DNA from: Phaeosaccion multiseriatum
Taxonomy: Eukaryota > Protista > Ochrophyta, other classes
Length of the DNA: 64,000 nt
Assembly: GCA_965112735.1 (NCBI GenBank)
Contig: OZ218953.1
Coordinates: forward strand, 3,844,001 to 3,908,000
Reading direction: 5' to 3'
Under the pieces are notes generated by a model. The model was not told where the DNA came from. It worked only from the letters and a program-made list of their open reading frames with translations, and did no database searches. The position numbers and the translations under genes were made by a program. Positions 1-64,000 of the stretch are shown piece after piece (position 1 is the stretch's first letter; each line of letters begins with the position of its first letter).

Positions 1-1
1 C

Positions 2-349
2 AAGACACCCAACAAGCAGTCGCAGGATCAGACGGAGAGAGCACGGACACCGAATAGGAAAGCAAGTCCTGCCAAAGGGCAGCAGTTTTCACAACAGAAT
101 GGCAAAGGTGCCAAACAGCAGCAGCAGGCTTTTGCCTATTCAGCCTTCCAAAACTCTCCTGATCCCAAGTGCCTACCCATGCCTCCTTTTTTTAGTGACG
201 ATGAGGAGGAGGAGGAAGAGAAAAAGGTCGCATCGCCTACACAAACCCCACGTTCCACACCTGCAACAGCATCACCAATAGGAGGGGCACGAGGACTGAC
301 GGAGCATCAACTTCAGAGCGAGAGGCTCAAGAGGACACTGGGAATCTGA
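2..349 (+). CDS. 3' part of a PNRC/Edc1-like proline-rich mRNA-decapping co-activator (5' end lies outside the window)
   Basis: Open frame from nt 2 to TGA at 347-349; absent from the ORF track because it has no start codon. It encodes FAYSAFQNSPDPKCLPMPPFF (PNRC/Edc1 YAGxxF..SPxPxxLPxP-like motif) and ends SERLKRTLGI* (short C-terminal Leu-rich helix as in PNRC proteins). Confidence 0.65.
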   Translation, partial: KTPNKQSQDQTERARTPNRKASPAKGQQFSQQNGKGAKQQQQAFAYSAFQNSPDPKCLPMPPFFSDDEEEEEEKKVASPTQTPRSTPATASPIGGARGLTEHQLQSERLKRTLGI

Positions 350-1025
350 AGACCTAAGGCCGACATGAGGGCTTGACTCCGGCAGGCCCGAACACTACTG
401 CTGCCCGTGACTTCTCCCCCCTCTTGTGCAGCAGGATCCCTTCCACTGCACCAGCAGAAAGCAGCGGCGGCAGCAGGAGGAGTGTGAACAGCGGCAGCAG
501 CAGCGGCAGCAGCAGAAGTGCGAAAGGACTACCACCACCACCAGCACCAGCAGCAGGAGAGAGAGAAGCCCTAGCTTTCAGCCCAGCTAAACTGGGTCAG
601 ACGCAGAGTGCGAGCATTAGCGGGAAAGCTTACGGTCTCCTACCTCCAGCTTTCCCCCATACTCTAGTGCGACGCTTAGAGGTAAAACTCGGCTGGCATA
701 TAGCTGCTGCTCACCAGAGCGAGAACCCAAGCACCTGCTGCATTGAGTGCCAATGTGGCATTCCCCCCTATGCGCAACGCAGGGCCTCAAATACACACAA
801 CCGTTGATGTAGTAGAGTGTTTTTTTTTTCTTTTTCTTCCACACCCTTCCTGGACTGCAATCGGCAAGCGCCCCGTCAACTCGCGGTTCCTCGGTGCCAA
901 TCGTCCTTTCATCCCCGAGAACATTCCCTTTCAAGCCAATCTGGTTGTAAACCTTACGACCGGACTGGTATAGCCTCTCACCCGCTCGTCCGCGGAGGTC
1001 TCGTGTCCCTAGACGCGAACGGAGC

Positions 1026-1027
<2 letters not shown>

Positions 1028-1091
<64 letters not shown>

Positions 1092-1207
1092 CATATGTAT
1101 AATATATATATATTATATATTATATCTTATATATATAATTTTTATATATATAATATATATATAATATATATATATAAAAAATTATATATATATTATATAT
1201 ATATATC
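1028..1207. repeat. (TA)n microsatellite that degenerates into AT-only sequence
   Basis: Perfect (TA)n for about 58 nt, then interrupted AT-only sequence, in an otherwise GC-rich window. Confidence 0.95.
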
Positions 1208-1369
1208 ATAGGGCCACCCGTCGTGCTCTCTACCTCAGAAAAAGACGGGCCATACACCCTCTAGCGGCTTCAGGCGTCGCGTGTGTGCGTCTCCTCAGCG
1301 CGGCGGACCGCGGGTGCGGGAGTCAAGAGCGTCGGGTGTAGGAACGTCGCGCCCTATTCTCTCTCGTCC

Positions 1370-1948
1370 TACCTGACCAGCGCTTGCCCAGCGAGGGGAA
1401 TGCTGCTCGTCCAACGACCAGTCTACGGGCGCAGATGCCTCTTCCCCTTGTCCCTTCAAAATTGCGGCAGAGCTGGATCTGGAACTTCGTCTCAGTCTCT
1501 TGCTGGTTACCTCTATTCAAAGTCCATGCTTGTCGCAGAAGTCTTCCTCGTCCGTACTCAGTGCCTTTCTGAAGAAGAGCGGCTGGTCGGGATGCTTGGA
1601 GCTGCGTACTGAGAAGGCAAACTCGAATCCTGCCCCTGCCCAGCCCTCACGAACGCCTCGCTCACTCACGTTCTCTCCTTTGTGCCTGTTGCAAACGGGG
1701 GAACGAAAATGTAACAAACAACTTAGATCAGTGGGTCCCGGGAATTGCACTGGGCACTTCGCTCAGAAGAAGCGCAGGTCGTGTGGAGCAGCATGGATGA
1801 TATGATTGGGTACTCACGGGGTTTTGGCTGAGAGATTCGCCTGGCCCAGCTGCAGGTCCAGAGCCTCCCGAGACGCCGCACCCTTCTTACTCTTTGTACT
1901 GGCCTTTGTGCTCGCCCGTGAAGGGGTCTTGGGTGTCTTAGGGTCCAT
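1370..1948 (-). CDS. Hypothetical spliced protein; 3' extent unresolved
   Basis: ATG at 1948 gives MDPKTPKTPSRASTKASTKSKKGAASREALDLQLGQANLSAKTP followed by a GTGAGT donor. Further candidate exons lie near 1670-1685 and 1370-1510. No family recognised. Confidence 0.35.
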
Positions 1949-2238
1949 GACGACGCTGTGAAGCTCTTCAGCTCATAGAATAAACCAGCTTCCCAGCGCC
2001 GGGTAATAGGGATGGGGAAGGGGAAAGTTGGAGAATTGTAGTTTCAGCTCGGCCGATCCGTAACTGTGAATCGAGATGATAGAAAAAAAGAGAAGAAGAA
2101 GATGATATAAAATGAAAATGAATGTAAATGAAGGGGCATGTGGAAGGGTGTTACAGTTTTGGTCACAGCAATATGAATGACCCCCGAAGAAAGCAACGAT
2201 AGCGTTGGAGAAGGAAAGAGAGAGAGAGCCCACCAAGA

Positions 2239-5221
2239 ATGGAGCTCACAGGGGCGCTCGAGGAGTTTTGGCGCCTCGTCAGGGAGGAGATCCTATCGAG
2301 ACCTCTGCCGCGGCCGGGGAACCCTCCTTTGGTGGAGGTGGAGAAACTCAGCGTGCTCAGGCGTAGATTTAGGGGCGAGCTTGAGGTGAGCAATTTCCTC
2401 GACCCCGTGAGACCTGAGGCTCTGTACGGCAAAAACGCCGTTCTGCAAGAGACGAAAGCGCTTCGATGTGATGCTAGGGACTTCGAGCGGCGACTCGATC
2501 AGCTGCAGGCGCAAGAGGAGTGCGAACGGAGAAGGAAGGAAAGAGAGGAGGAGAGAAGAGAGTCGGAGGAGGCAAGTGGCCAGCCGCTTCGCTCTCGCGC
2601 TCACCTTCGTCGAGCATCGACATCAGTGGCAAGAAATACTGGTGGTGAGGGGTCACTGCTCAGAGAACGTGCAGCGGAGGGGGGAGGTGTTCCAAGAAGC
2701 GCCTATGATTGGAGCCCGGAAGCAGAGGAAGTGCTCCGCATTCCAGAGCACCTTCGCACCTTCGCGGCCATTCGGAATAGGATCAGGACTTTGAAGATTG
2801 GTAGGCCGAGGGTGTCCTTCATTGAGCCGAGGTGCGAAAAAGGATTAGCTATTCTTGTAAATGGCAGCCGAGAAGCATCTAAACCTGCCCCCTCCTCTCC
2901 ACTGCGGCCTGTTGCACCTCCATCAGATTCCAAACACTGACAAACCTGAGGCATCTGGAGTTTGTATCATGCCAGCTAGGCACACTGGAGCACCTGCCTG
3001 CTTCGCTGGAGAGGTGCGCTCTTGACAGTGGCAGCTTTCGATACCCGAAGGGGTGATGGTGTAAGTGAGTTGGTGCTTTCCTCACCCACTTCCTTCCCGC
3101 CTTTGTGCCTTCTTTCCACTGCTGCACTCAGCTTGGATGCTCCAGGCTGCCAAGTAAACACATTCAACATGGCCCCAGGCAGCCTCCCAAACCTTTGTCA
3201 CTTGGGGTTGGCTCACTGCTTCATTGAGGAGCCCGAGGTCCGGTGGATAGCGCAGGTACGTACGCGAGCACTGGAGACGATTGGGGTGAGAGCTGGTTTC
3301 CCTCTCCTTGAGGCACATGATCATTGTGCCCTCCTTCTCTCCTTCATGCTCATAACTACCCCGGCTCCTTTCTTACTCACGTCGCTGGGGCCACAGGCTT
3401 GTGAAGGCCTCAAGTCGCTCGACCTGGCCTTCAATCCGCTGGAGGCGTTGCCCACGGTCATCACGGCACTACGCCCCCTTGGTGCTCTACAGGTTCGCAA
3501 AGGGCCTTTCCAGCCTAGCTTCCTCTTCACCCCCCTCCTAGTGCCTATCGCTGACGTCTTTTTCATGCCACACCTTCAGACACTGTCGTTAGAGGGTGCT
3601 CCTGCCTCTCTCCTCCGGGTCTACCGCATGTCGCTCGCCCTGTGCCTCCCCAACGTCAAGACGTTGGATGGAGTGAAGCTAGAGCAAGCCGAGGAGAGTC
3701 GTCGCCCACACGAGACCCACTCGTCCACGTCGCGCCGGGAAGACGCGAGCGAGGGAGGGGATGGGGGCTACATGAAGCACATCTTTGTGCTTTGCAGGTT
3801 GGTGATCTGTGACATTCGTTTGACGTGTATGCAGCTCCTTGAGGGCGGGTCTGCCCATCAGCAACGAACATAAGCCTTCCTTCGCCGCAATCGTATGGTT
3901 TTTCTCCAGTCGAGTTTCAATTTTCTTTTACCTTCTCAAGCCCTCCCCTCTCCTTGCTTCCAACGAAACCCAGGGCTCTGACGAAGGAACGACACATGTT
4001 GTTGGAGAGGGGCCAATGGAGCCCTGAGCACATGGTCCTTCATCGTCCGGTGAGGCACCTCGCCGCTTCAGTTTCAACTCCCCCATCCCTCGTTCTTACC
4101 GCTTCTACTCCCCTCTCCATCGGCTTTTGCCTCCCCTCGCTCTCAGCCCACGCGCTACCCTCGCCTCGTGGACATCTCCTCCCTGGAGCTCGACAAACAG
4201 ACGCAGGCAGATGTGGTGGAGGTAGGGCTGTGCTGTACTGTTGGTCGCACGTACGGTCTGCCAATTCCTTCGAACGCTCTACATGTACTGCTCTTCTCCT
4301 GCCGTTACACACACCTCACTCAGGAGGGCCTCCGAGACATTCACGTGCTGCTCAGACTGGAGGTCGTGAGCGTTCGGCTCGAGCTCGATGAGAGATTGAA
4401 GGTCCCCGAGACGCCCAAGCCCAAGTCCACTGGCAAGCCGAGCATGAAGAGCCTTGTGGTACGTACGGGAGGGCAAGAAGAGGCGAGACGAGAACGGGGA
4501 AGCGCGCGTGTGTATAGTGTGCCCAAAGAGAGCACGTTGGTGTCGTGCGGTGCGCTCTCATGGGTAAACGAGTCTGACGCGAAAGAGCGTATGTATCCAT
4601 GCTTCCTCTCTGCCCTGCTGCGCTGTGGTGGACCCTTCCTCAGAAAAGGGGCGTGGTGCAGGAGAAGAATGCCCACATTCACCCGTCCTTAGAGCGCAAG
4701 GTGTGGGCGCTGGAGTACAGTCTCCCGGGGGGCGCGGCGAGGGATGCAGACAGATGCTTCAACCTCGCAGACGCCGCTTTTCCATCACCTGCCAAGCGTT
4801 TCGTGTGCCGTGAGGCACCCGGACAGCCTACCACGCTCCTCTTTACTCCCAATACCGAGGAGGCAAAGGCGGCAGGGGAGGAGGGAGGGACTCAAAGGGA
4901 GGCAGGTAACGAAGGCGTGTGTGGCGGCGTGCCGGACGAAAGTGCCATGGCGTGGAGCAGGCGAAGTGCGCCCTTTGTGAGTCCTAGAGGAGCGAATGTC
5001 GACTTTGGCCATCAGGACTGTTGTGAGGTTGCCTTGAGTCGGCTTGTGGTGGAGGACATGCTCCGCGAGCCGCTTTGGTGGCGCCTTGTCGAGTTCTCTG
5101 CTCTTTCGCCCCCCCCCGCCCAGGTTGGTTTCCCGCAGGCGGAGCGAAGGGTGTTTGCTACGCCCTCTCTCTCTCTCGGCTCTCCTATGTCTTTCTCTCT
5201 CTCCTCTCTCTTTCTATTTCT

Positions 5222-5271
<50 letters not shown>

Positions 5272-5279
5272 TCTTTCTT

Positions 5280-5310
<31 letters not shown>

Positions 5311-6360
5311 GGGTATGCACTAACCTAACCCTTTCCAGACCGCCAACAAAGGGAAGAGAAAGTCGTCAGCGCGACCGGAGAGCGACCCACCAGAAGCCGA
5401 CGCTGACATGCCGGGGAGGGTGATTGCGCAAGGGTAAGTCAACAAACGATAGGACCTGCTCACCGCCTGAGTGCCGGCTGGAGTGCAAAGTGCAAGTTCT
5501 CCACTGCTTCGAACTCCTACTTACATGCAGTTGTTTTCGCGTCGCTTGTGCTGCAAACGCAGCTCCTTTTCGGTGCGTGAGCTTGTTCGCGACCTGTCGC
5601 TGTCTCGGGAGGGCCGTGCGCTGGAGAAGACCTGCCCCTTCACCCTCGTCCTTCCCGACTCGATGGCCGACGTTGTCATGGCGTCGGCACCAGGCGCAGG
5701 GCCGATACAGCCCCTGAAGCTGTCGGGCAGCATCAGCTTCAAGGTGAGGGGAGGGGAGGGGAAGTGGAGGGGAGAGGAGGGGAGGGGAAGTGGAGGGGAG
5801 AGGAGGGGAGGGGAGGAGAGGAGAGGGGAGGGGAGGAGAGGAAGGGGAGGGGAAGGGGAGGGGAAGGGGACGGGAGGGGAGGGGATGGGAGGGGAAGTGG
5901 AGGGGAGAGGAGGGGAGGGGAGGAGAGGAGAGGGGAGGGGAGGAGAGGAGAGGGGAGGGGAGGGGAGGGGAGGGGAAGGGGAGGGGAGGGGAGGGGAGGG
6001 GAGGGGAGGGGAAGGGAGGGGAGGGGAGGGGAGGGGAAGGGAAGGGGAGGGGAGGGGGAGGGAAGGGGAGGGGAGGGGGAGGGAAGGGGAGGGGAGGGGA
6101 GGGGAGGGGAGGGGAGGGGAGGGGAGGGAGCGGGGAGGAGGGGAAGGAGGGCGAGGGTAGGGGGGCGGAGAGGAACACGGCGGAGGAGAAGGAGGGCGAG
6201 GGGAGGGAAGTGGCGCTTACTGGACATGGGAACCCCTTTTTTTAGCCCCAGCAGGACACTACAAGACTTCGCCCCTGTGACAGACCAACACGATCTCCCC
6301 CCCCGCTGTCTTGCTGCCGTGCCTTGCTGCTGTATCTTCCAGACGAGCCTCAACCATTAA
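2239..6360 (+). CDS. Leucine-rich repeat protein, LRRC43-like (multi-exon)
   Basis: Exons encode LRR strands ([62 protein letters not shown]|TLSLEGAP) and an LRRcap-like [17 protein letters not shown]. The pattern resembles LRRC43 as I recall it. Canonical GT-AG junctions; the last exon (..TSLNH*) is tentative. Confidence 0.6.
5166..5310. repeat. (CT)n/(CTTT)n intronic microsatellite
   Basis: Directly visible pyrimidine tract. Confidence 0.9.
5745..6210. repeat. ~460-bp purine-rich (GGGGA/GGAGG)n low-complexity tract in an intron
   Basis: Nearly pure A/G on the + strand, starting right at the donor AAG|GTGAGGGGAGGGG. Confidence 0.95.
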
Positions 6361-7305
6361 GTAGGCCAGGAGACGCCTGCTGTTCCGGCCAGGAGAGGAG
6401 AGAGGAGCCTCTAAGCGAACTTTCCTCTCTCGCAAAGAAAACGCCTCTCAAGAACATATCATTGGGTGGATGAATTGATGGCGGCCGCCGAGAGAACGAA
6501 AGGAAAAGGAAGGTTGAAATGGATGTACATTGAAAGTTTTAAAAATTGGGTCATCTGCTTAGAGATGGGCACATCAAAGGAAAGAGCCTGTCGCCAAGGC
6601 TCTACGAATACATACGTTATCTTTATACAAGTGGAAAAGTGTGCGCCCCTATTACGGCGGCGCACGTGCATAATTTTTGCAGCGTTCGGAAAGTAACGGC
6701 TGCATGCCAGTGCAGTGCGGAACTGGTACCCTCTACCCATAACATAGCAGCGTTCGGACATACATGAAGCTGCTTACCAGTGCATGAACTAATACTTGTA
6801 CCCTCCACCCCCCCTGTACGATACTATAAAGAGATTCGAAAGAAACCTCGTAAAAGAACTCCCAACAAGTAGTGATGCCAAATGGCATTGCAAGATATAT
6901 AATTTGCAGAGTGCAGTAAATAAACCCCCCCCCCCTCAACATGTAGTAGTAGCAGTACACACGCGTGCGTGCCCCAGCACGGCGCGAGATATCAGAAATT
7001 GTGGTTGCGTAGTATATGCAGACAAATAAATATACAAATCAACACAGGCAATCAATAGCAGCGTTGCCTTTATACTTCCCCCCCCGAGTCCCTTACAGTG
7101 TGGTCCGGGGTTGATCTTTCCCTCTCTAAATATCCAAGTACTTACAAAACGTGAGAAATTACAGGATGAGATGAACAGTAGCAGAGAGCAGCGCCAAGGA
7201 CGCAAATGGCAGCGGCCAAGAGGCATCCCCAGCGCTGCTGCCGACGTTGATGGCCCATGCCAGTCTCCTCTGCTCCATTCCTCACGCCTCCGCAGGCGCC
7301 GTCAC

Positions 7306-7743
7306 TCACTGAGGGGCCTCGTCGGTAAAGCGAAAACCCTGCTGATGCCGTACCAGCGGGGCCACAGATCCACAGCCTCCCAGGCGCGAATTCAGGCTGC
7401 TGCAGTTGGCCACCCTCCGGTTGTTCCCGCTGCCGCTACCGCCGGAGACGCAGAGCAGCGCCTCCCTCTTCTCCTCCTCCATCACCCCCACCTGAGAGAA
7501 GAAGCTGTCCGAGTCGAGTATAGAGAGCAGCCCCTTCTCTGGTTTTGAATTGTGGTCACGCTTGGCCCGCTTCCGCACCGGCCAGACTTCCTTCGAGAGT
7601 CGCTGGAACTCCTCCTGCTGCTCCTCCTGCTGCTCCTGCTGCTGCTCCTCCACCACCCCCATCATCTTCTCAACCTCGGGCGGCACGAAGAACCCAAGCA
7701 GAGCCGCGCTGCACCGCGCCAGGTGCTCATCGTCCTCGCTCAT
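7306..7743 (-). CDS. Hypothetical protein (Q/E-rich)
   Basis: 145-aa ATG ORF MSEDDEHLARCSAALLGFFVPPEVEKMM..., with coding-like composition between two genes. No homology recognised. Confidence 0.4.
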   Translation of the reverse strand: MSEDDEHLARCSAALLGFFVPPEVEKMMGVVEEQQQEQQEEQQEEFQRLSKEVWPVRKRAKRDHNSKPEKGLLSILDSDSFFSQVGVMEEEKREALLCVSGGSGSGNNRRVANCSSLNSRLGGCGSVAPLVRHQQGFRFTDEAPQ

Positions 7744-8046
7744 CCCCCCACCTCAAGAACTCAACTGCTTCAATATTTTTTTCTGTTTTCTGTGAAAGCG
7801 CTATGGAGGGAGCAAAGACCAGGGGGCAGAAGGTCCTTGATAACCTTTGTATATGTTGTACTGAGCCAGAGGATTGTGTGAAGGAGATGCCCCGGCGCAA
7901 CTTTTGCCTGGTAATTTTGCTGCTGGAAGAAGGAGCCAGTGGGTTCCGGGTTGACATATTCAAATAAATCCCACGTGAAACTTCCATTCAACTTCCTTCT
8001 CTTTTTTCTTTTTTCTCTGAACATTTCTGTAACGTGCGTTGTTTTT

Positions 8047-9114
8047 TTAATTTCGGTGAGGCCTTCCCCGGCCCCTCGCTCTGCCCCGCGGGGGCTGGCG
8101 GTAGTTCTCGACGCTGTCGTCGTCCCGTTCGCGGCCGCCGCGCCTGCCGCCCCCGAAGCCGAAGCAGCTTCCCGCGCCGTCGTCGTCCTCCGAATCGCTG
8201 CTGCCGGCACGCTCGTCGTGGTCGTCCTCCCCGCTCCAGCCACTCTTGGTTCTCCGCCTCGTCCGACTGCTGCCCCTCGCCCCGCCAACCGCTGCGGTCT
8301 TGGCACGTGCCCGAGCTCGGCCGTAGGGCAGAGGCTCACCGCACATTTGGCACTCCACGCAGAGCTCTCCATTGTCGAAGCTGCAGTTGGGACACTGCTG
8401 CTGCAGCTCTGCGGCGTTGGTATCGGGGTTGGGCGCGTTGCAAATCTCGCACAGTTGCTTCTTGCTGCTGTTCTCTGTGAAGAAGCATACGGCACACATC
8501 CAGGAGGTGGCGGAGCTGATGCTGCGCGCAAAGGCCAGGCTCCCCTTCTGACTCAGGGGAGTGTGCGCGCCCCACGCTCGCGCTCCTTGCGCCGACGGGG
8601 AGAGCGGCGACCTCATCCCCCCCCCCATGCGACCCGGACTGAGCAATCCGCCTTCCCCACGTGGGCTTAGCCCCCTCCGGGGACTCGTCACGGCTCCGAT
8701 ATCGTTCAGCTTGGGTACCGTCACTCGGGGAGGACCCCCGGTGCGCCTGGACCGAGCGCGGTCATCGTCGTAGTCGTCGGAGTCGCCGTTCGCTCCTCTC
8801 CAGGAGGAGGGGCGGTGCTCGCCTCGTCCGCCCAGCCTGCGGGGAGAGAAGGCCTGCGGCAGGAGAGAAGAGCTCGAGAAGGAGAGCAGGTCCTCGTAGC
8901 TGATGGAGTCCGGGTCTCCGAGCTGGGCGAAGCGCGTGTACAGGCCCTGCAGCTGGTGCTCCGTCAGCGGCAGCGACAGCTTCTTGGCTGCCTCTCTCAA
9001 GTCCGCTCGAGTCACAAAGCCGGTACGGCTCAGGTCGAACATCTTAGCGGAGGAGGAAGGAGGGAGGAGAGAGGGGGCAAGGGGGGGGGAGATTCAATTT
9101 TTTCAACACGGGGG

Positions 9115-9150
<36 letters not shown>

Positions 9151-12100
9151 ACACGCACCTCAAAGGCCGCTCTGGGCTCCACCCCGCTCCGGCGCAAGTC
9201 CTCGAAGCGGCGCTGAAGCTTGTCCGCCAGCGTCTCCATCTCTCGGCTGTCGAACATGACGCGCTGGCAGAACGACTGGTAGTCCACCCCATTGTCGCCA
9301 TACCGATCGAAAGCACGCACCACATGCTGCAGCTCGGGACTACTCAAGAACACTCCCAAGCCGTCCAGCACCGCAGCGAGGTCCTCGGCCGTTACCACTC
9401 CGCGGTGGCGCGGATCATGGTGTTCGAACTGCCTCGCCAGGCTAAAGGACGAGCCCCACTGCTGGGCCTTCTCCAGCACTCGCTGCCGCACGCGCGCACA
9501 CACCTCGTCCAGCAGCGGGTCACCCATTCCCCTCGTCCCCTGACCCAGCAGCCCCCCCCCTCCCCTACCCCCTATGCCCAAGTCCATCTGTGCGCTTGGC
9601 ATAGTGGCAGGAGGGGGCCATAGGGCTACACCGCCGCTGTACAAGCTCCGATGCGGTGGTCCTCCTGCGGACGGCCCGGCGAGGTGCTGTGGAGGAGGCG
9701 TGGCCAGGAGCAGGCGATACAGCTCCTCGTAGTCCACCATGTGATCGTCGCGGGACTTGAGTCCATCGGCGACCATCTGGGCCTCCTCGGTGGACAGGTC
9801 TGTGGCTCCCAGCATGCGCAGTGTATGTTGGTAGGCCTCCAAGCTCACCAGGCCCGACTGCGCCTCGTCGGAGAGCTGGAACAGTCCGTGGAACGTTCTC
9901 CCCCGGGCAGCGGCGGCGACAATGGCCGTCTGCAGCTTGTGCAGAAGAGGGGCAATGCTGTCCCCGCCGCCGCCCTTGCCTGCCCCCCTCCCAGCCTTGT
10001 CGGAGGGCTTGCCGATATCAAACACCATTCTCAGAAACTTTTTGTAGTCAATCTCCCCTCTGTTCCGCGGGTCAAGCTCCTCCACCAAGTCCGTCACCTT
10101 CTCCGGCGACAGCGTGCCCGTGACGCCCGCCTTGCGCAAGAAGTCAACAAAGCGCCGCTCCTTGACGAAGCCCCTCCCCTGCACGTCCTTGCTCTGAAAG
10201 AAGCGCTCCACATGCTTCTGTCTCGTCTCGGACGGGGCAAAGGCCCACAGTACTGCCGCCGTCTCCTGCATGATGGCGCTGAGTCCGAACAGCGCCGCCC
10301 CATCCGCCCCTTCCCCGAACAAGGCATCATCGTCATCATCGTCGTCGTCCAGCTCGTCGTCAGAGCTGTAAACGCCCCCGCGCCCGCCCCCCGACCTCGG
10401 GCTGGTGGCGTCCGCCAGCGTCCCGTGCAGTAGCAAGTCGCAAAACTCGCGATAGTCCAGCCCCTCCGACCCGTCCACGTCGCACGCGTTAAAGAGCATG
10501 CGAATGTCCCTGTCCCGGAGGGACGCGCCCACCCCCAAGGCTCGTAGCCCCGCCTTGAACTCCTGCGGGTTGATGACGCCGTCTCCGTTGAGGTCGAGCT
10601 TGCGAAACGCCCGCCCCATCTTGTACGAGTAGGTGGTGTGTCCCGTGGTGGGGTTGGTCGCCTTGACCTGACTCACTTGTCGAAATTCCTTCTGTAGCTG
10701 CGCAATCTTGGCGTTGACGCGCGGGTCCTCTGTGATCCCCATGCCGCCTCCCCCCCTTCCTGTGAGCAGCGTGAGCTTCCATGCCCTCTTGACGGCCGCG
10801 ACGATCTTGAGATAGTCCACCACCCGCCCGTTCGCTCCGGCATTGGCGATCTGCGGGGGCGTTACATCGGAGGGGAAGGACAGCAGGGGTCCCACAATTG
10901 GAATAAGGGGGGGGGGCGACCACAGAAGGAAATCAAAAAATCGCCAGAGGAGAAGGAGCAACAGCAAGCACTAGCAGTTGGTGATACTATCCAGCTGGGA
11001 GGAGAGAGGAGTCTCTCACCATGAAGGACGACAGGCCCCTCTCCAAGTCTCGCTCAGGCAAGCCCGGATCGAGTGCCGCCCTCCTCAGCGCAGTCACGGT
11101 CATGCCCAGGCTGAGGCTACCCTCCCTGGCGTGATCCAGAGCCTCAAAGGCAGAGAGCAGCCCGTTCTTGGCCCTCTCGAACCACGCCTTGCGCTGCTGC
11201 TGTGTAAGGCGCCGCTGCGGGGTCTGCTGGGGCTTGTTGTTATTGTTGTTGTTGCCCCGTCCACCGAAAAAGGGATCGTCCGCGAAAGGGCTGTTGCCGC
11301 GAGGGGAGCCCCACGCCCCCGGGGGTCCGCCGCCCCTACTCTTGGCCCCATTGCCGTACGCTGCCCCTCCCTCAAAGACTGTCTGGCAGCGCCGCAAGAT
11401 GCCGAGCACGACTTCGTCTCCCGAGCTCGACCCCGTCAGCTTCAGCCCATGGAACCGCGCCGAGTGGCGAGGACTGCCTCCTTCCCCCCGGGGGGATGAG
11501 CCCTGCCCCACGTCATTGCCTCCCCAGCTCTGGCCCAGCCGCAGCGGTGGCACCCCATGCCTTCCTCCTCCTCCTCCTCCTGCTGCCGTGGCCTTGAAGT
11601 TCATGCCGGTATTTCCGAAGCGTGTGCGGCTCTTCCATGTTCCCATGCCCCTCTCCTCCAGCAGCAAGGCTTCCTCCTCGTCCCCCCCGGGCACACTGTC
11701 CCACGTTTCCCTCGTGGCAAAGGCGATAAAGTCAGCGAGAGTGACCTCTCCCTTTCGCTGCGGATCGAAGCGATTGATGAGCTGTACTACTTGACCTTCC
11801 CGTAGGAGAGAGTCCACATTGAGGCGGTACAGCATCCGCCGGAAGTCATCGACATGAATGGCCCCGTTCCCCGCCTCGTCGAAGAGGCGGAACGGCCGCT
11901 CGTAGTCAATGCCCCCCGCGCCCCCCCCACCCCCCTCGCCGCCCTGCTTTCCCTCCTCCTCAATCATCTTGACCAGGTCCTCGCAAACGAGATTGAGTGC
12001 CTCTTCCGTGGTGCGGGCAATGTCCTCAAGCGTAATCTCGTCGTTGCCGTTGTCGCTCTCGAGCAAGCAACTCATGCAGGCTCCCTCCAAGAGGCGTTTG

Positions 12101-13292
12101 GCGTCCACCACAAACAGCTCTGCCTCGTCTGCCCCCACCGCCTGCGCCAGCAGCGCCCACTCAGTGTCCAACAGAGCCTTGGCATCGAGGCCCGTAGCCT
12201 GCGCAATACCCTCGCGAATGTTCTGAATGGTCGTGAAACCGTGCTCGTCGGGCTTGAGCGCGAGCACCAGGTGCTGCAACTGACGACTGAACTCCTCCCT
12301 TAGCGCAGGTGCCTCCGTGTCCTCCAGATCCATCGTGCCGAACAAGTTGTAGTCGTGGTTCGGGGCCGCACCATGGTTGCCTCCTCCTCCTCCTCCAATA
12401 CCCGAGGCACCACCAACGCCGCTGCCGCCCCTGGCCAGAGGACTCATGCTGCTCGCAAGAAAGGCGTTGTCGCCCCCCCTCCGCCCCCGCGACAACGGCG
12501 AGCCTGCCCCTACACCTTGAAAGGTGTTGCGCATGGGGCTCTGAGCGCGAGGCGAGGAGCGGTGCACGGGGGAGGAGAACATGGCGGAGTGGCCAAGACC
12601 ACCTGCCGCCCCTCCTCGGGCGTGAGTCCGCGTGTTTCCGAGGCCGAGGTGGTGGGTGGGGGACGCCGTCCCACCTGGAGTGTCTTCCGTCCGCACAGCA
12701 ATCTCCTGATACACCTGTGGCGTCGGCAGGGCACAGAGAGGGCAGGGTGAGAATGCGGTGGATTGAGCCTCTTCTGACGAGTAGGGGAGTGCGCGACTTC
12801 ATGACTAATGCTCACACCACTCTCCACTCTCCTACAAATCAATCAAAGCAATGCCTTCTGCTCGTCCTGCCTGCTCTCCCTCCCCCCCTGTCCCCCGCCT
12901 GCCCATATACCTGTCTGTGCTGCTTGTGCCTGAGCCTCCGATATGCCTCCACCAAGCCCTGTAACGCCTCCCTCTCCATGATGCGCAGCAGCGGGCCCAA
13001 CATGCGCGACTGCTGTACCGCAAACTGATGGAACGCCTCAGGAGAGATGCGGCCCTCCCCACCTGGCGAGATGCGCATCACCAACTGGTGTAGTTCGCGG
13101 TGCGACAGACGTACACTGGGGTCCACCTTCTCGAGGAAGCACGCAATGTCCTCGACGGTGGCGTAGTCTGGGAAGGGCTTCTTGGTGGAGAGTTTGTGCA
13201 GCTTGGCAATCTCCTTCCATGCCGTGCTGGAGTCTACGGCGTCGGCGTTACTCTGCTGGATCTTACTCACCTGAGGCAGCCAAGTTGCAGTC

Positions 13293-13329
<37 letters not shown>

Positions 13330-16300
13330 GGGGGGGGGCAGAAAAAGGGCACAGCAACATCATAAGTTGAGATGAGAGTCCAGCTCTCCGGCAAGAGTGC
13401 GACAACTTCAACTTCAACTTCAACTTCCACCTGGACCGAGCTACAGCCCCACCCACCCATCCGCCCACCTGCAGAGAGAGCACATAATCCCGGAGGCGTT
13501 CCAAGGCGCGGCCGACCCGAGCCGCTGCGCGTTTGTCCTTGTCCTCCTTGCTGAGGAAGAAGTTGAGGAAGTGGAGCAGGTCCACTCGCTCCAGGCCGTC
13601 CTCCTTGCCGTCGAAGCGGCTCCGGAGGGCACTCTGTTCGGGCCGGGTCAGGTACACGCCGCATTCGTGAAGCATACGGGAAAAGTCCGACCTGCAGGGG
13701 GGGGGGGGGCAAAGGGGGTGGTGGGCTTTGTCAGGACTAGAGGAGAGGAGCAGGAGGACGACTCGATCCGCAGGTATAGGCTTCATCACATCAATCACCT
13801 TGGGCCAAGGAATGCCGGAGCGAAGAGGTCAACCTCACTTTCTCACTCTATCACTCACTCACTGACTCACTCACTGTCTTACTCACTCGCCTACTCTCTT
13901 ACTCACTCACTCACTCACTCACTCACTCCCTCACTCACTCGCTCACTCACTGGCTCAACTCACTCACTCACTCCCTCCCTCACTCCCTCACGCACCTGTC
14001 CAAGAGCCCGTCCCCGTCCCTGTCGAGCCCCTCGAACTTCCTCCTTAGCGCCTTGATCTGCTCGCGTCTCGCCTGCCCAATCTTGCGGAACATGCCCACT
14101 CCGAACTTGCGGCGCAGCAGATCCGCCACCTCGTCGAGCTCATCCCCCGTCAGCGACACGAAAGCGAGCCACTCCCTCCGGTCCAGGAGCTTGCTTCCGT
14201 CCTTGTCGAGCCTGCCCAGGAAGAGGGTGAGGTCCTTGGAGCTAACATTAAGCCCCACCTCTCGGAGAAGCTTCTGCAGCTGGCGCTTGGTCAGCAGCCC
14301 CTTGCCCTGTCGCAGTAGGGGGAGAGAAGGACAATGAGGAGGTGCCAAGAAATAAAGAAGAGTGGCCGGATGGACGGACGGACGGACGGACGGGCAGGGC
14401 AGGGCGAGGGTAGGGTTTAGGGGTTGAAGGGCCCTTGAGCGGATGGGTAGGGCTCCGGTTCACATGAACATTGAACATACATGGACATGCCTGCATGTCG
14501 AGAGTGCCGAGTGAGCAGGTAGAGAGGGGGGCAACCAACGCGCGCTTCCTCCCCCTCACCCTCACCCTCACCCTCACCCCCTCACCTTGGCATCGAACTT
14601 GTTAAAGAGGCTGGAGTAGTCCATGGACGCTCCCCCCTCCTTATTCACATTCTTTGGCGACACGTACTCTCGCACATGCCGGCGGATGTTCTGTTCAAGC
14701 ATCATTTGGCGCTGCTCCGGCAAAGGAAGGGGGGGGGGGAGAGAGGTGAAGATGAAGCAAGGCGGTGGAAACAAAGGTGGGCCCTAGAAGGGAGGTAAAA
14801 AGTGAGGAGACGAGAAGGTGTCAGTCTTACTCGGGGCAGGACGCGCAAGGCTGTTCCCCTGAAACATCCACCGTCAGGCTTGGGCAGGTCTCTCATCCTT
14901 GGGCCCAGTGTAGTGCAGGACAAATCACCCTCGTCGGGACCTCTGGGGCTCTCCCTCCCCCCTCTCCCTCCCTTTCTCTGCCTCTCTCCCTCCCTCTCTG
15001 CCTCTCTCTCTCTCCCTCCCTCAACCCCCTCTTACTCCCTCTCTATGCCTCTCTCCCTCCCTCTCTCTTTGCCTCTCTCTCCCTCCCTCTCTCTCTGCCT
15101 CTCTCTCCCTCCCTCTCTCTTTGCCTCCCTCTCCCTCCCTCTCTCTTTGCCTCTCTCTCCCTCCCTCTCTCTTTGCCTCTCTCTCTCTCCCTCTGCCTCT
15201 CTCCCTCTCCCCCCCCCCCTCCCTCCCTCCCTCTCCGCACGTGTATCTATGTACAACTCACCTTGGCCTCGGACATGGTGGAGGCAACATGGTAGGAAGT
15301 GCCCCCCATGTGCTGTGACCCCGTCCGCCGCGCTCTGATGGGCTTGTACCACAAGAAGGTGTCCTTTCCGATGGTGCCTCCGTTGAGATTCCCCGGCACG
15401 AGCAGGTAGCCCCTCCCTGGGGGCGTGTAGATCTCGCTGGTGCGGTCCTTGGACTTTCCCGTCGTGATAGCAATGTCCAGAATGGAGTCCCTCTCCTCCT
15501 GTGCATGCACACACACACACACAGAGTGAGAGAGAGAGAGAGACGAAGAATGTTCTTGAGAGAACACACACACACGCCGATGCACATGGTGATGCCGACT
15601 CCTCTCTGTAACCGCCTCTCCGACCCATGCGGCACACCTCGCCGTCCTGTGCCTCGTCTTTTCTCTCCTGCCCCACCCCGGCTCACACGCAACCACCCGC
15701 GTATCCATCCATACCACCTACCTGCTCCTCCGTTGTGGCTCTCCTGACCCAAAAGTACTGCGATCGAGAGAGGGTGTTGCCCTTGTTGATGTTCCTCTGC
15801 AGGCACTGATAGCCGTCCACCACCAAGGCAGAGTTCACATTCTTGCTGTCAATAAGAATGTCCACAAGCGGCTTGAGTCGAGCACCCGCTCCTCCGTGCT
15901 TGCGACGACGGTACCAGAGGTGGACGCTCCGTCCAAAGGTCCCTTCGTTCAAGTTGGCGTCCACACTTTGTGCAGGCAGGAAAGCAGCAGGGGCAGGAAG
16001 AAGAGACAAGGAGGAGGAATACACGGCTCAGACGCAAGAGCGCTCAGCGAATTACGAGAATGGAAATGAAATTACACCATGTCGTACCGTCGGTAACCGT
16101 TGGCCTCGAGCTCCGCCTCCTCCGCGCGAGAGGTGGACACGTGTATGTCAACGATTGCCCCACTCGCCTTGGACAAGAGGCCCGCGATGGCCCCCGTGGC
16201 CACCACGTCCTCCCCCGCAGGCCCCACGAAGCCCAGAAAGTCGTCCAGGCTCGCCGCGCCGTCTCCATCAATGTCAATGAGGCTGAGCAGAGCCCGGGCC

Positions 16301-17344
16301 TCCTCCTCGCTCACGTCGAGACTGAGCCAGTCGTCCAGCAGGTTGGCCAGCACCCGGGGAGATATGCTGGCGCCGCGGTGGGGCTCTGCCAGCAGGTCGT
16401 ACATGTCCCTGAGTTGGCTGTCTCGGCGACCGAACTTCTTCTTTAGTTGCTCGCGCAGATGACGGCAGGCGTCTCTCACCTCCGTCTCTGTCATGAGGAC
16501 GGCTTGCAGCATCTCCTGCATGCTCACTGCCGCCACTCCCGCCGCACCGGTACCCTTCTCGAACTGGTGGAAGGCGGAGTCGGCATCCACTACAGAGGGC
16601 GACTCTCCAGTGATATCCAGGACCGCCTGGGATATGACGAGGAGCGACAGCAGAGGAGAGATGCGAAGGGCGGCGGAGTCAGACCGCAAACACGGAGCGG
16701 TGGTAGGCGAGAAAGAGAAGATATAAGGGACAACCTCTCAGCACACGCGTGTGGTGCAGGAGAATAGGGGGTGGGGAGGCTGCATGCGTGGACTGCTTGT
16801 GGGAAGCATGAGCTCCGTTTCTCTCCTTCTGTACAATGACACCACGTCAATGTGCAGAGTCTGTAGTGGTGCGTATCTCAGCAGCCTACCCCCCCCTCGT
16901 CTCTGATATACCTGTTTGAATCCCTCTGCGTCCATGGAGGGCTGCCCTCCGCCGAGGTCTCCGTACTTCTCGAAGATGGACTCCACATAGTCCTCCACGA
17001 AGAGGAAGCTGCGGGGCGGGCCCGTTCGAGCAGCACGAGCACAACATTGAGTACGGCATCAGAAGAAGTAGGATCATTTGCACACACAGCACATAGCCAC
17101 TTCTTGCGCTCTCTCAGCCATGCGTGGCTCACAGGAGGATAGTAGGGAGGGCGAGCTCGAGCCGGCCAAGTTGCATATGCCATGACTGTCAAGGTACGAC
17201 ATCGTACGATACAGCACGGTAAAACAGCCGTTGATGCGCTCTCTTCACGTACCCGTCTTCATTAAGGTGTGACTGCTTCCTTATGGAGGCCTTCACCTCC
17301 TCCCACAACCTCTTTCCCCCCTCTTCCTCCTCTGGGCCCGCCAT
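8047..17344 (-). CDS. Giant multi-EF-hand protein with a MABP (beta-prism)-like domain and two C-terminal RanBP2-type zinc fingers
   Basis: Many EF-hand loops (DIDGDGAASLDDF, DKDGSKLLDRREW, DEAGNGAIHVDDF, DLNGDGVINPQEF, DVDGSEGLDYREF, DRYGDNGVDYQSF, DLSRTGFVTRADL). MABP-like repeats IVDIHV..GY..VDANLNEGTFGRSVHLWYRR / LVDILI..GY..NINKG..YFWVRR / ILDIAI..PPGRGY..GNLNGG..FLWYK at ~15330-16150. Zinc fingers WMCAVCFFTEN..CEICNAP and QCPNCSFDN..CQMCGEP at ~8310-8495. The 5' exons (16910-17344) are uncertain. Confidence 0.8.
13835..13990. repeat. (CACT)n = (GTGA)n intronic microsatellite
   Basis: Visible tetranucleotide run directly after the minus-strand donor. Confidence 0.9.
14950..15235. repeat. 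CT-rich compound minisatellite in an intron
   Basis: Repeated GCCTCTCTCTCCCTCCCTCTCTCT-type units. Confidence 0.9.
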
Positions 17345-17584
17345 TGCAAACCACTTCCTCTCCTTCTATTTACGACTCTTCTTGTGCAATGCTTCCCAGC
17401 AGCATGCGTCAAAAGCAGCAACCACGAAGAACAGTGTTCACCATCCCCTTTCCCCTTTCTTGCAGCAGCGTGCTGCTTGCTCTGCGTAAAGTTGTCGTCC
17501 AGTACATTTTCGGCTCAAGGGATTTTCGGTTACACCTTCTTGGCCTCAAAAAAACGCTCGATCTCTTGCTTTGATACATGTAAC

Positions 17585-17835
17585 CTCGGCCCTGGAAGAG
17601 GTTATCAGATTACTGATTACTGCCGGCGCCAGCCGGCCTGATTACTGATTATGGCGCCAGCCGGGCCTGATTACTGATTATGGCCGGCGCCAGCCGGGTC
17701 TGATTACTGATTATGACCGGCGCCAGCCGGCCTGATTATGACGGGCGCTAGCCGGCCTGATTACTGATTATTGGCGCCAGCCGGCCTGATTACTGATTAT
17801 GACCGGCGCACACTGTAACCTCTTCCAGGGCCGAG
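17585..17835. mobile_element. MITE-like element A: 20-bp perfect TIRs, ~7 internal 25-33-bp tandem units, flanking direct repeat
   Basis: CTCGGCCCTGGAAGAGGTTA (17585-17604) is the exact reverse complement of TAACCTCTTCCAGGGCCGAG (17816-17835). TAAC flanks both sides (17581-84, 17836-39); this could also be read as a 6-bp GTAACC. The interior consists of GATTACTGATTA-[T/TGAC/CTGC..]-GGCGCCAGCCGGCCT units. Confidence 0.85.
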
Positions 17836-17901
17836 TAACCCGGCCGTACATCCTCTTCATTAGTTAAAGTCAACACGACAACGGGGCGTTGCTCACTCCA
17901 A

Positions 17902-20788
17902 TCAAGACTCCATGGCGCTACTCTCCCGCATCGACGTGCCCAAGGGGCGGTAATACTCGGATTGTCCCTGCCCCTGGCTCTGCCTCTGCTGCCCGCTCCG
18001 TCGGGACCGCCGCGGCTCGTCGTCTTCGAGCTCCGGCTCCACCACTGCCTGTGCCAAAAGCTCCGGCTGTAGATACGCGCGATAGGCGTCCACGCCCACC
18101 GGGAAGTCGCGCTTGCGTTGGTAATCCAACGTGGCGGCAATCTCCAGAGGGAGGGTCTCTGAAGCGGGCTCGTACACGTCGCGCTGCCGCACCTTGAACA
18201 CCCAAGTGGCGATGATGGCGGCGCCCACCACTCCCGCCTGCGCGTAGCCTTCCTTGAGCAGCAAGATGCCAATCATGGTGCCTTGCGCGATGAGCACCGC
18301 GAACACCACCCGCCGGAACACCTACACCAGCCGCAGCAACAGCCACAGCAGCAGCAGCGCAGCAGCACACCAGTACACCAGCAGCACAACAATGGGGATG
18401 AGGAGATGAGGAGATGAGGAGAGTCGTAAAAATCAGCACACGAAGGGGGTGAGGGGAGTGGTAATACAAACAGTCGAATGTGAAGGGAAAGAGAAGAGAC
18501 CAAGAGGCGGACGGACCTTTGGGAAGAAGCGACCCCCGGTTTCGAAAATAGGCTCGTACACATACAGCATCTGGTGCTTGTACGTTAGGTAGGCGCAGAG
18601 GAAGTAGGGGATGGCCACCACGAGGATGAAGGGGTTCACGCAGGCGTATGTCAAGGTCACCACCGCCACGAGCAGGTCTTGCGCGTAGTACTTATCACCG
18701 GGGGGGGAGGGAGGGAGGGAGGGAGGGAGGGAGGGAGGGAGGCAACGTAACGTCGTTAGAACTGCCACCATCCAAAGACTGGATGAGAGCGGACCACGCG
18801 TGCTCCTCCACGAGTACTTATGTGTGACACACTTCACACTTCAACAAGACCCATCCACTCCACTCAGCAGTCTTTGCGCCTCCCTCTCCCTTCCCCCATC
18901 CTATCCGTCTCGGGCTTATGCCATTGGCCGCCCCCCCCCCCCCCCCAATCCTGAGCCTATCATCGACGGACCTTGGGGTAGTTGAACCAGCCGGCGTCAA
19001 AGTAGGGCCTGATGCCCATCAGAACGTGCTTCCTGTGGCGAGGCGTGTCTTGCGGCGCCACACACAGGAGGATGTAATGCTGTATCAGTCGAGCGAAGCC
19101 AGTCAGCTCCATCCTGAGAGAGCCAGCCGTCAACAGATGAAACAGTGCACACAGGATGAGGTGAGCAAGGGGGAGAGAGGCGAATAAACACTTGTTGGAG
19201 ACAGTTTCATGTCGGGACGGAGAAGGCTGCTTTCCATGTCCACGAGAAAGGAAGGCCACAGCAGAGGCCAGGAAATGGGCAAGGTGTGGATGGAGTGCGA
19301 TTGGAGTGACTCGGTTCGTTAACTCACTCACCACAAGTCCTTTTAACTCACTCATCACAAGCCCCGTTAACTCACTCACCACAAGCCCGACAGCCCCTTG
19401 ATGAGGATGTACTCCGTGAAGAAGCCGCACATCTTGGGCAGAGACTCGCCGAGTAGTGTGAATGTCTTCTTCGGGTCCTGCGAGAGACACCGCCGCAGCG
19501 CACACACGCAGAGAGAGAAAGACGGGGGAGAGAGAGACGCGATTTGAGAGGAGGCCACGGGAGAGGCAGAACAACCAACCAATCCATTTAGTCTCGCAAG
19601 CTCAAGGAGTGAGCTATTTGAAGTTGAAAGCATCCTCAGGCACAGACACACCGGACGCTCAATGCCCCTCCACGGTCATCTGGTGCCATCATCCCCCTCT
19701 TTTGTTGGGAGGCACACCTCCCACTTGCCACCCACCCACCCACGTACCTTGACAATCTCCGAAATGCAGTCAAAAACAGATCCCGCGGCTGTGAGCAAGA
19801 GGGCGGCAGAGCGAGGGTGGAGAAGCACAGAAGGTCGCGACAGACAGTCGTGTTAGAGGAGTGTCAGTTTCGTACGAGCGAAAGAGCTTCTAAAACGAGA
19901 GAAACAACAAAAACGCTCTCCCACTCTTCTACTCCTCCTTCCGGAAACGATATGCTCTGTTCGGCGCTCTGCGATGTCCATCGCTCACTCACTTGTCGTT
20001 ACAAGAAAGACGTTGATGACCTGAGGGTAGTAGCGAGGATAGAGAGGGGGGGGGGGCACACGATACAGATTGCGCCCACAATGAGAGGACGGGCAGGCAC
20101 AGCAGGTTGGACACTCTTCTCCCTCCCTCATGTACTCCATCCACTAACTCACAGATGGCAGACTCTCTGCGGGCCACTTTTCTCCCCCCCTCTCTCCCTT
20201 CTTAGCGAGCCCGAGGCAGACGGCCGTACATCCACTCACTAACCTGGAAGGCAAAGTAGCGACTGAGGGCAAGCAGTTGGTTCTCCGACTCTGACTTGCA
20301 GCCTTGCGCAATGCCCAGTACGCGGATCATGGGCGGAACGGTGGCCATGAGGGCAAGCAGCGCCATCGGCTGCAGTGAAGACACCAACGCAGAGAAGAGC
20401 GACGACTCCTCGCAGAGGTTGGCCACCCAGTCGTAGCGGGACTCAAGAGCCGCCTGAGACAGAATGAGGTACAGCAGCTGCAAGGGAGGGGAGAGGAGGG
20501 GAGGGAAGGGCGGGCGGCGGAGGAGGGATGGGAGGGAGGTCCCGGCGGCGGAGGAGAGGAGGGCAGGTTAAAGGCAGAAGCGTGGGGGTGGGGGGTACAG
20601 GGGGCAGGGGGCAGGGTACCCCAAGAATGGGCACGGAGCAAGCACTTGAGTCAGTCAGGGACGCTCAAGTAAAGGGCTGTCGTCCTTACCGTGACGGGCA
20701 CAACGTAGAAGACGAAGATGAAGCCGAGGACGATGTCCACAGTCACTCGGCGCCTGCAAGTATATGTTTGTAGGAGCGTGTGTGTGAG

Positions 20789-20847
<59 letters not shown>

Positions 20848-22276
20848 GGCAGCAGATGAAAACACGTGTGCGGGGGAGGGGGCAACCGAGGCAAGCTGCA
20901 TTCAAAGCGAAGAATACTCCTCAACCGCACACACATACACATACCCTCCTCCTGCGAGGGCCTTGTCCTGTCTTCAGTGCGGACCCCCTCCTCCCACCCC
21001 ACCGCCCACTCACAGCCCATTCACTGCCCCACTCACTACTTCCCCATTTACTGCTCCACTCACGACTACCCCATTCACTGCCGCACGGCCGCACTCACCC
21101 CGCCCTTGTCCCCTTGGTGATGTATATATTCTCCCAATACACGTCTCGCGGCTCGGGGGCGTCCACGGCGGCGAATCTCCCTGGGGCCGCCCCGTGATGC
21201 ACCTGCAGAGAGGAGAGAGAGAGCGAAGAGAGAGAGAAAGACACTGCACTGTGAGAGGGGAGGTAGCAGAGCAGAGCAGGACAGAGGAGAGCAAAACTCA
21301 CGCAGAAGCATCTCTTAGGATGCTCACCCTGACCCTGGCCCTGACCCTGACCCTGACCCTGGCCCTGCGTCTGATCCTGGCCCTGACCTGCTGTGCGATG
21401 GTGGCCGGGGTGTAGGTCCTGAAGGTGACGAAGGCCTTGGTGGCCATGAGCGGGGCCGCCACCTCGGGAGCGGGGCGAGCTGACTCGCGCTGACGCTTGT
21501 TAGATGGGGGGGCGCCATCGGCCGAGTCGGGCTTGTTGGCGGGGAGCAGAGCTGCCTCTCTCGGGCTGGGCAGGGCAGGGCAGGCCAGGCCAGGGCAGGG
21601 CAGGCCAGGGCAGCAACAAACAAGCCGAGAGCAGGCAGGTACGAGCAAGGTACGAGCGAGGGGGGAGGAGTGAGTTAGTGAGTTACGTCCATAAGTGAGG
21701 GGTGCGAGGAAGGGGGCTCTAGGAGAAGGGATGGAGAACGATGGAAAAATCAGGAATCGTAGAGAGGAGGAGTGAGGAACCAACCAACCCACCCACCGAC
21801 TCACTCACTCACTCACTCACTTGTGGTTTTCCAAGGCAGAGCTCTCGGTAATGCCTACGGCGAGGTGAGGGGATGGAAACGAGGCAGCGGTGCAGGAAGA
21901 GCAAGCGGGCACAAAGGCTTAGGGGCGAGCCAGCGGGCGTAACGGGCACACAAACGACGGCGAGCAAGGCCCTCTAGCGGCATGAAAACGATGCATGAAC
22001 GAACAGCCCACCCGCCTCACCCCCTACCTCTGTGCACTGTCCATGCCATGCTGGCGAGGCGATCCATGAAGCCGCTTCCGCCCCGTGGAGGAGCGACAGA
22101 GGGCTCAACGTCCTCCTCGTCGTCATCGGGCAAGCCCCCTCCGTGGTGCGGACGAGCACCGGCGGGGGGCGTTGGCTGCCTCCAGTCTTCGTCTATGTCT
22201 CCCTTTTCTTCGGCGTCGTTGCCCTCGCTGAGGGAATCCCCCTCCTTGCGGTGACTCAGACGCTGAGGCAACAAGC

Positions 22277-22307
<31 letters not shown>

Positions 22308-24086
22308 TGTGGAGACGGACAGGTGAGGACACGTGGACTACCCACGAGAAGGAAGGAAGGACGCGGAAAGCAGCAACCCCACAAGACAAGACACGGATAG
22401 CCCGCCCACATACAAGTCAAACGCCCTCCTTGCCTTCCCTCACCTGCGCATACATCTCTACAGGGCCTGTTTTGCCCGAGACGGTCCAATCCTCGGGCAG
22501 AGGAGGATCCAGCTCCACCACCGCACCACCCCCCTGCTCCACAATCTTTGTCGTGAAGAGAGGCATGACAACGTGCTTGTCCTTCAACTCAAGGAAGCGC
22601 CGCTTCCTCGCCTGCTGCCCGCCGATCTGCGTGTTGAGAGCCGCCAGCTCGCCGGCGTACTGCTCCACCCGGGTGTCGAGGGCCGCTTGACGCGCGTCCC
22701 TGTCGCCGCTGCCCAGGGCCCTGCAGCACAGCCGGTTGTAGAGGCCTCTTCGCGGACCTCTGGCTTGGGCCACGAGGCAGCTCTCCAGCTTGTCCACCAC
22801 GGACTCGCGCTCCGCAATGAGCTTAGCAAGGTCCTTGAGATCCTGCAGGGCAAAGCGCAGGGTGGAGGGGGAGGGGGGAGGGTGAGGGGTGATGGTCAGA
22901 GCACAGCGAGTACAGAGGAAAGGGAGTGACCAAGAACCATCGAAGGGGAATAACGACAAAAGAGTGCACTCCAAGAGGGTCCAAGGCCACTTACTTGCGC
23001 GCATGACACGCTGAGCACGCTGTTGTTGTAGAGGACGTCGAAGTAAGCCTTGAGCTTGGCGTTGCTGCGCATACTGCTCGGCACGTCCTCCACCAAGATG
23101 GTGCGCATGTGAGCAGCGCCCAGCTTGAGGTATTGGTGTCGCAGGCGGCAGTAGGTGCGAAACTCGCCGTTGAGGAAGTAGAAGGTGATGAAGGTGAGTA
23201 GCCATGTGCCCACGACGGGGGCCCAGAGCCGCGGACTGCCCGGTTTGATGTTGGACATGGACATTCGAGAGAAACTGTTGCGAGGGGGGTGTTCGACGAA
23301 CCAGACCGACATGATGTGAGGGAGGGGCAGAGGATAGTCCGCGTACACAGGGAGATTTGAGCAACATGAGGAAACTCTCTCTCTCTCGCGGGCGCGCTTT
23401 GTCATTGTGGCCCGGCACGCACCTGTTGATACTGTCCGACGACTGGTAGTAGTTGCTCGTGACGTTGATGGGGAGGATGACAAGCAAGCAAAAGGGTGCA
23501 ACGGCTGCCGATATTTTGCAGCACAGCACGTAGAATCGAATGTACAGCAGCGCGTCGAATCCGGCGTACTCCAAAAACTCAGACTCGGGCATGCGAATCA
23601 GGTGCCATATCCACAAGAAGGGCCCTGGAGACAAGACGAAGGGGGGAGGCGGACGAAGGAGGAAGAGGCAAGCGGGGACATGAGCGATCTGAGTGTCCCA
23701 ACATGTGTCTCGATTTCTTCTCCCTCTCAGCTGTCACAGCGATGGCTCGTGCGCTCTCTCCCAACCTCCGAGCAACTTTTCTTTACCACCCCTTTGACCC
23801 CCCCCCCACCCTATAATGGGGTAGAAAGTACCCTCCTCTCCTCCCTCCTTAGTCTCCTCGTTACCAAGCCCTCACCTCTTTGCGGGGGGGGTAGACTCGG
23901 GGGCTTCAAAGCTCTCTTTGGGGAAAAGTAGTCCACCTCTTTCCATCGTTTTACGGTGAAGTAAATGAAGAACACAGCGACGACAGCCGCATTGGCCGCG
24001 GCAACGTAGCCGATCTCATCGAATCCCTCATTCTCAGTCTCGCTAAAGGCCTCCGCATCCACGAGCCAGGACGGAATCCAGCCCAT
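17902..24086 (-). CDS. CSC1/OSCA/TMEM63 (ERD4-like) mechano/osmo-sensitive calcium-permeable channel
   Basis: Hallmark segments: N-terminal TM + YFSPK; AGFDALLYIRF..LPINVT; SMSNIKPGSPRLWA; RTILVEDVP; AFVTF; APEPRDVYWENI; YAQDLLV..TYACVNPFILV..YLTYKHQMLYVYEPIFETGGRFFP. Spliced across about 14 exons. Confidence 0.92.
19320..19392 (-). repeat. Three ~24-bp tandem copies of an exon end plus 5' splice site
   Basis: Minus strand: GGGCTTGTG|gtgagtgagttaac ggggcttgtgatgagtgagttaa aaggacttgtggtgagtgagttaac. Confidence 0.85.
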
Positions 24087-24444
24087 GACTGCAGTGGGCA
24101 GCCTCCTTTGGAGGAGGTTTACAAATCAGCCAAACAGGTCCCTCGCCGCGCTTTCTTTGCAGCGGCCCCTGCTCCGACTTTTTCTGCTGCTGCTTATATT
24201 GCTGCTTCTTCCTCTACCTCTCCTTCCCCGGGCTAGCGGCAGAGGGTCGCGCGGAAGGAATAGTAACGATTTGGAGGAGAGAAAGGTTGGGCAACCGCCG
24301 AGGGCACCCAAGTGCATGCGGGTGGAGCCAAAATTCTTGGCTGAGCCGAAAGAGGGCGACAAACAATAAACGGGAAGGGGGGGGCGAGGATGCCTTAAGC
24401 TTGACGAGAAGAAGTAGCTCTTCTACGTGAAGGCGGCAGAAGCC

Positions 24445-25364
24445 ATGCACACGGATCACAAGCATCTGTTCGTTCGGGGTAAGATTTCCTTCCTTTTTTT
24501 TTGCTTGCACTTGCAGCCCTCTGCTCTTTAACGGCACCGATCGATTGACCGTAAATGGACACGTATCGTCTCACCTTGCTCTCCTCGCTGGAATGTGCTA
24601 CTTTTCCGATGCATTATTTATGTGGCCGAACAAACCTCGCCGTTGAGACTTTAATCCTAACTCAGGGCCTCCTCCCTCTCTTTGTAGGCTTGCGGGCCTA
24701 CGCACAGGCCATGAGCACTCGCCACTTTGATACTGACCGTCGGCAGATCGGCCTCAAGACGTTGGTGACCATCGCCTTGTCTGAGGGCCCTGTGTACACC
24801 CACAGGGCAGCGAGGCAGCTAGACGGGGTTGGAGAAGCGATGGAGGATGTCCTTAAGCAGATTGGAGCTGAACGCAGGTACTCTCTCGAACCTCACGTCC
24901 GGCCTGGCGCGTTCTCCTCCGCGGCTGTCGCTCTATTGGTTGCCCTACTGAACTTCACGGAGGAGAATGGTGGGGTGGGAGCTGGGAAGCAGGTGTACAT
25001 GGGGCAGAGGGGCCTTCTCGAAGCAACAGAACGCATCTACGAGGCTCGCTTCAGCGATCTCGTTAAGGACCCTCAGCCGGGCCAGGCCCGGGCGGGCTGC
25101 GTGAGCTTTGACCAACTCTCGATCCTCACGAGTCGCGGTCTCACCAAGAAGCGTTCAGTGAAGAAATCGCCTGTGTACGAGCTTCTCCCGAAAGGCGCAA
25201 CAGTGGCGCGAAGAATGAAGATGAGTGCCGGACAGCCTCTCGTGACTGGGCGCATCATTGAGGGCTTCGCCGACGCTGCTGCTGCTGCTGCGGCATTTGC
25301 ACTCAGAGGCGATGCTCCTGGGGGGGCACCCCTGCAACAGCACCAGCACCACCACCAGCACCAA

Positions 25365-25395
<31 letters not shown>

Positions 25396-28300
25396 GGCAG
25401 CGGCAGCGCATTGAGGGACCGCGTGGCCGTTATCGCGACCACAATCGCTACGAAGTCGTGCTGCAGATTGACGATCGGGAGGTGGGTGGGGGGGGTGGGG
25501 GGAGGGCAGTGCTTTATAATACCCACAACACATACTCGGAGCTTTGTGCCATCTGTGTTTTCATTGCGCATGCGTCCATCTCCCCATCTCCCATCCATTG
25601 CCATCCACACCCACACGCACACAATGCCATCCACACACTCACATCCACACGCTCCCATCCACTGCCATCCACTCTCAGCGCGGGGGGGAGCGTCACCACC
25701 TCCACGACTTGGGAGCCGTTTACCGGCAGGAGAACATCAACTTCGAAATGGCCAAACTAGGCGTGGGGGACTATCGCTGGATCATTCGGGAGACCCACTC
25801 ACGGCGGCCCGTTCTGAGGCTGCCTCTCGTGGTCGAGCGTAAGAGCCGTGTTGGTGCGTTTCTGGATCACTCCCCGCTTTCGTCGGAGCACTACGCACAA
25901 CTCTCTAACTGCCCCTCTTATCTTGCTGCTTGCTCTGGTGTGTTCCTTCCCTTGTTCTTCGCAGATGTAGCCGAAAGTCTGATTGATGGGAGATGGAATC
26001 GCCAGAAAGTGGAAATGGTACAGATGGGCTACGACATCGAGAAGGAAGCGCTGGAGGAGTGTAAGCTGCGCTATCTGATTGAAGGTGACCCTCGCCGTGC
26101 CAATCGCTTCCGGTGCAACTGTGGAAGAGGCTGCTTTGTGAGGTGTGGCCCTACCCAACCCACCGACACCGATGTGAACGAGGCCGTGGCGGGGCTCAAG
26201 GACGAGGGCTTTCAGGTGGCCACCACCCTCACCCTTCACGGAACGGCCAGGTACATGGCCAACGCCACCCGAGAGCTCGAGATTGCTTGGATCGGTGAGA
26301 GAGTCCCTCCTCCCCAGCCGGTGCATGCAGCTCCACTCGCTGCCGGAGAGGCCGTACGAGGCCGTGCCGTACTTTCTCCTGCAGGAGCTGCAGCTTTGGC
26401 CAGGGAAAATGCTGCTGCCGCTGCCGCTGCCGCTGCCAATGCAAATGCCGATGCAGGCGTTGCTGTTGGCGTGGGGGCGGGCACAAGGGGTGGGAGACAA
26501 GCCGCGGGGAGGGGGGGAGCGGCCGTTCGACCCCCGCCGCGCCCGCAGGTAACACCTGCCCGGGCTACTGCTGCACCTACTCGTGCTCCTGCCCCTGCCT
26601 CTTCCCGTGCCGGAGCGCATCGGGCTATGCCCGCAGGTGCTGTGGCGGCAGGAGGAGCAGCGAGAGAAGTGCACGTGCAAGATCTTTGTTCGTCGAGCGA
26701 CGAGGAGGAGGAGATTGTGCCAGTCACGCAAGATGCGTCCTTGAGACAAGGCAGGACTGGAGAGGCGGGAGATGGAAGTGACACGGATCTCGACTTGATG
26801 GGTGACGACGACGACGAGAACGAGGTGGAGGAGGAGGAGGATGGAGGAGAGCAAGGAGGGGGACCCAGGGCCGGGGCCGGAGCCGGGGCCGCTGACCCAC
26901 CAGACTTTGTGGACGTCGTGGACATGATTAGCGATGATGACACGACACAACCGCCGAAAGGCGCTCGCTCCGCTGGATCTAAAGGTACAGAACAGGAAGC
27001 GAGAGGGGCGGCGAGCTCTCCTGCGGCGGCGGCAGCAATGGAGGGAGGTGTTGGCAAGGCCGGGCATGAGGTGATCGAGCTCAGCGACAGTGATGAGGAC
27101 GATGTCGGTTTCGTGGGTGCTCCGCCTCTAGCCGCTGCTGCTCCTGCTGCTCCTGCTGCTCCTGCTGCTGCTGCTGCTGTTACCGCTGCTCCTGCTGATT
27201 TTGTAGATGACAGTGACGAGGAGTTTGCTGCCCTGGTCGCGACCACAACTTCCTTTCGACACAAGAGGCCACGGGAGGGAGACGGAGAGGCGGGCGGGCG
27301 GCGGGCAAGAGAAGGGGAAGACTTGCCGCCAATGGAAAGACAGGAGAGGGAGCAGGGAGGAGGGGATCTTCGTGATGCTGGCCAGCAGCAGCAGCAGCAG
27401 CAACACGAGGAAGAGGAGGAGGAGGAGGAGGAGGAGGAGGAGGAGGAGGAGGAGGAGGCGGTTCGTCGTCCGATGAAAGTTAAGGATCTCAAGGCGGTAC
27501 TCAAAGCCTGTGACCTGCGCACATCTGGCAACAAAGCAGAACTGTTGGCACGGTGGGGGCGGATGGAGAGTAACGCGACCGTTCCAGAGGATCACGTGGG
27601 TGGTAGGAGGAGAGCTGAAGCAGCCGCAGCCGGGCATGACGCTGCAGGGGCTGGTGCTGCGGCCGGACCCCCTCCACCTCCGCGCGTCACAGTCGCGAGC
27701 CTGAAAGCCGAGTGCGCAGCGAGGGGCGAGATAACGAGTGGCAACAAGGCTGAGCTCGAAGAGCGCCTCTTACTGCCTCGAAGGCCGCAGCTGCTTGTGG
27801 ATCGAGCCTTGGCCAACCCTAAGCTCTATGTGCCGAGGGACCGCTCCTGCCTGTTTGCCTTGCTCTGCGTGTTCGACCGAGAGGCCAGGAAGGCTCCTCC
27901 CAGGCTGGCCTTCACCAAACAGGAGCTCATCGTCATGTCTGAGGCCAGTGGCATTTTGAGTGAGGTGAGAGGGCCTTGACGCTTGAAAGGTTGAAATGTT
28001 CTCCTTCGGACTCCTTCGGAGTTGTGGTAACCGTATTCACCTCTTATGTTTGTGCCCCGCCTGGCGCCGCTCCTTCTTTTTCTCAGGACAACTCCATGTT
28101 CCCCAGGGAAGAGAACCCTCACTATGACGGGTGGTCCCTCGCCAACAAGAATCTGCTCGCCTCCACTGTGACTGAGGCCTCGCTCATGGCTAGGATTGGC
28201 CGCCAACGACCTGCCAGGTGAGCGCCCCTCCTCCCCAGTCCCACGTGCCACTTGCCACGCGTGCACTGATACTCAAACTCTCTCGTACAAGTGCTGCATC

Positions 28301-28496
28301 TTCTCAAGCCTCTCTCTCTGTCTCTTGTCTCCCTCTCTCTCTCTCTCTGTGACTCTTGTCTCCCCCGCCTCCCCTCACCTTTAGGTACCAGCTCACCGAT
28401 CACGCCTACGGGACGTCGGGGAGGCGGCTGGCCGAGGCCATCCACGCACACTCCCACCTCCGGGGCTTTTGCTCATGTGCATACCCCCCTCCCTGA
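24445..28496 (+). CDS. Mus81-like ERCC4 structure-specific endonuclease with winged-helix, two SAP and a second winged-helix domain
   Basis: Spliced nuclease motifs VVLQIDDRE, LGVGDYRW, VVERKSRV|DVAESLIDGRWNRQK, YLIEG. N-terminal WH-like segment (SAAVALLVALL..YELLPKG). SAP motifs MKVKDLKAVLKACDLRTSGNKAELLARW and TVASLKAECAARGEITSGNKAELEERLL. C-terminal YVPRDRSCLFALL..FTKQELI..YDGWS..YQLT. Exon phases are consistent from ATG 24445 to TGA 28494-96. Confidence 0.8.
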
Positions 28497-28791
28497 GTCC
28501 CGTCCCAGCCCTCTGCTCATGTACACACACACACACACACACGCCCTCAGTCTTATCCAGCCCTCTGTTCATTCATGTACACACACACACACACACACTT
28601 AAGTCTCATCCAGCCTTCTTCTCTTATTCACATATCCACCCTCTGAGACCAGCCCCGTTTTGTAATTACGTACTTTATGCTGTGTGTGGCAAAAGGAGAG
28701 AAGAGCTGAGCGTGAGCGCAGGCTGCAAGTGTCGCCAACAACCGTTACTAACTTGAATTTTCATTGAAAAGACCCGGTTAAATGACCCTAC

Positions 28792-30304
28792 CTAACTTAC
28801 AAGACAGCTACCGTGTGCTGGCCTTTCCTTGCCCAACATCTTTGCCTCCTCCTTGAGGCCTGTCGCCAGGCTCCTGACAAGCTCCTCCTCCCCCACCATC
28901 TCAATCTCCATCTCCTCATCGAGGTTGGCCTCTTTTCGCCACTCGTACAGATGATCAAGGAATTGACCTCGATCTGCGTTGCTGAGGTACTCGATCCAAG
29001 CGTAGCCCTCTGAGGTCTGACGAGGCATGGACCAAGAGTGTGGTGTGGGGGATAGAGCCAGTCAAAAGAGGGCGACATCGAAGGGAGGGAGCAGCGGTTG
29101 CGGGGGGAAGGGGGGGGGGGAGGGCAAGGAATTTCCAATCAGTAAAGACGACGCCTACTACTACTACTGCTCCTGCTGCTACTACTGCTGCTGCCACACC
29201 TCTCACCGAGGACAACACAATGGAACAAGGGGCTTGCTTGGAATGCCCTTCCAATGCCCAAGGTACTACTTAAAGGCCTACCTATACACGCACCTGGAGA
29301 CACAAGTCCGCTCTCCTCTTGGCGACGGAGGCGCCCCCCCCAACCTCTGTAGTGTCGAAGGGCAACGAAACCACCTTAATATCCTCGGGTCTGATTCGAG
29401 AGATGACTAGGAGGTTCGAGATGAAAGCCGCCGAGGTCGACATTGGCTCAGACGTATCGGCACTCCGCGATGATGGTGGCGCCCTTGGGCTCCGTACTAG
29501 TGACGCCATCATAGCCATCGGGCCCTCCTCCTCCCCTGCTACTTGCTCCTCCCCTTCTGTGCTTCCCTTTGGTGGGGGTGGAGGAGGTGGTGGTGGCGGT
29601 GATCGTTGCGGGACCATGCTGGAGTGCCGCCTGCCCTGTCCATTCGCCCACTGCACACACGCCAAGGCGTCTGCTGCAGATCTGTGAAGTACTTCCACTA
29701 TATACAATGCCTTGTCGGTGATAAGCAGCGCGTGCCGTACCCTGGCCACCGAGTCCGAAGAGGCCGCCAATGGCCCGCTCACGTCCTTATTCCCATCAAG
29801 ACCGCCCCCTCTTGCCCCTTGATTATCCTGCTTCCGGAAGTATGTCGTGGACGAGGCAAGAGAGCTGCGTCGATACTTACCGGCCCCGGTATTACGAGGA
29901 GGGGGCGTTGCGTCCGCCTCTAGGGAAGATGTCTCCGCGGCAGTAGACGACCCGTTCGAAGGAGTTGGAGACGATATACTTGCCACGTCAATCTGTCTCA
30001 GACAGCTTGAGACGTACCCAGCTTGCCAGAGCTCTTCCTGGCTGGTGTATTCCTGGCCCCAGCCAGCGCGGAGCACGGCTTGGCGGAGCAAGGGATGACG
30101 GAAGGTCTCAAACCTCTCCTCTCCCACCTTCTCCTTTCTCTGGGAGCTCACGCTTCTTTCCAGTACCTTCTCCCACAAGCTCTGTCGCATACTATCCCTC
30201 TGCAAATTCGATGGGGACTTAGTGCCATTGATTTTGCTGCTGCCCTCCCGCCCAAGTTGCGCAGGGGGGTGGATACTATCTTCCTCCTCCTCCCTCGGCT
30301 CCTC

Positions 30305-30356
<52 letters not shown>

Positions 30357-30583
30357 GGCTGTACCTCCCCCTCCCCCCGCTCCTGCTGCTGGGTCTGCTG
30401 CTGCTGCTCCTGCTGCTTCTGTACCCCCCCCTCTACCTCCTGCGTCTTACTCTCCTCTCCTCCAGGTGCTATTCCCTCTTCTCTGGGGTCGAACTCAAAA
30501 ACCTCTTTAGCTTTCCTCGTGCGGTTGCCGCCCCGAAACATCGAGGAAAGCCGGGAGCGGCGTCGTCCCTTCTCAGGGGACAT
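28792..30583 (-). CDS. Hypothetical protein with poly-Q and a possible TH1/PH-like domain
   Basis: Long exon MSPEKGRRR.. containing RHALLITDKALYIVE and ISRIRPEDIKVVSL, reminiscent of myosin-TH1/PH strands. Terminal exon ..YAWIEYLSNADRGQFLDHL... Confidence 0.5.
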
Positions 30584-30868
30584 TGTTGGGATTGAGTGCA
30601 AGCGCTGCGTGTCCTTAGCAAGTCGCTAGACGCTTATCGCACCCACTGCGATTGGATTGTGGGTAAGCGGGCGTGTTGGTTGTTTGTCCGAGGAACTCAC
30701 AGGTTGTCCTTGTACTTCCCTGTGCCTCTGCTCTCCTTCTCTCCCTTCCTCTCTGTTCTCTCTCTCTCTCGGGTCCTCAGCAATCGGCTCCCCTGCGCTA
30801 TGACCTTGATCAGAAAAGGTTCTGCGACAGAGAGAGGCTCTGAGGCTGGTGTCAGTCCCTTTCCCTTG

Positions 30869-33800
30869 ATGAATATGTTGCAAAGGAGAGTCACGACAGC
30901 TGCAGCAGCTCTTTTGCTCTGCTCCTCCCTGCAAGGCGGGGAGGCTTTCACTGCAACTATCTCGCGCTGTGGAAGGAAAGCATTGGAGCACCGGTCGAGA
31001 GGCGCTGCCCGTATAAGCTCTCCAGCCACGGGTCTGTGCCACGGCAGAAAGAGGCGCCTACACATGAGCTCCACCACCAGCAGCAGTAGCAGCGCCTTAG
31101 AGCAGGAGGAGGAGGAATTTGACGTTGTGGTTATTGGTTCGGGTATTGGGGGCTTGTCTGGCGCGGGTCTGGCTGCAACTTACGGCTATAGAGTGGCAGT
31201 TTGCGAGAGCCACTACCTCGCCGGAGGCGTGTGCCACAGGTATGTGACGAGCAAGGCTTGTCCTTAAAGGAAGTGCCCGTCGCACCCTCGCTCCAATGGT
31301 ATCCCGCCGCCCCTCTCTTACATTGCCGCGCAATCCGACCCACCGGCCTTGCCCCTACCCTCCCCAAATGCTTGGGCTGCTTGCTCAGCTTCGAAATTGA
31401 CGGCTACAAATTCGATGCCGGGCCCTCGCTGTGGGCGGGGATGGGTGAGAGCAGCACAAACCCCCTTCGACAGGTGCTGGACGTTACGGGGGCCGCCAAG
31501 GAGCTGGATTGGATATCGTATGATGGCTGGGGAATGCACATTCCTGAAGGCTACTTTCGCTTCAAAGTCGGGCCCGGCGTCTTTGAGGATGTGCTGCGCC
31601 AGTACGGAGGAGAGAAGGATGTTATGGCGTGGCGACTTCTCAACGATGCGATGAGGCCACTCCTTCAAGCTGGTGAGTCAGGCGGAGGCGTAGCTGCGCG
31701 CTGCTTCATCTCTTCCTTTCAGGCAACGAACTTGAGCTTGACCTCGAGTCTCGACCCTCTTGACTCATCTGCCTACCTGCTCCTGCCGTCTCCTTTGCCC
31801 CCGCCCTCGCGCATCTCCCGCCCGCTTCTGCCTCCTCCTTCGCCTTCGCCATCCATCAGCGGTAGCGCTGCCCCCAATGGCCCTCAGGGGAGACCTATTG
31901 GCGGGAGTGACGCTGGTGCCCTACCTTTTTGGAGCCCTCAAAGCCGCTGGTCTGGGGGTTACCAAGCTGGAGAACCCCTTCACTGAGGTCATGGACGGCA
32001 TCGTAGAGGAGGGTAGCTTTCTCTACCACTGGCTGGACTACTTGAGCTTTGCGCTCTCCGGTCTCCCCGCGGCAGGCACGCAGGCGGCCGCTGTCATATA
32101 GTAAGCTTACCGACCCCACAATCAACCCCAGCAAGTCAACCCAGTAACCCACTCCCACAACCCACCCACATGTCGACCCCAGTACCATAGGTGACCTGCA
32201 CCGCCCAGGGTGCAACTTGGATTACCCGGCCGGGGGCGGAGGAGCCGTCATCGATGCCATGGTGAGGGCCATCGAGAGCAAGGGCGGCGAGGTCAAGCTC
32301 AAGACCCACGTTCAGAACATCATCGTCGAGGACGGGGAGGCCAAAGGTGAGGCAGTCGGGCAGATCGGCAGTCAGACAGGCAGTCAGGCAGGCTCGCGTA
32401 TCAGCCGTGTGAGTGCCTTCCCCGTCTTGTTGGCTTCGTCGCACTCCTGCCACCCCCTTCCGTGGGCCACCTCCATAACATGATGTACATACACCCTTTC
32501 CTTCCTCAGTCGATTGTTTTATTACAGCACGTGTACACCTACCTCCTTCTGCTCTCTTCAGGTGTGCTTCTGAAGAACGGAAGAACGATCCGGGCGAAGA
32601 AGGCGGTCATCTCGAATGCCTCCATTTGGGACACTGTCGACAAGCTGCTGCCCTCCGAGCTGGGCCCACAGAGTAGTTGGGGCAAGGACAAGATGGAGAC
32701 GCCAGATACTGGATCTTTCATGCACTTGCATTTGGGCATCGATGCCACTGACTTGGAAGGACTTGACATCCACTACTCCATTGTGGAGTCGTGGGAAGAG
32801 GCGAGTTACTGTGGCCTTCGTATTATCATCTTCTGACCCTCTCTCTCTTTTCATCTTCTCCATCTTATCCCTCTCTCCCCCTTCCCTTGTCTCTTCTACT
32901 GACTTCCATGTTCCCTGCCTGTCTCTCTCTCTCTCTCTCTCTATGTGACTCCCATACATCCCTTCTTCTTTTCGCTGTCGTCCCTCCGCCTGCAGCCCAT
33001 CGACGCACCCATGAACATGTACGTCGCCGAGGGAAGGGGGAGGGGTGTGAATGAGAAGGTCAAGGCCGTGGAAGGGGAGGAGTGAGGGACAAGGCTATGG
33101 AACAAGGCGGGGGTGCAGTAGGGCGAGGCTTTCCCCAAGACAGAGGGTCGAGAGAGGGGCAGGCCGTTCCGCAGCCCTCTCTTCCCCTCTCAATCTCCCT
33201 CATTCCCTCCCTAGGTAGATCGATCCTCGACCTTGTGCCTCGCCCCAGTGGCGGCATTTGAGCCTCACTCACTCCGCTGCCCCGATTGACCTTGTTCCCC
33301 AACCTCGTCCCCTCACCCCACCCTTCCACGGCCTTTGACCTGCTCACCCACACTGGTTCCAGGTTTATCGTGAGCATCCCTACGGTGCTCGACCCATCTC
33401 TCGCCCCTCCGGGGAAGCACCTAGTGCATATCTATACCGCGGGTAACGAGCCCTTCTCTCTCTGGGAGGGGCTCAAGAGAGGCTCCAGCGAGTACAAGGC
33501 TCTCAAGAAGGAGAGAGCAGAGTACATGTGGAAGGCCCTGGAGAGAATCATCCCAGACATCAGGAAGAGGACTGAAGTGGAGCTTGTGGGGTCCCCACTA
33601 ACCCATCAGTACTTCAATAGGTGTGTATGAGTATTGAATTGAATCGCAATTGCAATTGGATGGATGGATGTCGTGCCACCCTACGTATTTTCTTTTGCCT
33701 TCTCTATGCAATGGAGTCCTAACTGTCTGAACGGATGGCCGCCAGCCGTCGGATCTTTCACGTGTTAAACCTACTGCAACCGTGATGATGGATCGTCTTA

Positions 33801-34071
33801 CCACCCACAACAAACACACAGGAGGTTCAAGGGTTCGTACGGGCCCGGCAATTGGGCAGGGCGAGAGAAGTTCCCAGGCCCGAAGCTCACTCCCGAGATC
33901 AAGAAGCTCCTCCATTGTGGAGACTCGTGCCTGCCCGGGCTGGGGCTGCCCGCGGTGGCCGCCTCGGGCATGAGTGCCGCCAACACGCTCGTGTCCGTCC
34001 GGCAACAACAAGAGCTCATGGAAGAGATGAGGCGAAAGGGGTTCTTGGTAAACCGCTTTACAGATTTTTAA
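30869..34071 (+). CDS. Plastid-targeted carotenoid isomerase (CRTISO)-like / phytoene dehydrogenase-family FAD oxidoreductase
   Basis: Signal peptide ending GGEA|F followed by a Ser/Arg-rich transit peptide. Rossmann motif DVVVIGSGIGGLSGA..VCESHYLAGG; FDAGPSL; YPAGGGGAVIDAMV; VISNASIWDT; SFMHLHLGIDA; SIPTVLDPSLAPPGKH; GSPLTH; GSYGPA; CGDSCLPGLGLPAVAASG. Confidence 0.9.
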
Positions 34072-34502
34072 TTTAGTTTTGTACACGCTTTGTCACTATC
34101 CCTTTGACACACACAGGTTTTCAAAGAGAGAGGAAAGTGTAGGGTGACAGGATAGAACAATAATGAAAGGAGATGTTTGCGTGTGCGTGTTGTGATGCTT
34201 CAGTTTCAGTTTCAGTTTATTACCCGTTGGCACCCCCCTGATACACCCCCGGGGCGGACACTCCAGACCTCCAGATCGTGGACCGGCGCTTGCAGCTTGG
34301 GGCGGTTTGTACGGATACTGCGGCGGATAGCACGTCCTAGTTGGTGCTGCCCGACAGGCATAGCCCGCTGGAAGCCTGCGCTGGGGGTGCTCAAAGTTCA
34401 AAGTATGTCACTAAGTACGCCAGTTGGTGATACGGGTGGGCCTCCTCTCCTCCTCTCCTTGAATGATGCTCCTGTTCTCCCTCGCTCTGCCCTCTCTTCC
34501 TA

Positions 34503-37500
34503 ATGAGTGTATCCTGGAGGGCACTTGCCCTCGTTTTCTTATCATCTACGGCTGCGTTTGTGTTGGGAGTGACGACCCAGCGGCTCCTCCTTCTTCAAAG
34601 GACAGAGAAGACGGACGAGCCCAAGTTGAGCAAGAGGGCGCAGCGTAAGGAGAAGAGAAGGAAGAAAGATGAGGCTGAGAAGAATGGGGATCGCACCGCT
34701 CTTGGCTCTGTCGAGAGTGATTTGGCGAGAATGGAGAAGAAGAGGAGGAAAGCTTTGGAGCGCTCACAGAGCCGCAAAGATTGTGCCCTTGATGAGTTGG
34801 TCAAGAATGCTTCGGACTCCTTGGGTTTATCAACAGCAGTGAGTGAGGGGGTCGAAGGAGATAGAAGCGTTTTTGGGGGCTGGCCTTTCTCTTATCCAAG
34901 CCTTGCAGCGCAACCCCGTGTTCATTGTGAGCGTCGGCGACCCTCCCCCTTCCTCTTTGTTCTCGTCGTCTCCACGCGCCCTTCTTTCCCCTCAGCTCGG
35001 CGATAACAGTTATGAGCAGCTCTTGGTGCTTCCTCGCGAGGTATACCTGGAACACGCTTGCCTGCCTACGCATGCGAAGTGCAAGGGAAAGTTGTTGTCT
35101 CTTGGACGGGTTAGGGAAGTGCTTAAGCAGCAGCAGGGATCAGCGTCGTCGAAGATACTATTCGTAAGCCACAGGTACGGCCAGAGGTATGAGGCGAAGC
35201 TCTTCAGCAGAGAGGTTAAGGCGAAGAGGTGGAGTGAAGCTGTTGCCTTGAATGAGGAGGGCTGCTTCCTACTGACAGAGCGACAGAGCCACATTCTTCT
35301 ATCCCTCAAGCCCTCCCCCCCCCCCTCTCGCAGATGGACGGAGGATGACTTGGCCGATACACAGCAGGGAGCCACCCACAGTATCGTTTCTGAATTCTTG
35401 ACGGAGCACGAGGAGTTTGGATTCGTGTGGATCGACACCGCCAGCGTTGCCAGTCTCGCCGGAGGGAAGGGCGCCGAGGGGGGGCAAGTAACGCAGTCCA
35501 TTTCCGAGCTACATTGCCCTATGTTGGCTCTTCTACGAGCCGACGCCCTCCTTCTTGTGCCGCAGAATGGAGCGGCCGGGCCGAGTTCCGATGGAGGGTA
35601 TGAGGACCTGGAGGGGTGCCTGGCTAGGGCATGGCCAGCGCTGGAGTTCTCGCTGTCCCAGCTGGGCGGAGACTGCCCCGTGCATGTGAGACTGCATGGG
35701 AAGATCCGAACGATGGACCCGGGGTAAGTAAGAGAGGAGAGAAGAGAGCACTCTCCCCTTCTTCCATCCATCCCGCATTTTCGCCGATGCCTCACACCTA
35801 CTTGGCCCGGGCGTTCCCCCTCCCCCCTCTTCCTGCCCACCACTGACTCAGCATGGCTTTCCAGGATTTTGTGCGCGGAGTGGTCGAGGAGGTGGGCTTG
35901 GCAGAGGCGGGAGGGGAAGATGCGTTGAGAAGCAACAATTGGCTGACCGCGAGAGACCCCATGCAAGTAAGTGCGTTGTCTCAGAGTAGGCTCTGATCTG
36001 TGCTGTGTCGCTCCGTCTGCTATCCGAGGGAAGGCGGGGCGTGCCCCATCTTGTCTTAGAGCGGGGAGGCGCACCCACAATGGCCTGCACCTGGCTGTGG
36101 ATATGACTGTGGATCAATCCATACGCAGTTAGACTTTCTGGACAGGCTCTTCATGGGCTGAGATGAACCGGTTCCACCTCCCCTACACCTCCCGATTCCC
36201 CACCCCGCCTCTTTCCCTTGAAAGGTCATGGCCGTCGCGAGAGACGAAGTCATGTCTGTGGGCAGTGCAGAGGAGACACAACGCCTCCTTCGAACCATGC
36301 TGGAGGCCGTAAGTTCCCCTCATGAGAGCAGCCTCGGGAATCGCGGCGATGGGTGTCCTCCCCGCCCCTCTGTTGAGACTTCTGTTGAGACCTCTTTTGA
36401 GCAGGCCTTTCCGGGTACAATCGCAGCGATGAGGAAGGCTGCACGGCCGCGAGACGGCGCGCTTGCGGCGTATCTGCTCCTCTCCGCTGTGTCGTGGACC
36501 AACCTCAAGCCGAAGCTTACCTACACGGACAATGTGGAGTGCCCAAAGGAGGTGAGGAGGACAGGTTCCATTCTCTCTTCAAGGCTCGACCATGAATGGG
36601 AGGACAAACGGCAAAGTGAGTAACTCTGTTGGCCCCTTTCCCCTCCGCCCTCGCAGATGACCTACCAGACCGTCGCGGTGGTGCGCTCCCCTTACAAGGA
36701 GCGCTTTGGGACTCCACGCCAGCCATTCGTGACTGCAGGAGTACTGCAGGGCAGGGAGCTGGAGGGACAGGTGCTGTTTCACAAGGGTCAGGGCTTCGAG
36801 GAGGCCCTCGAGGACTTGGAAGGTGCGTGGGATAAGAGGAGGCGAGAGGGGGCGATGTCAGTGCACGCGCAAGCAAGCACTTGGGGGTGTGGAGCTTGGG
36901 AGAGTTGTGCGGAGGGAAAACACACAATTGATGGGAGGTTTTTCTTGGTATGCATTCTTGTTTTGCCGTGGTCTGTTGTCTCTCTTCTGCCTGTGCTCCT
37001 TGCCTCTGCCTCTGAAGGGTTCGAGTATGTGTGGCTCGTCACGCACATGCACCTCAACAAGGGGTGGAGTCGCAAGGTGCGCCCGCCGCGCCTGCCAGAG
37101 AGGAAGGTGGGGCTCTTCGCCACTCGCTCGCCACACAGACCGAATCCACGTGAGTGTGCGCCTTTTACCCTTTTGGGCTGGCTGCCAACCCCCAGAAGAA
37201 GGGGATACACCGCAGAGGTCAAGTTCTTTCTGTGTGCTGTACAGCGTTGATTGCCCTTGATGCCTACGCTTCCCCCTTGACCCCTGACTCCGTCTCCCTT
37301 CTTCCCACTCTCGCAGTGGCGCTCTCCGCAGTGCGCATAACGTCGGTGGACGCGAGGCAAGGCATCATCAACGTGTCAGGCCTGGACCTCCTGGACGGCA
37401 CGCCCGTGCTGGTGAGACGAATTGCCCGACTTACCTTATTCTATCGCTATCGGCCAACACCTTTGCAGCAGCGGCGTGCTCGACTATCGCCTCAGCACAC

Positions 37501-37816
37501 ACGCTCTCTGTCTCTTATCTTGCTGACTTGCGCTCTTTCCCCTCTTCTGTGTGTCCTTCCCGCGCTTCCCCTCTCGCAGGACGTCAAACCGTACGTGCCA
37601 TATTGCGACAGCTTCTCGACCGCTAAATGCGGGTGGCTCGACGAGCTCGTCAGTAATGGCTCCTGCGAAGGGGGCGGAGAGGCGCCCCTCCACCACCACC
37701 ACCAGCAGCAGCAGCATGAGCAGCAAGCTGACTTCTTGGGTAGCTACAGCGTGGGGGCTGCGCTCGTGCAGCGGCAGCAACAGGAGCATGAACTGGCAGA
37801 GCATGAGCAGGAGTAG
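34503..37816 (+). CDS. TrmO/TsaA (YaeB) tRNA m6t6A37 methyltransferase domain fused behind a TM segment and a HET-like domain
   Basis: C-terminal VAVVRSPYKERFGTPRQP, LEDLE|GFEYVWL, KVRPPRL..VGLFATRSPHRPNP, SGLDLLDGTPVL|DVKPYVPYCD is typical TrmO. Upstream exons (ILFVSHR|W, FVWIDTASV, ARAWPALEF) join it in frame through canonical junctions. Confidence 0.85.
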
Positions 37817-37878
37817 AACGAGCCATCCGTCGACGATCTGGTTGAGGAGGACTCCACGCGAGCCTCCGGAGCAGTGAC

Positions 37879-40644
37879 TCAGAGGAGGTCCCCTGTGGCC
37901 TTGTACTGTGACGGCACCTCACTTGCCTGACCTGCCACCTCGTTCGGACTACGTCCCCCCTCTCCCTTCCCTGCTGCTGGTGCCGCCGCCTGCTGTCGCA
38001 CGGGAATGGGGTGCAAGTCCACGTCGCCAGGACTGTCTTCTTCGGAGGAGCCGCCCGTGTCCATGGGGCTGAAGCCACGCATGCTGGAAAAGCAGCAGCA
38101 GCAGCAGTTGTCGTCGCAATTTTGACGCTTGTGCGCCATCTGTTGCGCAATCTCCTCCGGCTCCTTGCCAAGCGTCTCCGGCGCAAAGTGGTAAATGAAC
38201 AACAAGCCTGGGATGGGGTGCCGTACCGTACAGCCGCACGATCAAACAAGGAACAGCAGAGTGCCAGAGCGTCAAAATACGAGGCGGAGATGAGCCAACG
38301 CCGCCCAATCAAGTACTTAAGTACTACGTAGTATAAGGCATGCATCATCATCATCACCATCATTATCATCATCACCACCATCATCCCGTCTTGGTGTGGT
38401 ATGGGGTAGGGTGGTGGCTTCAGTTCGAGGCTCTCACCTAAGAGGCTCAAGATGGACATGCCAAAAAAAGTAGCAGCCTCGCCCACGGCATGCAGACAGC
38501 CGAGGAAGCGGACCGTCACGGCGAAGTTGAAGAGCCAATTTGCCGTCAGCGATATCCCAATCGCCCTGACACGCACAGAGACCAAGAGTACACCGACAAC
38601 AGAAAGCAGCAGTTGGTGATACAGCAGCGCTGGTGAAGGGCATCGAAGATTGGGGCGAGGGAGACAGGCGGAGACGGAAAGAGGGAGAGAACAATTCATT
38701 AGGCAACAATGGTGTTCACGTCACACGACCCTTACCTTCCTCGTAGACTCGAAGGGAACATCTCACTGGTCAACAGCCACGTAATGGGCCCATCGCCTAA
38801 CGCGTACGCAGCCACAACACAGCAGCACCCCGCGAAGGCCAAAGCAGAGGCCGTGGTAGTGCCCCGTATGAAGGGGAGGAAGCTCATCCCTGTAACAGAT
38901 GAGGGCAAGGAGGAGAGGACGGAGGCGAGGCAGTAACGACAAACAAGTGCGTGTTTGTCGTACAACAAGAAATGTAAAGAGGGGTTTCTTCCATGGTTTG
39001 ACAGGAGCAAGTTGGCGCACTCCCTCCACTCACCGAGCACGCTCAAGCTGCAGGTCATGATAATCGAGCCCAGGAGGAGTAGTGTCCTCCGTCCAGCATG
39101 GTCGACCTTGAGCACAGCCACAGCCGTGAAAAACACCTGGAAAGGCAGGGCAGGGCAGGGTAGGGCAGTTGGTGATGTGAGGCAGGGCAGGGCGGTGCAG
39201 TGAAGGAAGCACGGGGGCAAAAGGGGGAGATCTAGAGGGAGAGCCCAATCCGTCTATTACCCCCCATCTCGCTTGGAAAGGACGACTTGCTCTTCTGCTT
39301 CCGAGCGATGAGTGTAACCCACCTTGACCAGACCGAGCCCGACAGTTGCGGCGTAGTTGCTCCCCTTTATGCCCGCCCTGGCGAACACCTCAGGTGCATA
39401 GTAAAGCACGTTGGCCTGTCCGGTCAGCTGCTGAACCATCATCAGCCCCAAGCCGACGAGCAGCTGCGGACGCCAATAACGGATGAGATCAATCGCATGT
39501 GCCCCGCCGCTAGCTTCTTGAGACTTGCGAATCCTCTCCGCCTCCGCTTCAACCAGACGAAGTGAGCGGTCCTGCTCTCCGTCTCCTCCTCGTCCCATTG
39601 CTGCTGGGTCCAAAGCATCCGTGCTTGACGCCGAGCTCGATAGAGGTCCGTTCTGCTCCCCCCTTCCACGGGCACCAGCAGCCCCACCAAGGCCTCCTTG
39701 TTCTGTTCCTCCCCCGTCTTCAGCTCCACGATATCCGTAAATCTCGTGCAGCACTCGCATGGCTGCTCGCTCTTGGCCGTGTTCAAAAAGCCAAGAGGGG
39801 CTCTCGGGAACAGTCTTCATTCCCAACAGCTGTAGCGCCGCCAACACGCCTGCCCTCGTATCATGGGCACAGTCGGGGATGAGAGGGTGAGGGCAGTGTC
39901 CTACGCTCCCATTGGTGCCCTTTAGCTCGGAAGGTACCTATATAACGTACTTGAGCCCTCCACACACACACACGCAAACGCACTGTACCTGTGAAGCCAA
40001 ACATGAATCGCCAGCCATCCGTGACGTCTCTCAGGAGGAAAGAGATGAAGAAGGACAGGAGGACGCCGACGCTTATCATGATCTCGTTCATGCTGACTAT
40101 TGCGCCTCGGACGCTATGCGGCGAAACCTGCAAGGCGGAGGTGGGGCAAGCCGCATGAGCTTGACTGCTGCATGTTCTCTGCCGGAGAGTGGGCTACGTG
40201 CTACCTTACCTCAGTCAGATAGGCGACGTCAGCTATAGCGCTGACCGACACCGCCACCCCGATCAGGAACCTCCCTACGAACAGCATCGGCAATCCCTGG
40301 GCAGCACATAAGAAAACTGTCCCGATGATGAAGCAGAAGTCCGTCAGCATGATCGCCCTGAGCCGGCCAAGCCGATCCGTAAGCAGCCCGCCCAAAGGTG
40401 CGCCTACGGTTGCTCCTACTAGAAGGGCGGACACAAAGAGGTCTTGTTGGAGAAAGGACAACCCCATTGACTCAGCGAGCTGAAAGTTCGCCCCGGCCAC
40501 AACTCCGAGGTCATAGCCGAAGAGTAGCCCCCCAATGCTACCGAATAAGGCGACTCGTACACAGAAGCGCTTCGCCTTGGGAGAGAGGTATGTATCCACC
40601 ACGGTCGTGTGTTCCGTAAAGGAGGGATTGGAGTAATTGATCAT
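37879..40644 (-). CDS. MFS sugar porter (GLUT10/12- or plant VGT-like)
   Basis: GGLLFGYDLGVVAGA; DRLGR; AYLTE|VSP..RG; PESPSWL; QQLTGQANVLYYAP; VDHAGRRTLLL; GPITWLLTSEMFP..RGRA; NWLFNF; PETLGKEPEEI. Confidence 0.93.
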
Positions 40645-40933
40645 GATCAACGATGTTGCCACAGCCGGTCTTTTCTTTCTCTCCGCTTTTCTTTGCAAGA
40701 ACAAAGTCAGGAAGTGTGGCGAAGCCAACACCGCCGTCCTCTACAGTATGTTGGATATATATCCTTTATGTTATATCCGGCTACCGCCCTCCTCCGCCCC
40801 ATACTCCTCCAAATCCACTGACTTACCGAGAAATTTCTCGCGCGATCCCTCCCCCCCCCCGAAGAGTACCACGAGTTGCTTACGACATAAGAACTCAGGT
40901 GCCCCAAGTGCATCTACTCTACCGAATAGCGAC

Positions 40934-43513
40934 ATGTCGAAGTTTCTGAAGGCTCTGGGCATGGCCTTTGATGAGAACAAGGTCGGTTTCTTCTCCTCTC
41001 TCCCAGCTTTAATCTCTCCGAACCCAACTCTCTTTTCTACAATCACCCTTCTCTTGCCTCTTTCTCCACGTCATTCCCCCCTCCTCCTCCTACAGACTAA
41101 GCCCACTTTAACTCTGTGTCTTTCTCTGTCTTCCTCCCCTCATTCATATGTCATCCTCTTTATTAGCTCTTTCTCCCCACCTCTTCTCTCGCGCCCTCTC
41201 TCTCTCCTTCAGGCCAAACCGAACCTGAAGATGAGCGTTCAGCGGTTGCGCATCCTCATTAATAAGAAGACGAACAATGTCAAGCGGAATAAGAACGAAA
41301 TCGCTTTGCTCCTGAGGGAGGGCAAGGAGGAGAAGGCGAGGATCAGGGTGGAGCAGGTCATCCGTGAAGAAAACACGATAGAGGCCTATGAGATTTTAGG
41401 TGGGTGATCAAGGGGAGAGGGGGGGGGGCAAAGGCCTTTCCATTCCTGGCTTCCCTGTGTACCTTTAGACCCCTCTTATCATCCACCCCCTTAGAGTGCT
41501 GTATCTGAGCCTCCCTCCAACCCTCCCCACCCCCCCCCCCGGCTTTAGATCTTCATTGCGAGCTACTGGCGGAGCGAATTCCCTACGTCGTCTCCGAGAA
41601 GGAGTGTCCGGAGGACCTGCGAGAGTGTGTGTGCACCCTCATGTGGGCCGCCAACAGGTCTGAAGTGCCGGAGCTGCAGGTGGTAAAGGTAAGCAGTGGA
41701 ACCCCGTGCAGCTTTCAGCAAGGCACACAAAGCGTTACAGTGAAGGGGGGGGATGAATGCGGGGGCGCTGCTCTTTTTCAAGAAGTTGGGCATAATGAGG
41801 AGCCATCTTGTCGAGTTTTCCTTCTCGACTTACCTCTTGTTGATGACCGCCCTCCTCTCGCCCCCTCGTCCACCCACCCCCCTCTGTGTGCCTCGCCCAC
41901 CTGCTTGCAGATTCAATTTGGTGAGTTCCGGAGCGAGGTAGTGGGACAGGGGGGAATGGGGTGGGGGGGGGGTCCGGCGATGGTTGTCCCCAATCGCGTC
42001 GATGGGACTCAACTTCGGCAAGAGAGTTGGCGGGGTGCATTGTAAGACCATGTTTTTCGCTGTACGCAGATGCTCATTTCTGTGAGATTGCCCACCCCGT
42101 TCTGATCATGTCAACGTTTTCTTGTGCCGACCTGACTTTCCCTCTTCCTCCACTGCGCCTCTCTGCGTCTCGTACAGGCAAGAAATACGGCAAGGAGTTT
42201 GTGGAAATGGCTGAGGGCAACGAGGGGGGCTGCGTGACGGAAAAGGTAGTGTACAAGCTCCGGGTGGACCCTCCTTCTGCTTCTTTGACGTACAAGACCC
42301 TGAAAGCGGTGAGTGCGTAAGGCTTGGACTTTGCCCGTCACGATGCTCACTCTCCATACCGAATGCTGCTGCTCTCCTCTCTGCCTCATCGCTTGAGCTC
42401 ACCCCTTGCCCATTTGGACGTGTCGCCTTTGTATGGTCCCTTTGTGGCGCCCCTCCCACAGATCGCAGACGAGTACGATATCGAATACTCCACATCCTAC
42501 AACATCGATTCTCCCTCCGAGATTCTTGCCTCCCCCTCCGGCGCAGTGCCCACGGCAATGGACTATAGCGAAGCGTACGGGGAGACAGGAGGCGGAGGCG
42601 GGGGGGGGGGCGGTGCGAGTTACAATGTGAGTAGTGCTGGGAGGCTGTCCGCGTCGTCCGCTTGCTTGGGGGATGAAAGGGCAATCGAGAGCGTTCGTGC
42701 CCGAGTCATACAGAAGGAAATGTCTAATGTCGTGGTCTGCCGTGTCTACCTTCATTTCACCAAATCTCGTGTGGCCCTGTCCGTATATACTTTCTAATCT
42801 GCGTGCAAGCAGAATGGCGGCCACGTGTGGGCGCCCGATGAAGCGGGTAAGATAGGGTATGTCGCACCAAGACCAGCGGCAGGAGCGACAGGAGGGCAGG
42901 GCCCTGCACATGCGCAGCAACAGGGGCACGATAGCGGCTACGATGCTGGAGGGTACGGCGGCCAAGCCGGGCCGCTTCCTCCTGCCTCTGCTGTAAATGG
43001 GGGGACGGGTGGCCCATTAACACCTTCCACACCAGGGATTCCTGTGGCGGAGCCAGTCATGCCCTTGCAGCCGCAGAGGACGCATTCCTTCTCTCTGCAC
43101 GACATCCCCTCGGCCCCAGGCGTTGAGGAGCAGCTACCGTCCTACCACGAGGCCATGGGTAGTGAGAAGGGTGCCGCCGAAGCAGCAGCAGCCGCCAAAG
43201 CGGAGACACCAGCAGCAGGTGAGCCGCGTGGTGGAGCGAGGGCGTCCTGAGAGGGGACAGATCCATATCGATGATCCAAGGACCCGCTGAGTGCTTTCTT
43301 TGCCATCTTCTTCGCCCCGAGATCGGTTTGCCCTGCTCTATTGCCTTGTGTGCTGATTGCTCCTGCTTGCTGCCCGTGCTCATCCTCCTCTCCCCCCGCC
43401 CTTTCGTCCGCCCCTCTCCTTGCTTACTTCCGCCAGAGGCGAAGCCGAAGAACGATGGGGGAGCTTCGATGGACGACTTGGCAGCACGCTTCGCAGCGCT
43501 GCACCGTAAATGA
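40934..43513 (+). CDS. IST1: IST1, ESCRT-III-associated regulator of Vps4
   Basis: KPNLKMSVQRL..KK..EIALLLREGKEEKARIRVEQVIREENTIEAYEIL|DLHCELLAERI..CPEDLRECVCTLMWAANRSEVPEL..KYGKEF; C-terminal MIM1-like DDLAARFAALHRK*. Confidence 0.95.
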
Positions 43514-43570
43514 GCCCTTCAGAACTGTTAACTTTGAGGTGTATAAACAATTCAAGGGTTGTATCTTATG

Positions 43571-43571
<1 letters not shown>

Positions 43572-43602
<31 letters not shown>

Positions 43603-44442
43603 CGCAGCTCTTTAAGCCTGGCAAGGGCCTGGGTCCGGTGCTGCAAAACCTGCTCCACGGCGGCGCTGATGTTTCTCTTCTTGGCGAGGGCCAAGTCTCG
43701 CCGTGCTTCCTCCCTGGCAATTCGCGCACGTAGCTCCCACGCGCCACTAGCTCGGCTTTTCGCCCCGCCTTGAGCTGCTGCAGGGGTACCTTCGTCTTTG
43801 TGCCGCTGGTGCTGCCCCCATGGCCATGTGTTCCCCGCCTCTAATTCGTTGCCGCTCTGCTCGTGCACACGCTGCTGCTGGTCCTGTTTGTCCTCGTCGT
43901 GCCGGTGTTGCTCCTGCCATATCCGCCCGTCTCCCGACTGCGCGCGATACGGTGGCGCAGTTTCAATGTACATTGAGCCGGCCCGTGTTGCTCGCCCCTC
44001 TCCCCGCCTCCGGCGCCTTCTCGTGCCGTTGCTGCTGCCAACACCCTTCCCAAGGCGCCCTGCCAAGTTCGACCATACCACTGCAGCGCCCTGGCTCGCC
44101 CCTTTCCAGGTTATGCCAGCCTTCTCGTCCGCCTTCTCGTCCGCCATTGCTTCATATCCAGGAGAAGCACTCGTCCCACTGCCGTCACCCGAAGCGACAC
44201 ATGTATTCCCCCACCACACCCCTATCCCCCTCATCTTGTGCATCTGACGGGACACGGATTGAAGGCGTTATGAGGGGGGCTAGGGTCTTTGTCGGGGAGG
44301 TTTCAACCACCTAGGAAAAACGTACCTGCTGCACGCGTTTGAGCTGCTGCTTCTCCTCCTTGGAAGCCGGGGGAAGAGCCGGGTCGGACAGCGCATTGTC
44401 CGATACCCAACCTGTGTCCTGCTCTCCTATATTCAATATCAT
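43572..44442 (-). CDS. Hypothetical protein with a C-terminal coiled-coil and poly-Q
   Basis: Exon MILNIGEQDTGW..KRVQQ|gtacgt, then a long exon ending ARIAREEARRDLALAKKR..QQQQ*. The start codon is uncertain. Confidence 0.45.
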
Positions 44443-44727
44443 TCTTACGCAAAAGCTGTTCCTTGCTTGATGAGATGTGCGAGGCAACCCACCCGCCACT
44501 TCACAGATGGCGAGAAGCGTATAGCCAATCCTCTTACCTTTTTTCCCTCCCGATCTCTCGATCATTTTAATCATAAAGCTTCTCCCTCTCCCTTCTCTTC
44601 CTTCTCCCTAGTACAGCCAACCCTCCTACATTTTATAAGCTCTCGCTCTCCATTCTCTTCATCTTCCTTCTCTTTCTTCTCCCTGCTCCTTTCTCCCTTC
44701 TCCTTTGAAGACCTTCCTCCCTTTCCT

Positions 44728-45901
44728 ATGAGGCGATTAGCCCTCTGCTCGCTCCGCGGGTACCCTCAGGGCTCCAGTCGGTGCCGCGGCTTCGGCGTCG
44801 AAAGAAGCCAAAGAAAAGAGATCAGCACGACGATTAAACAATGCGCATCTTCTGGCCGGATCCTTGACCCTTACATCCACCTGGACGAGGACCCGTCTCT
44901 TTTCAGCACGGAGGGCTTGAAGCTCAAAGCCTCGCGGATCCGCAGCCACGGGAAGTCCATGGTGGCTGCAGCGCACATCATGGTACGGGCAGAGGAAGTA
45001 GAAGTAGAAGCGGCCAAGAACGTTAATCCTTCATCCTTTCTCCTGTCCGACTCTTGTTTGTTTGCAGAAGTATGCCAAGGGATTCAAGGCCCAGGCATTC
45101 CCTCCCGTAGCGGAGGCGCTTTATGGCCAGGTGATGGAGGCCAATCGATTGGGCGACACCAGCCTCCTCGCTCCGGCTTGCACAGAGGGGCTCTACCAGG
45201 CCCTCAGCACCTCCTTTCTTCAACCCTCGAGACCAGCGGCGCGCGGGGTCGGGGGAGGGGGTGCATACGGTAAACGCCACAAAGGAAAGAGGAGAAGTCG
45301 TCCTACAAGTGGCCAAGGGAGTGGGGAAGGTGAGGGCGGAGGGGAGGAGAGACAGCTCGAACGTCGTACGGTGCTGCGCCTAATGGGGTTTGAGCAGAGG
45401 AGCAAGGTCTTGCAGATTCGCTACGCTTACACCACGAAAGGGGGGAGAATGACCAGCGGGCCTCTAAACAACATTGGTTGGGGACAAGTTACTTGCCAGA
45501 TCTTTTCTCGGAGGCGGAGAGTCCTTGTTGATTCGAAAGGAGAGGTGAGAGGGAGAGCGACGTACCATGGAGCTTGCAGGGAGGCTCACCCACTCTCACC
45601 CCCTCGCTCTTCTGCTGCTGCCTGTGAGTAGGAACACGAGCACGCCTTCTCGGAGGAGACTGCTGAGCTCACCAACCCCACCGTCGTGGTATTCGAGCTC
45701 GACTTTGCACGTGAGTCCCCAGCCCCCCTACCCCCCGACAAGTTACCATCAGCAGCACTCAAATCTGTCCGATTCCCTCTCTTACCACTTGTCGTGTCGC
45801 TCTCACTCGCAGGTGTGGACAGCGGGTGGAAGGTCGCGATGATGCAGGAGGTGGAGTGGACAGACAAGGATAGCCCACCCCCTGTTCATGCTCCCGCATA
45901 A
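44728..45901 (+). CDS. Mitochondrial Tim44-like-domain protein (mL45/MRPL45/Mba1-like)
   Basis: Arg-rich, acid-poor N-terminus; GRILDPY..PSLFSTEGLK; F...AEALYGQVMEA...D...L...CTE; QVTCQIFSR; VVFE..; WKV. Confidence 0.75.
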
Positions 45902-46282
45902 CGTAAAGGAGAGTATGTCTACATATATAACGAAAAAAAAAAAAAGTGAGAGGGTCTTTTCGCCCTCCTTTCTTATTTCAAGTCGCGTCTGGTGTCCCTC
46001 ACTTGTGGCCTGTCCTCGAGGGCCTCTGCTTTCGTGTGTGTGTGCAGTTCGCCCCCTTGTGCCTCCCTTTAGTTGTCCTACTTCTCTACTTCTCTCGAGT
46101 TGCTTTCCGAGTGTTTCTCAGCGATGCGGTACGAGCCACACACCGCCCTCGTCTGAGTTCCCTCTGCGCAGGTCAACACACCAAGATCCACGAGCCGAAC
46201 CCACTACCGCGTACTCTATACTTGCTCGTCTTGCGCTCAGCGATAGACGCTACTCCAGGCCTCTCTCCCTTCGCCGGACGCT

Positions 46283-49200
46283 TCATCGAAGGCCTTTGAT
46301 GAGGTCGAGGATGCCGGTGCTTTGCCCCTTCCTCTTCCCTTTCCCGCCGCTCTTCGTCCCCTTGGTCAACGTGGCCTTCCCCTTGCCCTTGCCCTTTCTC
46401 ATCTTGGGTCCATTCGCTGCCTCGCGAGAGAAGATAGCCAGGCGCTCCTTGTGCCTCTTTTGCAACAGTTTCTCGAACTGCGCATCGTCGCGCTCACATC
46501 CCTTGTGCAGCAGCTCGTCCTGTGGCGTAGAAGGGAACGAGAGCGAAATGATTAAAAGCGTGAGTAAACGGGTGCGAAACTTCTTACAAAGTCGCCAGGA
46601 GGCTGGAATACAGTCCACAGTGCGTTGTGAGCATAGATAGTAGTAGTTAGCCAATTCCAGAGGAATGGAGCAAGAGCTCGTACAGAGTTGAGGCATGTTT
46701 GACTCTTACCAGCGCGCGCTGGAGAGCTTCGGAGGCGTGGATCTTCTTGTCCATTCGATTGCGCAGAGCGGTCATGAGCTGAGTGTGGTCCTTGTGACTA
46801 CTCTCCAGCTGCGCGAGGTACGTGGGGCCGGGTGGCAGCAAAGGGGGGTTTAGGTGCGAGACGAGTATGCATTGGTGCAAAGGGAGGCTGGACAAAGATT
46901 CCCTAGCTACCAAGGTGGGCTTTGGACAGGGGGATGTGTGAAGACAAAGAACAAGAAGAAGACGGCGAAGCAAGAAGAAGAGTGATGCAACCCTTGGGGA
47001 CTAACCTGCTGCTGGGCGTTTTGCGCTTCACTGAAGAGCATTTCTCCCTGCTTGGACACGTCGGCCGCGCTCGCCTTCCAGTGGTTCACAAAGGTCTCTT
47101 TGGTTCCTCGAAGGCACTCCGACCCCTCCGCTTTGATGCTCTTCACTTTCGCTTTGACTGCCTTCCTCTTCTTCCTCTCCGCCACCGCCAGCGCAGTTTC
47201 TTTGAGGGCTGCGAACAGAACATTCAGCTCTGCCTGGCTCTCTCCTTCTTCCTCCTCTTCATCTTCTTCCTCCTCCTCTTCTCCTTCATCTTCGTCTTCA
47301 TCCTCGTCGTCGTGCTCTTCATCGTTGCCGTTTCCGTCCGACTCAGACTCTTCATCAATCTCTTCAGTGCCGCGCGACTCCTCGATGTCGTCCTCCTCCT
47401 GCCCCTCGCCTTCCTCGTCTCCTCCCGCCCCCCGCCCATGATGCTCATCGTGATCGCTCTGTTCTTCATGTCCCTCGCTCCCATCGTCCTCTCCGTCCTC
47501 CTCGTCGACCTCCTCCCTGGCTCTCTTTCGTCGACCTTCTTCCTCCTCGTGGACCCCTCCCCCCTCCTCATCATCCTCCATGTCCTCATGTTCACTCGGC
47601 ACCTCGTCCTCCTCGTCCTCCACGTGTACACTGTGTTGAGCGAAGGCTGCATCCCCATCGCGACCCTTGCGCTGCTTTCGCTGTGGTCTGCTCCTCGGCG
47701 CAGGTGCAGGGGCCTTCGGTTCCTTTGTCCTGGGCGGCGTGCTGAGTGCCTCGCTGTCGTCTCCAAAAGGTACCGGCGTCGCCGAAGGAGAGGGGGGGGA
47801 GGCCAGGCCACTATCATCATAGGCGTCTAGTGACGGGGACGGTAGAGGCTCATCCTCCATCTCGTCCTGCTCCCCCCCATGGGGAAGCCTGTTGCTCTTA
47901 CTCTTTCGGGCGCCTGCTTTGCCTCTCCCGCCGCGTGCTGGCGCTCGTGCCGCGGTGGAGTCTGTCTTGGCAGCGCGGCTCTTCTTTGGCGGTGCGCGTC
48001 TGCTGCGCTTCTCCTTCTCCGGTTCCTTCTCAGCCTCGTCTTCCTGGACCTCCTTCTGTGGACGACGCTGACGGCCTGGCGAGGATTTCATCACTGCCGC
48101 AAACGACAGCCAAACAGAAGCATTGGAACAGAAGGTTATTTCACGAATGAGGCCAGACGAATCAGTTTCGGAGAAGGACCGGCAGGATGTAAGCACTCAA
48201 GTCGGTGCGTGAGCTATGCGTGCGCTCCCTCTCTCTTCGCTCTCACCTCCTCTGCGATTCTCGTCGCGTGCTTCTCGCCCCTTGGCTCCCTTCTTCTTCT
48301 TGCCACCAGCGGGCGCAGCGTCATGCTCGTCCTCGGATCGTTCTTCTGCTGAGACAAAAGAGGGCGGGTGGGTCGAAGACATTCGCAGTCGAGTGAATGA
48401 GAGCCACGTTCAAGTTTGACCAATCCTCTTCTCAATCCTCGCAACCCAGCAAGGCTGGAGAAGCCCATTCGAGAATGAGTCCCCTCGCTCCATGGGGACC
48501 GGGCCAGTGAGCCGGAGCGGCAAGTACCTTTGCGTAGCTGCCCAACTTCGGCACCATCGAAGCCGTTCGCCTCTTCGTCGGAATCGACTCGCTGCCCCCT
48601 TCTGGCCATCCTCGCACCCGCACCTGACTTCGCGGAGGGAGTCGTAGCGCCGCTCTTGCGCGAGCTCTCACCCGCGGCTCTCCTCCCCCTCTCGTCGCCA
48701 TGCTGCTGCTCCGGCAGGTCTTGTCTGGGTGGAGCCGTCCTCTGCGCGACGATGGAAGCTCGGCGGTCTTTGCCGTACAGGTTCTCCTCCAAGGTCGCCG
48801 TGATACTCTCCAGAGAAGGATACTCGGGGGAGTGCTGAGGTGAGAGTGGCAGGGGAGGTGCAGAGCGATCGATCCTTGTAAGAAAATACAAACAGGCGTG
48901 TGGCATCTACCTCGCTCTTCGCTCCTCACCTCATCGCCGCCCCAGCCGCCGCGCGGATTGCTCAGGCGAAAAAGCAGGTCGCATGTGGTCGTTCCTGGCG
49001 GGGGTCTCGTAATGCGAGACTCCAGGGAAGGAACGTCCTTGAATGAAACCTTCACCCGTACGCCGGTGCCCCCGTCGCCGCTTTTCCCGCCGCCGTCAAT
49101 CTCCGCCTCGTAGATGGCCTACGTGTAAGAAAGAGTGCGTGTGTGAGGAGACCGACTCGTCGCAGGCAAAGGTATTCAACGAGACACAACACACACAGCC

Positions 49201-51463
49201 ACAGCTGTCCCTCGACTACTTCTCTTTCTAGACTCCTTCCCTTCCAATACTCACACTAAAAGGCACAGTCACGGCGATGGCTTCGTCCGCCGATGCGCCC
49301 ACTTCGAAGACGATGTTCCCCGCTGGAGTGGACACATCCAACCAGGACCCCTCCTGAGCAGAAAGGGAGGTGGGAACGGGCCCTGGTTACACAGTCACAC
49401 TCTCTCACACGTCGGAACGTTCTAGGATTCATGCGCGCCTGAGCAAGCAAGCTACGCACCTCTCTTAGTAACTTTGTCCTGTGCTTGTGGTCCACGGTGG
49501 GCTCCCATGTGATGACCTTCGAGTGTTGATGCAGTGGAAAGGGGGGAGCGACAGTGCCCAGAGGGCAGCAGCAGCAGAAGGGTATGAGAGGGTTGCGAGT
49601 CGACGGACAGGGGTATAGAGCAAGCAAGGTAAGAAGGGGAGTACTTTGGGGCCCTTCTGCAGCAACTCTCAACGGAGGGGCTGGCTGGAGCTGCGCCGCG
49701 CTTGCCGCCCCTGCATCAAACGCGGCCTGACGCGGGGTTGAGGAGCCTCCTAGCTAGCAGAGCAGTGGCCGTTCTGAAGCTCCGTCCCCTCAGTATTTCC
49801 ATGTGCCGAGCCTCACCTGCGATACCTCTCCCAGCTCGGCGGCTTTCACACCACGGAAGGGGTCCTGGGAAGCGCCTTGGCTAGGGTTAGGATAGAGAGA
49901 GAGAGAGAGAAACCACGCGCGCACAGAGCCGGCCGGGGGAAGCAGCGGAGTGTGGGGAAGCAGCCGCGGAAGAGGAAAGAATTAGTGCCAGAGACAGATG
50001 TAAAAGGAAGGTACGCAGCCACCTTAGGATGGCTAGCGCGGGTTCTACTCCTTCTTTCCTCCTCACATATTATTGAGCTCGGTCTGCGGCATGTTGAACA
50101 AGTTGAGAAGGTCTCTGGCATCCTCCGCAAAGTAGCCAGAGCGCAGTGACCCGAGTTTCTCTCCCAGCGGGGACGGGCACGCCTTCTCGACAGCCGTCGC
50201 GGCCGCAGCCTCCTTGCCCTGCCAAGAGCAAGAGACAGGCAGTTCGGACGGGCAAGCAGAGTAAGACAGCTAGATTCCCCCAGCCACAGTGCACCCTCGC
50301 CTACCGCGAGGCACTCACTTCTCTCCTTCCGTATTCTTTACAACTTACCTTGTACACCCACTTTTTGTGCAGGCGGTAGAGAAGCTCCAGGACCGACAGC
50401 TGCACTCGGTAGGAGGGGAGTGAGCCCACCTTCCCAGCGAGCGCCAGTATCTGTCTCTCCTCCCCTGGTGTGCCCTCGCTCCCCGCGTCGGCGTCCTGAG
50501 GGTGGTCCTGCAGCTGCTTCAATAGGATGGAGCTCAGGCCCTTAAAGTTTGGGCGCCTCCCTAGACACATGCTGAGGAGCAAAGAAGCGCAACTCTCGAC
50601 CTTGCCTGCATCCTCCTCGGGGGCGTTCAGGAGGAGGGCCATAGTAGGCTCCACTACCTCAACCCGAATGAGCTGCGCCTGAGGGGGGTGGCATTGCAAG
50701 AGGAGGAAAGAAGGAGTGAGCGACTCGCCAGCCAGGCCTGGGCACGAGCCTTGCTCTCGTGGCGACGTGCCCCTGCTGGCTGTGTGCTCACCAAAATCAA
50801 GTCAAGAAGGTTTCCCCTGTCCTGTCTAGAGAGGAGCGGAGAGACCGTGCCACACGCGTTCGCCCGGGTTACTGCAACATCCACCTGCTGCGAGCTCGTC
50901 AGGTTCGAGTCATTCTCCCCCCCCCACTCATCCTCGCTGAGGTTAAGCAGCTCCACTCCGAGCTCCACCGCGGAGGAGAAGAGTGTGTTGAAATCGGCCC
51001 GCTCATGCTGGTCGGTGGAACGGGAGACGGCCGGAGGGGCCCGCAGCATCTCATAGAGGAACTGCCCCACCCCCAACACCACCACGCGAAGCTGTCACGA
51101 CGGTTGAAGGGACGAGCAAAACATGCGCGTGGGGTAGAGAGTCATAGGCCGTCTAAGAAGGGCGTTGTGAAGGCGCTAAGGGAGGCACAAGCGTTCTTCC
51201 CCCCGATCCTTTTAGCCTCCGCAGCAGCAAGCCCCTCTTGCTGCCCTTCAGACCCTCTACGCGGAGCCCCCCTCTCTGGCGTTGTGACGCACCTTAGACG
51301 CTGGGAGCTCCTCAACATCCTCCCCAAGTCTCCGGGCAGCCTCATCTGGGCTGCGCAGCTTGTTCTGAGCGCAGATGAGCTGCATCACCGCCCGCCACTC
51401 TGCCGCGGGCAGCTTTTGCCGAATGCGAGTCATGGTGCGCCCCGCCATAGAGGACAGCACCAT
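46283..51463 (-). CDS. SYCP2/Red1/ASY3-like meiotic axis protein (ARM-like + PH-like N-terminus, acidic disordered linker, C-terminal coiled-coil)
   Basis: Successive exons encode LAGKVGSLPSYRVQLSVLELLYRL, KLGSLRSGYFAEDARDLLNLFN and EGSWLDVSTPAGNIVFEVGASADEAIAVTVPFS. These match, in order, three SYCP2 ARM-PH blocks as I recall them. An E/D-rich linker and ~170 aa of coiled-coil follow. Confidence 0.65.
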
Positions 51464-51588
51464 CTTCCCACTAAAGCAAGTAGAAGATTTGGAAATGCCG
51501 CAGCGATTGCAGAAAGAGAGAGGAGCTTTGAAAAATTTCTAACGAAAAGGGTTCCAGTCGAGAGGCCGGCCATATAATATTTGCTTCA

Positions 51589-53361
51589 TCAGAACCTTCT
51601 CGCCCTCTTCTTGAAGCGCTCGTACGCGATGTGGTCAGTACTCATTTGTGGACCCCGCCCACCCGCCCCGCCCCTCCCCCCCCCCCGCCCCCCCCCTCTA
51701 CCATCTCCACCCCCTCCTCCCCGCCCGGGCCCAGGAGGGAGCCCCACCCCCGGTGCCTGCGGTGCGGGCCTGCCTTGCCCCTGTCCGTCTCTGCCCCCTC
51801 TTTGTCCTCCTCGGCCATAGTCCCCTCTCCCTCCCCCACCGCCGCCCCTGCCGCCGCCTCCACGCCCCGTCGTCCCCCTCCTCTCCGCCTGGCGCTCGTT
51901 CTCTCCCTTGAACATCTCCTTCAGCTCGATGGCCCTGTCTCGGGAGTGTTTGCTGTAGTTGGCGGCCAGCGACCCCATGACCACATTCTCGCCTCTCAAG
52001 CGCGCGTTCTCCATCCTCTGAATTCGCCGCTTCTCTTCCAGTGCCTGGTACGCACGCACGCAAAGATTCGACCGACAAGAGGAGAAGCGAAGGCAGGGAA
52101 AGGTTGATTGGAAGAGAGAGAAATAGTGCTGACGAGGTGTTGGACCAGACGAGCACGAGTAGTTTCATCTTTTCCAAAGCATTGTACGTCAGCCAGTAAA
52201 CACACTGCTGAAGAGGAGGGCAAGACAAGCAAGAGAGGAAGAGGTATCGAAGGGGAGAGCGGAGCGGAACCTACTCACCCTCGTTGCCTCCCTCGTCGCC
52301 TCCATATTCTTTATTCTAAAATCCATGGGAAGTGCCACTTCTGCAATACCTGCTCCGAATCAGTCGACGATGAAAGGGGGGGGGGGGGCAATGGTCGATG
52401 AGGAGGAGGTGGAACAGAAAGCGCGAGTACGGTGGACACAAACAAGACACCACAAGAGAAAGGGATAGAACTCGTCCCTTCCCACCAGCATCGCCTCTCC
52501 CTGGCCCCTGCGGCTCGGACGCATCCCAAGCCGCCACAGCCTCCATCCCGAGGTGACCTCACCTGTACCAAAGGCTATTTGAGCCCCCGAGCCCACTTCT
52601 CCGTCCATGGCTGCCTGCTCTGCTGCCGCCTTCTGACTCTCCGCCAACCTGTCCCGAAACTCCTCCGGAATGAGGTAGAGCTCGTCCTCCTCAGTCATGA
52701 GCTGCTTCTTGGTAGCCTCTATGCCTCCGCCCTTCTTGTCCTCCTCCGCCTGCTTCATGCCCATCTGCTCCTTCACGTAGGCCTCCATGAGCTTGTCATG
52801 CGACATGCCCGCGCTCCCCGTTGCCCCGAGCCCAGCCCCTGCGTCGAAGTGGCTGCCCAGCTGCTTCCCGACTCCGCCCTCCAGTCCACCCCCCCGCTTC
52901 GTTAATGGTCCTGCCTCCCCATCTGCTCCTGCCTCCTCCTCGCCCCCTTTCCCTTTCCCCTTTTGCCCTTTCCCGCCGCCTGATCCTACAGCCAGCAAGT
53001 CCCGTGCTCCCATGCCCTTGCTCCTTCTCCTTAGCATCTGTTCTTCCCGTAGGTCGGCAAGCACCGCCGCGCTGATTCCCTCGTCCTCCCCCTCCTCCTC
53101 CTCCTCCTCTCCTCCTCCCTTCCTCTCGCCATCGGCCTCCTCTTTACTCCCATTCCCCTCCACACCGCCATTCTCCTCCCCCTCCCCACCGCCACCAGTA
53201 CTACTCGCAGTAACCCCCCCTTTCCTGCTGTCTTCTTCTTTGCCAACTCCCGTAGCTGATGAAGTGGACTCCTCCCTCTTCTTGGATCTAAATTGCTTCT
53301 TCGCCCCACCCTTCTTCTTCTTGAACGTCACAACGGGGACCTCTTCTCCCTCCTCCTCCAT
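51589..53361 (-). CDS. C9orf78/Tls1 (HCA59) spliceosome-associated protein
   Basis: LREEQMLRRRSKG; DKLMEAYVKEQM; EDELYLIPE; G|IAEVALPMDFRIKNMEAT; AANY; terminal STDHIAYERFKKRARRF*. Confidence 0.88.
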
Positions 53362-53481
53362 AGTACTAACGATCAAGCAATAGGACCGAGGTAGGGAGGG
53401 AGAGAGGAGAGGAGAGGAAAGGGGTTTGCCCCCTCACAGGTGTCCTTACTGAAATTGAAATTTTTCGCTTTCACCTTCCTT

Positions 53482-53619
53482 GGTCGACCCCTGACACGCT
53501 ATCCCCGATAGCGGATAGCGCGCCGGCTGGCGCCGGCGATAGCGGATAGCGCCGGCCGGCGATAGCGGATAGCGCACCGACTGGCGCCGGGATAGCGGAT
53601 AGCGTGTCAGGGGTCGACC
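53482..53619. mobile_element. MITE-like element B: 23-bp perfect inverted ends, four internal GATAGCGGATAGCG units
   Basis: GGTCGACCCCTGACACGCTATCC (53482-53504) is the exact reverse complement of 53597-53619. The outer GGTCGACC is palindromic, so it could instead be an 8-bp (or 6-bp GTCGAC) TSD. Confidence 0.8.
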
Positions 53620-53662
53620 TTGAAACCTTCTTCTCCCCCCTTTTCTTCTATTTTTACTGACA

Positions 53663-56461
53663 CTACTTCTTAAAGTCGTCGACCCATTGACCGTCAGACG
53701 GGACGATGCCCTTGGCCTTGCGAGCGAGCAGGCCGCCATCCACCTTCCACGAGTACTTGGTTCGTCTTGGGGTGCACGGACAAGACGTTGGGGGAGGGAG
53801 GGGGGCAGGAGAAGCACGAGTCAGTGGGGCCAACGCGTACGGCAGGGGAGGGCCGTAACAGAGCTCTTCATGGGACGATAAGGAAGGCGGAGAGAGGGAG
53901 AGTCGCGCCCTGCACACTGGCCCGGCGTACTCACTTCTTCCAGCTGTCGGGCTTTGGCCCCCCAGTGTCTCTGCCCCTGTTCTGCCTGATGTAGCCGGCT
54001 CCCTCCCCCGCGCCTACAGCCGAGTTATCAATCTTGTCCGGCAAGCTGACGACCTCGCCGCTGACCTTGATCACGTCTGGGAGGGAGGGAGAGGGAGAGG
54101 GAGGGAGGGAATAAGCGTGGCAATCGAGCGTAGCTGGTTTGGCGAAGAAGAAAGGCGTCCATCTCCATCTCCTCAGCCTACCGCCAGCTATCAACACCAC
54201 ACACAGACCACACCACCGCACTCAGGGGTAGACACTGCCATTTCGTTGCCTTACAAGCGCAGCCCCAATCAAAGACCAGTCCACGCACCTTCCAAAAGGT
54301 TGATCTTTTGTGAGGGTTGGGTAGCGACGGCCCCATTGACTGTGACCCTTCCCATGCCGATGAGCATTTGACACGTGCTGGTGGTGGACACGCGGCAGTA
54401 CGACAGGGCCGTATCCAACCTGGCCCAACGACGGTGGAAGAGGAGGTATGAGTTTCGGTGCAGGGCTGAGTGACGAACGAAAACATTTCAATACAGGGAA
54501 GTTCCTCTTGTGACTCGAGGAGGGAAAGGGAGGGAAGGAAGCTCTACGCTTCTGCGAGGGAGAAGGCGGTGCTGTGCCCTTCGCTCAAGGGGGTAGTGAA
54601 AGACTCGCAGGCGGCCCTCCCTCCGTCCCCCCTCCCTCTATCTATAGTGGACATCGCGCGTCTCGCTTCCGCCAGGACGCCCTCATTACCTCTTGGGCAG
54701 GCTCCGGTTCACGGGCTCTGGCTCTAAAAGCGCTTTCCGCGCCTCGTCCTGGAGGGAGTATAGAGACAAAAGGGAAGGCAAGCGTAGCGCAGAGAGTACA
54801 TCGTTGGGTCAGGCCCATCCCATTTCGGTGCGAGAGAAAGCCGCATTGTGTATGGTCTACGCGGACCCTCGCTCGCTCTCACCTGCGCTCGCTGGATCTC
54901 AGCAAGCTGTTCGAAGGTGAAAGCCGCCTCGCTCGCGCGATTGCGGCCTCCCTCTTCAGGCCCGGCCCCCTGCTGTTGTTGCTGCTCCTGATAGGCCTTC
55001 TTACTAAACTTGGTTCTGTGCTCATTCTCGGCTTCTGCCGCCTTTGCCTCAATCACCGATGCTTCAGCCTTTAGAGGAGAGGGTGGGAGGGGGGAAATCG
55101 TTCAGAGCACAGACGGAAGAGAAGGGGGCTTTACTTCTGTCTGGTGTGGGGCGGTCTGGACAGGCGACTCCCATGCAGCAACGGGGGAAATCAAAGCTCG
55201 AGCGAAAGGGAGGGTCTGTCCGTCCACAGGCAGCAGGACTGGCCAATTGTTTGCATCTCTTCTTGGGGAATAGATACAACAAGAGAGAGCGCTCCCCGTA
55301 CACGATTGGGACTCGGAGACTATGTACGTACATACCTTCCGGATGCGACGCCTCATCTCCTCCATCATGCTGAGCTCCTGTGTGAGCTCGTCTCTTCTGT
55401 CCAGCTTAGCCTGCGCCATGCCAGATGCCGGAGATGGTTGTGAAGGTGAGGGACGAAATACCCTCCAAATGACAAGGGCTTTCGTCTATCGAACTCATGC
55501 CGCCAAGTATCTATGACATGTGATGTGTGCACCGCTTCCCCTTTCTTGCCCCCTTCAATGCAAGGAAAGACTCTGATCTTGGCATGACACCTCTATAGAG
55601 TCCCCAGGGCAATCTTGCTCCACTGAGAAGACAAGGAGCCCTCGTCTCGTCTACGCTACGTGCTCGTTGCCTTTGCCAACGCCTCGTACCACCGCAAGAG
55701 TACGAGGGGAGCACCCATAATATCACCCTGCCTCTCTGTGTCCTCTGTATCGTCGTGGAGGCACTCACCAGCTGGTCGTCATTTAGGGCGTCCGGGTCCT
55801 TAATGTTCATAAGGTGCAGGTCCTTCACTTGACGAAGCTTGCGCTGCAACACAACGATACGCTTTGCACATCGCGTTTCGCTCCACAGCTCCTCCTCCTC
55901 CTCCTGCTGCTGCTGCCCGCCTTGCTGCATCTCCACCGCATCCACCTCCATCTCTTCCTCGCTTGCTGCTGTTTGCCCTGACTCCCCTTGTCCTTCTTCT
56001 CCAGGGCCATCCCTGAGGAGCAGAATCTGTGACACAATCAACGCGCTCCGAGAGTTGGCCTTCACTCCAAGCTGCTTCGCCAGGGCTTGCAGCTCCGGTC
56101 TCGTGAGACTCTGCAGCTCCTCTTGCCCTGGTATGCCACCACCCCACGCTTTCTCCTCCTCGACGCCCCCCCCGTCCATCCGGAGCACCACTCTCCCTCT
56201 CTTTGTCCCACCAGTGACCATGGTACTTCTCCTACTGCTGGTCCTGTCAACAGTGGTCGCCGAGAGAGTAGCCGTGGTGCTTATTCTGCTGCCGCGGTGG
56301 CAGGAGGATGGGGGAGCCGGAGACATGAAAGCCAAGCCAGAGCCACACAGCATGAGTAGTGAGCACCAGTACGAGAACCCAACTGCCCCGAACGGGAGTC
56401 GCTTTGGAAGGGGTGAGGATGAGGACAGCCCACAGCCACAGCCGCAAGCTGGGGGCGCCAT
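53663..56461 (-). CDS. Plastid-targeted hypothetical protein with a Rho-N/SAP-like helix pair and a PYM/WIBG-like coiled-coil
   Basis: Hydrophobic signal ending GLA|F, then an S/T/R-rich transit peptide. LQSLTRPELQALAKQLGVKANSRSALIVSQIL; KRIVVLQRKLRQVKDL..LNDDQ..KLDRRDELTQEL. Terminal exon ..GQWVDDFKK*. Confidence 0.55.
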
Positions 56462-57012
56462 TTGGGGCGAGCTGGGTCTAACACCGCCCGCAGCAAAGCT
56501 CTCCCTACAGCTTTCCTCCAGTCCACCTACGTGTCCCCTCCTGAGATACAAAGAAAGACAAAGAGAGAGAGGGGGGGGGGGGCGATGGGGCGATGGTGAT
56601 TGGCATGGAGACCCAGAGTTTCAGTTTGGCTTGCCCTCCTCCCAATGATCCCAATCTACAATCAACACAGCAGCGCAAGCCACTTTCGCCTAAGCAACAA
56701 CAGCAGCAAGTGCCCCACAAGGGGGGGGGGCTCGCGTAGGACCTCTTCCCAAAGGTACGCGCTCTATGTTTGTTCATATGTGTTTCTGATACCTGTTTCC
56801 ACCTCACAGGACCCCCATGTCTTTCCTCTCCCCTTATCGCTTTTTGCTTCCCACGCAGGCAGACTTTCTGCTTCCTTAACCCCCCACGCATACACCGCCG
56901 AGAATGTTTCTCCCTGTGTACCAGCTTAGCCGGTTCTTTTGCACTGAATACACCCTCCTCTCCCTCCCTCTTCGCCCTTCCCACGGAATGTCCTCTCAGT
57001 GCGACGGCCACG

Positions 57013-60000
57013 ATGGCCGAGACGCAGCTCCCCGTGACCGCCTTGGCGCTGTTCATCCTGTTCGGTGCCAATTGGGTCGTCTACTCGGGGCTGTGGCTCC
57101 ACAAGAGGAGCCAGGAAGGGGGGGGGGCGCTGAGAGAACAGAAGGTATGGGGAGCAAAAAGTACGACTCATAACAGTGGCAAGAGCGCGTAGGTTAGCAG
57201 CTAAGCGTTTTTGCAGCGCCTACGGCCGGGAAGGGCCGCTTGTCGGGAGCTCCCATGCTTCTTTTAGCCCCTCTCATTACCTCTTCTTCTTCTCTCTTCT
57301 TCTTGGATCTGTTGTTCTTTGCATAGCAGGCTCTGCTCCGGCCAAGAAGAGGTCTGAGCCGCTGGCCCTGACCTTGCCGTCTGTGCGGTCTTTGTCTCAC
57401 TCTTTGGCCTTCCTGGGCATACTCATTTGCATAGCATGGCTCTGCGAGCACCACCCTCCCTTCGCCCACTCCAAGAAGGTTCGTCTCACGTGTCGGTGTT
57501 TGGGTGCATGCTGTGCGTTTCGATCAGCAAGTCGACACTGCTGTGTGTGCGTAGGGTCACCTTTTCCACCTTCCGAATGCATACACCTCCCTCTCCTGGC
57601 CCCCTTTCTTATCTTTCTCCTCTCCTTCTCTCTTCCGCTATCTCTCTTGTGTCTCTCCCTTTCTCTTTCTCTCTTTCTCTTTCTCTCCATACACTATGCA
57701 ATTTGTGGCGTGTTGCAGATCCACGACATGGACATGTTTTGGTTCCTTGCGTTCGCCTTGGCGGCCCTGAGCTTCTTCAACGTAAAGAAGAGTAAGGGCG
57801 GAGACATCCTCAACCGAGAGCAGACGGAGGAGTGGAAAGGATGGATGCAGGTGCGAGGCGAGTGGAAGGAAGGGCGGTGCTATGGTGCCCCGTGGCGTCC
57901 TCTTGCGTGTTCACTTGAGGCATGCTGTGCTGGAAAGGCCTGATCTCATGGCTGTGGGTTAGATGGTGTGTCTGGCTTGCAGTTACTTGCTCTTGCTCCC
58001 CCTCGAAGAGCGAACGCGACAAGCGCCCCCCCCCTCTCTCTACTTTCTCATGTCACGATGCACACCGGCCCCGCCCCTTCTCACACTCCTTCGCTTCCCC
58101 CTTTTCCACGCCAGTTCCTGTTCCTCATGTACCACTACTTCTCCGCGCACGAGGTGTATAACTCCATCAGGTCAGTCGGGCAAGGGTCAGGGGGGGGGGG
58201 CAGTGGGGCCGTCGAGGGGCATGGGAGAGAGACAACAGGGCGCGTCTTGCTCGAAGGATGCAGAGAGCCCGTACTTTTCAATCATGAGCATAAGAATGCA
58301 AGACACGAGACAGCAAGGGCAGAGCTTGTGTTCCCTTGCCCCTCCGCTTACGCTACGCACCTCGTGCTCGCTTTGCTACTTGCGGTATACAGAGTGATGA
58401 TTACGAGCTACGTGTGGATGACCGGCTTCGGCAACTTTTCCTTCTTTTACATGAAGGTACGAGTGTCCAAGTCAGTGTGTCTCCCTGGCGCAGTGTGGTT
58501 CTTGAGTAGCGAGCAGGGTGTCTTCTTGCAAGCTTGGGGAAGGCAGAAAAGGTGCTCGCCACCAAGAGGAGTGGGCACCAGACTACCCACACCCCTTTCG
58601 CTGATGCATCGCTCTCTACCCAACCCTGAACCCTTGCAGGGAGACTTCGGCGCGGTGAGGCTGCTGCAGATGCTCTGGAGACTCAACTTCCTGGTGAGTG
58701 ATTGCAGTAGAGGAGGTAGCGTCTCGCGGCTCACGTGTGGTTGCTTGAAGGTACGCGCTGCTGCTCAACTCTTTTACTCTCTCTCCCATTCTCCCTCTGC
58801 TCCTCATTCTGCGTAACGCAGGTGTGCTTGCTGTGTATGGTGATGGGCAATACGTACATTCTGTACTACATCTGTCCCCTGCACACCTTCTACTTCTTCT
58901 TCGTCTTCGCCACCATGCGCGTCATGCCGAGCGTCAATCACCAGAAGTGGGGCATCAGAGTCAAGGTGGGGTGGGTGCATGGCTTGGGGCACGACCGACT
59001 GGACAATGTCCTCTTATGTTTTCTCGGTCCGCTGGGGTCGGATCTCGACATGTCCTTTTTCACGCTCTGTCCTCCTTGGCTGCGCTTGTTTCCCCCTTCT
59101 TCTCGTCTCACTTACTGTTTCGCTCTCGGTCTGACTTCTGACTCTTGACCTGAACTTGCGTCGGTCGTCTTACTGCTGCCCTCCTTGTGGTGCCCTCCTT
59201 GTGCTGCAGCTCCTTGTGGTGGCCGCCATTGTGTACTGCGTGTGGGACGTGGACTCGGGACTCTTCGACAAGATCTTCTTCTTCCTTGGAGATACGCCGA
59301 AGGTGAGGGAGCCATGCCAACAGAGTGCTTGCATACTTTACGAACGTCCACCCACCCCCTCTCTGGCAGCCACCGCCGAATGCCCTGCCGAGTGCATCTG
59401 TGCTGCAAAGCAAATGAATTCTCATTCGGCGTGAGAGCTTTGCCATGGCGGCAACCAGGGCTGAATGAAAACCCTGGCGTTGTGTTGATAGGTTTTTCAC
59501 CTACTCCTCTCTCTCTCTTTATTTTCTTGTTCGAAACGTGTGTCAGATTGGGGCAAGCAGCGGCAGCATGTGGGAGTGGTACTTTCGATCCTCGCTGGAC
59601 CACTGGAGCACCTTCCTGGGCATGATCTTCGCTCTCAACTTCCCCCTGTCTATGCTCTGGCTCAAGAAGGTATAACGGAGGGGAGAAAGACAAGGGACGA
59701 GGGGAAAGAAGCCAGCGAGCAGGGGAGGGGCTGGGGAGAAGCCCGTCGCGTCGCTGGCATCTCTTCTTCTCTTGTGTGCCTACTTGGCTGACCAGGTCAT
59801 TCCTTTTGCCTGCTCCTGCTCCATAGGTGGAGGGATTGCCTGCGGTACAGCAGTGGGCCGTGAAGGGTAGCGTGGCGGTTGTGTGCCTTTGCGCCTGCTG
59901 GTGGTGGGCGACTCACATCCTTCCTCTGGTGAGTCGGGGGTCGATATAATGGAGTCCAAGGGAAGAGAAAGTGGGGCTGAAGGCTCTGAGCAATGCTGCG

Positions 60001-63000
60001 CATGAAGGCTCAAGAGCACTTTCTTCGCTTGCGCCATATCTGCCCCCGCTATCACGCAAGGCCCTCTGCGCACCCTCTCCGTTCACCCTCTCTTCTCGCC
60101 TTTCCGTTTGTCTCTGTCTGTCCGTCTATGTTTGTCTCTGTCCGTCCGTCTGTCCGTCTCTCCGTGTGGTCCAGCCCAAGCTGGATTACAACGCGTCCAA
60201 CGCGTACTTCGGCTGCTTGATTCCCATGCTGTCGTACATCTACATGCGCAACTTGTCTCCCCTGCTGCGCACCACCTACTTGGAGCCACTGCACTCGCTG
60301 GGCAAAGTCACCCTCGAGACATACCTCATGCAGCACCACGTGTTCCTCACCAGCAACGCCAAGACTGTCCTGACGGTGCGGTGTGCGCGATGTGGAAGGA
60401 GGGAGGGGGAGGTGAAGGTCGCAGATTGATTGGTCCCAGGGGGGCAAGACACGGCATGACCCACCCTCCCCGCCCCGTGTGTGCTTCTCTCTGACGTGGG
60501 AGCTCTCTGTTGCTTTGCCCTTCCTTCCCTTCCCAACACGTTTCCTTCGTTTCTGCGTCTATCCCCTTTCCTTCCGCGTCTTTCCCCTTTTCTTCTGCCG
60601 AATGAATGCACAGCTGGTGCCCGGCATGCCAAAGGTCAACCTCCTCGTCGGCGGTGTGCTGTATTGGAACGTGTCCCAGCATCTTCACAACCTCACTCTC
60701 TTTATGCGAGGAATCCTTCTTCCCGACAATTTGAGGAGCTGCATCGTCAACCTGGTAAGATTGGGAGAGCCGGGGGGGGCGTATCCATTTGGAAACAAGG
60801 GTAGAATGAAAGAGTGGCAGAGCCCAGCACTGTCCTAACCGGGCGTATGATTTGTGGTCCATGCAAGCGTTGGGGTCATATGTGTACGGTCTTGACGCAA
60901 CTCTAGTGGTGTAGAGACGGATGAATTGAGGAGAGCGTGGTGCGCCACGGTGGGAGGATCCAAGCAGGGGTCACACACTGCAGCCAGAGCTACCACGCGC
61001 TTCTACCCCGTAACCTGTCTCATTCGAGTGCGGTGCCCTGACTGTGAGATGAATGCCCTTATTGTGTGTCCTTGCAGATGGGCATCGGGGGAACCCTTCT
61101 CGTGTGTCTGTTCTTCGGTCATGTGGTGCAAAGCTACGAGCTGGCGTGGCAGGGGGTGATTGGCTTCAGTTTGGTACTCGGTGTGGCCACTCTCATTGCA
61201 CTGCACCTTGCCCTCATCGCCCGAGAGAAGCAAGGGACCGTGCACGGCGGAACTGGGCTGTCTACTGGTGGCTCCCTGGAAATGGAGAAGCTCGGCGACA
61301 GGAAGACTGGGAATGCTAATGAGACACAGCTGGAGGGACAGGCCGCCATGGAAGGCGATGACGGCGACGAGAAAGCGGGGCTCCTCCCTCTCCCCGACAA
61401 GAAGGACGAGGAAGCTCTCGTTGAAAGCGAGCACTCGGCTTCCATTCCGCGCGGCCCTTCCAAGGCGCGATATGACGGCGGGCTGCTGAGACTGTCCAAC
61501 CTGTTGCCGGCTCTGGTGTTGAGCATGGCGAGCATTGTGGTGGTTCGAAAGGGAGGCTTTGGCATGCTGCTGTCTCACAGAGCAGGGGCTCCCGGCACCA
61601 GCGCCTCGGAGTGGGGTACTGCGCAAACGAATGTGTGTCTGAGCAATGTCAACAACGGCATGTGGAAGACCTCGTATGGGGCGTGCGAAGGACAAGCGGC
61701 CACGGCGGAAGGCTACTGTAACACGCGTGCGTGGAAGTGGATCGACGTGCCTGACCAGTGCAGCTACCACTTCATCTCGGAGGACAGTATGATGAACACC
61801 ATCAGAGGTGTGTGGTGTGGTGCATTGATAGATGGCAAGGCATGGCGTTCTAGCTGCTCTCCCTCCCTCTCTCTCTCTCTCTGATTCCTGTCTCTGTCCC
61901 TTCGCCCTGCTGGGTCCTTCTGCTGCGAGCAGGCCGCCACGTGAAGATCATCGGAGACTCCGTGCAGCGCTACGTGTACCTCGCCCTCTTGCGCTCTGTG
62001 GGAGTGATTGAGACCATTGACTTGAACAGCAACGAGGCCAAGCACTCGGACAAGGCTTGGGAAGGAAAGGTAAGAGCCGCGGCGGCAGGTGCCATCAACA
62101 CATACACGTACATATTCTGGACTCCCGCCGTTCTTCTGTGCTGATCCCTACGCTTCATAGCCTGACTTCTTCTCTCGACACTCCACAGGACGGCACGTCC
62201 ATCACATTTAAGTGGGCTGCCTTCGCGGAGGACATCAGTGGAGAGGTGAGGATAAGGATATGGCCCGGGCACTAAATAGTGCGTGGAAGGTGTTGGCAGC
62301 GGAAAATTCGCGTGAGTCGTCGTGCAGAGCCCGGATTAGAGATGGGCCTGGTTAGCTTCTCCAGCTGCTGCTGCTACTGCTGCTCCCGCTGCTGCTGCTA
62401 AGTATTACCCCACACACACACATCTCCCACACCCCTATACAGCTCGAAGCCATGGTGGGGTCCGGCGATAACCACCCGGCTGACCTCCTCATCGTCGGAG
62501 GGGGGCTCTGGGACGCCCTGCACGAGCACAACGCGCCGCAGTACGGCCGCACTCTCGAGACGGTGGCCAAGCACATCTCACGCGTGGGTATTTCTCTCAT
62601 ATTATCACAGTTCACTTGTTCCGGTGGGACTTTCTCTCTCTATCTCTCTCTTTTGCTATCTGCGCTGCACCACCGCGGTCGGCCCAAAGATCTGACCCCT
62701 GACCCTTCCCATCGCCTGGGACTCTCGCTCCCGATGCTCGTCGCCCTCCCCTCTTTCAGCTGCGAGAAGGCAAGGGCGTGCGTGTGGTGTGGTCACGGAC
62801 CACTGCCGTGGTGGAGGCGAAGCTTGAGAGCCCCAGCAAGAAAGAGTATCTCTCGGCCGCGCATGTTGCCGAATATACGGTAAGGAGGCTTGTAGGCACG
62901 CTCTCAGCTGCTCTTGTCTGGGAGAAGAGAAGTCAGAGGAAGGATGGCGTATTGCAGGTCGCGTTTGGCTTTCGTTTCCTGGCCACGGACCCGGGATTTT

Positions 63001-63283
63001 GTCTTGGCTTCTCTTGCCTTTCTCCTTCAGCCCCACCCCCCCCTCATTTCCTTTTCTCCCTTCCTCGCCAGGATGCTGCGGATTCGAGTGGTGTAATGAG
63101 CGCAGTGGATGCCGTTTTGGACGGCTACCGCATCACTTCGCAGCACACGGGCGACACGGAAGACGGCATTCACTACGCCGACTTCATCTACGACGCCTTT
63201 GCTCAGATTCATGTGGGTGTTAGTGCTGTGCTCTCCCCTCTCCTCTTGACATGTCTCTGTGTCTCTCTTCTCTCTCTCCGCCT

Positions 63284-63324
<41 letters not shown>

Positions 63325-63691
63325 AAGAGCTCTCTTGTCCCACTTCTCACTCTGGTTGTGCACCGCACCCACGACGTGACAACTTGCACAGGGAAACATC
63401 ATGCAAATCTTTGGGTGGGGCGCTCGGCGGAGAACGTCCGCCCTCGCCCCGCCGGTGCCTCCCTCTCGGCATCACCAGCGCATTCTAGAGCTGGAAGGAC
63501 ATCACATTGGCAAGATGGCCAACCCTTTCCTGGGGGCCCTCGTGGTCGGGGCTGCCTGCATCATGATTCTGTATATGGATGCCTACGTGGGTCTCACGAG
63601 GCTCGCCATGAGCACCATCGGGCAGCAGACCCTTGTATGGGAAGACGCGTACGGCCCGCTATTGAGCAAGCTCGGACGGCCTCTGCAGTAA
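57013..63691 (+). CDS. Cas1p/CASD1/RWA-family multi-TM O-acetyltransferase with a C-terminal SGNH-like domain
   Basis: LNREQTEEWKGWMQ|FLFLMYHY; R|VMITSYVWMTGFGNFSFF; WRLNFL; YILYYICPLHTF; EWYFRSSLDHW; LGKVTLETYLMQHH. It continues in frame to IIGDSVQR (61953-61961), GGGLWD and DGIH (63162-63173), and ends ..LGRPLQ*. Confidence 0.9.
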
Positions 63692-64000
63692 GCGAGGCGA
63701 GAGGAGGACAGAATAGGGGAACCGGAGCACAAGAAACGACAGCACACCGACCTCTCTGGCCGACATTGCTGACCCACATGGCAGCCTAGTCGTTGTGCTC
63801 TCGTCAAGTCTTTGCGCTGCAGCCACGCAGCTTGGGATCTTTGGTGCTGTTCTTCCGTGTGCTCCACTTCCCCACTCATGTAGGACAGCCATGAAGCCTC
63901 GTCTTTGTAAACCCTGTGCCTCGGGTTTCTTTAGCTTGTTCACTTGCTCTTTGGAGCTTGCATCTTCTTGTCTTCTCTGTTACTGCTGGCCCCATCCGAG

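Follow-up and report, generated by a model that had tools for sequence, protein, structure and literature searches.

The window analysed here – a single stretch of 64,000 nucleotides from Phaeosaccion multiseriatum – contains two short elements bounded by terminal inverted repeats (TIRs), each lying in a gap of ~300–560 bp between minus-strand genes. Element A (17586–17834) starts 241 bp upstream of a putative ATG at 17344 and ends 67 bp past the stop codon (17902) of the next gene. Downstream of it, the putative first exon of an EF-hand gene occupies 17189–17344 (minus strand) as an ATG-initiated open reading frame (ORF), with the EF-hand domains in a downstream exon of the predicted exon structure; upstream lies the last coding exon, with the stop, of an RSN1_7TM (OSCA/CSC1-like) channel gene (17902–18321, minus strand), the domain match (E = 2e-17) falling in the adjoining exon ORF at 18433–18837. 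Element B (53484–53617) starts 122 bp upstream of the ATG at 53361 and ends 45 bp past the stop at 53663. The first exon of the gene downstream (52360–53361, minus strand) has a sub-threshold match to Hep_59 (E = 5.5e-4; 21 bits against a cut-off of 22.7), and the gene upstream is represented by its last ORF and stop (53663–53917, minus strand), without a Pfam match. An earlier, sequence-only reading had already placed both elements in short gaps just upstream of putative minus-strand start codons, as we find them.

The same reading described A and B as miniature TIR elements, and their perfect inverted ends bear this out. The arms of element A (17585–17604 and 17816–17835) are 20 nt long and 100% complementary, but comparison with other copies refines the boundaries from 17585–17835 to 17586–17834: the base at 17585, formerly counted as the first of the TIR, belongs to a 6-bp target-site duplication, GTAACC, which precedes the element at 17580–17585 and recurs identically at 17835–17840. 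The left TIR, TCGGCCCTGGAAGAGGTTA, spans 17586–17604 (plus strand), the base preceding TCGG being variable among genomic matches, and the right TIR, defined by the perfect inverted repeat and copy comparison, spans 17816–17834 (minus strand). Between them, an internal array (17605–17815, plus strand) repeats units of CTGATTA–CTGATTA plus a GC core with a 29-bp period, of which Tandem Repeats Finder reports 6.7 copies at 17608–17809. The window copy equals a 287-bp master form less one 32-bp unit and one heptamer. Nine full copies of 287/288 bp share a mean pairwise identity of 98.5%, and the A-type TIR has 118 genomic matches (0 for the control), corresponding to ~59 family A copies.

For element B, first delimited as 53482–53619, the identification as a TIR element stands but the outermost bases do not: inverted pairing extends over 53482–53514 and 53587–53619, and the true ends, given by the TIR TCGACCCCTGACACGCTATC, lie at 53484 and 53617. 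The left TIR, TCGACCCCTGACACGCTATCC, covers 53484–53504 (plus strand; the two bases preceding TCGA vary among genomic matches), and the right TIR, again placed by the inverted repeat and copy comparison, covers 53597–53617 (minus strand). The flanking duplication is CCTTGG on the left (53478–53483) and CCTTGA on the right (53618–53623), a match at five of six positions. In the internal array (53505–53596, minus strand), four GATAGCG doublets are separated by one full, one collapsed and one degenerate core. A search with the B-type TIR gave 191 genomic matches (control, 0), or ~95 family B copies. Taken together, the perfect TIRs, 6-bp target duplications, small non-coding bodies and many near-identical copies are those of miniature inverted-repeat transposons (MITEs), and A and B are related, recently active miniature cut-and-paste transposons.

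Their relationship is visible at the termini. The sequence-only reading held the two TIRs to be unrelated, a view we have had to abandon: both start with TCGRCCC, 10 of their 20 positions agree, with the pattern TCGRCCC..TG.A in common, and the A and B types are bridged by the TIRs of further families (A', D, C, F and H). A generic terminus, TCGRCCCCTGAYA, has 689 genomic matches (2 for the control), and element lengths across the lineage run from 91 to 466 bp. Perfect 6-bp target duplications flank 34 of 58 sampled elements, or 40 with one mismatch allowed, compared with 2 of 58 in a shifted control. As for the inference of a family of modular non-autonomous elements, the copy numbers given above show that neither A nor B is single-copy. 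Unpaired TIR matches considered as possible ends of long elements (L010, L016, L019, L034, L040, L048 and L060) turned out to be truncated miniature copies, and an Rfam search of the elements returned no match.

Throughout the lineage, the arrays consist of tandem units of 28–33 bp, in which two copies of a subfamily-specific heptamer are followed by a 16-bp GC core; the alternation of doubled heptamer and core noted earlier is thus confirmed (CTGATTA–CTGATTA in A, GATAGCG–GATAGCG in B). At least eight heptamer variants, with the skeleton CNGNTNN and all sharing the core, form a series: CTGATTA, (C)CGCTAT, CTGCTTC, CAGGTTC, CTGCTAT, CAGCTAT, CTGCTAC and GTGCTAT. Family by family, the heptamer recurs at positions 13–19 of its own TIR, and in the family A master copy the heptamer doublets carry 1 mismatch in 112 positions, against 14 edits in 112 for the cores (Fisher p = 0.0007). 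Because of this recurrence in the TIR and its greater uniformity than the core, the doubled heptamer has the behaviour expected of a recognition site specific to its family, in line with what had been proposed for it.

The core itself, GCCGGCGCCAGCCGGC, occurs exactly on opposite strands at 17622–17637 (plus) in A and 53522–53537 (minus) in B, so that the two copies are, as first reported, reverse complements. With up to two mismatches allowed, it has four matches in the window, where shuffled sequences predict 0.12, and a count over the whole genome gives 761 copies of the 16-mer, its reversed control having none. A heptamer of the form SHGVTWH directly follows the core in 391 of these 761 (chance expectation, ~0.7%). 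The first 30 exact matches on contig 1, which fall at 17 sites, served as a sample of core contexts: all 17 sites adjoin family heptamers inside lineage elements, none being a free-standing core of promoter type; a TCGRCCC terminus lies near 16 of the 17, and within 250 bp of 29 of the 30 matches. The association of the 16-mer with TIR-bounded arrays extends beyond the window. A metagenome scan for two cores spaced 12–18 bp apart gave one match, on a GC-rich, bacterial-looking contig, which is unrelated.

What, then, might the core be for? It consists of two GCCGGC palindromes 10 bp apart, and not every element keeps it whole. In short B-type elements at three loci, it has collapsed to GCCGGCGC by deletion between the GCCGGC halves, one of these elements (L082) having a perfect target duplication; in the array of L052, doubled CAGCTAT alternates with a different spacer; and family E is without any core. 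Given these elements, the full core may be dispensable. One could go further and regard it as functionless – an ancestral spacer homogenised by tandem duplication and unequal exchange, with only the termini and heptamers mattering for movement. Within a single element, the core edges do change from unit to unit and the heptamers stay constant, and arrays change length after insertion (242 and 185 bp in the two copies of a duplicated insertion, L044/L045). However, the central GGCGCCAGCCGG is identical in at least eight heptamer families, among which up to 10 of 20 TIR positions and one to four of the seven heptamer positions differ; a neutral core should drift at least as much, and exchange within arrays cannot homogenise between families. 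We therefore think a core without function unlikely.

We consider it extremely unlikely that the core acts through DNA structure – aiding end synapsis or the expansion and contraction of arrays – instead of being bound by a protein in a sequence-specific way. On either strand, a 6-bp GC stem closed by a 4-nt loop is available to each core, a hairpin of -8.5 kcal/mol is predicted for the 22 nt around it (relative to shuffled sequences, z = -2.7), and both families often lose or duplicate whole units. Yet the left arm, TGGCGCCAGCCGG, is missing from several units of the family A master, which makes the hairpin impossible there, segments of two units are no better at folding than shuffled sequences (z between -1.3 and -1.9), and so short a hairpin would be weak in duplex DNA.

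A much larger element is present in the same genome. Seven identical matches to a PHD domain, of 50.4 bits each, all lie beside lineage sequences: at each of the seven loci, 2–3 tandem units of core plus GTGCTAT are found 330–460 bp from the PHD match, in the arrangement TCGACCCCTGAC-GTGCTAT-TATGCTAT-CTGCTAT-C-core (the terminus and three heptamers, followed by core units in tandem every 31 bp), and at six of the seven a further core unit follows ~8.2 kb away in the same orientation. A putative inverted TCGACCCC terminus would be the expected far end, ~8.4 kb away. This ~8.4-kb, seven-copy element – known from its PHD exon and core arrays – is the probable coding partner of the miniatures. The search for such a partner, suggested earlier, thus yielded a candidate with the TCGACCCCTGAC terminus and core arrays, but none that codes for protein and has the A-type end TCGGCCCTGGAAG or the CTGATTA heptamer, even though family A is young. 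A search for NHL repeats gave four matches, and at the three of these loci that were read, lineage termini and cores were absent.

In our preferred explanation, A and B are probably two young subfamilies of one non-autonomous cut-and-paste lineage, with termini TCGRCCC...GGGYCGA and 6-bp target duplications, and their arrays are the subterminal cis-acting region of the parent transposon; we read the arrays in this way because the PHD-encoding element has the same terminal 12-mer, heptamers in its end and 31-bp core units. That region would have been multiplied in the miniature derivatives, the heptamers serving as specificity-determining binding sites for an element-encoded protein and the invariant core as a lineage-wide second binding site, or perhaps as a phasing spacer. 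Additional units might make a miniature copy a better competitor for transposition proteins. If this is correct, the subfamilies amount to a natural series – one part of the recognition region varying among them, the other fixed – that suits direct binding and mobilisation experiments. The signature of terminal 12-mer, heptamer and core links hundreds of miniatures to a probable coding partner. New here are the sharing of the core by A and B and its presence in the large PHD-encoding element.

The lineage was compared with several known superfamilies. P elements likewise have internal binding sites, distinct from their 31-bp TIRs, and a six-frame search of the genome with the P transposase models PF21787 and PF12017 gave no match. 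Target duplications in the P and hAT superfamilies measure ~8 bp (PMC3706591), which sets P apart from the 6 bp seen here, whereas the hAT6 group is defined by duplications of 6 bp (PMC12730594), the length found in this lineage. Only two genomic matches to the C-terminal hAT dimerisation domain (PF05699) exist, and TCGRCCCYTG termini are absent from both 3-kb loci. Usual hAT termini begin YARNG; those of the lineage do not. IS3EU/GingerRoot elements also generate 6-bp duplications, but their TA..TA termini (TAYGG..CCRTA; PMC12730594, PMC10045372) differ from the TCG...CGA ends found here, and Dada elements, with 6–7-bp duplications, no TIRs and insertion into small-RNA genes (PMC3706591), contrast with the 19–21-bp TIRs and the lack of a target consensus in our lineage. 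A literature search for a superfamily combining 6-bp duplications with TCG ends found no match. Tentatively, and at fairly long odds, we might be dealing with an undescribed group of DNA transposons, defined by ends of the form TCG...CGA, a 6-bp duplication and a coding element with a PHD finger, whose ends would be recognised in two parts. A rapidly diversifying heptamer would govern subfamily choice, and the invariant 16-bp core, its two GCCGGC half-sites spaced by one helical turn, would be the target of a second conserved protein or domain. In that case, the eight or more natural heptamer variants on an unchanging core would serve as a ready series for following how the specificity of transposases divides and how miniatures compete for it.

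Parallels for such an arrangement exist among better-studied transposons. In Arabidopsis, proteins of the pogo-like partner Lemi1 bind Emigrant TIRs and, cooperatively, subterminal repeated motifs, and internal sites have been argued to limit which transposase moves which MITE (PMC1636448). Like Emigrant, the present elements are miniature inverted-repeat elements with a TIR motif repeated subterminally; unlike it, they are filled from end to end by long regular arrays, whose unit joins a doubled heptamer that varies to a 16-bp core that does not, and they have a 6-bp duplication instead of TA, and TCG...CGA termini. Many short copies of a recognition motif also lie inside the ends of Ac/Ds (hAT) and En/Spm (CACTA), a likeness to our arrays, and in the two-protein systems of En/Spm and PIF/Harbinger one protein reads subterminal motifs and another cuts; termini, duplication length and the regular heptamer–heptamer–core unit distinguish the lineage from all three. 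The foldback elements Tetris and DAIBAM of Drosophila virilis, probably moved by one autonomous partner, contain ~220-bp repeats in long TIRs that have seeded satellite DNA (PMC4079207). They resemble our lineage as non-autonomous TIR elements with a terminal sequence common to several families and internal tandem repeats of variable copy number, but the units here are ~30 bp long and run in one direction through the element, and a kilobase-scale satellite of units was not seen.

It remains to consider why both window copies lie beside gene starts. The sequence-only reading took the core for a host-factor binding site and the elements for portable promoter or insulator cassettes that persist in, or target, short gaps. 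The distances of 122–241 bp to putative start codons would suit that idea, as would a family H element (L056) ~240 bp upstream of an ATG-initiated ORF, the third of three gene-proximal cases examined, and the CpG-rich, partly palindromic core. Against it stand the confinement of all sampled cores to lineage elements, the tandem core units in the subterminal arrays of the coding element, the opposite orientations of A and B relative to their neighbouring genes and the target duplications without consensus (none among the 58 sampled elements). No evidence of a host-factor, promoter or insulator role emerged, and we judge the proposal very unlikely; the core belongs in cis to the transposon lineage and most likely forms part of its machinery, not a host promoter or insulator signal, given that the larger, protein-coding transposon of this genome also has it at its ends.

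Insertion sites show no preference for simple repeats (12%, and 11% for random positions nearby). Open frames of 200 codons or more span 28% of reconstructed empty sites, against 48% of nearby random positions (p = 0.003), a weak proxy, as some frame of 100 codons or more already covers 93% of random positions; the difference fits exon avoidance, weakly, and is silent on transcription starts. Codon-position GC was too inconsistent here as a coding detector to place the elements relative to exons. The simplest account of their position in short gene-to-gene gaps is that a gene-dense genome tolerates insertions there. For annotation, GC-rich repeat blocks beside gene starts in this alga are to be read as transposon ends, and a regulatory-cassette reading calls for expression data.

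Elements A and B, the two miniature elements with terminal inverted repeats (TIRs) in the window, share a 16-mer – GCCGGCGCCAGCCGGC, hereafter the core – that is present exactly and on opposite strands: at 17622-17637 (plus) in A and at 53522-53537 (minus) in B. With up to two mismatches allowed, the window holds four core matches against 0.12 from shuffles, and the shared 16-mer and the heptamer/GC-block pattern picked out in the sequence-only reading are thus real. The inverted arms of A (17585-17604 and 17816-17835) are perfect over 20 nt and enclose an interior with a 29-bp period and 6.7 copies (17608-17809; Tandem Repeats Finder), built from CTGATTA-CTGATTA and a GC block; those of B (53482-53514 and 53587-53619) enclose GATAGCG-GATAGCG and a GC block. 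Because the bases preceding TCGG in A (one base) and TCGA in B (two bases) differ among copies in genome-wide pattern searches, the true starts are placed at 17586 and 53484. With the boundaries so corrected, A is flanked by an exact 6-bp duplication, GTAACC, and the flanks of B (CCTTGG and CCTTGA) agree at five of six positions. The window copy of A, at 249 bp, corresponds to the master form of its family less one 32-bp unit and one heptamer.

The two elements had been credited with unrelated TIRs, a description that does not survive comparison: both begin with TCGRCCC, 10 of 20 positions match, and the TIRs of subfamilies A', D, C, F and H form a stepwise bridge between them. Among 58 distinct elements taken from the sampled loci, 34 are flanked by perfect 6-bp target duplications (40 with at most one mismatch), as against two in a shifted control, and the duplicated hexamers of these 58 elements have no target consensus. 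Nor is either element single-copy. Copies of the lineage number roughly 450 in all. The A-type TIR, whose end is TCGGCCCTGGAAG, has 118 matches, or about 59 elements, and the B-type TIR 191 matches, or about 95 elements, the reversed-pattern control giving 0 in each case; a generic terminus, TCGRCCCCTGAYA, matches 689 times genome-wide (reversed control, 2). Nine full-length copies of family A (287/288 bp) have a mean identity of 98.5%. A and B descend from a common ancestor and bear the signatures of mobility. Their arrays also alter in length after insertion, since an 8-kb tandem segmental duplication on contig 1 (658826-661848 and 666857-669879; loci L044 and L045), whose flanks are 95.5-98.5% identical, contains one and the same B insertion, at one target hexamer, as 242 bp with five cores in one copy and 185 bp with three in the other.

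Genome-wide, the core occurs 761 times, compared with 0 for a reversed control, and it is strictly associated with this transposon lineage. In a context sample consisting of the first 30 exact matches on contig 1, at 17 sites, a family heptamer adjoins the core at all 17 sites, and a TCGRCCC-type terminus lies within 250 bp of 29 of the 30 matches, the one exception having degenerate ends; the 16-mer does keep company with TIR-bounded arrays. Across the whole genome, a heptamer fitting SHGVTWH directly follows 391 of the 761 cores, against about 0.7% expected by chance. Two copies of the 16-mer, 17 bp apart, were also seen at 3797-3845 of L093, a GC-rich, bacterial-looking metagenome contig (Ga0209570_1000061), with a possible start codon some 110 bp further on; this pair resembles a direct repeat of the operator type, seems unrelated and was rejected as a member of the lineage.

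The array unit consists of two heptamers, 0-2 bases and the core, with core-to-core spacings peaking at 28-29 bp and 32-33 bp. At least eight heptamer variants have the core in common – CTGATTA in family A, CGCTATC in B (CCGCTAT in the other register), CTGCTTC in C, CAGGTTC in D, CTGCTAT in F, CAGCTAT in G, CTGCTAC in H and GTGCTAT in a large coding element – and all fit the skeleton CNGNTNN, differing pairwise by 1-4 substitutions. In each family, TIR positions 13-19, which follow the conserved terminal block TCGRCCCCTGAC without a gap, are that family's own heptamer variant with a different first base; the TIR heptamer thus co-varies with the heptamer of the internal array. The family-specific heptamer proposed from the sequence stands, with the addition that each variant is repeated in its own TIR; that it serves as a transposase site is suggested by this pattern.

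Heptamers are also more uniform than cores within an element. Across the eight heptamer doublets of the family A master copy, 1 position in 112 deviates, whereas its seven cores are 14 edits in 112 positions away from the 16-mer (Fisher p = 0.0007), and only the central GGCGCYAGCCGG is constant. Two GCCGGC palindromes make up the core, one centred 10 bp from the other, and in single-stranded form it folds as a hairpin with 6 bp in the stem and 4 nt in the loop (-8.5 kcal/mol, z = -2.7). For segments of two units, folding does not surpass that of shuffled sequence.

The same unit grammar is found in an approximately 8.4-kb coding element, known from protein-model and pattern matches. A six-frame genome search with a PHD-finger model gave seven matches of identical score (50.4 bits), at C3:503395, C3:609152, C4:4900206, C8:349475, C8:3455209, C13:327704 and C16:2004275, with termini of the large copies at C3:502946(+), C3:609698(-), C4:4900752(-), C8:349057(+), C8:3455755(-), C13:327255(+) and C16:2003857(+). 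Core+GTGCTAT matches exactly at 38 places: each of the seven PHD matches has two or three such units in tandem, repeating every 31 bp, at a distance of 330-460 bp, and in six of the seven loci one further unit lies about 8.2 kb off in the same orientation. A third pattern search found TCGACCCCTGAC-GTGCTAT-TATGCTAT-CTGCTAT-C, followed by the core, at all seven loci, and the terminal 12-mer is that of miniature families B, F and H. On the strength of the PHD, core+GTGCTAT and terminus matches, the coding element shares its core arrays and probably its ends with the miniatures, having heptamers inside its end and tandem core units near both ends. Pfam models of the P element found nothing.

Two further PHD matches of identical score (41.5 bits) lie at C3:3069398-3073734 and C12:258509, and two paired D-type core units (core+CAGGTTC) stand 4.2 kb from one of them; this may point to another coding family or be coincidental. 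On contig 1 (4724852-4726926), two inward-facing TCGGCCCCTGACA termini are separated by 2.07 kb, and a C-type core closely follows the left one on its inner side; the pair may delimit an element of intermediate size or a composite.

The arrays are most likely the subterminal cis region of the transposon lineage, which has been multiplied in the miniatures derived from it by deletion. The heptamers would be the sites at which an element-encoded protein binds and which set its specificity, and the invariant core either a further site shared by the whole lineage or a phasing spacer; extra units may help a miniature copy to compete for the proteins. There is a precedent in Lemi1, whose proteins bind the Emigrant TIR and subterminal repeats cooperatively (PMC1636448).

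The core may not be indispensable, as collapsed, replaced-spacer and core-less forms exist. In short B-type elements at three loci (L050, L057 and L082), one of which has a perfect target duplication, a deletion between its halves has collapsed the core to GCCGGCGC. At L052 (C2:4021606-4024628), a minisatellite of about 36 bp (~1300-1735), with a doubled CAGCTAT and a non-core spacer, TGATGTGYGCCAATAGCG, adjoins the end of a G-type element. Family E (L086, 1576-2576; L042, 1678-2208), of about 530 bp with the TIR TCGGCCCCGTGCACGCCTAGCGGCCTAGG and many GGCCTAG motifs, has the same kind of terminus and, in both of these copies, no GC core. Nested in the L086 element are a B copy and a truncated A copy. 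Separately, a ~50-bp repeat block (GCGCCTTCCTGGGTCGGCTCAACCGCGGAGC...) occurs no more than a few hundred bases from miniature elements at six loci (L002, L019, L034, L040, L047 and L080), and at L080 directly follows a TCGACCCCTGACA terminus.

In kind, the lineage belongs with known miniature elements (MITEs) that carry subterminal binding-site repeats, and no new category is needed; Tetris and DAIBAM are likewise non-autonomous TIR elements with internal tandem repeats, with ends shared with another family (PMC4079207). The TCG...CGA ends agree with none of the groups that have 6-bp duplications, namely hAT6, IS3EU/GingerRoot (TA..TA ends), Dada (target-specific and without TIRs) and Polinton (PMC12730594, PMC10045372, PMC3706591), and in P and hAT elements duplications are typically about 8 bp (PMC3706591); ends alone do not fix the superfamily. 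What is new is an invariant core common to the subfamilies, with genome-wide statistics, the link between TIR and array heptamers together with the unequal constraint on heptamer and core, and the occurrence of these core arrays near the termini of the seven PHD-encoding copies.

Both window elements do lie just upstream of putative ATGs, as first described: A is 241 bp upstream of the one at 17344 and 67 bp beyond the stop of a channel gene (RSN1_7TM match), and B precedes by 122 bp the ATG of a gene whose Hep_59 match falls below threshold, and lies 45 bp beyond the stop of the next gene. From this setting the core had been read as a host-factor site, in a promoter or insulator. However, none of the sampled cores lies outside the elements, the core is part of the coding transposon, and A and B are oriented oppositely relative to their genes, all of which argues against such a role and leaves the subterminal cis region as the preferred reading. 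Reconstructed empty sites are spanned by long open frames less often than nearby positions – a weak proxy – which fits exon avoidance. All sampled elements taken together show no insertion preference for simple repeats (12% vs 11%). Four family A copies (L006, L007, L018 and L019) lie in or beside long (GGGA)n-type arrays. The window itself has long purine/pyrimidine microsatellites at 5742-6207 and 14949-15236, (AGGGG)n of about 85 copies and (CTCC/CTCT)n, and many further simple repeats.

Follow-up and report, generated by a model that had tools for sequence, protein, structure and literature searches.

The window, a stretch of 64,000 nucleotides from the ochrophyte Phaeosaccion multiseriatum (contig OZ218953.1), holds a predicted gene of ten exons on the + strand (34503-37816) which, under a splice-signal model, reads through without a stop and codes for about 627 amino acids. 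All of its introns are GT..AG, with donors that are mostly GTAAGT or GTGAGT and acceptors made up of a pyrimidine tract plus CAG, and the exon-wise GC content by codon position is high-low-high throughout. To our minds, this one gene probably encodes a membrane-tethered TrmO-type methyltransferase in which an anchor, a divergent HET-like domain and a helical linker precede a TrmO of the short subfamily. Its parts are given below, P0001-P0004 being homologues and L001 a locus in the same genome.

Exon 1, 34503 to 34838, + strand: start codon, MSVSWR flank, hydrophobic anchor of 19 residues (about 34521-34577) and a Lys/Arg/Glu-rich stretch; donor GCA/GTGAGT.
Exon 2, 34996 to 35174, + strand: pre-domain segment LLVLPREVYLEH..C.., then the first HET-like strand ILFVSHR; aligned to P0001-P0004 and own-genome L001.
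Intron in SHRW, 35175 to 35333, + strand: 159 nt, in frame and stop-free; CAG/GTACGG at the donor, C-rich tract and CAG/A at the acceptor.
Exon 3, 35334 to 35723, + strand: the remaining HET-like domain with the W of SHRW, FVWIDTASV, the family-invariant LLRADA and ARAWPALEF.
Exon 4, 35852 to 35966, + strand: linker with NNWL..DP; placed by phase, CTGACTCAG acceptor, GTAAGT donor and codon-position GC.
Exon 5, 36225 to 36308, + strand: linker, the least certain exon; splice signals, phase and GC pattern only.
Intron after exon 5, 36309 to 36404, + strand: 96 nt, in frame and without a stop.
Exon 6, 36405 to 36551, + strand: fusion point, with the tail helix AAYLLLSAVSW of the N-module followed by the TrmO-subfamily motif KPKLTYTD (36507-36530).
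Contested intron, 36552 to 36656, + strand: 105 nt between NVECPKE and MTYQTVAVV; GAG/GTGAGG at the donor, pyrimidine tract and CCCTCGCAG/ATG at the acceptor; phase 0/0.
Exon 7, 36657 to 36822, + strand: start of the TrmO beta-barrel (VAVVRSPYKERFGTPRQ; the Gln is E. coli Q25); TIGR00104 positions 5-30.
Exon 8, 37018 to 37149, + strand: TrmO_N core, FEYVWLV..HLNKGW..GLFATRSPHRPNP; the Arg is E. coli R92.
Exon 9, 37317 to 37411, + strand: TrmO_N, GLDLLDGTPVL; the Asp is E. coli D125; 71% identical to P0001.
Exon 10, 37580 to 37816, + strand: DVKPYVPYCD (the Lys is E. coli K136), a His/Gln/Glu-rich tail and a TAG stop.

A previous, sequence-only reading of this DNA had claimed that junction phases are continuous from the hydrophobic N-terminus to TrmO, and this holds: every string it quoted is present on the + strand with the phase unbroken, including FVWIDTASV, CLARAWPALEF and NVECPKE followed by MTYQTVAVVRSP, just as given there. 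ILFVSHRW, and with it SHRW, the motif that best marks the domain, exists only after removal of intron 35175-35333, the unspliced frame reading ILFVSHRYGQ instead. The 53 residues this intron would encode are missing from all four homologues (P0001-P0004) and have a pLDDT of 37-52 in a model of the unspliced piece; since its in-frame GC3 (0.72) is coding-like, retention is possible and would add 53 residues after the first strand. Among the linker exons, exon 4 gave a best BLAST segment colinear with P0003 354-373 at an E-value (1.3) that is not significant, exon 5 showed no detectable similarity to P0003 by pairwise BLAST, and none of the short linker exons had a significant pairwise BLAST match in P0003 or P0002. 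The tail helix in exon 6 has a counterpart, RLLLFT, in the homologues.

That the 3' exons encode a TrmO was borne out by profile matches of exons scored one by one rather than as a joined protein: against PF01980, exon 37020-37148 reaches 45.7 bits (cut-off 26.8; E 9e-12) and exon 37319-37411 reaches 24.6 bits, while TIGR00104 gives 19, 39.1 (exon 8) and 17.5 bits exon by exon. The TrmO part of P0001 matches PDB entry 7btu at E 2.5e-26, and its alignment to 7btu and 1xqb sets the positions of four AdoMet-binding residues, all present in the window (in FGTPRQ, FATRSPHRPNP, LDLLDGTPVL and DVKPY) and corresponding to Q25, R92, D125 and K136 of E. coli TrmO, for which there are mutational data (PMC4132733). 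Exon 10 lacks the DPRxxY C-terminal domain, its tail having no Pfam or NCBIfam match, and TrmO_C (PF18389) was found nowhere in the genome, with the E. coli control positive; the fused TrmO belongs to a short subfamily without this domain. E. coli TrmO requires the DPRxxY domain for m6t6A formation (PMC4132733). The fused enzyme lacks it, and m6t6A formation is not known from archaeal homologues that lack it too (PMC4132733), which makes the substrate of the fused enzyme uncertain. Moreover, the genome has three TrmO loci, so this copy, which the sequence-only reading took for a housekeeping enzyme, is not necessarily the housekeeping one.

Whether the anchor, the HET-like domain and TrmO form one gene, as that reading proposed, turns on the contested intron. 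Without splicing there, the upstream frame reaches a stop at 36621-36623, and the locus might be seen as two genes, one for anchor and HET-like domain ending near 36620 and an independent TrmO starting at ATG 36657, with the in-phase junction a coincidence; indeed, the conserved start of the barrel follows this Met at five residues, a layout close to that of a bacterial TrmO start. We consider this arrangement most improbable. Stop and ATG would be just 33 nt apart, and the strong pyrimidine tract and CAG acceptor adjoin the ATG. More importantly, an N-terminal motif of the TrmO subfamily, [KR][KR]P..[DRN][HY]T, stands at a fixed distance before the barrel in 22 of 23 other TrmO loci of this subfamily, and the window copy of its short form ([KR]P..[YH]T), the KPKLTYTD of exon 36405-36551, lies ahead of the contested intron at the exact spacing: removing the intron restores the 14-residue gap from YTD to VV.SPY seen in the own-genome TrmO paralogue, which makes the Met at 36657 internal. 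The spliced junction aligns to that paralogue without gaps and with TYTD identical, and to L045 with 8 of 20 residues identical. A motif profile built from the 23 other TrmO loci matches the KPKLTYTD site with 7.5 bits, third best among 1,643 window ORFs, a score that just 3 out of some 114,000 residues in the window attain. This subfamily motif straddling an intron is our key evidence for the fusion.

The second line of evidence comes from homologues. An exhaustive HMMER search of 1.84 billion representatives retrieved only three related clusters (P0001, P0002 and P0003). In two of them (P0001 and P0003, from two uncultured eukaryotes) a single unbroken ORF crosses the junction and carries both N-module and TrmO, with no Met at the position that would start a separate TrmO. 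P0001 combines anchor, N-domain and complete TrmO in an intronless ORF of 1,827 nt and scores above cut-off with both TrmO_N (117.5 bits) and TIGR00104 (128 bits, cut-off 93.25), and P0003 runs from anchor through N-domain into VVRSPYKERFGTPRQ in a single ORF; the 15 residues at the barrel start in exon 7 are identical in both. With fusion orthologues in single ORFs and TrmO-subfamily homology that spans the contested intron, we think it very likely, on sequence grounds, that the HET-like/TrmO fusion is real and one gene. To judge by these searches the join is rare, occurring also in two uncultured eukaryotes. A metagenome scan with the TrmO junction alignment found 41 TrmO loci, all of them lacking an upstream N-module, another with the LLRADA pattern gave 148 pattern matches and no relative, and word-indexed protein searches (with unspliced exons 2-3, P0001 residues 100-300 and the family alignment) returned nothing beyond the proteins already known.

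The N-module also exists by itself, both in another organism and in this genome. P0004 has no TrmO and ends at a stop, and the idea that P0002 and P0004 are truncated fusions was ruled out: the next ORF (82 aa) is unrelated and a Tctex-1 gene on the opposite strand follows within 300 nt. L013 is a stand-alone paralogue of the N-module in the own genome, where a profile match of the HET-like exon 3 reaches E 1.8e-41. No close paralogue of the whole exon was found in the genome; the gene is single-copy and shows no sign of expansion. We envisage that the fusion may have arisen once, when a TrmO paralogue bearing the presequence was duplicated and the copy joined to a pre-existing gene for anchor and HET-like domain.

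The hydrophobic 19-mer ALALVFLSSTAAFVLGVTT has a mean Kyte-Doolittle value of 1.92, and P0001, P0002/P0004 and P0003 share its layout: a short N-flank, a TM-like 19-mer (mean values 1.6-2.1) and a basic C-flank (8-15 Lys plus Arg in 40 residues). A signal-anchor helix with such a strongly basic C-terminal flank would tether the protein to a membrane and, by the positive-inside rule, most of the protein would face the cytosol, on the ER or an organelle outer membrane, as far as simple-rule topology can predict. Judging by these features, an organelle anchor seems plausible. Alternatively, the stretch could be a signal peptide that is cleaved off, as part of a bipartite sequence for plastid targeting, leaving a soluble enzyme in the complex plastid or its outer compartments. 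In all four proteins a small residue is indeed followed by an aromatic one inside the stretch (TAA-F, LLG-F, VVG-F, AAA-W), a pairing reminiscent of the cleavage motif, of ASAFAP type, in ochrophyte plastid proteins. Yet the hydrophobic run extends beyond the aromatic residue into a helix of 17-19 residues, and the next 40 residues, with 3-8 acidic ones and long Lys/Arg/Glu runs, are unlike a transit peptide; we therefore regard cleavage as distinctly unlikely and keep to a membrane anchor.

The middle domain had been called HET-like in the sequence-only reading. This stands in so far as three motif blocks, a predicted fold and profile-profile matches to own-genome loci agree with it; the PF06985 profile itself (gathering score 22.5 bits) does not, having no match at E<=10 among the window exons, P0001-P0003 or eight of ten domain pieces. 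Block 1, ILFVSHRW in the spliced window, aligns with LFVSHRW in P0002 and FCHQW in P0001. The alteration previously noted in block 2 (WIDxxCxxQ) is genuine, FVWIDTASVAS keeping Trp, Ile and Asp with Cys and Gln both replaced by Ser; the full WIDxxCIxQ pattern is thus not found in the window, while P0001 and P0002 keep D..SC..Q and P0003 is without the Asp. In block 3 (RxWxxQE), the window ARAWPALEF keeps Arg, Trp and Glu with Gln replaced by Ala; Trp and Glu are invariant in an alignment of five sequences, and Trp is nearly invariant (>=90%) in a wider set. The three blocks follow each other as expected, and each falls on the proper secondary-structure element. Two own-genome loci, L001 and L002, have sub-threshold PF06985 matches (19.7 and 18.4 bits), HET being their only Pfam match, and hhalign connects the family to L001 with 97% and E 1.1e-10 (covering the exon 2 part) and to L002 with 96% and E 1.3e-9.

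As for the fold, an AlphaFold model of the P0001 domain (pLDDT 75, pTM 0.76) resembles three fungal PF06985 Atlas clusters with TM 0.56, 0.58 and 0.63 over 138-160 residues, both sides being predicted structures, and haptophyte MORN/ANK HET-like Atlas clusters with TM 0.65-0.75; the model made for the unspliced piece from the window itself is of middling quality (pLDDT 66). An ESM Atlas search by features returned only haptophyte clusters (0.89-0.91). Foldseek against the PDB gave probabilities of 0.97-1.0, with ThsB best (E 1.4e-3) and SPARTA and SARM1 at E of about 5e-3; PDB fold matches are mostly TIR domains (ThsB, SARM1, SPARTA, MAL) plus NDT/DNPH1. With VIA, where Z of about 8 is a clear match and a lower Z can come from a common arrangement alone, the P0001 domain scored at most 7.4 (SARM1 TIR 6.5, ThsB 6.2) and the window's own unspliced piece at most 5.6. 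The TIR Pfam model has no match at E<=10 in the window exons or P0001-P0003, and the family profile picked up only chance-level RNA-binding proteins among PDB sequences. Comparison with HET and TIR folds, advised alongside the original label, gives a fold match to the fungal HET clusters and TIR/NDT matches (Z 5-7.4) that are consistent, weak and non-decisive.

Seen differently, the N-domain might be a generic alpha/beta domain in three layers, of the kind seen in nucleoside deoxyribosyltransferase, LOG and DprA, active for example in nucleotide binding or processing, whose resemblance to HET motifs is convergent. The top PDB matches are NDT-type (7m5h, 1f8x, 1s2d) rather than TIRs, all with Z below 8, Pfam HET is without a match and the HET link runs via sub-threshold matches. 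It seems unlikely nonetheless, as the blocks occupy their proper order and secondary-structure elements, hhalign reaches E 1e-9 to 1e-10 with loci whose sole Pfam match is HET, three independent fungal PF06985 clusters are among the nearest Atlas folds, and HET homologues in stramenopiles and haptophytes are on record (PMC4986451). On the basis of hhalign to the sub-threshold loci, fold match to fungal HET clusters and the three blocks, we therefore keep the HET link; that the N-module is a divergent relative of the fungal HET and immune TIR domains is partly supported, in part by modelled structures.

What, then, might the protein do? We infer that the TrmO barrel would be its catalytic part, performing AdoMet-dependent methylation of tRNA or another adenine-nucleotide substrate, and that the HET-like domain, with a TIR/nucleoside-deoxyribosyltransferase-type alpha/beta fold, may be mainly accessory, serving self-association or nucleotide binding. 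In some fusion orthologues the classical HET motifs decay, and what persists is the fold, LLRADA and, in RxWxxxE, the Trp and Glu; P0003 has retained the fusion despite loss of the block 1 His/Trp and the block 2 Asp. Given the invariant Glu, the HET-like domain may itself be catalytic. Another view takes the gene for an immune or cell-death device, with the HET/TIR-like domain an active NAD- or nucleotide-cleaving effector and TrmO a sensor, decoy or second effector linking tRNA or translation status to death. In its favour, the window keeps SHRW, the WID Asp and, in RxWxxxE, Arg, Trp and Glu (Trp and Glu being family-invariant), RxWC..E resembles the plant-TIR S.WCL.EL stretch that holds the catalytic Glu, HET is a fungal cell-death domain and remote TIR homologue (PMC10890737, PMC4986451), and the genome has several other HET-like genes. 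Against it, the protein has no immune-type partner domain such as an NTPase or a repeat sensor, the gene is single-copy and unexpanded, P0003 stays fused without residues of blocks 1 and 2, and HET itself has no known enzymatic activity (PMC10890737). So we hold a death device to be distinctly improbable, and nothing in our analysis supports the guard or decoy role suggested previously.

Returning to the membrane-tethered methyltransferase, a more daring option, which we rate as highly improbable, is an organelle-surface tRNA-modifying station: on the mitochondrial or plastid outer membrane, TrmO would methylate t6A37 of cytosolic tRNA-Thr for mitochondrial import, and the TIR-like HET domain would serve for oligomerisation or for gating that depends on nucleotides, or trigger NAD/nucleotide cleavage when tRNA supply or modification fails. 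E. coli TrmO acts on tRNA-Thr(GGU) (PMC4132733) and, as trnT has been lost from stramenopile mitochondrial genomes (PMC4824035), their mitochondria must import tRNA-Thr. If true, a station with cleavage would couple translation quality control to a death domain of the TIR type.

In fungal allorecognition, HET domains are the hallmark modules of cell death, and TrmO is a structurally unusual methyltransferase. To our knowledge, the protist relatives of HET are unstudied and its biochemical activity is still unknown; nor are we aware of a substrate assigned to TrmO forms lacking the C-terminal domain. A conserved single-copy fusion of the two, placed after a membrane anchor, offers a natural handle on HET-like function outside immunity, because its TrmO partner has assayable activity, and it hints that some TrmO paralogues act at a membrane.

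In comparison with known systems, TrmO/TsaA (YaeB, UPF0066; PF01980, TIGR00104) is a beta-barrel AdoMet-dependent tRNA m6t6A37 methyltransferase (PMC4132733), with which the fused copy shares the barrel and the four AdoMet residues (Gln of PRQ, Arg of TRS..RPN, Asp of DLLDGTP and Lys of D[VI]KPY), its identity to stand-alone TrmO ORFs from metagenome contigs reaching 57%. It differs in lacking the DPRxxY domain, in its subfamily-specific N-terminal motif and in the anchor, HET-like domain and linker, together roughly 440 residues, that precede the barrel. Fungal HET (PF06985), the cell-death effector of heterokaryon incompatibility and a remote TIR homologue (PMC4986451, PMC10890737), has SHRW, WID... 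and RxWxxxE in the same order on a strand-helix-strand-helix-strand core. The window domain, in contrast, has no Pfam match, its block 2 Cys and Gln and block 3 Gln are replaced, and its most conserved motif is the family-specific LLRADA; it also comes with an N-terminal membrane anchor, and has for a partner not NACHT/NB-ARC, repeats or a lectin but an RNA methyltransferase. With TIR, nucleoside 2-deoxyribosyltransferase and DNPH1 it appears, by modelled structure, to share the general flavodoxin-like fold and a Glu on the helix after the third strand, whereas sequence identity is 6-19% and there is no TIR or NDT Pfam match. Nearest in fold (TM 0.65-0.75) are HET-like modules of protists that carry MORN or ankyrin repeats, in haptophyte and stramenopile clusters, which, unlike the fused gene, have neither TrmO nor an N-terminal anchor; nearest in sequence are the own-genome loci L001, L002 and L015, which share the LP..a....P....C pre-domain segment.

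The open frames at 34503-37816 on the forward strand unite via canonical GT..AG introns into a single reading frame, for which splice signals, phase and composition suggest ten exons and a predicted product of ~627 aa.

Gene model of the fused gene, window coordinates
34503-34838, forward, exon 1
34996-35174, forward, exon 2
35334-35723, forward, exon 3
35852-35966, forward, exon 4
36225-36308, forward, exon 5
36405-36551, forward, exon 6
36657-36822, forward, exon 7
37018-37149, forward, exon 8
37317-37411, forward, exon 9
37580-37816, forward, exon 10
35175-35333, forward, 159-nt intron, in frame and stop-free; donor CAG/GTACGG at 35174/35175, acceptor a C-rich tract plus CAG at 35333/35334
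36552-36656, forward, contested 105-nt intron between NVECPKE and MTYQTVAVVRSP

GC by codon position runs high-low-high in all ten exons; for exons 4 and 5 the support consists of signals, phase and composition. Profile, fold and structure searches of the window protein were made exon by exon, the joined exons serving solely for the frame check. A nine-exon model, open for 680 codons without a stop, was dropped because its largest exon, when aligned to homologues, carried 53 additional residues separating FVSHR from W. These coincide with the donor/acceptor pair of the 159-nt intron, and its excision reproduces exactly the string ILFVSHRW seen in the sequence-only reading. As its GC3 is coding-like (0.72), an isoform retaining it may exist. 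Two of the nine introns (this one and 36309-36404, 96 nt) are in frame and stop-free, so that retained-intron isoforms would still give full-length protein, though retention of the former would separate SHR from W. A possible upstream ORF (34463-34648, forward, ATG start, 61 codons) begins 40 nt before the ATG that opens the gene (34503) and overlaps the gene out of frame. By eye, the exon upstream (33286-33630, forward) resembles an amine-oxidase or carotenoid-isomerase-type gene and the converging one downstream (38732-39220, reverse) a sugar-porter (MFS) gene; with such neighbours, the fused gene would have ~800 nt of intergenic DNA upstream and a short gap 3'.

That one gene joins an anchor, a HET-like domain and TrmO had been claimed from the sequence, and the claim is borne out by single-ORF fusions in other organisms, a TrmO motif 5' of the contested intron and a shared tail helix, which together make a single fused gene highly probable. 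With the unspliced domain exon as query, HMMER searched 1.84 billion representative proteins exhaustively and found three only (E ~3e-5), that is, three related clusters, two being fusions. One fusion, P0001 (608 aa), runs from an N-terminal hydrophobic helix through a basic stretch, the HET-like domain and a linker to a complete TrmO (PF01980, 117.5 bits; TIGR00104, 128 bits) and is encoded by one intronless ORF of 1,827 nt on a gene-dense eukaryotic metagenome contig. In the other, P0003, a single ORF leads from anchor through domain and linker to ...HPIAVVRSPYKERFGTPRQ and breaks at an apparent intron close to the contig end. Met is absent at the TrmO junction in both.

When the TrmO junction alignment was scanned against metagenome contigs, 41 TrmO loci emerged, none with the N-module (anchor plus HET-like domain) upstream. 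Twenty-three loci could be placed in register, and in 22 of them the motif [KR][KR]P..[DRN][HY]T stands at a constant distance before the barrel, as it does in the TrmO paralogue of P. multiseriatum itself (contig 4, 5.29 Mb); stand-alone TrmO ORFs start with it as M[KR]RKKP.QDHT, and eukaryote-like loci carry RPP..YT[DG]. Its window counterpart, KPKLTYTD, lies in exon 36405-36551, 5' of the contested intron. With that intron removed, 20 pre-barrel residues align gap-free to the own paralogue, TYTD being identical and the YTD-to-VV.SPY spacing 14 residues in both, and the same segment matches a metagenome locus (L045) gap-free at 8/20 identities. A motif profile built without the window matches the KPKLTYTD spot at 7.5 bits (rank 3 among 1,643 six-frame window ORFs; three places in ~114,000 window residues score at least as high). 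In a blind search such a score would carry no significance; for one pre-specified position it is strong. Judged by these alignments, TrmO homology extends across the contested intron. The same exon carries AAYLLLSAVSW, the counterpart of an RLLLFT helix that is terminal in stand-alone N-module proteins and sits immediately before TrmO in P0001 and P0003; since it holds both elements, the fusion point would fall within a single exon. Were there two separate genes instead, the unspliced upstream frame would end just 33 nt before the ATG, which speaks against them and for the fused gene. Its component domains are known; our literature search found no description of anchor, HET-like domain and TrmO combined, and the combination is rare and apparently undescribed.

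All four anchor proteins (the window's, P0001, P0003 and the stand-alone N-module P0002/P0004) share an N-flank of 3-11 residues, a moderately hydrophobic stretch of 17-19 residues (mean Kyte-Doolittle 1.6-2.1) and a strongly basic flank with 8-15 K+R within the following 40 residues. The positive-inside rule and an analogy with signal-anchored outer-membrane proteins suggest that most of the fused protein should face the cytosol. As a minority alternative, the stretch could be a cleaved signal peptide within a bipartite plastid signal, in favour of which all four proteins have a small residue followed by Phe or Trp inside it; a membrane anchor is the reading we prefer.

The earlier assignment of the middle domain to HET stands in part. 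PF06985 has no match at E<=10 in the window exons, P0001-P0003 or 8 of 10 aligned domain pieces. In its favour, the family alignment matches two loci in the same genome, L001 on contig 13 (97% probability, E 1.1e-10; pre-domain segment, SH.W and W.DY.C..Q) and L002 on contig 12 (96%, E 1.3e-9; WIDF.C.PQ to SRAWCRLE), whose sole Pfam match is HET, below cut-off (19.7 and 18.4 bits; best per-protein E 6e-4). By sequence, the domain's kinship with a group of HET-like genes in the alga is clear, and a profile search of the genome found more relatives, among them L013 (contig 11, E 1.1e-12), a paralogue of the entire N-module including the (V)LLF tail, without TrmO. L013 (2225859-2226209; ORF L013:910-2277) shows SHPRW, HVWLESACVSE with Glu in place of Asp in block 2, LFRCDAILLVP, TRAWVQVE and a later IVLLFL helix. 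Of the HET motifs, SHRW, W-I-D and three residues of RxWxxxE (Arg, Trp, Glu) survive in the window, whereas Cys and both Gln are lost; P0001 and P0002 come close to the canonical pattern, and in P0003 the His/Trp of block 1 and Asp of block 2 are gone. Invariant in a five-sequence alignment are L.LLR.DA, an Asp and the Trp and Glu of block 3, this Trp being nearly invariant in a wider set.

An AlphaFold2 model of the P0001 domain (10-row alignment; pLDDT 75, pTM 0.76) has a strand-helix-strand-helix-strand-helix core. The ESM Atlas folds nearest to it belong to haptophyte clusters (MORN, ankyrin and unnamed; TM 0.63-0.75) and to three fungal clusters (TM 0.56, 0.58 and 0.63) with PF06985 in 95-98% of members. 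Foldseek against the PDB lists TIR domains (ThsB, SPARTA, SARM1, TIR-1, MAL) as well as nucleoside 2-deoxyribosyltransferases (NDT) and DNPH1, at probabilities of 0.9-1.0 and E of only 1.4e-3 to 3e-2; an independent aligner gave Z 7.4-6.3 for NDT-type chains and 6.5-5.8 for SARM1, ThsB and IL-1RAcP TIR domains, non-decisive ranges on its own scale. The window's unspliced piece (pLDDT 66; intron-encoded part 37-52) finds the same top structures at Z 5.6-5.4. The literature already reports HET homologues from stramenopiles and haptophytes as well as a relationship between HET and TIR (PMC4986451, PMC10890737). Given this link, the genomic relatives and the fold matches, 'HET-like, TIR/NDT-type fold' describes the domain best, rather than Pfam HET membership. 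Overall, gene and fusion are real, the HET call is partly right and function is what we infer.

The order anchor, HET-like domain, helical linker, TrmO barrel is conserved, and the cofactor site is intact. The fused protein would be an AdoMet-dependent methyltransferase that is tethered to a membrane and faces the cytosol, with tRNA or a related adenine nucleotide as candidate substrate. Some fusion orthologues show decay of the classical HET motifs but retain the fold and another set of fixed residues, so the HET-like domain may mainly be a self-association or nucleotide-binding accessory; a catalytic TIR-like role is conceivable from the invariant Glu. The guard/decoy idea put forward earlier finds no support: the protein has neither an NTPase nor a repeat sensor, its gene exists as a single copy in the genome, and distant organisms conserve the architecture. 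Mitochondria of stramenopiles have lost trnT and presumably import tRNA-Thr (PMC4824035), which bacterial TrmO methylates (PMC4132733), so one may speculate that a TrmO on the outer membrane could modify tRNA during its transit.

Exons 7-10 encode the TrmO_N barrel, and P0001 matches solved TrmO/YaeB structures (7btu, E 2.5e-26; 1xqb, E 3.9e-22). The genome holds three TrmO loci:

contig 1, divergent locus
34503-37816 of the window, forward, fused gene
contig 4, 5289536-5289960, reverse, close paralogue of the fused TrmO

This number suggests that the fused copy is a specialised paralogue; with no DPRxxY domain either, it is not obviously 'the' housekeeping TrmO it had been taken for. The contig 4 paralogue has a presequence-like N-terminus (MLLLVAAFRFRGARGF...), may be organelle-targeted, and the fused copy probably derives from it. 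It shows an RPPPRTYTD motif and VVVSPYKERHGTPRQ, with presequence-like MLLLVAAFRFRGARGFTTRS in front, and is broken up by Ser/Leu/Pro low-complexity stretches, probably introns. The metagenome loci L022-L062 form a short TrmO subfamily without the C-terminal domain, with the strongly conserved M[KR]RKKP.QDHT start ~14-18 residues before the barrel; this motif, to our knowledge undescribed, may contact tRNA or a partner. Post-barrel tails (window 37700-37760, P0001 ~575-590) share a short motif, F..SYSVGAALVQRQ versus EEFSVGSILIRQ, missing from the stand-alone metagenomic TrmO ORFs examined, and are otherwise unrelated.

In E. coli TrmO, mutation data assign AdoMet binding to Q25, R92, D125 and K136 (PMC4132733), and all four have counterparts in the window, within PRQ, TRSPHRPN, DLLDGTP and DVKPY. 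The DPRxxY C-terminal domain is not present in the window protein tail, and PF18389 was not found across the whole P. multiseriatum genome. E. coli TrmO requires this domain; archaeal homologues have none, and archaeal tRNAs have never been found to contain m6t6A (PMC4132733).

Follow-up and report, generated by a model that had tools for sequence, protein, structure and literature searches.

Does the region between 46283 and 51463 of the 64,000-nt stretch of algal DNA analysed here (the window) encode a core protein of the meiotic chromosome axis? The initial annotation had placed a gene of this kind within these limits, and an independently built gene model runs between the same two positions, from an ATG at 51463 to a TGA at 46285-46283 on the minus strand. 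Judged by its sequence motifs and by their order, the locus likely encodes an SYCP2-type meiotic chromosome-axis core protein, a counterpart of the stramenopile ‘SYCP2-like’ proteins of Tromer et al. 2021 (bioRxiv 10.1101/2021.02.06.430040).

Gene structure and coding evidence

The predicted gene comprises 13 exons on the minus strand (51463 to 46283; Table 1) encoding 1064 aa, and removal of 12 introns (95-300 nt each, all GT-AG) leaves no internal stop codon. Codon-position GC over all exons is 0.67/0.46/0.71 (positions 1/2/3) and a coding pattern is present in 13/13 exons, while the introns have a flat GC content of 0.57 and no codon-position pattern. Three peptide blocks had been reported as parts of one gene, and all three are found on the minus strand, where GT-AG introns join them although no two share a reading frame. 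The first, SYRVQLSVLELLYRL, was located at 50414-50370 in exon 3, and the third, SWLDVSTPAGNIVFEVG..AVTVP, at 49347-49261, inside an exon whose limits are exactly the proposed 49353-49255. The second, FAEDARDLLNLFN, is present in exon 4, but at 50131-50093 rather than ~50085-50125. The gene was also described as cryptic, which holds only in the sense that it is split into 13 exons. Ochrophyte SYCP2-like genes are already listed in the literature.

Table 1 Features of the predicted gene in the window.
Feature	Position (nt)	Strand	Basis
Whole coding region	46283..51463	-	frame open after 12 GT-AG introns; codon-position GC
Exon 1, aa 1-57	51293..51463	-	ATG start; donor AAG/GTGCGT; GC3 0.74
Exon 2, aa 58-157, helical	50792..51091	-	splice sites; AlphaFold2 of exon alone
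Exon 3, aa 158-267, helical, end of ARM-like region	50349..50678	-	splice sites; AlphaFold2 of exon alone
Signature A, SYRVQLSVLELLYRLHKKWVY, aa 246-266	50352..50414	-	aligns with human SYCP2 GDYDLQVGIVEALCRM and Chattonella HYPIQEMLSEFLYRLSRVWKK
Exon 4, aa 268-318, phase 2 end	50067..50218	-	acceptor TGGCAG/; donor AT/GTGAGG shortly before in-frame TGA
Signature B, LGSLRSGYFAEDARDLLNLFN, aa 289-309	50093..50155	-	fits family pattern F....R..LN..N
Exon 5, 64 nt, frame-restoring	49817..49880	-	strong pyrimidine tract and TAG acceptor
Exon 6, 57 nt, aa 340-358 (VITWEP...)	49460..49516	-	weak acceptor, good donor, GC3 0.74
Exon 7, aa 359-391, SWLDV...AVTVPFS block	49255..49353	-	splice sites
Exon 8, aa 392-454, strand-rich, presumed PH-like domain	48930..49118	-	splice sites
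Exon 9, aa 455-557, putative last PH helix SLESITATLEENLYGK, then start of disordered linker	48528..48834	-	splice sites
Exon 10, aa 557-591, basic linker	48247..48348	-	phase 1 in/phase 1 out; canonical splice sites
Exon 11, aa 591-953, basic linker, then very acidic tract, then start of C-terminal helical region	47006..48093	-	splice sites; composition
Exon 12, aa 954-986, helical	46710..46808	-	splice sites; composition
Exon 13, aa 987-1064 and stop, helical end, K/G-rich tail, terminal motif QSTGILDLIKGLR	46283..46519	-	splice sites
Presumed coiled-coil, C-terminal helical region, aa 876-1020	46418..47239	-	spans two introns; composition and periodicity

An importantly wrong model appears improbable. 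It could have joined two adjacent genes, one encoding an ARM-PH protein and the other a disordered coiled-coil protein, or could have rescued the frame of a decaying pseudogene through the choice of splice sites. Exons 5 and 6 are indeed short; the frame between exon 4 and exons 6/7 calls for an exon whose length is 1 mod 3, as that of exon 5 is, and exon 6, with its weak acceptor, is the least certain exon of the model. The ATG also lies merely 126 nt from the stop of the upstream gene (at 51589), and eight long ORFs from the window, all lying outside the spliced N-terminal part, matched no annotated protein in an exact-sequence look-up that could have provided a comparison. Against such errors stand the twelve canonical introns sharing one stop-free frame, the coding bias that is confined to the exons, and the agreement of the gene limits with those reached independently in the initial annotation. 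In addition, a single Chattonella protein has segments that correspond, in their order, to exons 3, 4, 8 and 13, and the N- and C-terminal parts are therefore tied together. Elsewhere in the window, a word search with a Mus81-like ORF gave no match, probably because low-complexity words swamped it.

Conserved segments of the N-terminal region

Signature A (at 50414) is the top six-frame match among 127,876 positions of the window for segment A of both Chattonella (score 38) and Ectocarpus (43), and signature B is the top match among ~128,000 positions for segment B of Chattonella (39, at 50155) and of human SYCP2 (31, at 50131). In 0 to 3% of trials, a shuffled segment reaches the score concerned, a comparison that corrects for position in the window and not fully for segment choice, as the segments were picked, partly by eye, at the columns of the motifs proposed in the initial annotation. 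The Chattonella and Ectocarpus comparisons use short segments at these columns and are to be read at motif level, not as full HMM E-values. The human SYCP2 motifs quoted in the initial annotation agree with those printed by Tromer et al. 2021 (File S2). The family pattern [YF]..Q....E.[LIV][YWFC]R has one match in the window, signature A, where 0.007 are expected, and F....R..LN..N likewise has one, signature B, where 0.010 are expected; the two are adjacent, in the correct order and in the same gene. In the alignments of Tromer et al. 2021, the same columns carry ELLYR in KKT17 and Monoraphidium ASY3, and ARDLLN in dipteran SYCP2.

When four segments are required to be collinear, the best chain of the whole window falls in this gene. 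Its score is 123, whereas 300 shuffles of the segments give 85.3 ± 5.1 and reach 107 at most (z 7.4). By the criteria of Tromer et al. 2021, whose SYCP2-type family takes in SYCP2, Red1, Rec10, ASY3 and KKT17-18, motif-level similarity to the SYCP2-type family is thus indicated by signatures A and B, by the pattern counts and by this chain. When each exon was modelled alone, AlphaFold2 gave four helices for exon 2 (pLDDT 54) and five for exon 3 (pLDDT 50), both at low confidence. The nearest named Atlas clusters of exon 3 (protein-language-model neighbours) are ARM/HEAT-type families at 0.82-0.85, which is a lead only.

Because the presumed PH domain is divided among exons 6-9, any test of it on single exons is weakened. 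Compared with the window, the human PH block ranks 3/1643 among open-frame pieces with a score of 36, and shuffled queries average 37.6; block 3 alone is not above chance against either the human (FWIDFN...AVTVP) or the Chattonella sequence (44-mer, not significant). With the Chattonella segment DIENLELLTQRPP as query, DVPSLESRITRPP in exon 8 (49037-48999), which occupies the same alignment columns, comes second among 127,924 positions. An Atlas feature search with this exon found no match. Exon 6 would provide the first PH strand, by a resemblance to RVFTFP of human SYCP2 that was seen only by eye. The proposed SYCP2-type identity is carried by blocks 1 and 2, which are above chance, by the collinear family signatures and by the layout of the protein, but not by the PH block alone.

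A match to the Pfam families SYCP2_ARLD or SYCP2_SLD had been put forward as a check. Nothing relevant, and no SYCP2 family even at E up to 10, was found with the seven open-frame blocks that hold exons, a weak negative as exon queries are short. As the gene gives no such Pfam match, its assignment to metazoan SYCP2 in the narrow sense was rejected, and it is filed only under the wider SYCP2-type family. Exons 2, 3, 4, 7 and 8 found no SYCP2 chain among PDB sequences, where only chance matches were obtained (E 0.18 or above). The mouse SYCP2 N-terminal entry 5IWZ is presumably among these sequences. Against 1.84 billion representatives, phmmer with exon 3 found no credible relative; its sole match, a bacterial PKD-repeat protein, aligns to a loop and was discarded as spurious.

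These exon-by-exon results from Pfam, PDB sequences and the 1.84 billion representatives, together with the PH block that is not significant alone, would also suit an unrelated, lineage-specific ARM-repeat protein with an acidic disordered linker and a helical tail, perhaps a chromatin or histone-binding scaffold, with a motif likeness that arose by chance or convergence. Neither ARM repeats nor coiled coils are specific features, Tromer et al. 2021 warn of false positives, and an acidic tract of 130 residues would also be suited to a histone chaperone. Such a protein would not be expected to carry a single copy of each of the two rare signatures, next to one another and correctly ordered, nor a four-segment chain 7 sd above shuffles, and the best matches are to ochrophyte proteins, as relatedness predicts. 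This explanation consequently retains only a small probability.

Linker and C-terminal region

The initial annotation described an ARM-PH module followed by a disordered linker and a C-terminal coiled coil, and the residue composition of the 1064-aa model fits this layout. The N-terminal 450 residues are hydrophobic, followed by a disordered and very acidic linker of ~420 residues, with 1 to 9 hydrophobic residues per 50 over aa 451-900. The acidic tract itself (aa 745-875; 47632-47240) occupies ~130 residues of exon 11, and aa 751-900 contain 76 acidic residues. Hydrophobic content climbs again past aa 876, aa 757-1023 contain zero proline, and nowhere in the protein is the 3.5-residue hydrophobic periodicity stronger than at aa 918-995. 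By this measure, which is crude, the protein has a presumed C-terminal coiled coil, as SYCP2-type proteins do. The terminal motif ranks 23/127,930 positions with the Ectocarpus segment (...STSIASLLSHL; at 46324) and 54/127,930 with the Chattonella segment (...QSILSLLK; at 46330), ranks that count as support only at the expected place.

Closure motifs, through which HORMADs are bound, have no searchable consensus (West et al. 2019). KDRRASIVAQR (48771-48739, aa 476-486, exon 9) is a candidate for such a motif, because it forms a basic-hydrophobic-basic patch right after the folded domain, as in SYCP2, Red1 and ASY3 (West et al. 2019).

Comparison with known axis proteins

SYCP2-like proteins are listed for Ectocarpus, Cladosiphon, Chattonella and Ochromonas (Tromer et al. 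2021, Files S2/S3), with lengths of 982 aa in Chattonella subsalsa, 1203 aa in Ectocarpus siliculosus and 1207 aa in Cladosiphon okamuranus, and a fragment in Ochromonas. The protein described here is of comparable length and has the identical order of parts. Shared with these proteins are ..Y..Q....E.LYRL.+.W.. followed ~30-37 residues on by F....R..LN..N, the PH-region segment ..LE..(T/V)..PP, and, past the helical C-terminus, a terminal S/T-x-I-x-x-L-(L/I)-x-x-L; the strongest signature matches are to the ochrophytes Chattonella and Ectocarpus. Outside the signatures, however, the sequences are too diverged for exon-level phmmer, and the likeness is one of short segments. Two parts vary in both length and composition: the acidic tract, and the loop that leads from signature B to the PH region. 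In the SAR group, ‘SYCP2-like’ proteins have never been localised and need validation (Tromer et al. 2021).

Mammalian SYCP2 combines an ARM-like and PH/Spt16M-like N-terminus (PDB 5IWZ), a closure motif at 395-414 and a C-terminal coiled coil that associates with SYCP3. Its overall plan, a folded N-terminal part and then a disordered linker that leads to helices at the C-terminus, is shared, and its motif columns GDYDLQVGIVEALCRM and EFETDCRIFLNLVN correspond here to SYRVQLSVLELLYRL and YFAEDARDLLNLFN, respectively. The present protein, however, is a third shorter, and no SYCP3-type partner is known here. In Red1 of budding yeast and ASY3 of plants, a closure motif for HORMADs is combined with a disordered centre, which contains a cohesin-binding motif, and with a C-terminal coiled coil that builds tetramers and filaments (West et al. 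2019; Mendez Diaz et al. 2026 preprint). They offer the same functional model, but the likeness is by description, and closure and cohesin motifs are only guessed here. Seed-plant ASY3 lacks the ARM-PH module (Tromer et al. 2021), whereas this gene retains an N-terminal folded region. KKT17 and KKT18 of kinetoplastids belong to the same SYCP2-type family, and the ELLYR variant of signature A is common to KKT17 (FFLLQCIELLYRV) and this gene; they are, however, kinetochore proteins of organisms without canonical kinetochores, and nothing here suggests that role.

Proposed function and implications

If the protein behaves like Red1, SYCP2 and ASY3 (West et al. 2019; Mendez Diaz et al. 2026 preprint), tetramers formed by its C-terminal helices would assemble end to end into an axis filament. 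Short motifs in the linker, of which KDRRASIVAQR is the candidate for closure, may recruit a meiotic HORMA-domain protein and perhaps cohesin, and the putative N-terminal ARM-PH module could serve as a further binding platform. Expression would be expected during meiotic prophase and would then imply that the alga has a sexual cycle.

Also improbable is a true SYCP2-type homologue that is no longer, or not only, meiotic and has been co-opted to another chromosomal role: kinetoplastid KKT16-18, which act at kinetochores (Tromer et al. 2021), set a precedent and the linker is unusually acidic, but the kinetoplastid case was coupled to loss of the canonical kinetochore and to gene duplication, whereas this gene is single-copy in the window and nothing observed points away from meiosis. 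Among the rows of Table S2 of Tromer et al. 2021 that concern stramenopiles, kinetochores are canonical or likely canonical in diatoms, Nannochloropsis, Aureococcus, Ochromonas, Cladosiphon and Saprolegnia, and HOP1-like genes accompany the SYCP2-like genes of Ochromonas and Cladosiphon, which likewise argues against co-option. An equally slim chance attaches to use of a diverged homologue outside meiosis, for example as a mitotic chromosome or centromere scaffold whose acidic tract would act on histones, much as kinetoplastids adopted SYCP2/3 relatives at their kinetochores.

An SYCP2-type axis protein at this locus would be expected rather than surprising to the specialist. Such genes have already been listed in related algae: Tromer et al. 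2021 report SYCP2-like genes for brown algae and for one raphidophyte and one chrysophyte, and found none in diatoms, Nannochloropsis or Aureococcus, of which the latter two retain HOP1. The additional ochrophyte sequence, which carries the ochrophyte signature LYRL.+.W ... F....R..LN..N, could help to build a profile with which the ‘missing’ gene may be found, or excluded, in these three groups. For the alga itself, an intact axis-core gene would be a marker of the ability to build meiotic axes and would make a sexual cycle probable even if none has been seen, a marker of relevance to microalgal breeding and genetics.

Gene model and protein layout

Joining open stretches at GT-AG sites after reading of the sequence gave a minus-strand, 13-exon model (51463-46283) for a candidate SYCP2/Red1/ASY3-type meiotic chromosome-axis gene (axis gene), with a predicted product of 1064 aa and a frame open across all 13 exons. 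All 12 introns are GT-AG (95-300 nt), and G+C content by codon position (1/2/3) is 0.67/0.46/0.71 overall, a coding pattern seen in each of the 13 exons, with introns flat at 0.57. Gene limits and the exon at 49353-49255 are identical to those of the initial annotation, which had rightly described the gene as invisible in the ORF track: it is missed as a single ORF because the ORF list holds fragments plus one 429-aa low-complexity open frame here. Weak points of the model are the shortness of exons 5 and 6, the poor acceptor of exon 6, and the 126 nt between the stop of the upstream gene (51589) and the axis-gene ATG, very tight for a 3′ UTR and promoter.

Exons of the axis gene, peptide blocks and neighbouring ORFs (window coordinates)
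Feature	Position	Strand
Exon 1	51463-51293	minus
Exon 2	51091-50792	minus
Exon 3	50678-50349	minus
Exon 4	50218-50067	minus
Exon 5	49880-49817	minus
Exon 6	49516-49460	minus
Exon 7	49353-49255	minus
Exon 8	49118-48930	minus
Exon 9	48834-48528	minus
Exon 10	48348-48247	minus
Exon 11	48093-47006	minus
Exon 12	46808-46710	minus
Exon 13	46519-46283	minus
Block 1, SYRVQLSVLELLYRL	50414-50370	minus
Block 2, FAEDARDLLNLFN	50131-50093	minus
Block 3, SWLDVSTPAGNIVFEVGASADEAIAVTVP	49347-49261	minus
Upstream gene	51589-52059	minus
Upstream ORF	51430-51573	minus
Antisense ORF	46922-47830	plus
Gly/Glu/Lys-rich ORF	52363-53376	minus
Convergent ORF	45062-45628	plus
Mus81-like ORF	25748-27976	plus

The same-strand upstream gene encodes an RGG/Gly-rich C-terminus (...YERFKKRARRF) and has no Pfam match. 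An upstream ORF of 47 codons (MAGLSTGTLFVRNF...) starts 110 nt ahead of the main ATG, overlaps it out of frame, and could be a regulatory uORF if inside the 5′ leader. The Gly/Glu/Lys-rich ORF has a sub-threshold Hep_59 match (PF07052, E 5.5e-4, 21 bits; cut-off 22.7), and the ORF converging on the axis-gene 3′ end, perhaps encoding a mitochondrial ribosomal or import protein, shows weak Tim44-like similarity (PF04280, below cut-off at E 1.8e-3).

In the predicted protein, aa 1-450 contain 13-22 hydrophobic residues per 50, followed by 1-9 per 50 in aa 451-875, a stretch that is basic first and extremely acidic after (76 Asp/Glu in aa 751-900). Proline is missing from aa 757-1023, hydrophobic content rises again from aa 876, and 3.5-residue periodicity is the strongest protein-wide at aa 918-995; the C-terminal end carries a Lys/Gly-rich tail and then the terminal motif QSTGILDLIKGLR. 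A C-terminal coiled coil is one of the two joint criteria defining SYCP2-type proteins in Tromer et al. (bioRxiv 10.1101/2021.02.06.430040). AlphaFold2, run on exons 3 and 2 singly, gave helices only; pLDDT values of 50 and 54 were too low to support a fold search. Opposite the acidic tract of exon 11, on the antisense strand, a 302-aa ORF with Leu/Phe runs reflects the GAG/GAA-rich sequence of the coding strand and most likely represents no real gene.

Family signatures and chance tests

Translation of 46200-51700 in all three minus-strand frames located the three ordered peptide blocks that the initial annotation had likened to the SYCP2 ARM-PH region, each in a different frame. The human SYCP2 motifs it quoted are correct: the supplement of Tromer et al. 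has GDYDLQVGIVEALCRM, then EFETDCRIFLNLVN, then a third stretch (bioRxiv 10.1101/2021.02.06.430040). The axis-gene variants also have precedents at the same alignment columns, ELLYR in kinetoplastid KKT17 and Monoraphidium ASY3 and ARDLLN in dipteran SYCP2, and the SAR alignment includes ochrophyte algae, among them Ectocarpus and Chattonella SYCP2 sequences (bioRxiv 10.1101/2021.02.06.430040). Chattonella SYCP2-like has HYPIQEMLSEFLYRLSRVWKK ... SEFESGLRELLNTMN, where the axis gene has SYRVQLSVLELLYRLHKKWVY ... GYFAEDARDLLNLFN; Ectocarpus has DHRTQELVFEALYRLWKVWKK.

Short family segments at the signature columns (A, end of the presumed ARM-like region, exon 3; B, exon 4) were used as queries in a six-frame scan of the 64-kb window (~128,000 positions), with shuffle controls that correct for position in the window but incompletely for segment choice, the segments themselves having been picked at the motif columns of the initial annotation, partly by eye.

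Family segments scanned against the window
Query	Match	Control
Chattonella A	best, at 50414, score 38	equalled by 0.5% of shuffle trials
Chattonella B	best, at 50155, score 39	equalled by 0.5% of shuffle trials
Ectocarpus A	best, at 50414, score 43	equalled by 0/200 shuffles
Human B	best, at 50131, score 31	equalled by 3% of shuffle trials
Human A	axis-gene site second, score 29; best (35) elsewhere in window	
Chattonella PH segment DIENLELLTQRPP	rank 2, at 49037, exon 8	equalled in 13% of trials
Ochrophyte C-terminal motifs	rank 23 and 54, extreme end of model	window-wide not significant

Two patterns drawn from family members, [YF]..Q....E.[LIV][YWFC]R (0.007 matches expected) and F....R..LN..N (0.010 expected), each match once in the window, in the axis gene and in the correct order. 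The best collinear four-segment Chattonella chain window-wide is also the axis gene (score 123; shuffled segments 85.3 ± 5.1, maximum 107, n=300, z 7.4). The third block (PH block, exon 7) does not by itself carry the proposed likeness: against human SYCP2 it ranks 3/1643 pieces with a score of 36, not above chance (shuffles average 37.6), and it has no match to Chattonella.

Database searches

Pfam, PDB and phmmer were queried with single exons. Pfam, whose SYCP2 models had been proposed as a check, returned no SYCP2 family and no other notable match exon by exon, and a PDB sequence search with exons 2, 3, 4, 7 and 8 gave no SYCP2 chain. Among 1.84 billion representative proteins, phmmer with exon 3 found one match (E 1.4e-4), a bacterial PKD-repeat protein aligned at a Gly/Asp-rich loop and clearly spurious. 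The nearest named Atlas clusters of exon 3 are ARM/HEAT families (0.82-0.85), a lead only. Exact look-ups of eight window ORFs in protein collections had no match; the genome seems to be absent from these collections. The Mus81-like ORF encodes two SAP domains (E 2.7e-15) with a weak ERCC4 match; word-based searching of protein sequences yielded no relative at E 1e-5, probably because the candidate list was swamped by low-complexity words.

Probable identity and proposed function

The tests here support homology to SYCP2-type proteins at the sequence level, and the axis gene most likely encodes an SYCP2-type axis core homologue, nearest to ochrophyte SYCP2-like proteins. Its fold, splicing, expression and all interactions are predicted. 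By analogy with Red1, SYCP2 and ASY3, the C-terminal helices would assemble as tetramers, and these would polymerise to give the axis filament. A closure motif directly past the folded domain would recruit the HORMA protein of meiosis; by position and charge pattern only, KDRRASIVAQR (aa 476-486) is a candidate for this motif. Cohesin may be bound by linker motifs.

Entries of Table S2 for Cladosiphon and Ochromonas give both SYCP2-like and HOP1-like genes, and those for diatoms, Nannochloropsis and Aureococcus give no SYCP2-like gene (bioRxiv 10.1101/2021.02.06.430040). As Cladosiphon, Ochromonas, Ectocarpus and Chattonella entries are already published, the axis gene would be one more stramenopile SYCP2-like gene, with some added interest if the class of this alga was thought to lack it.
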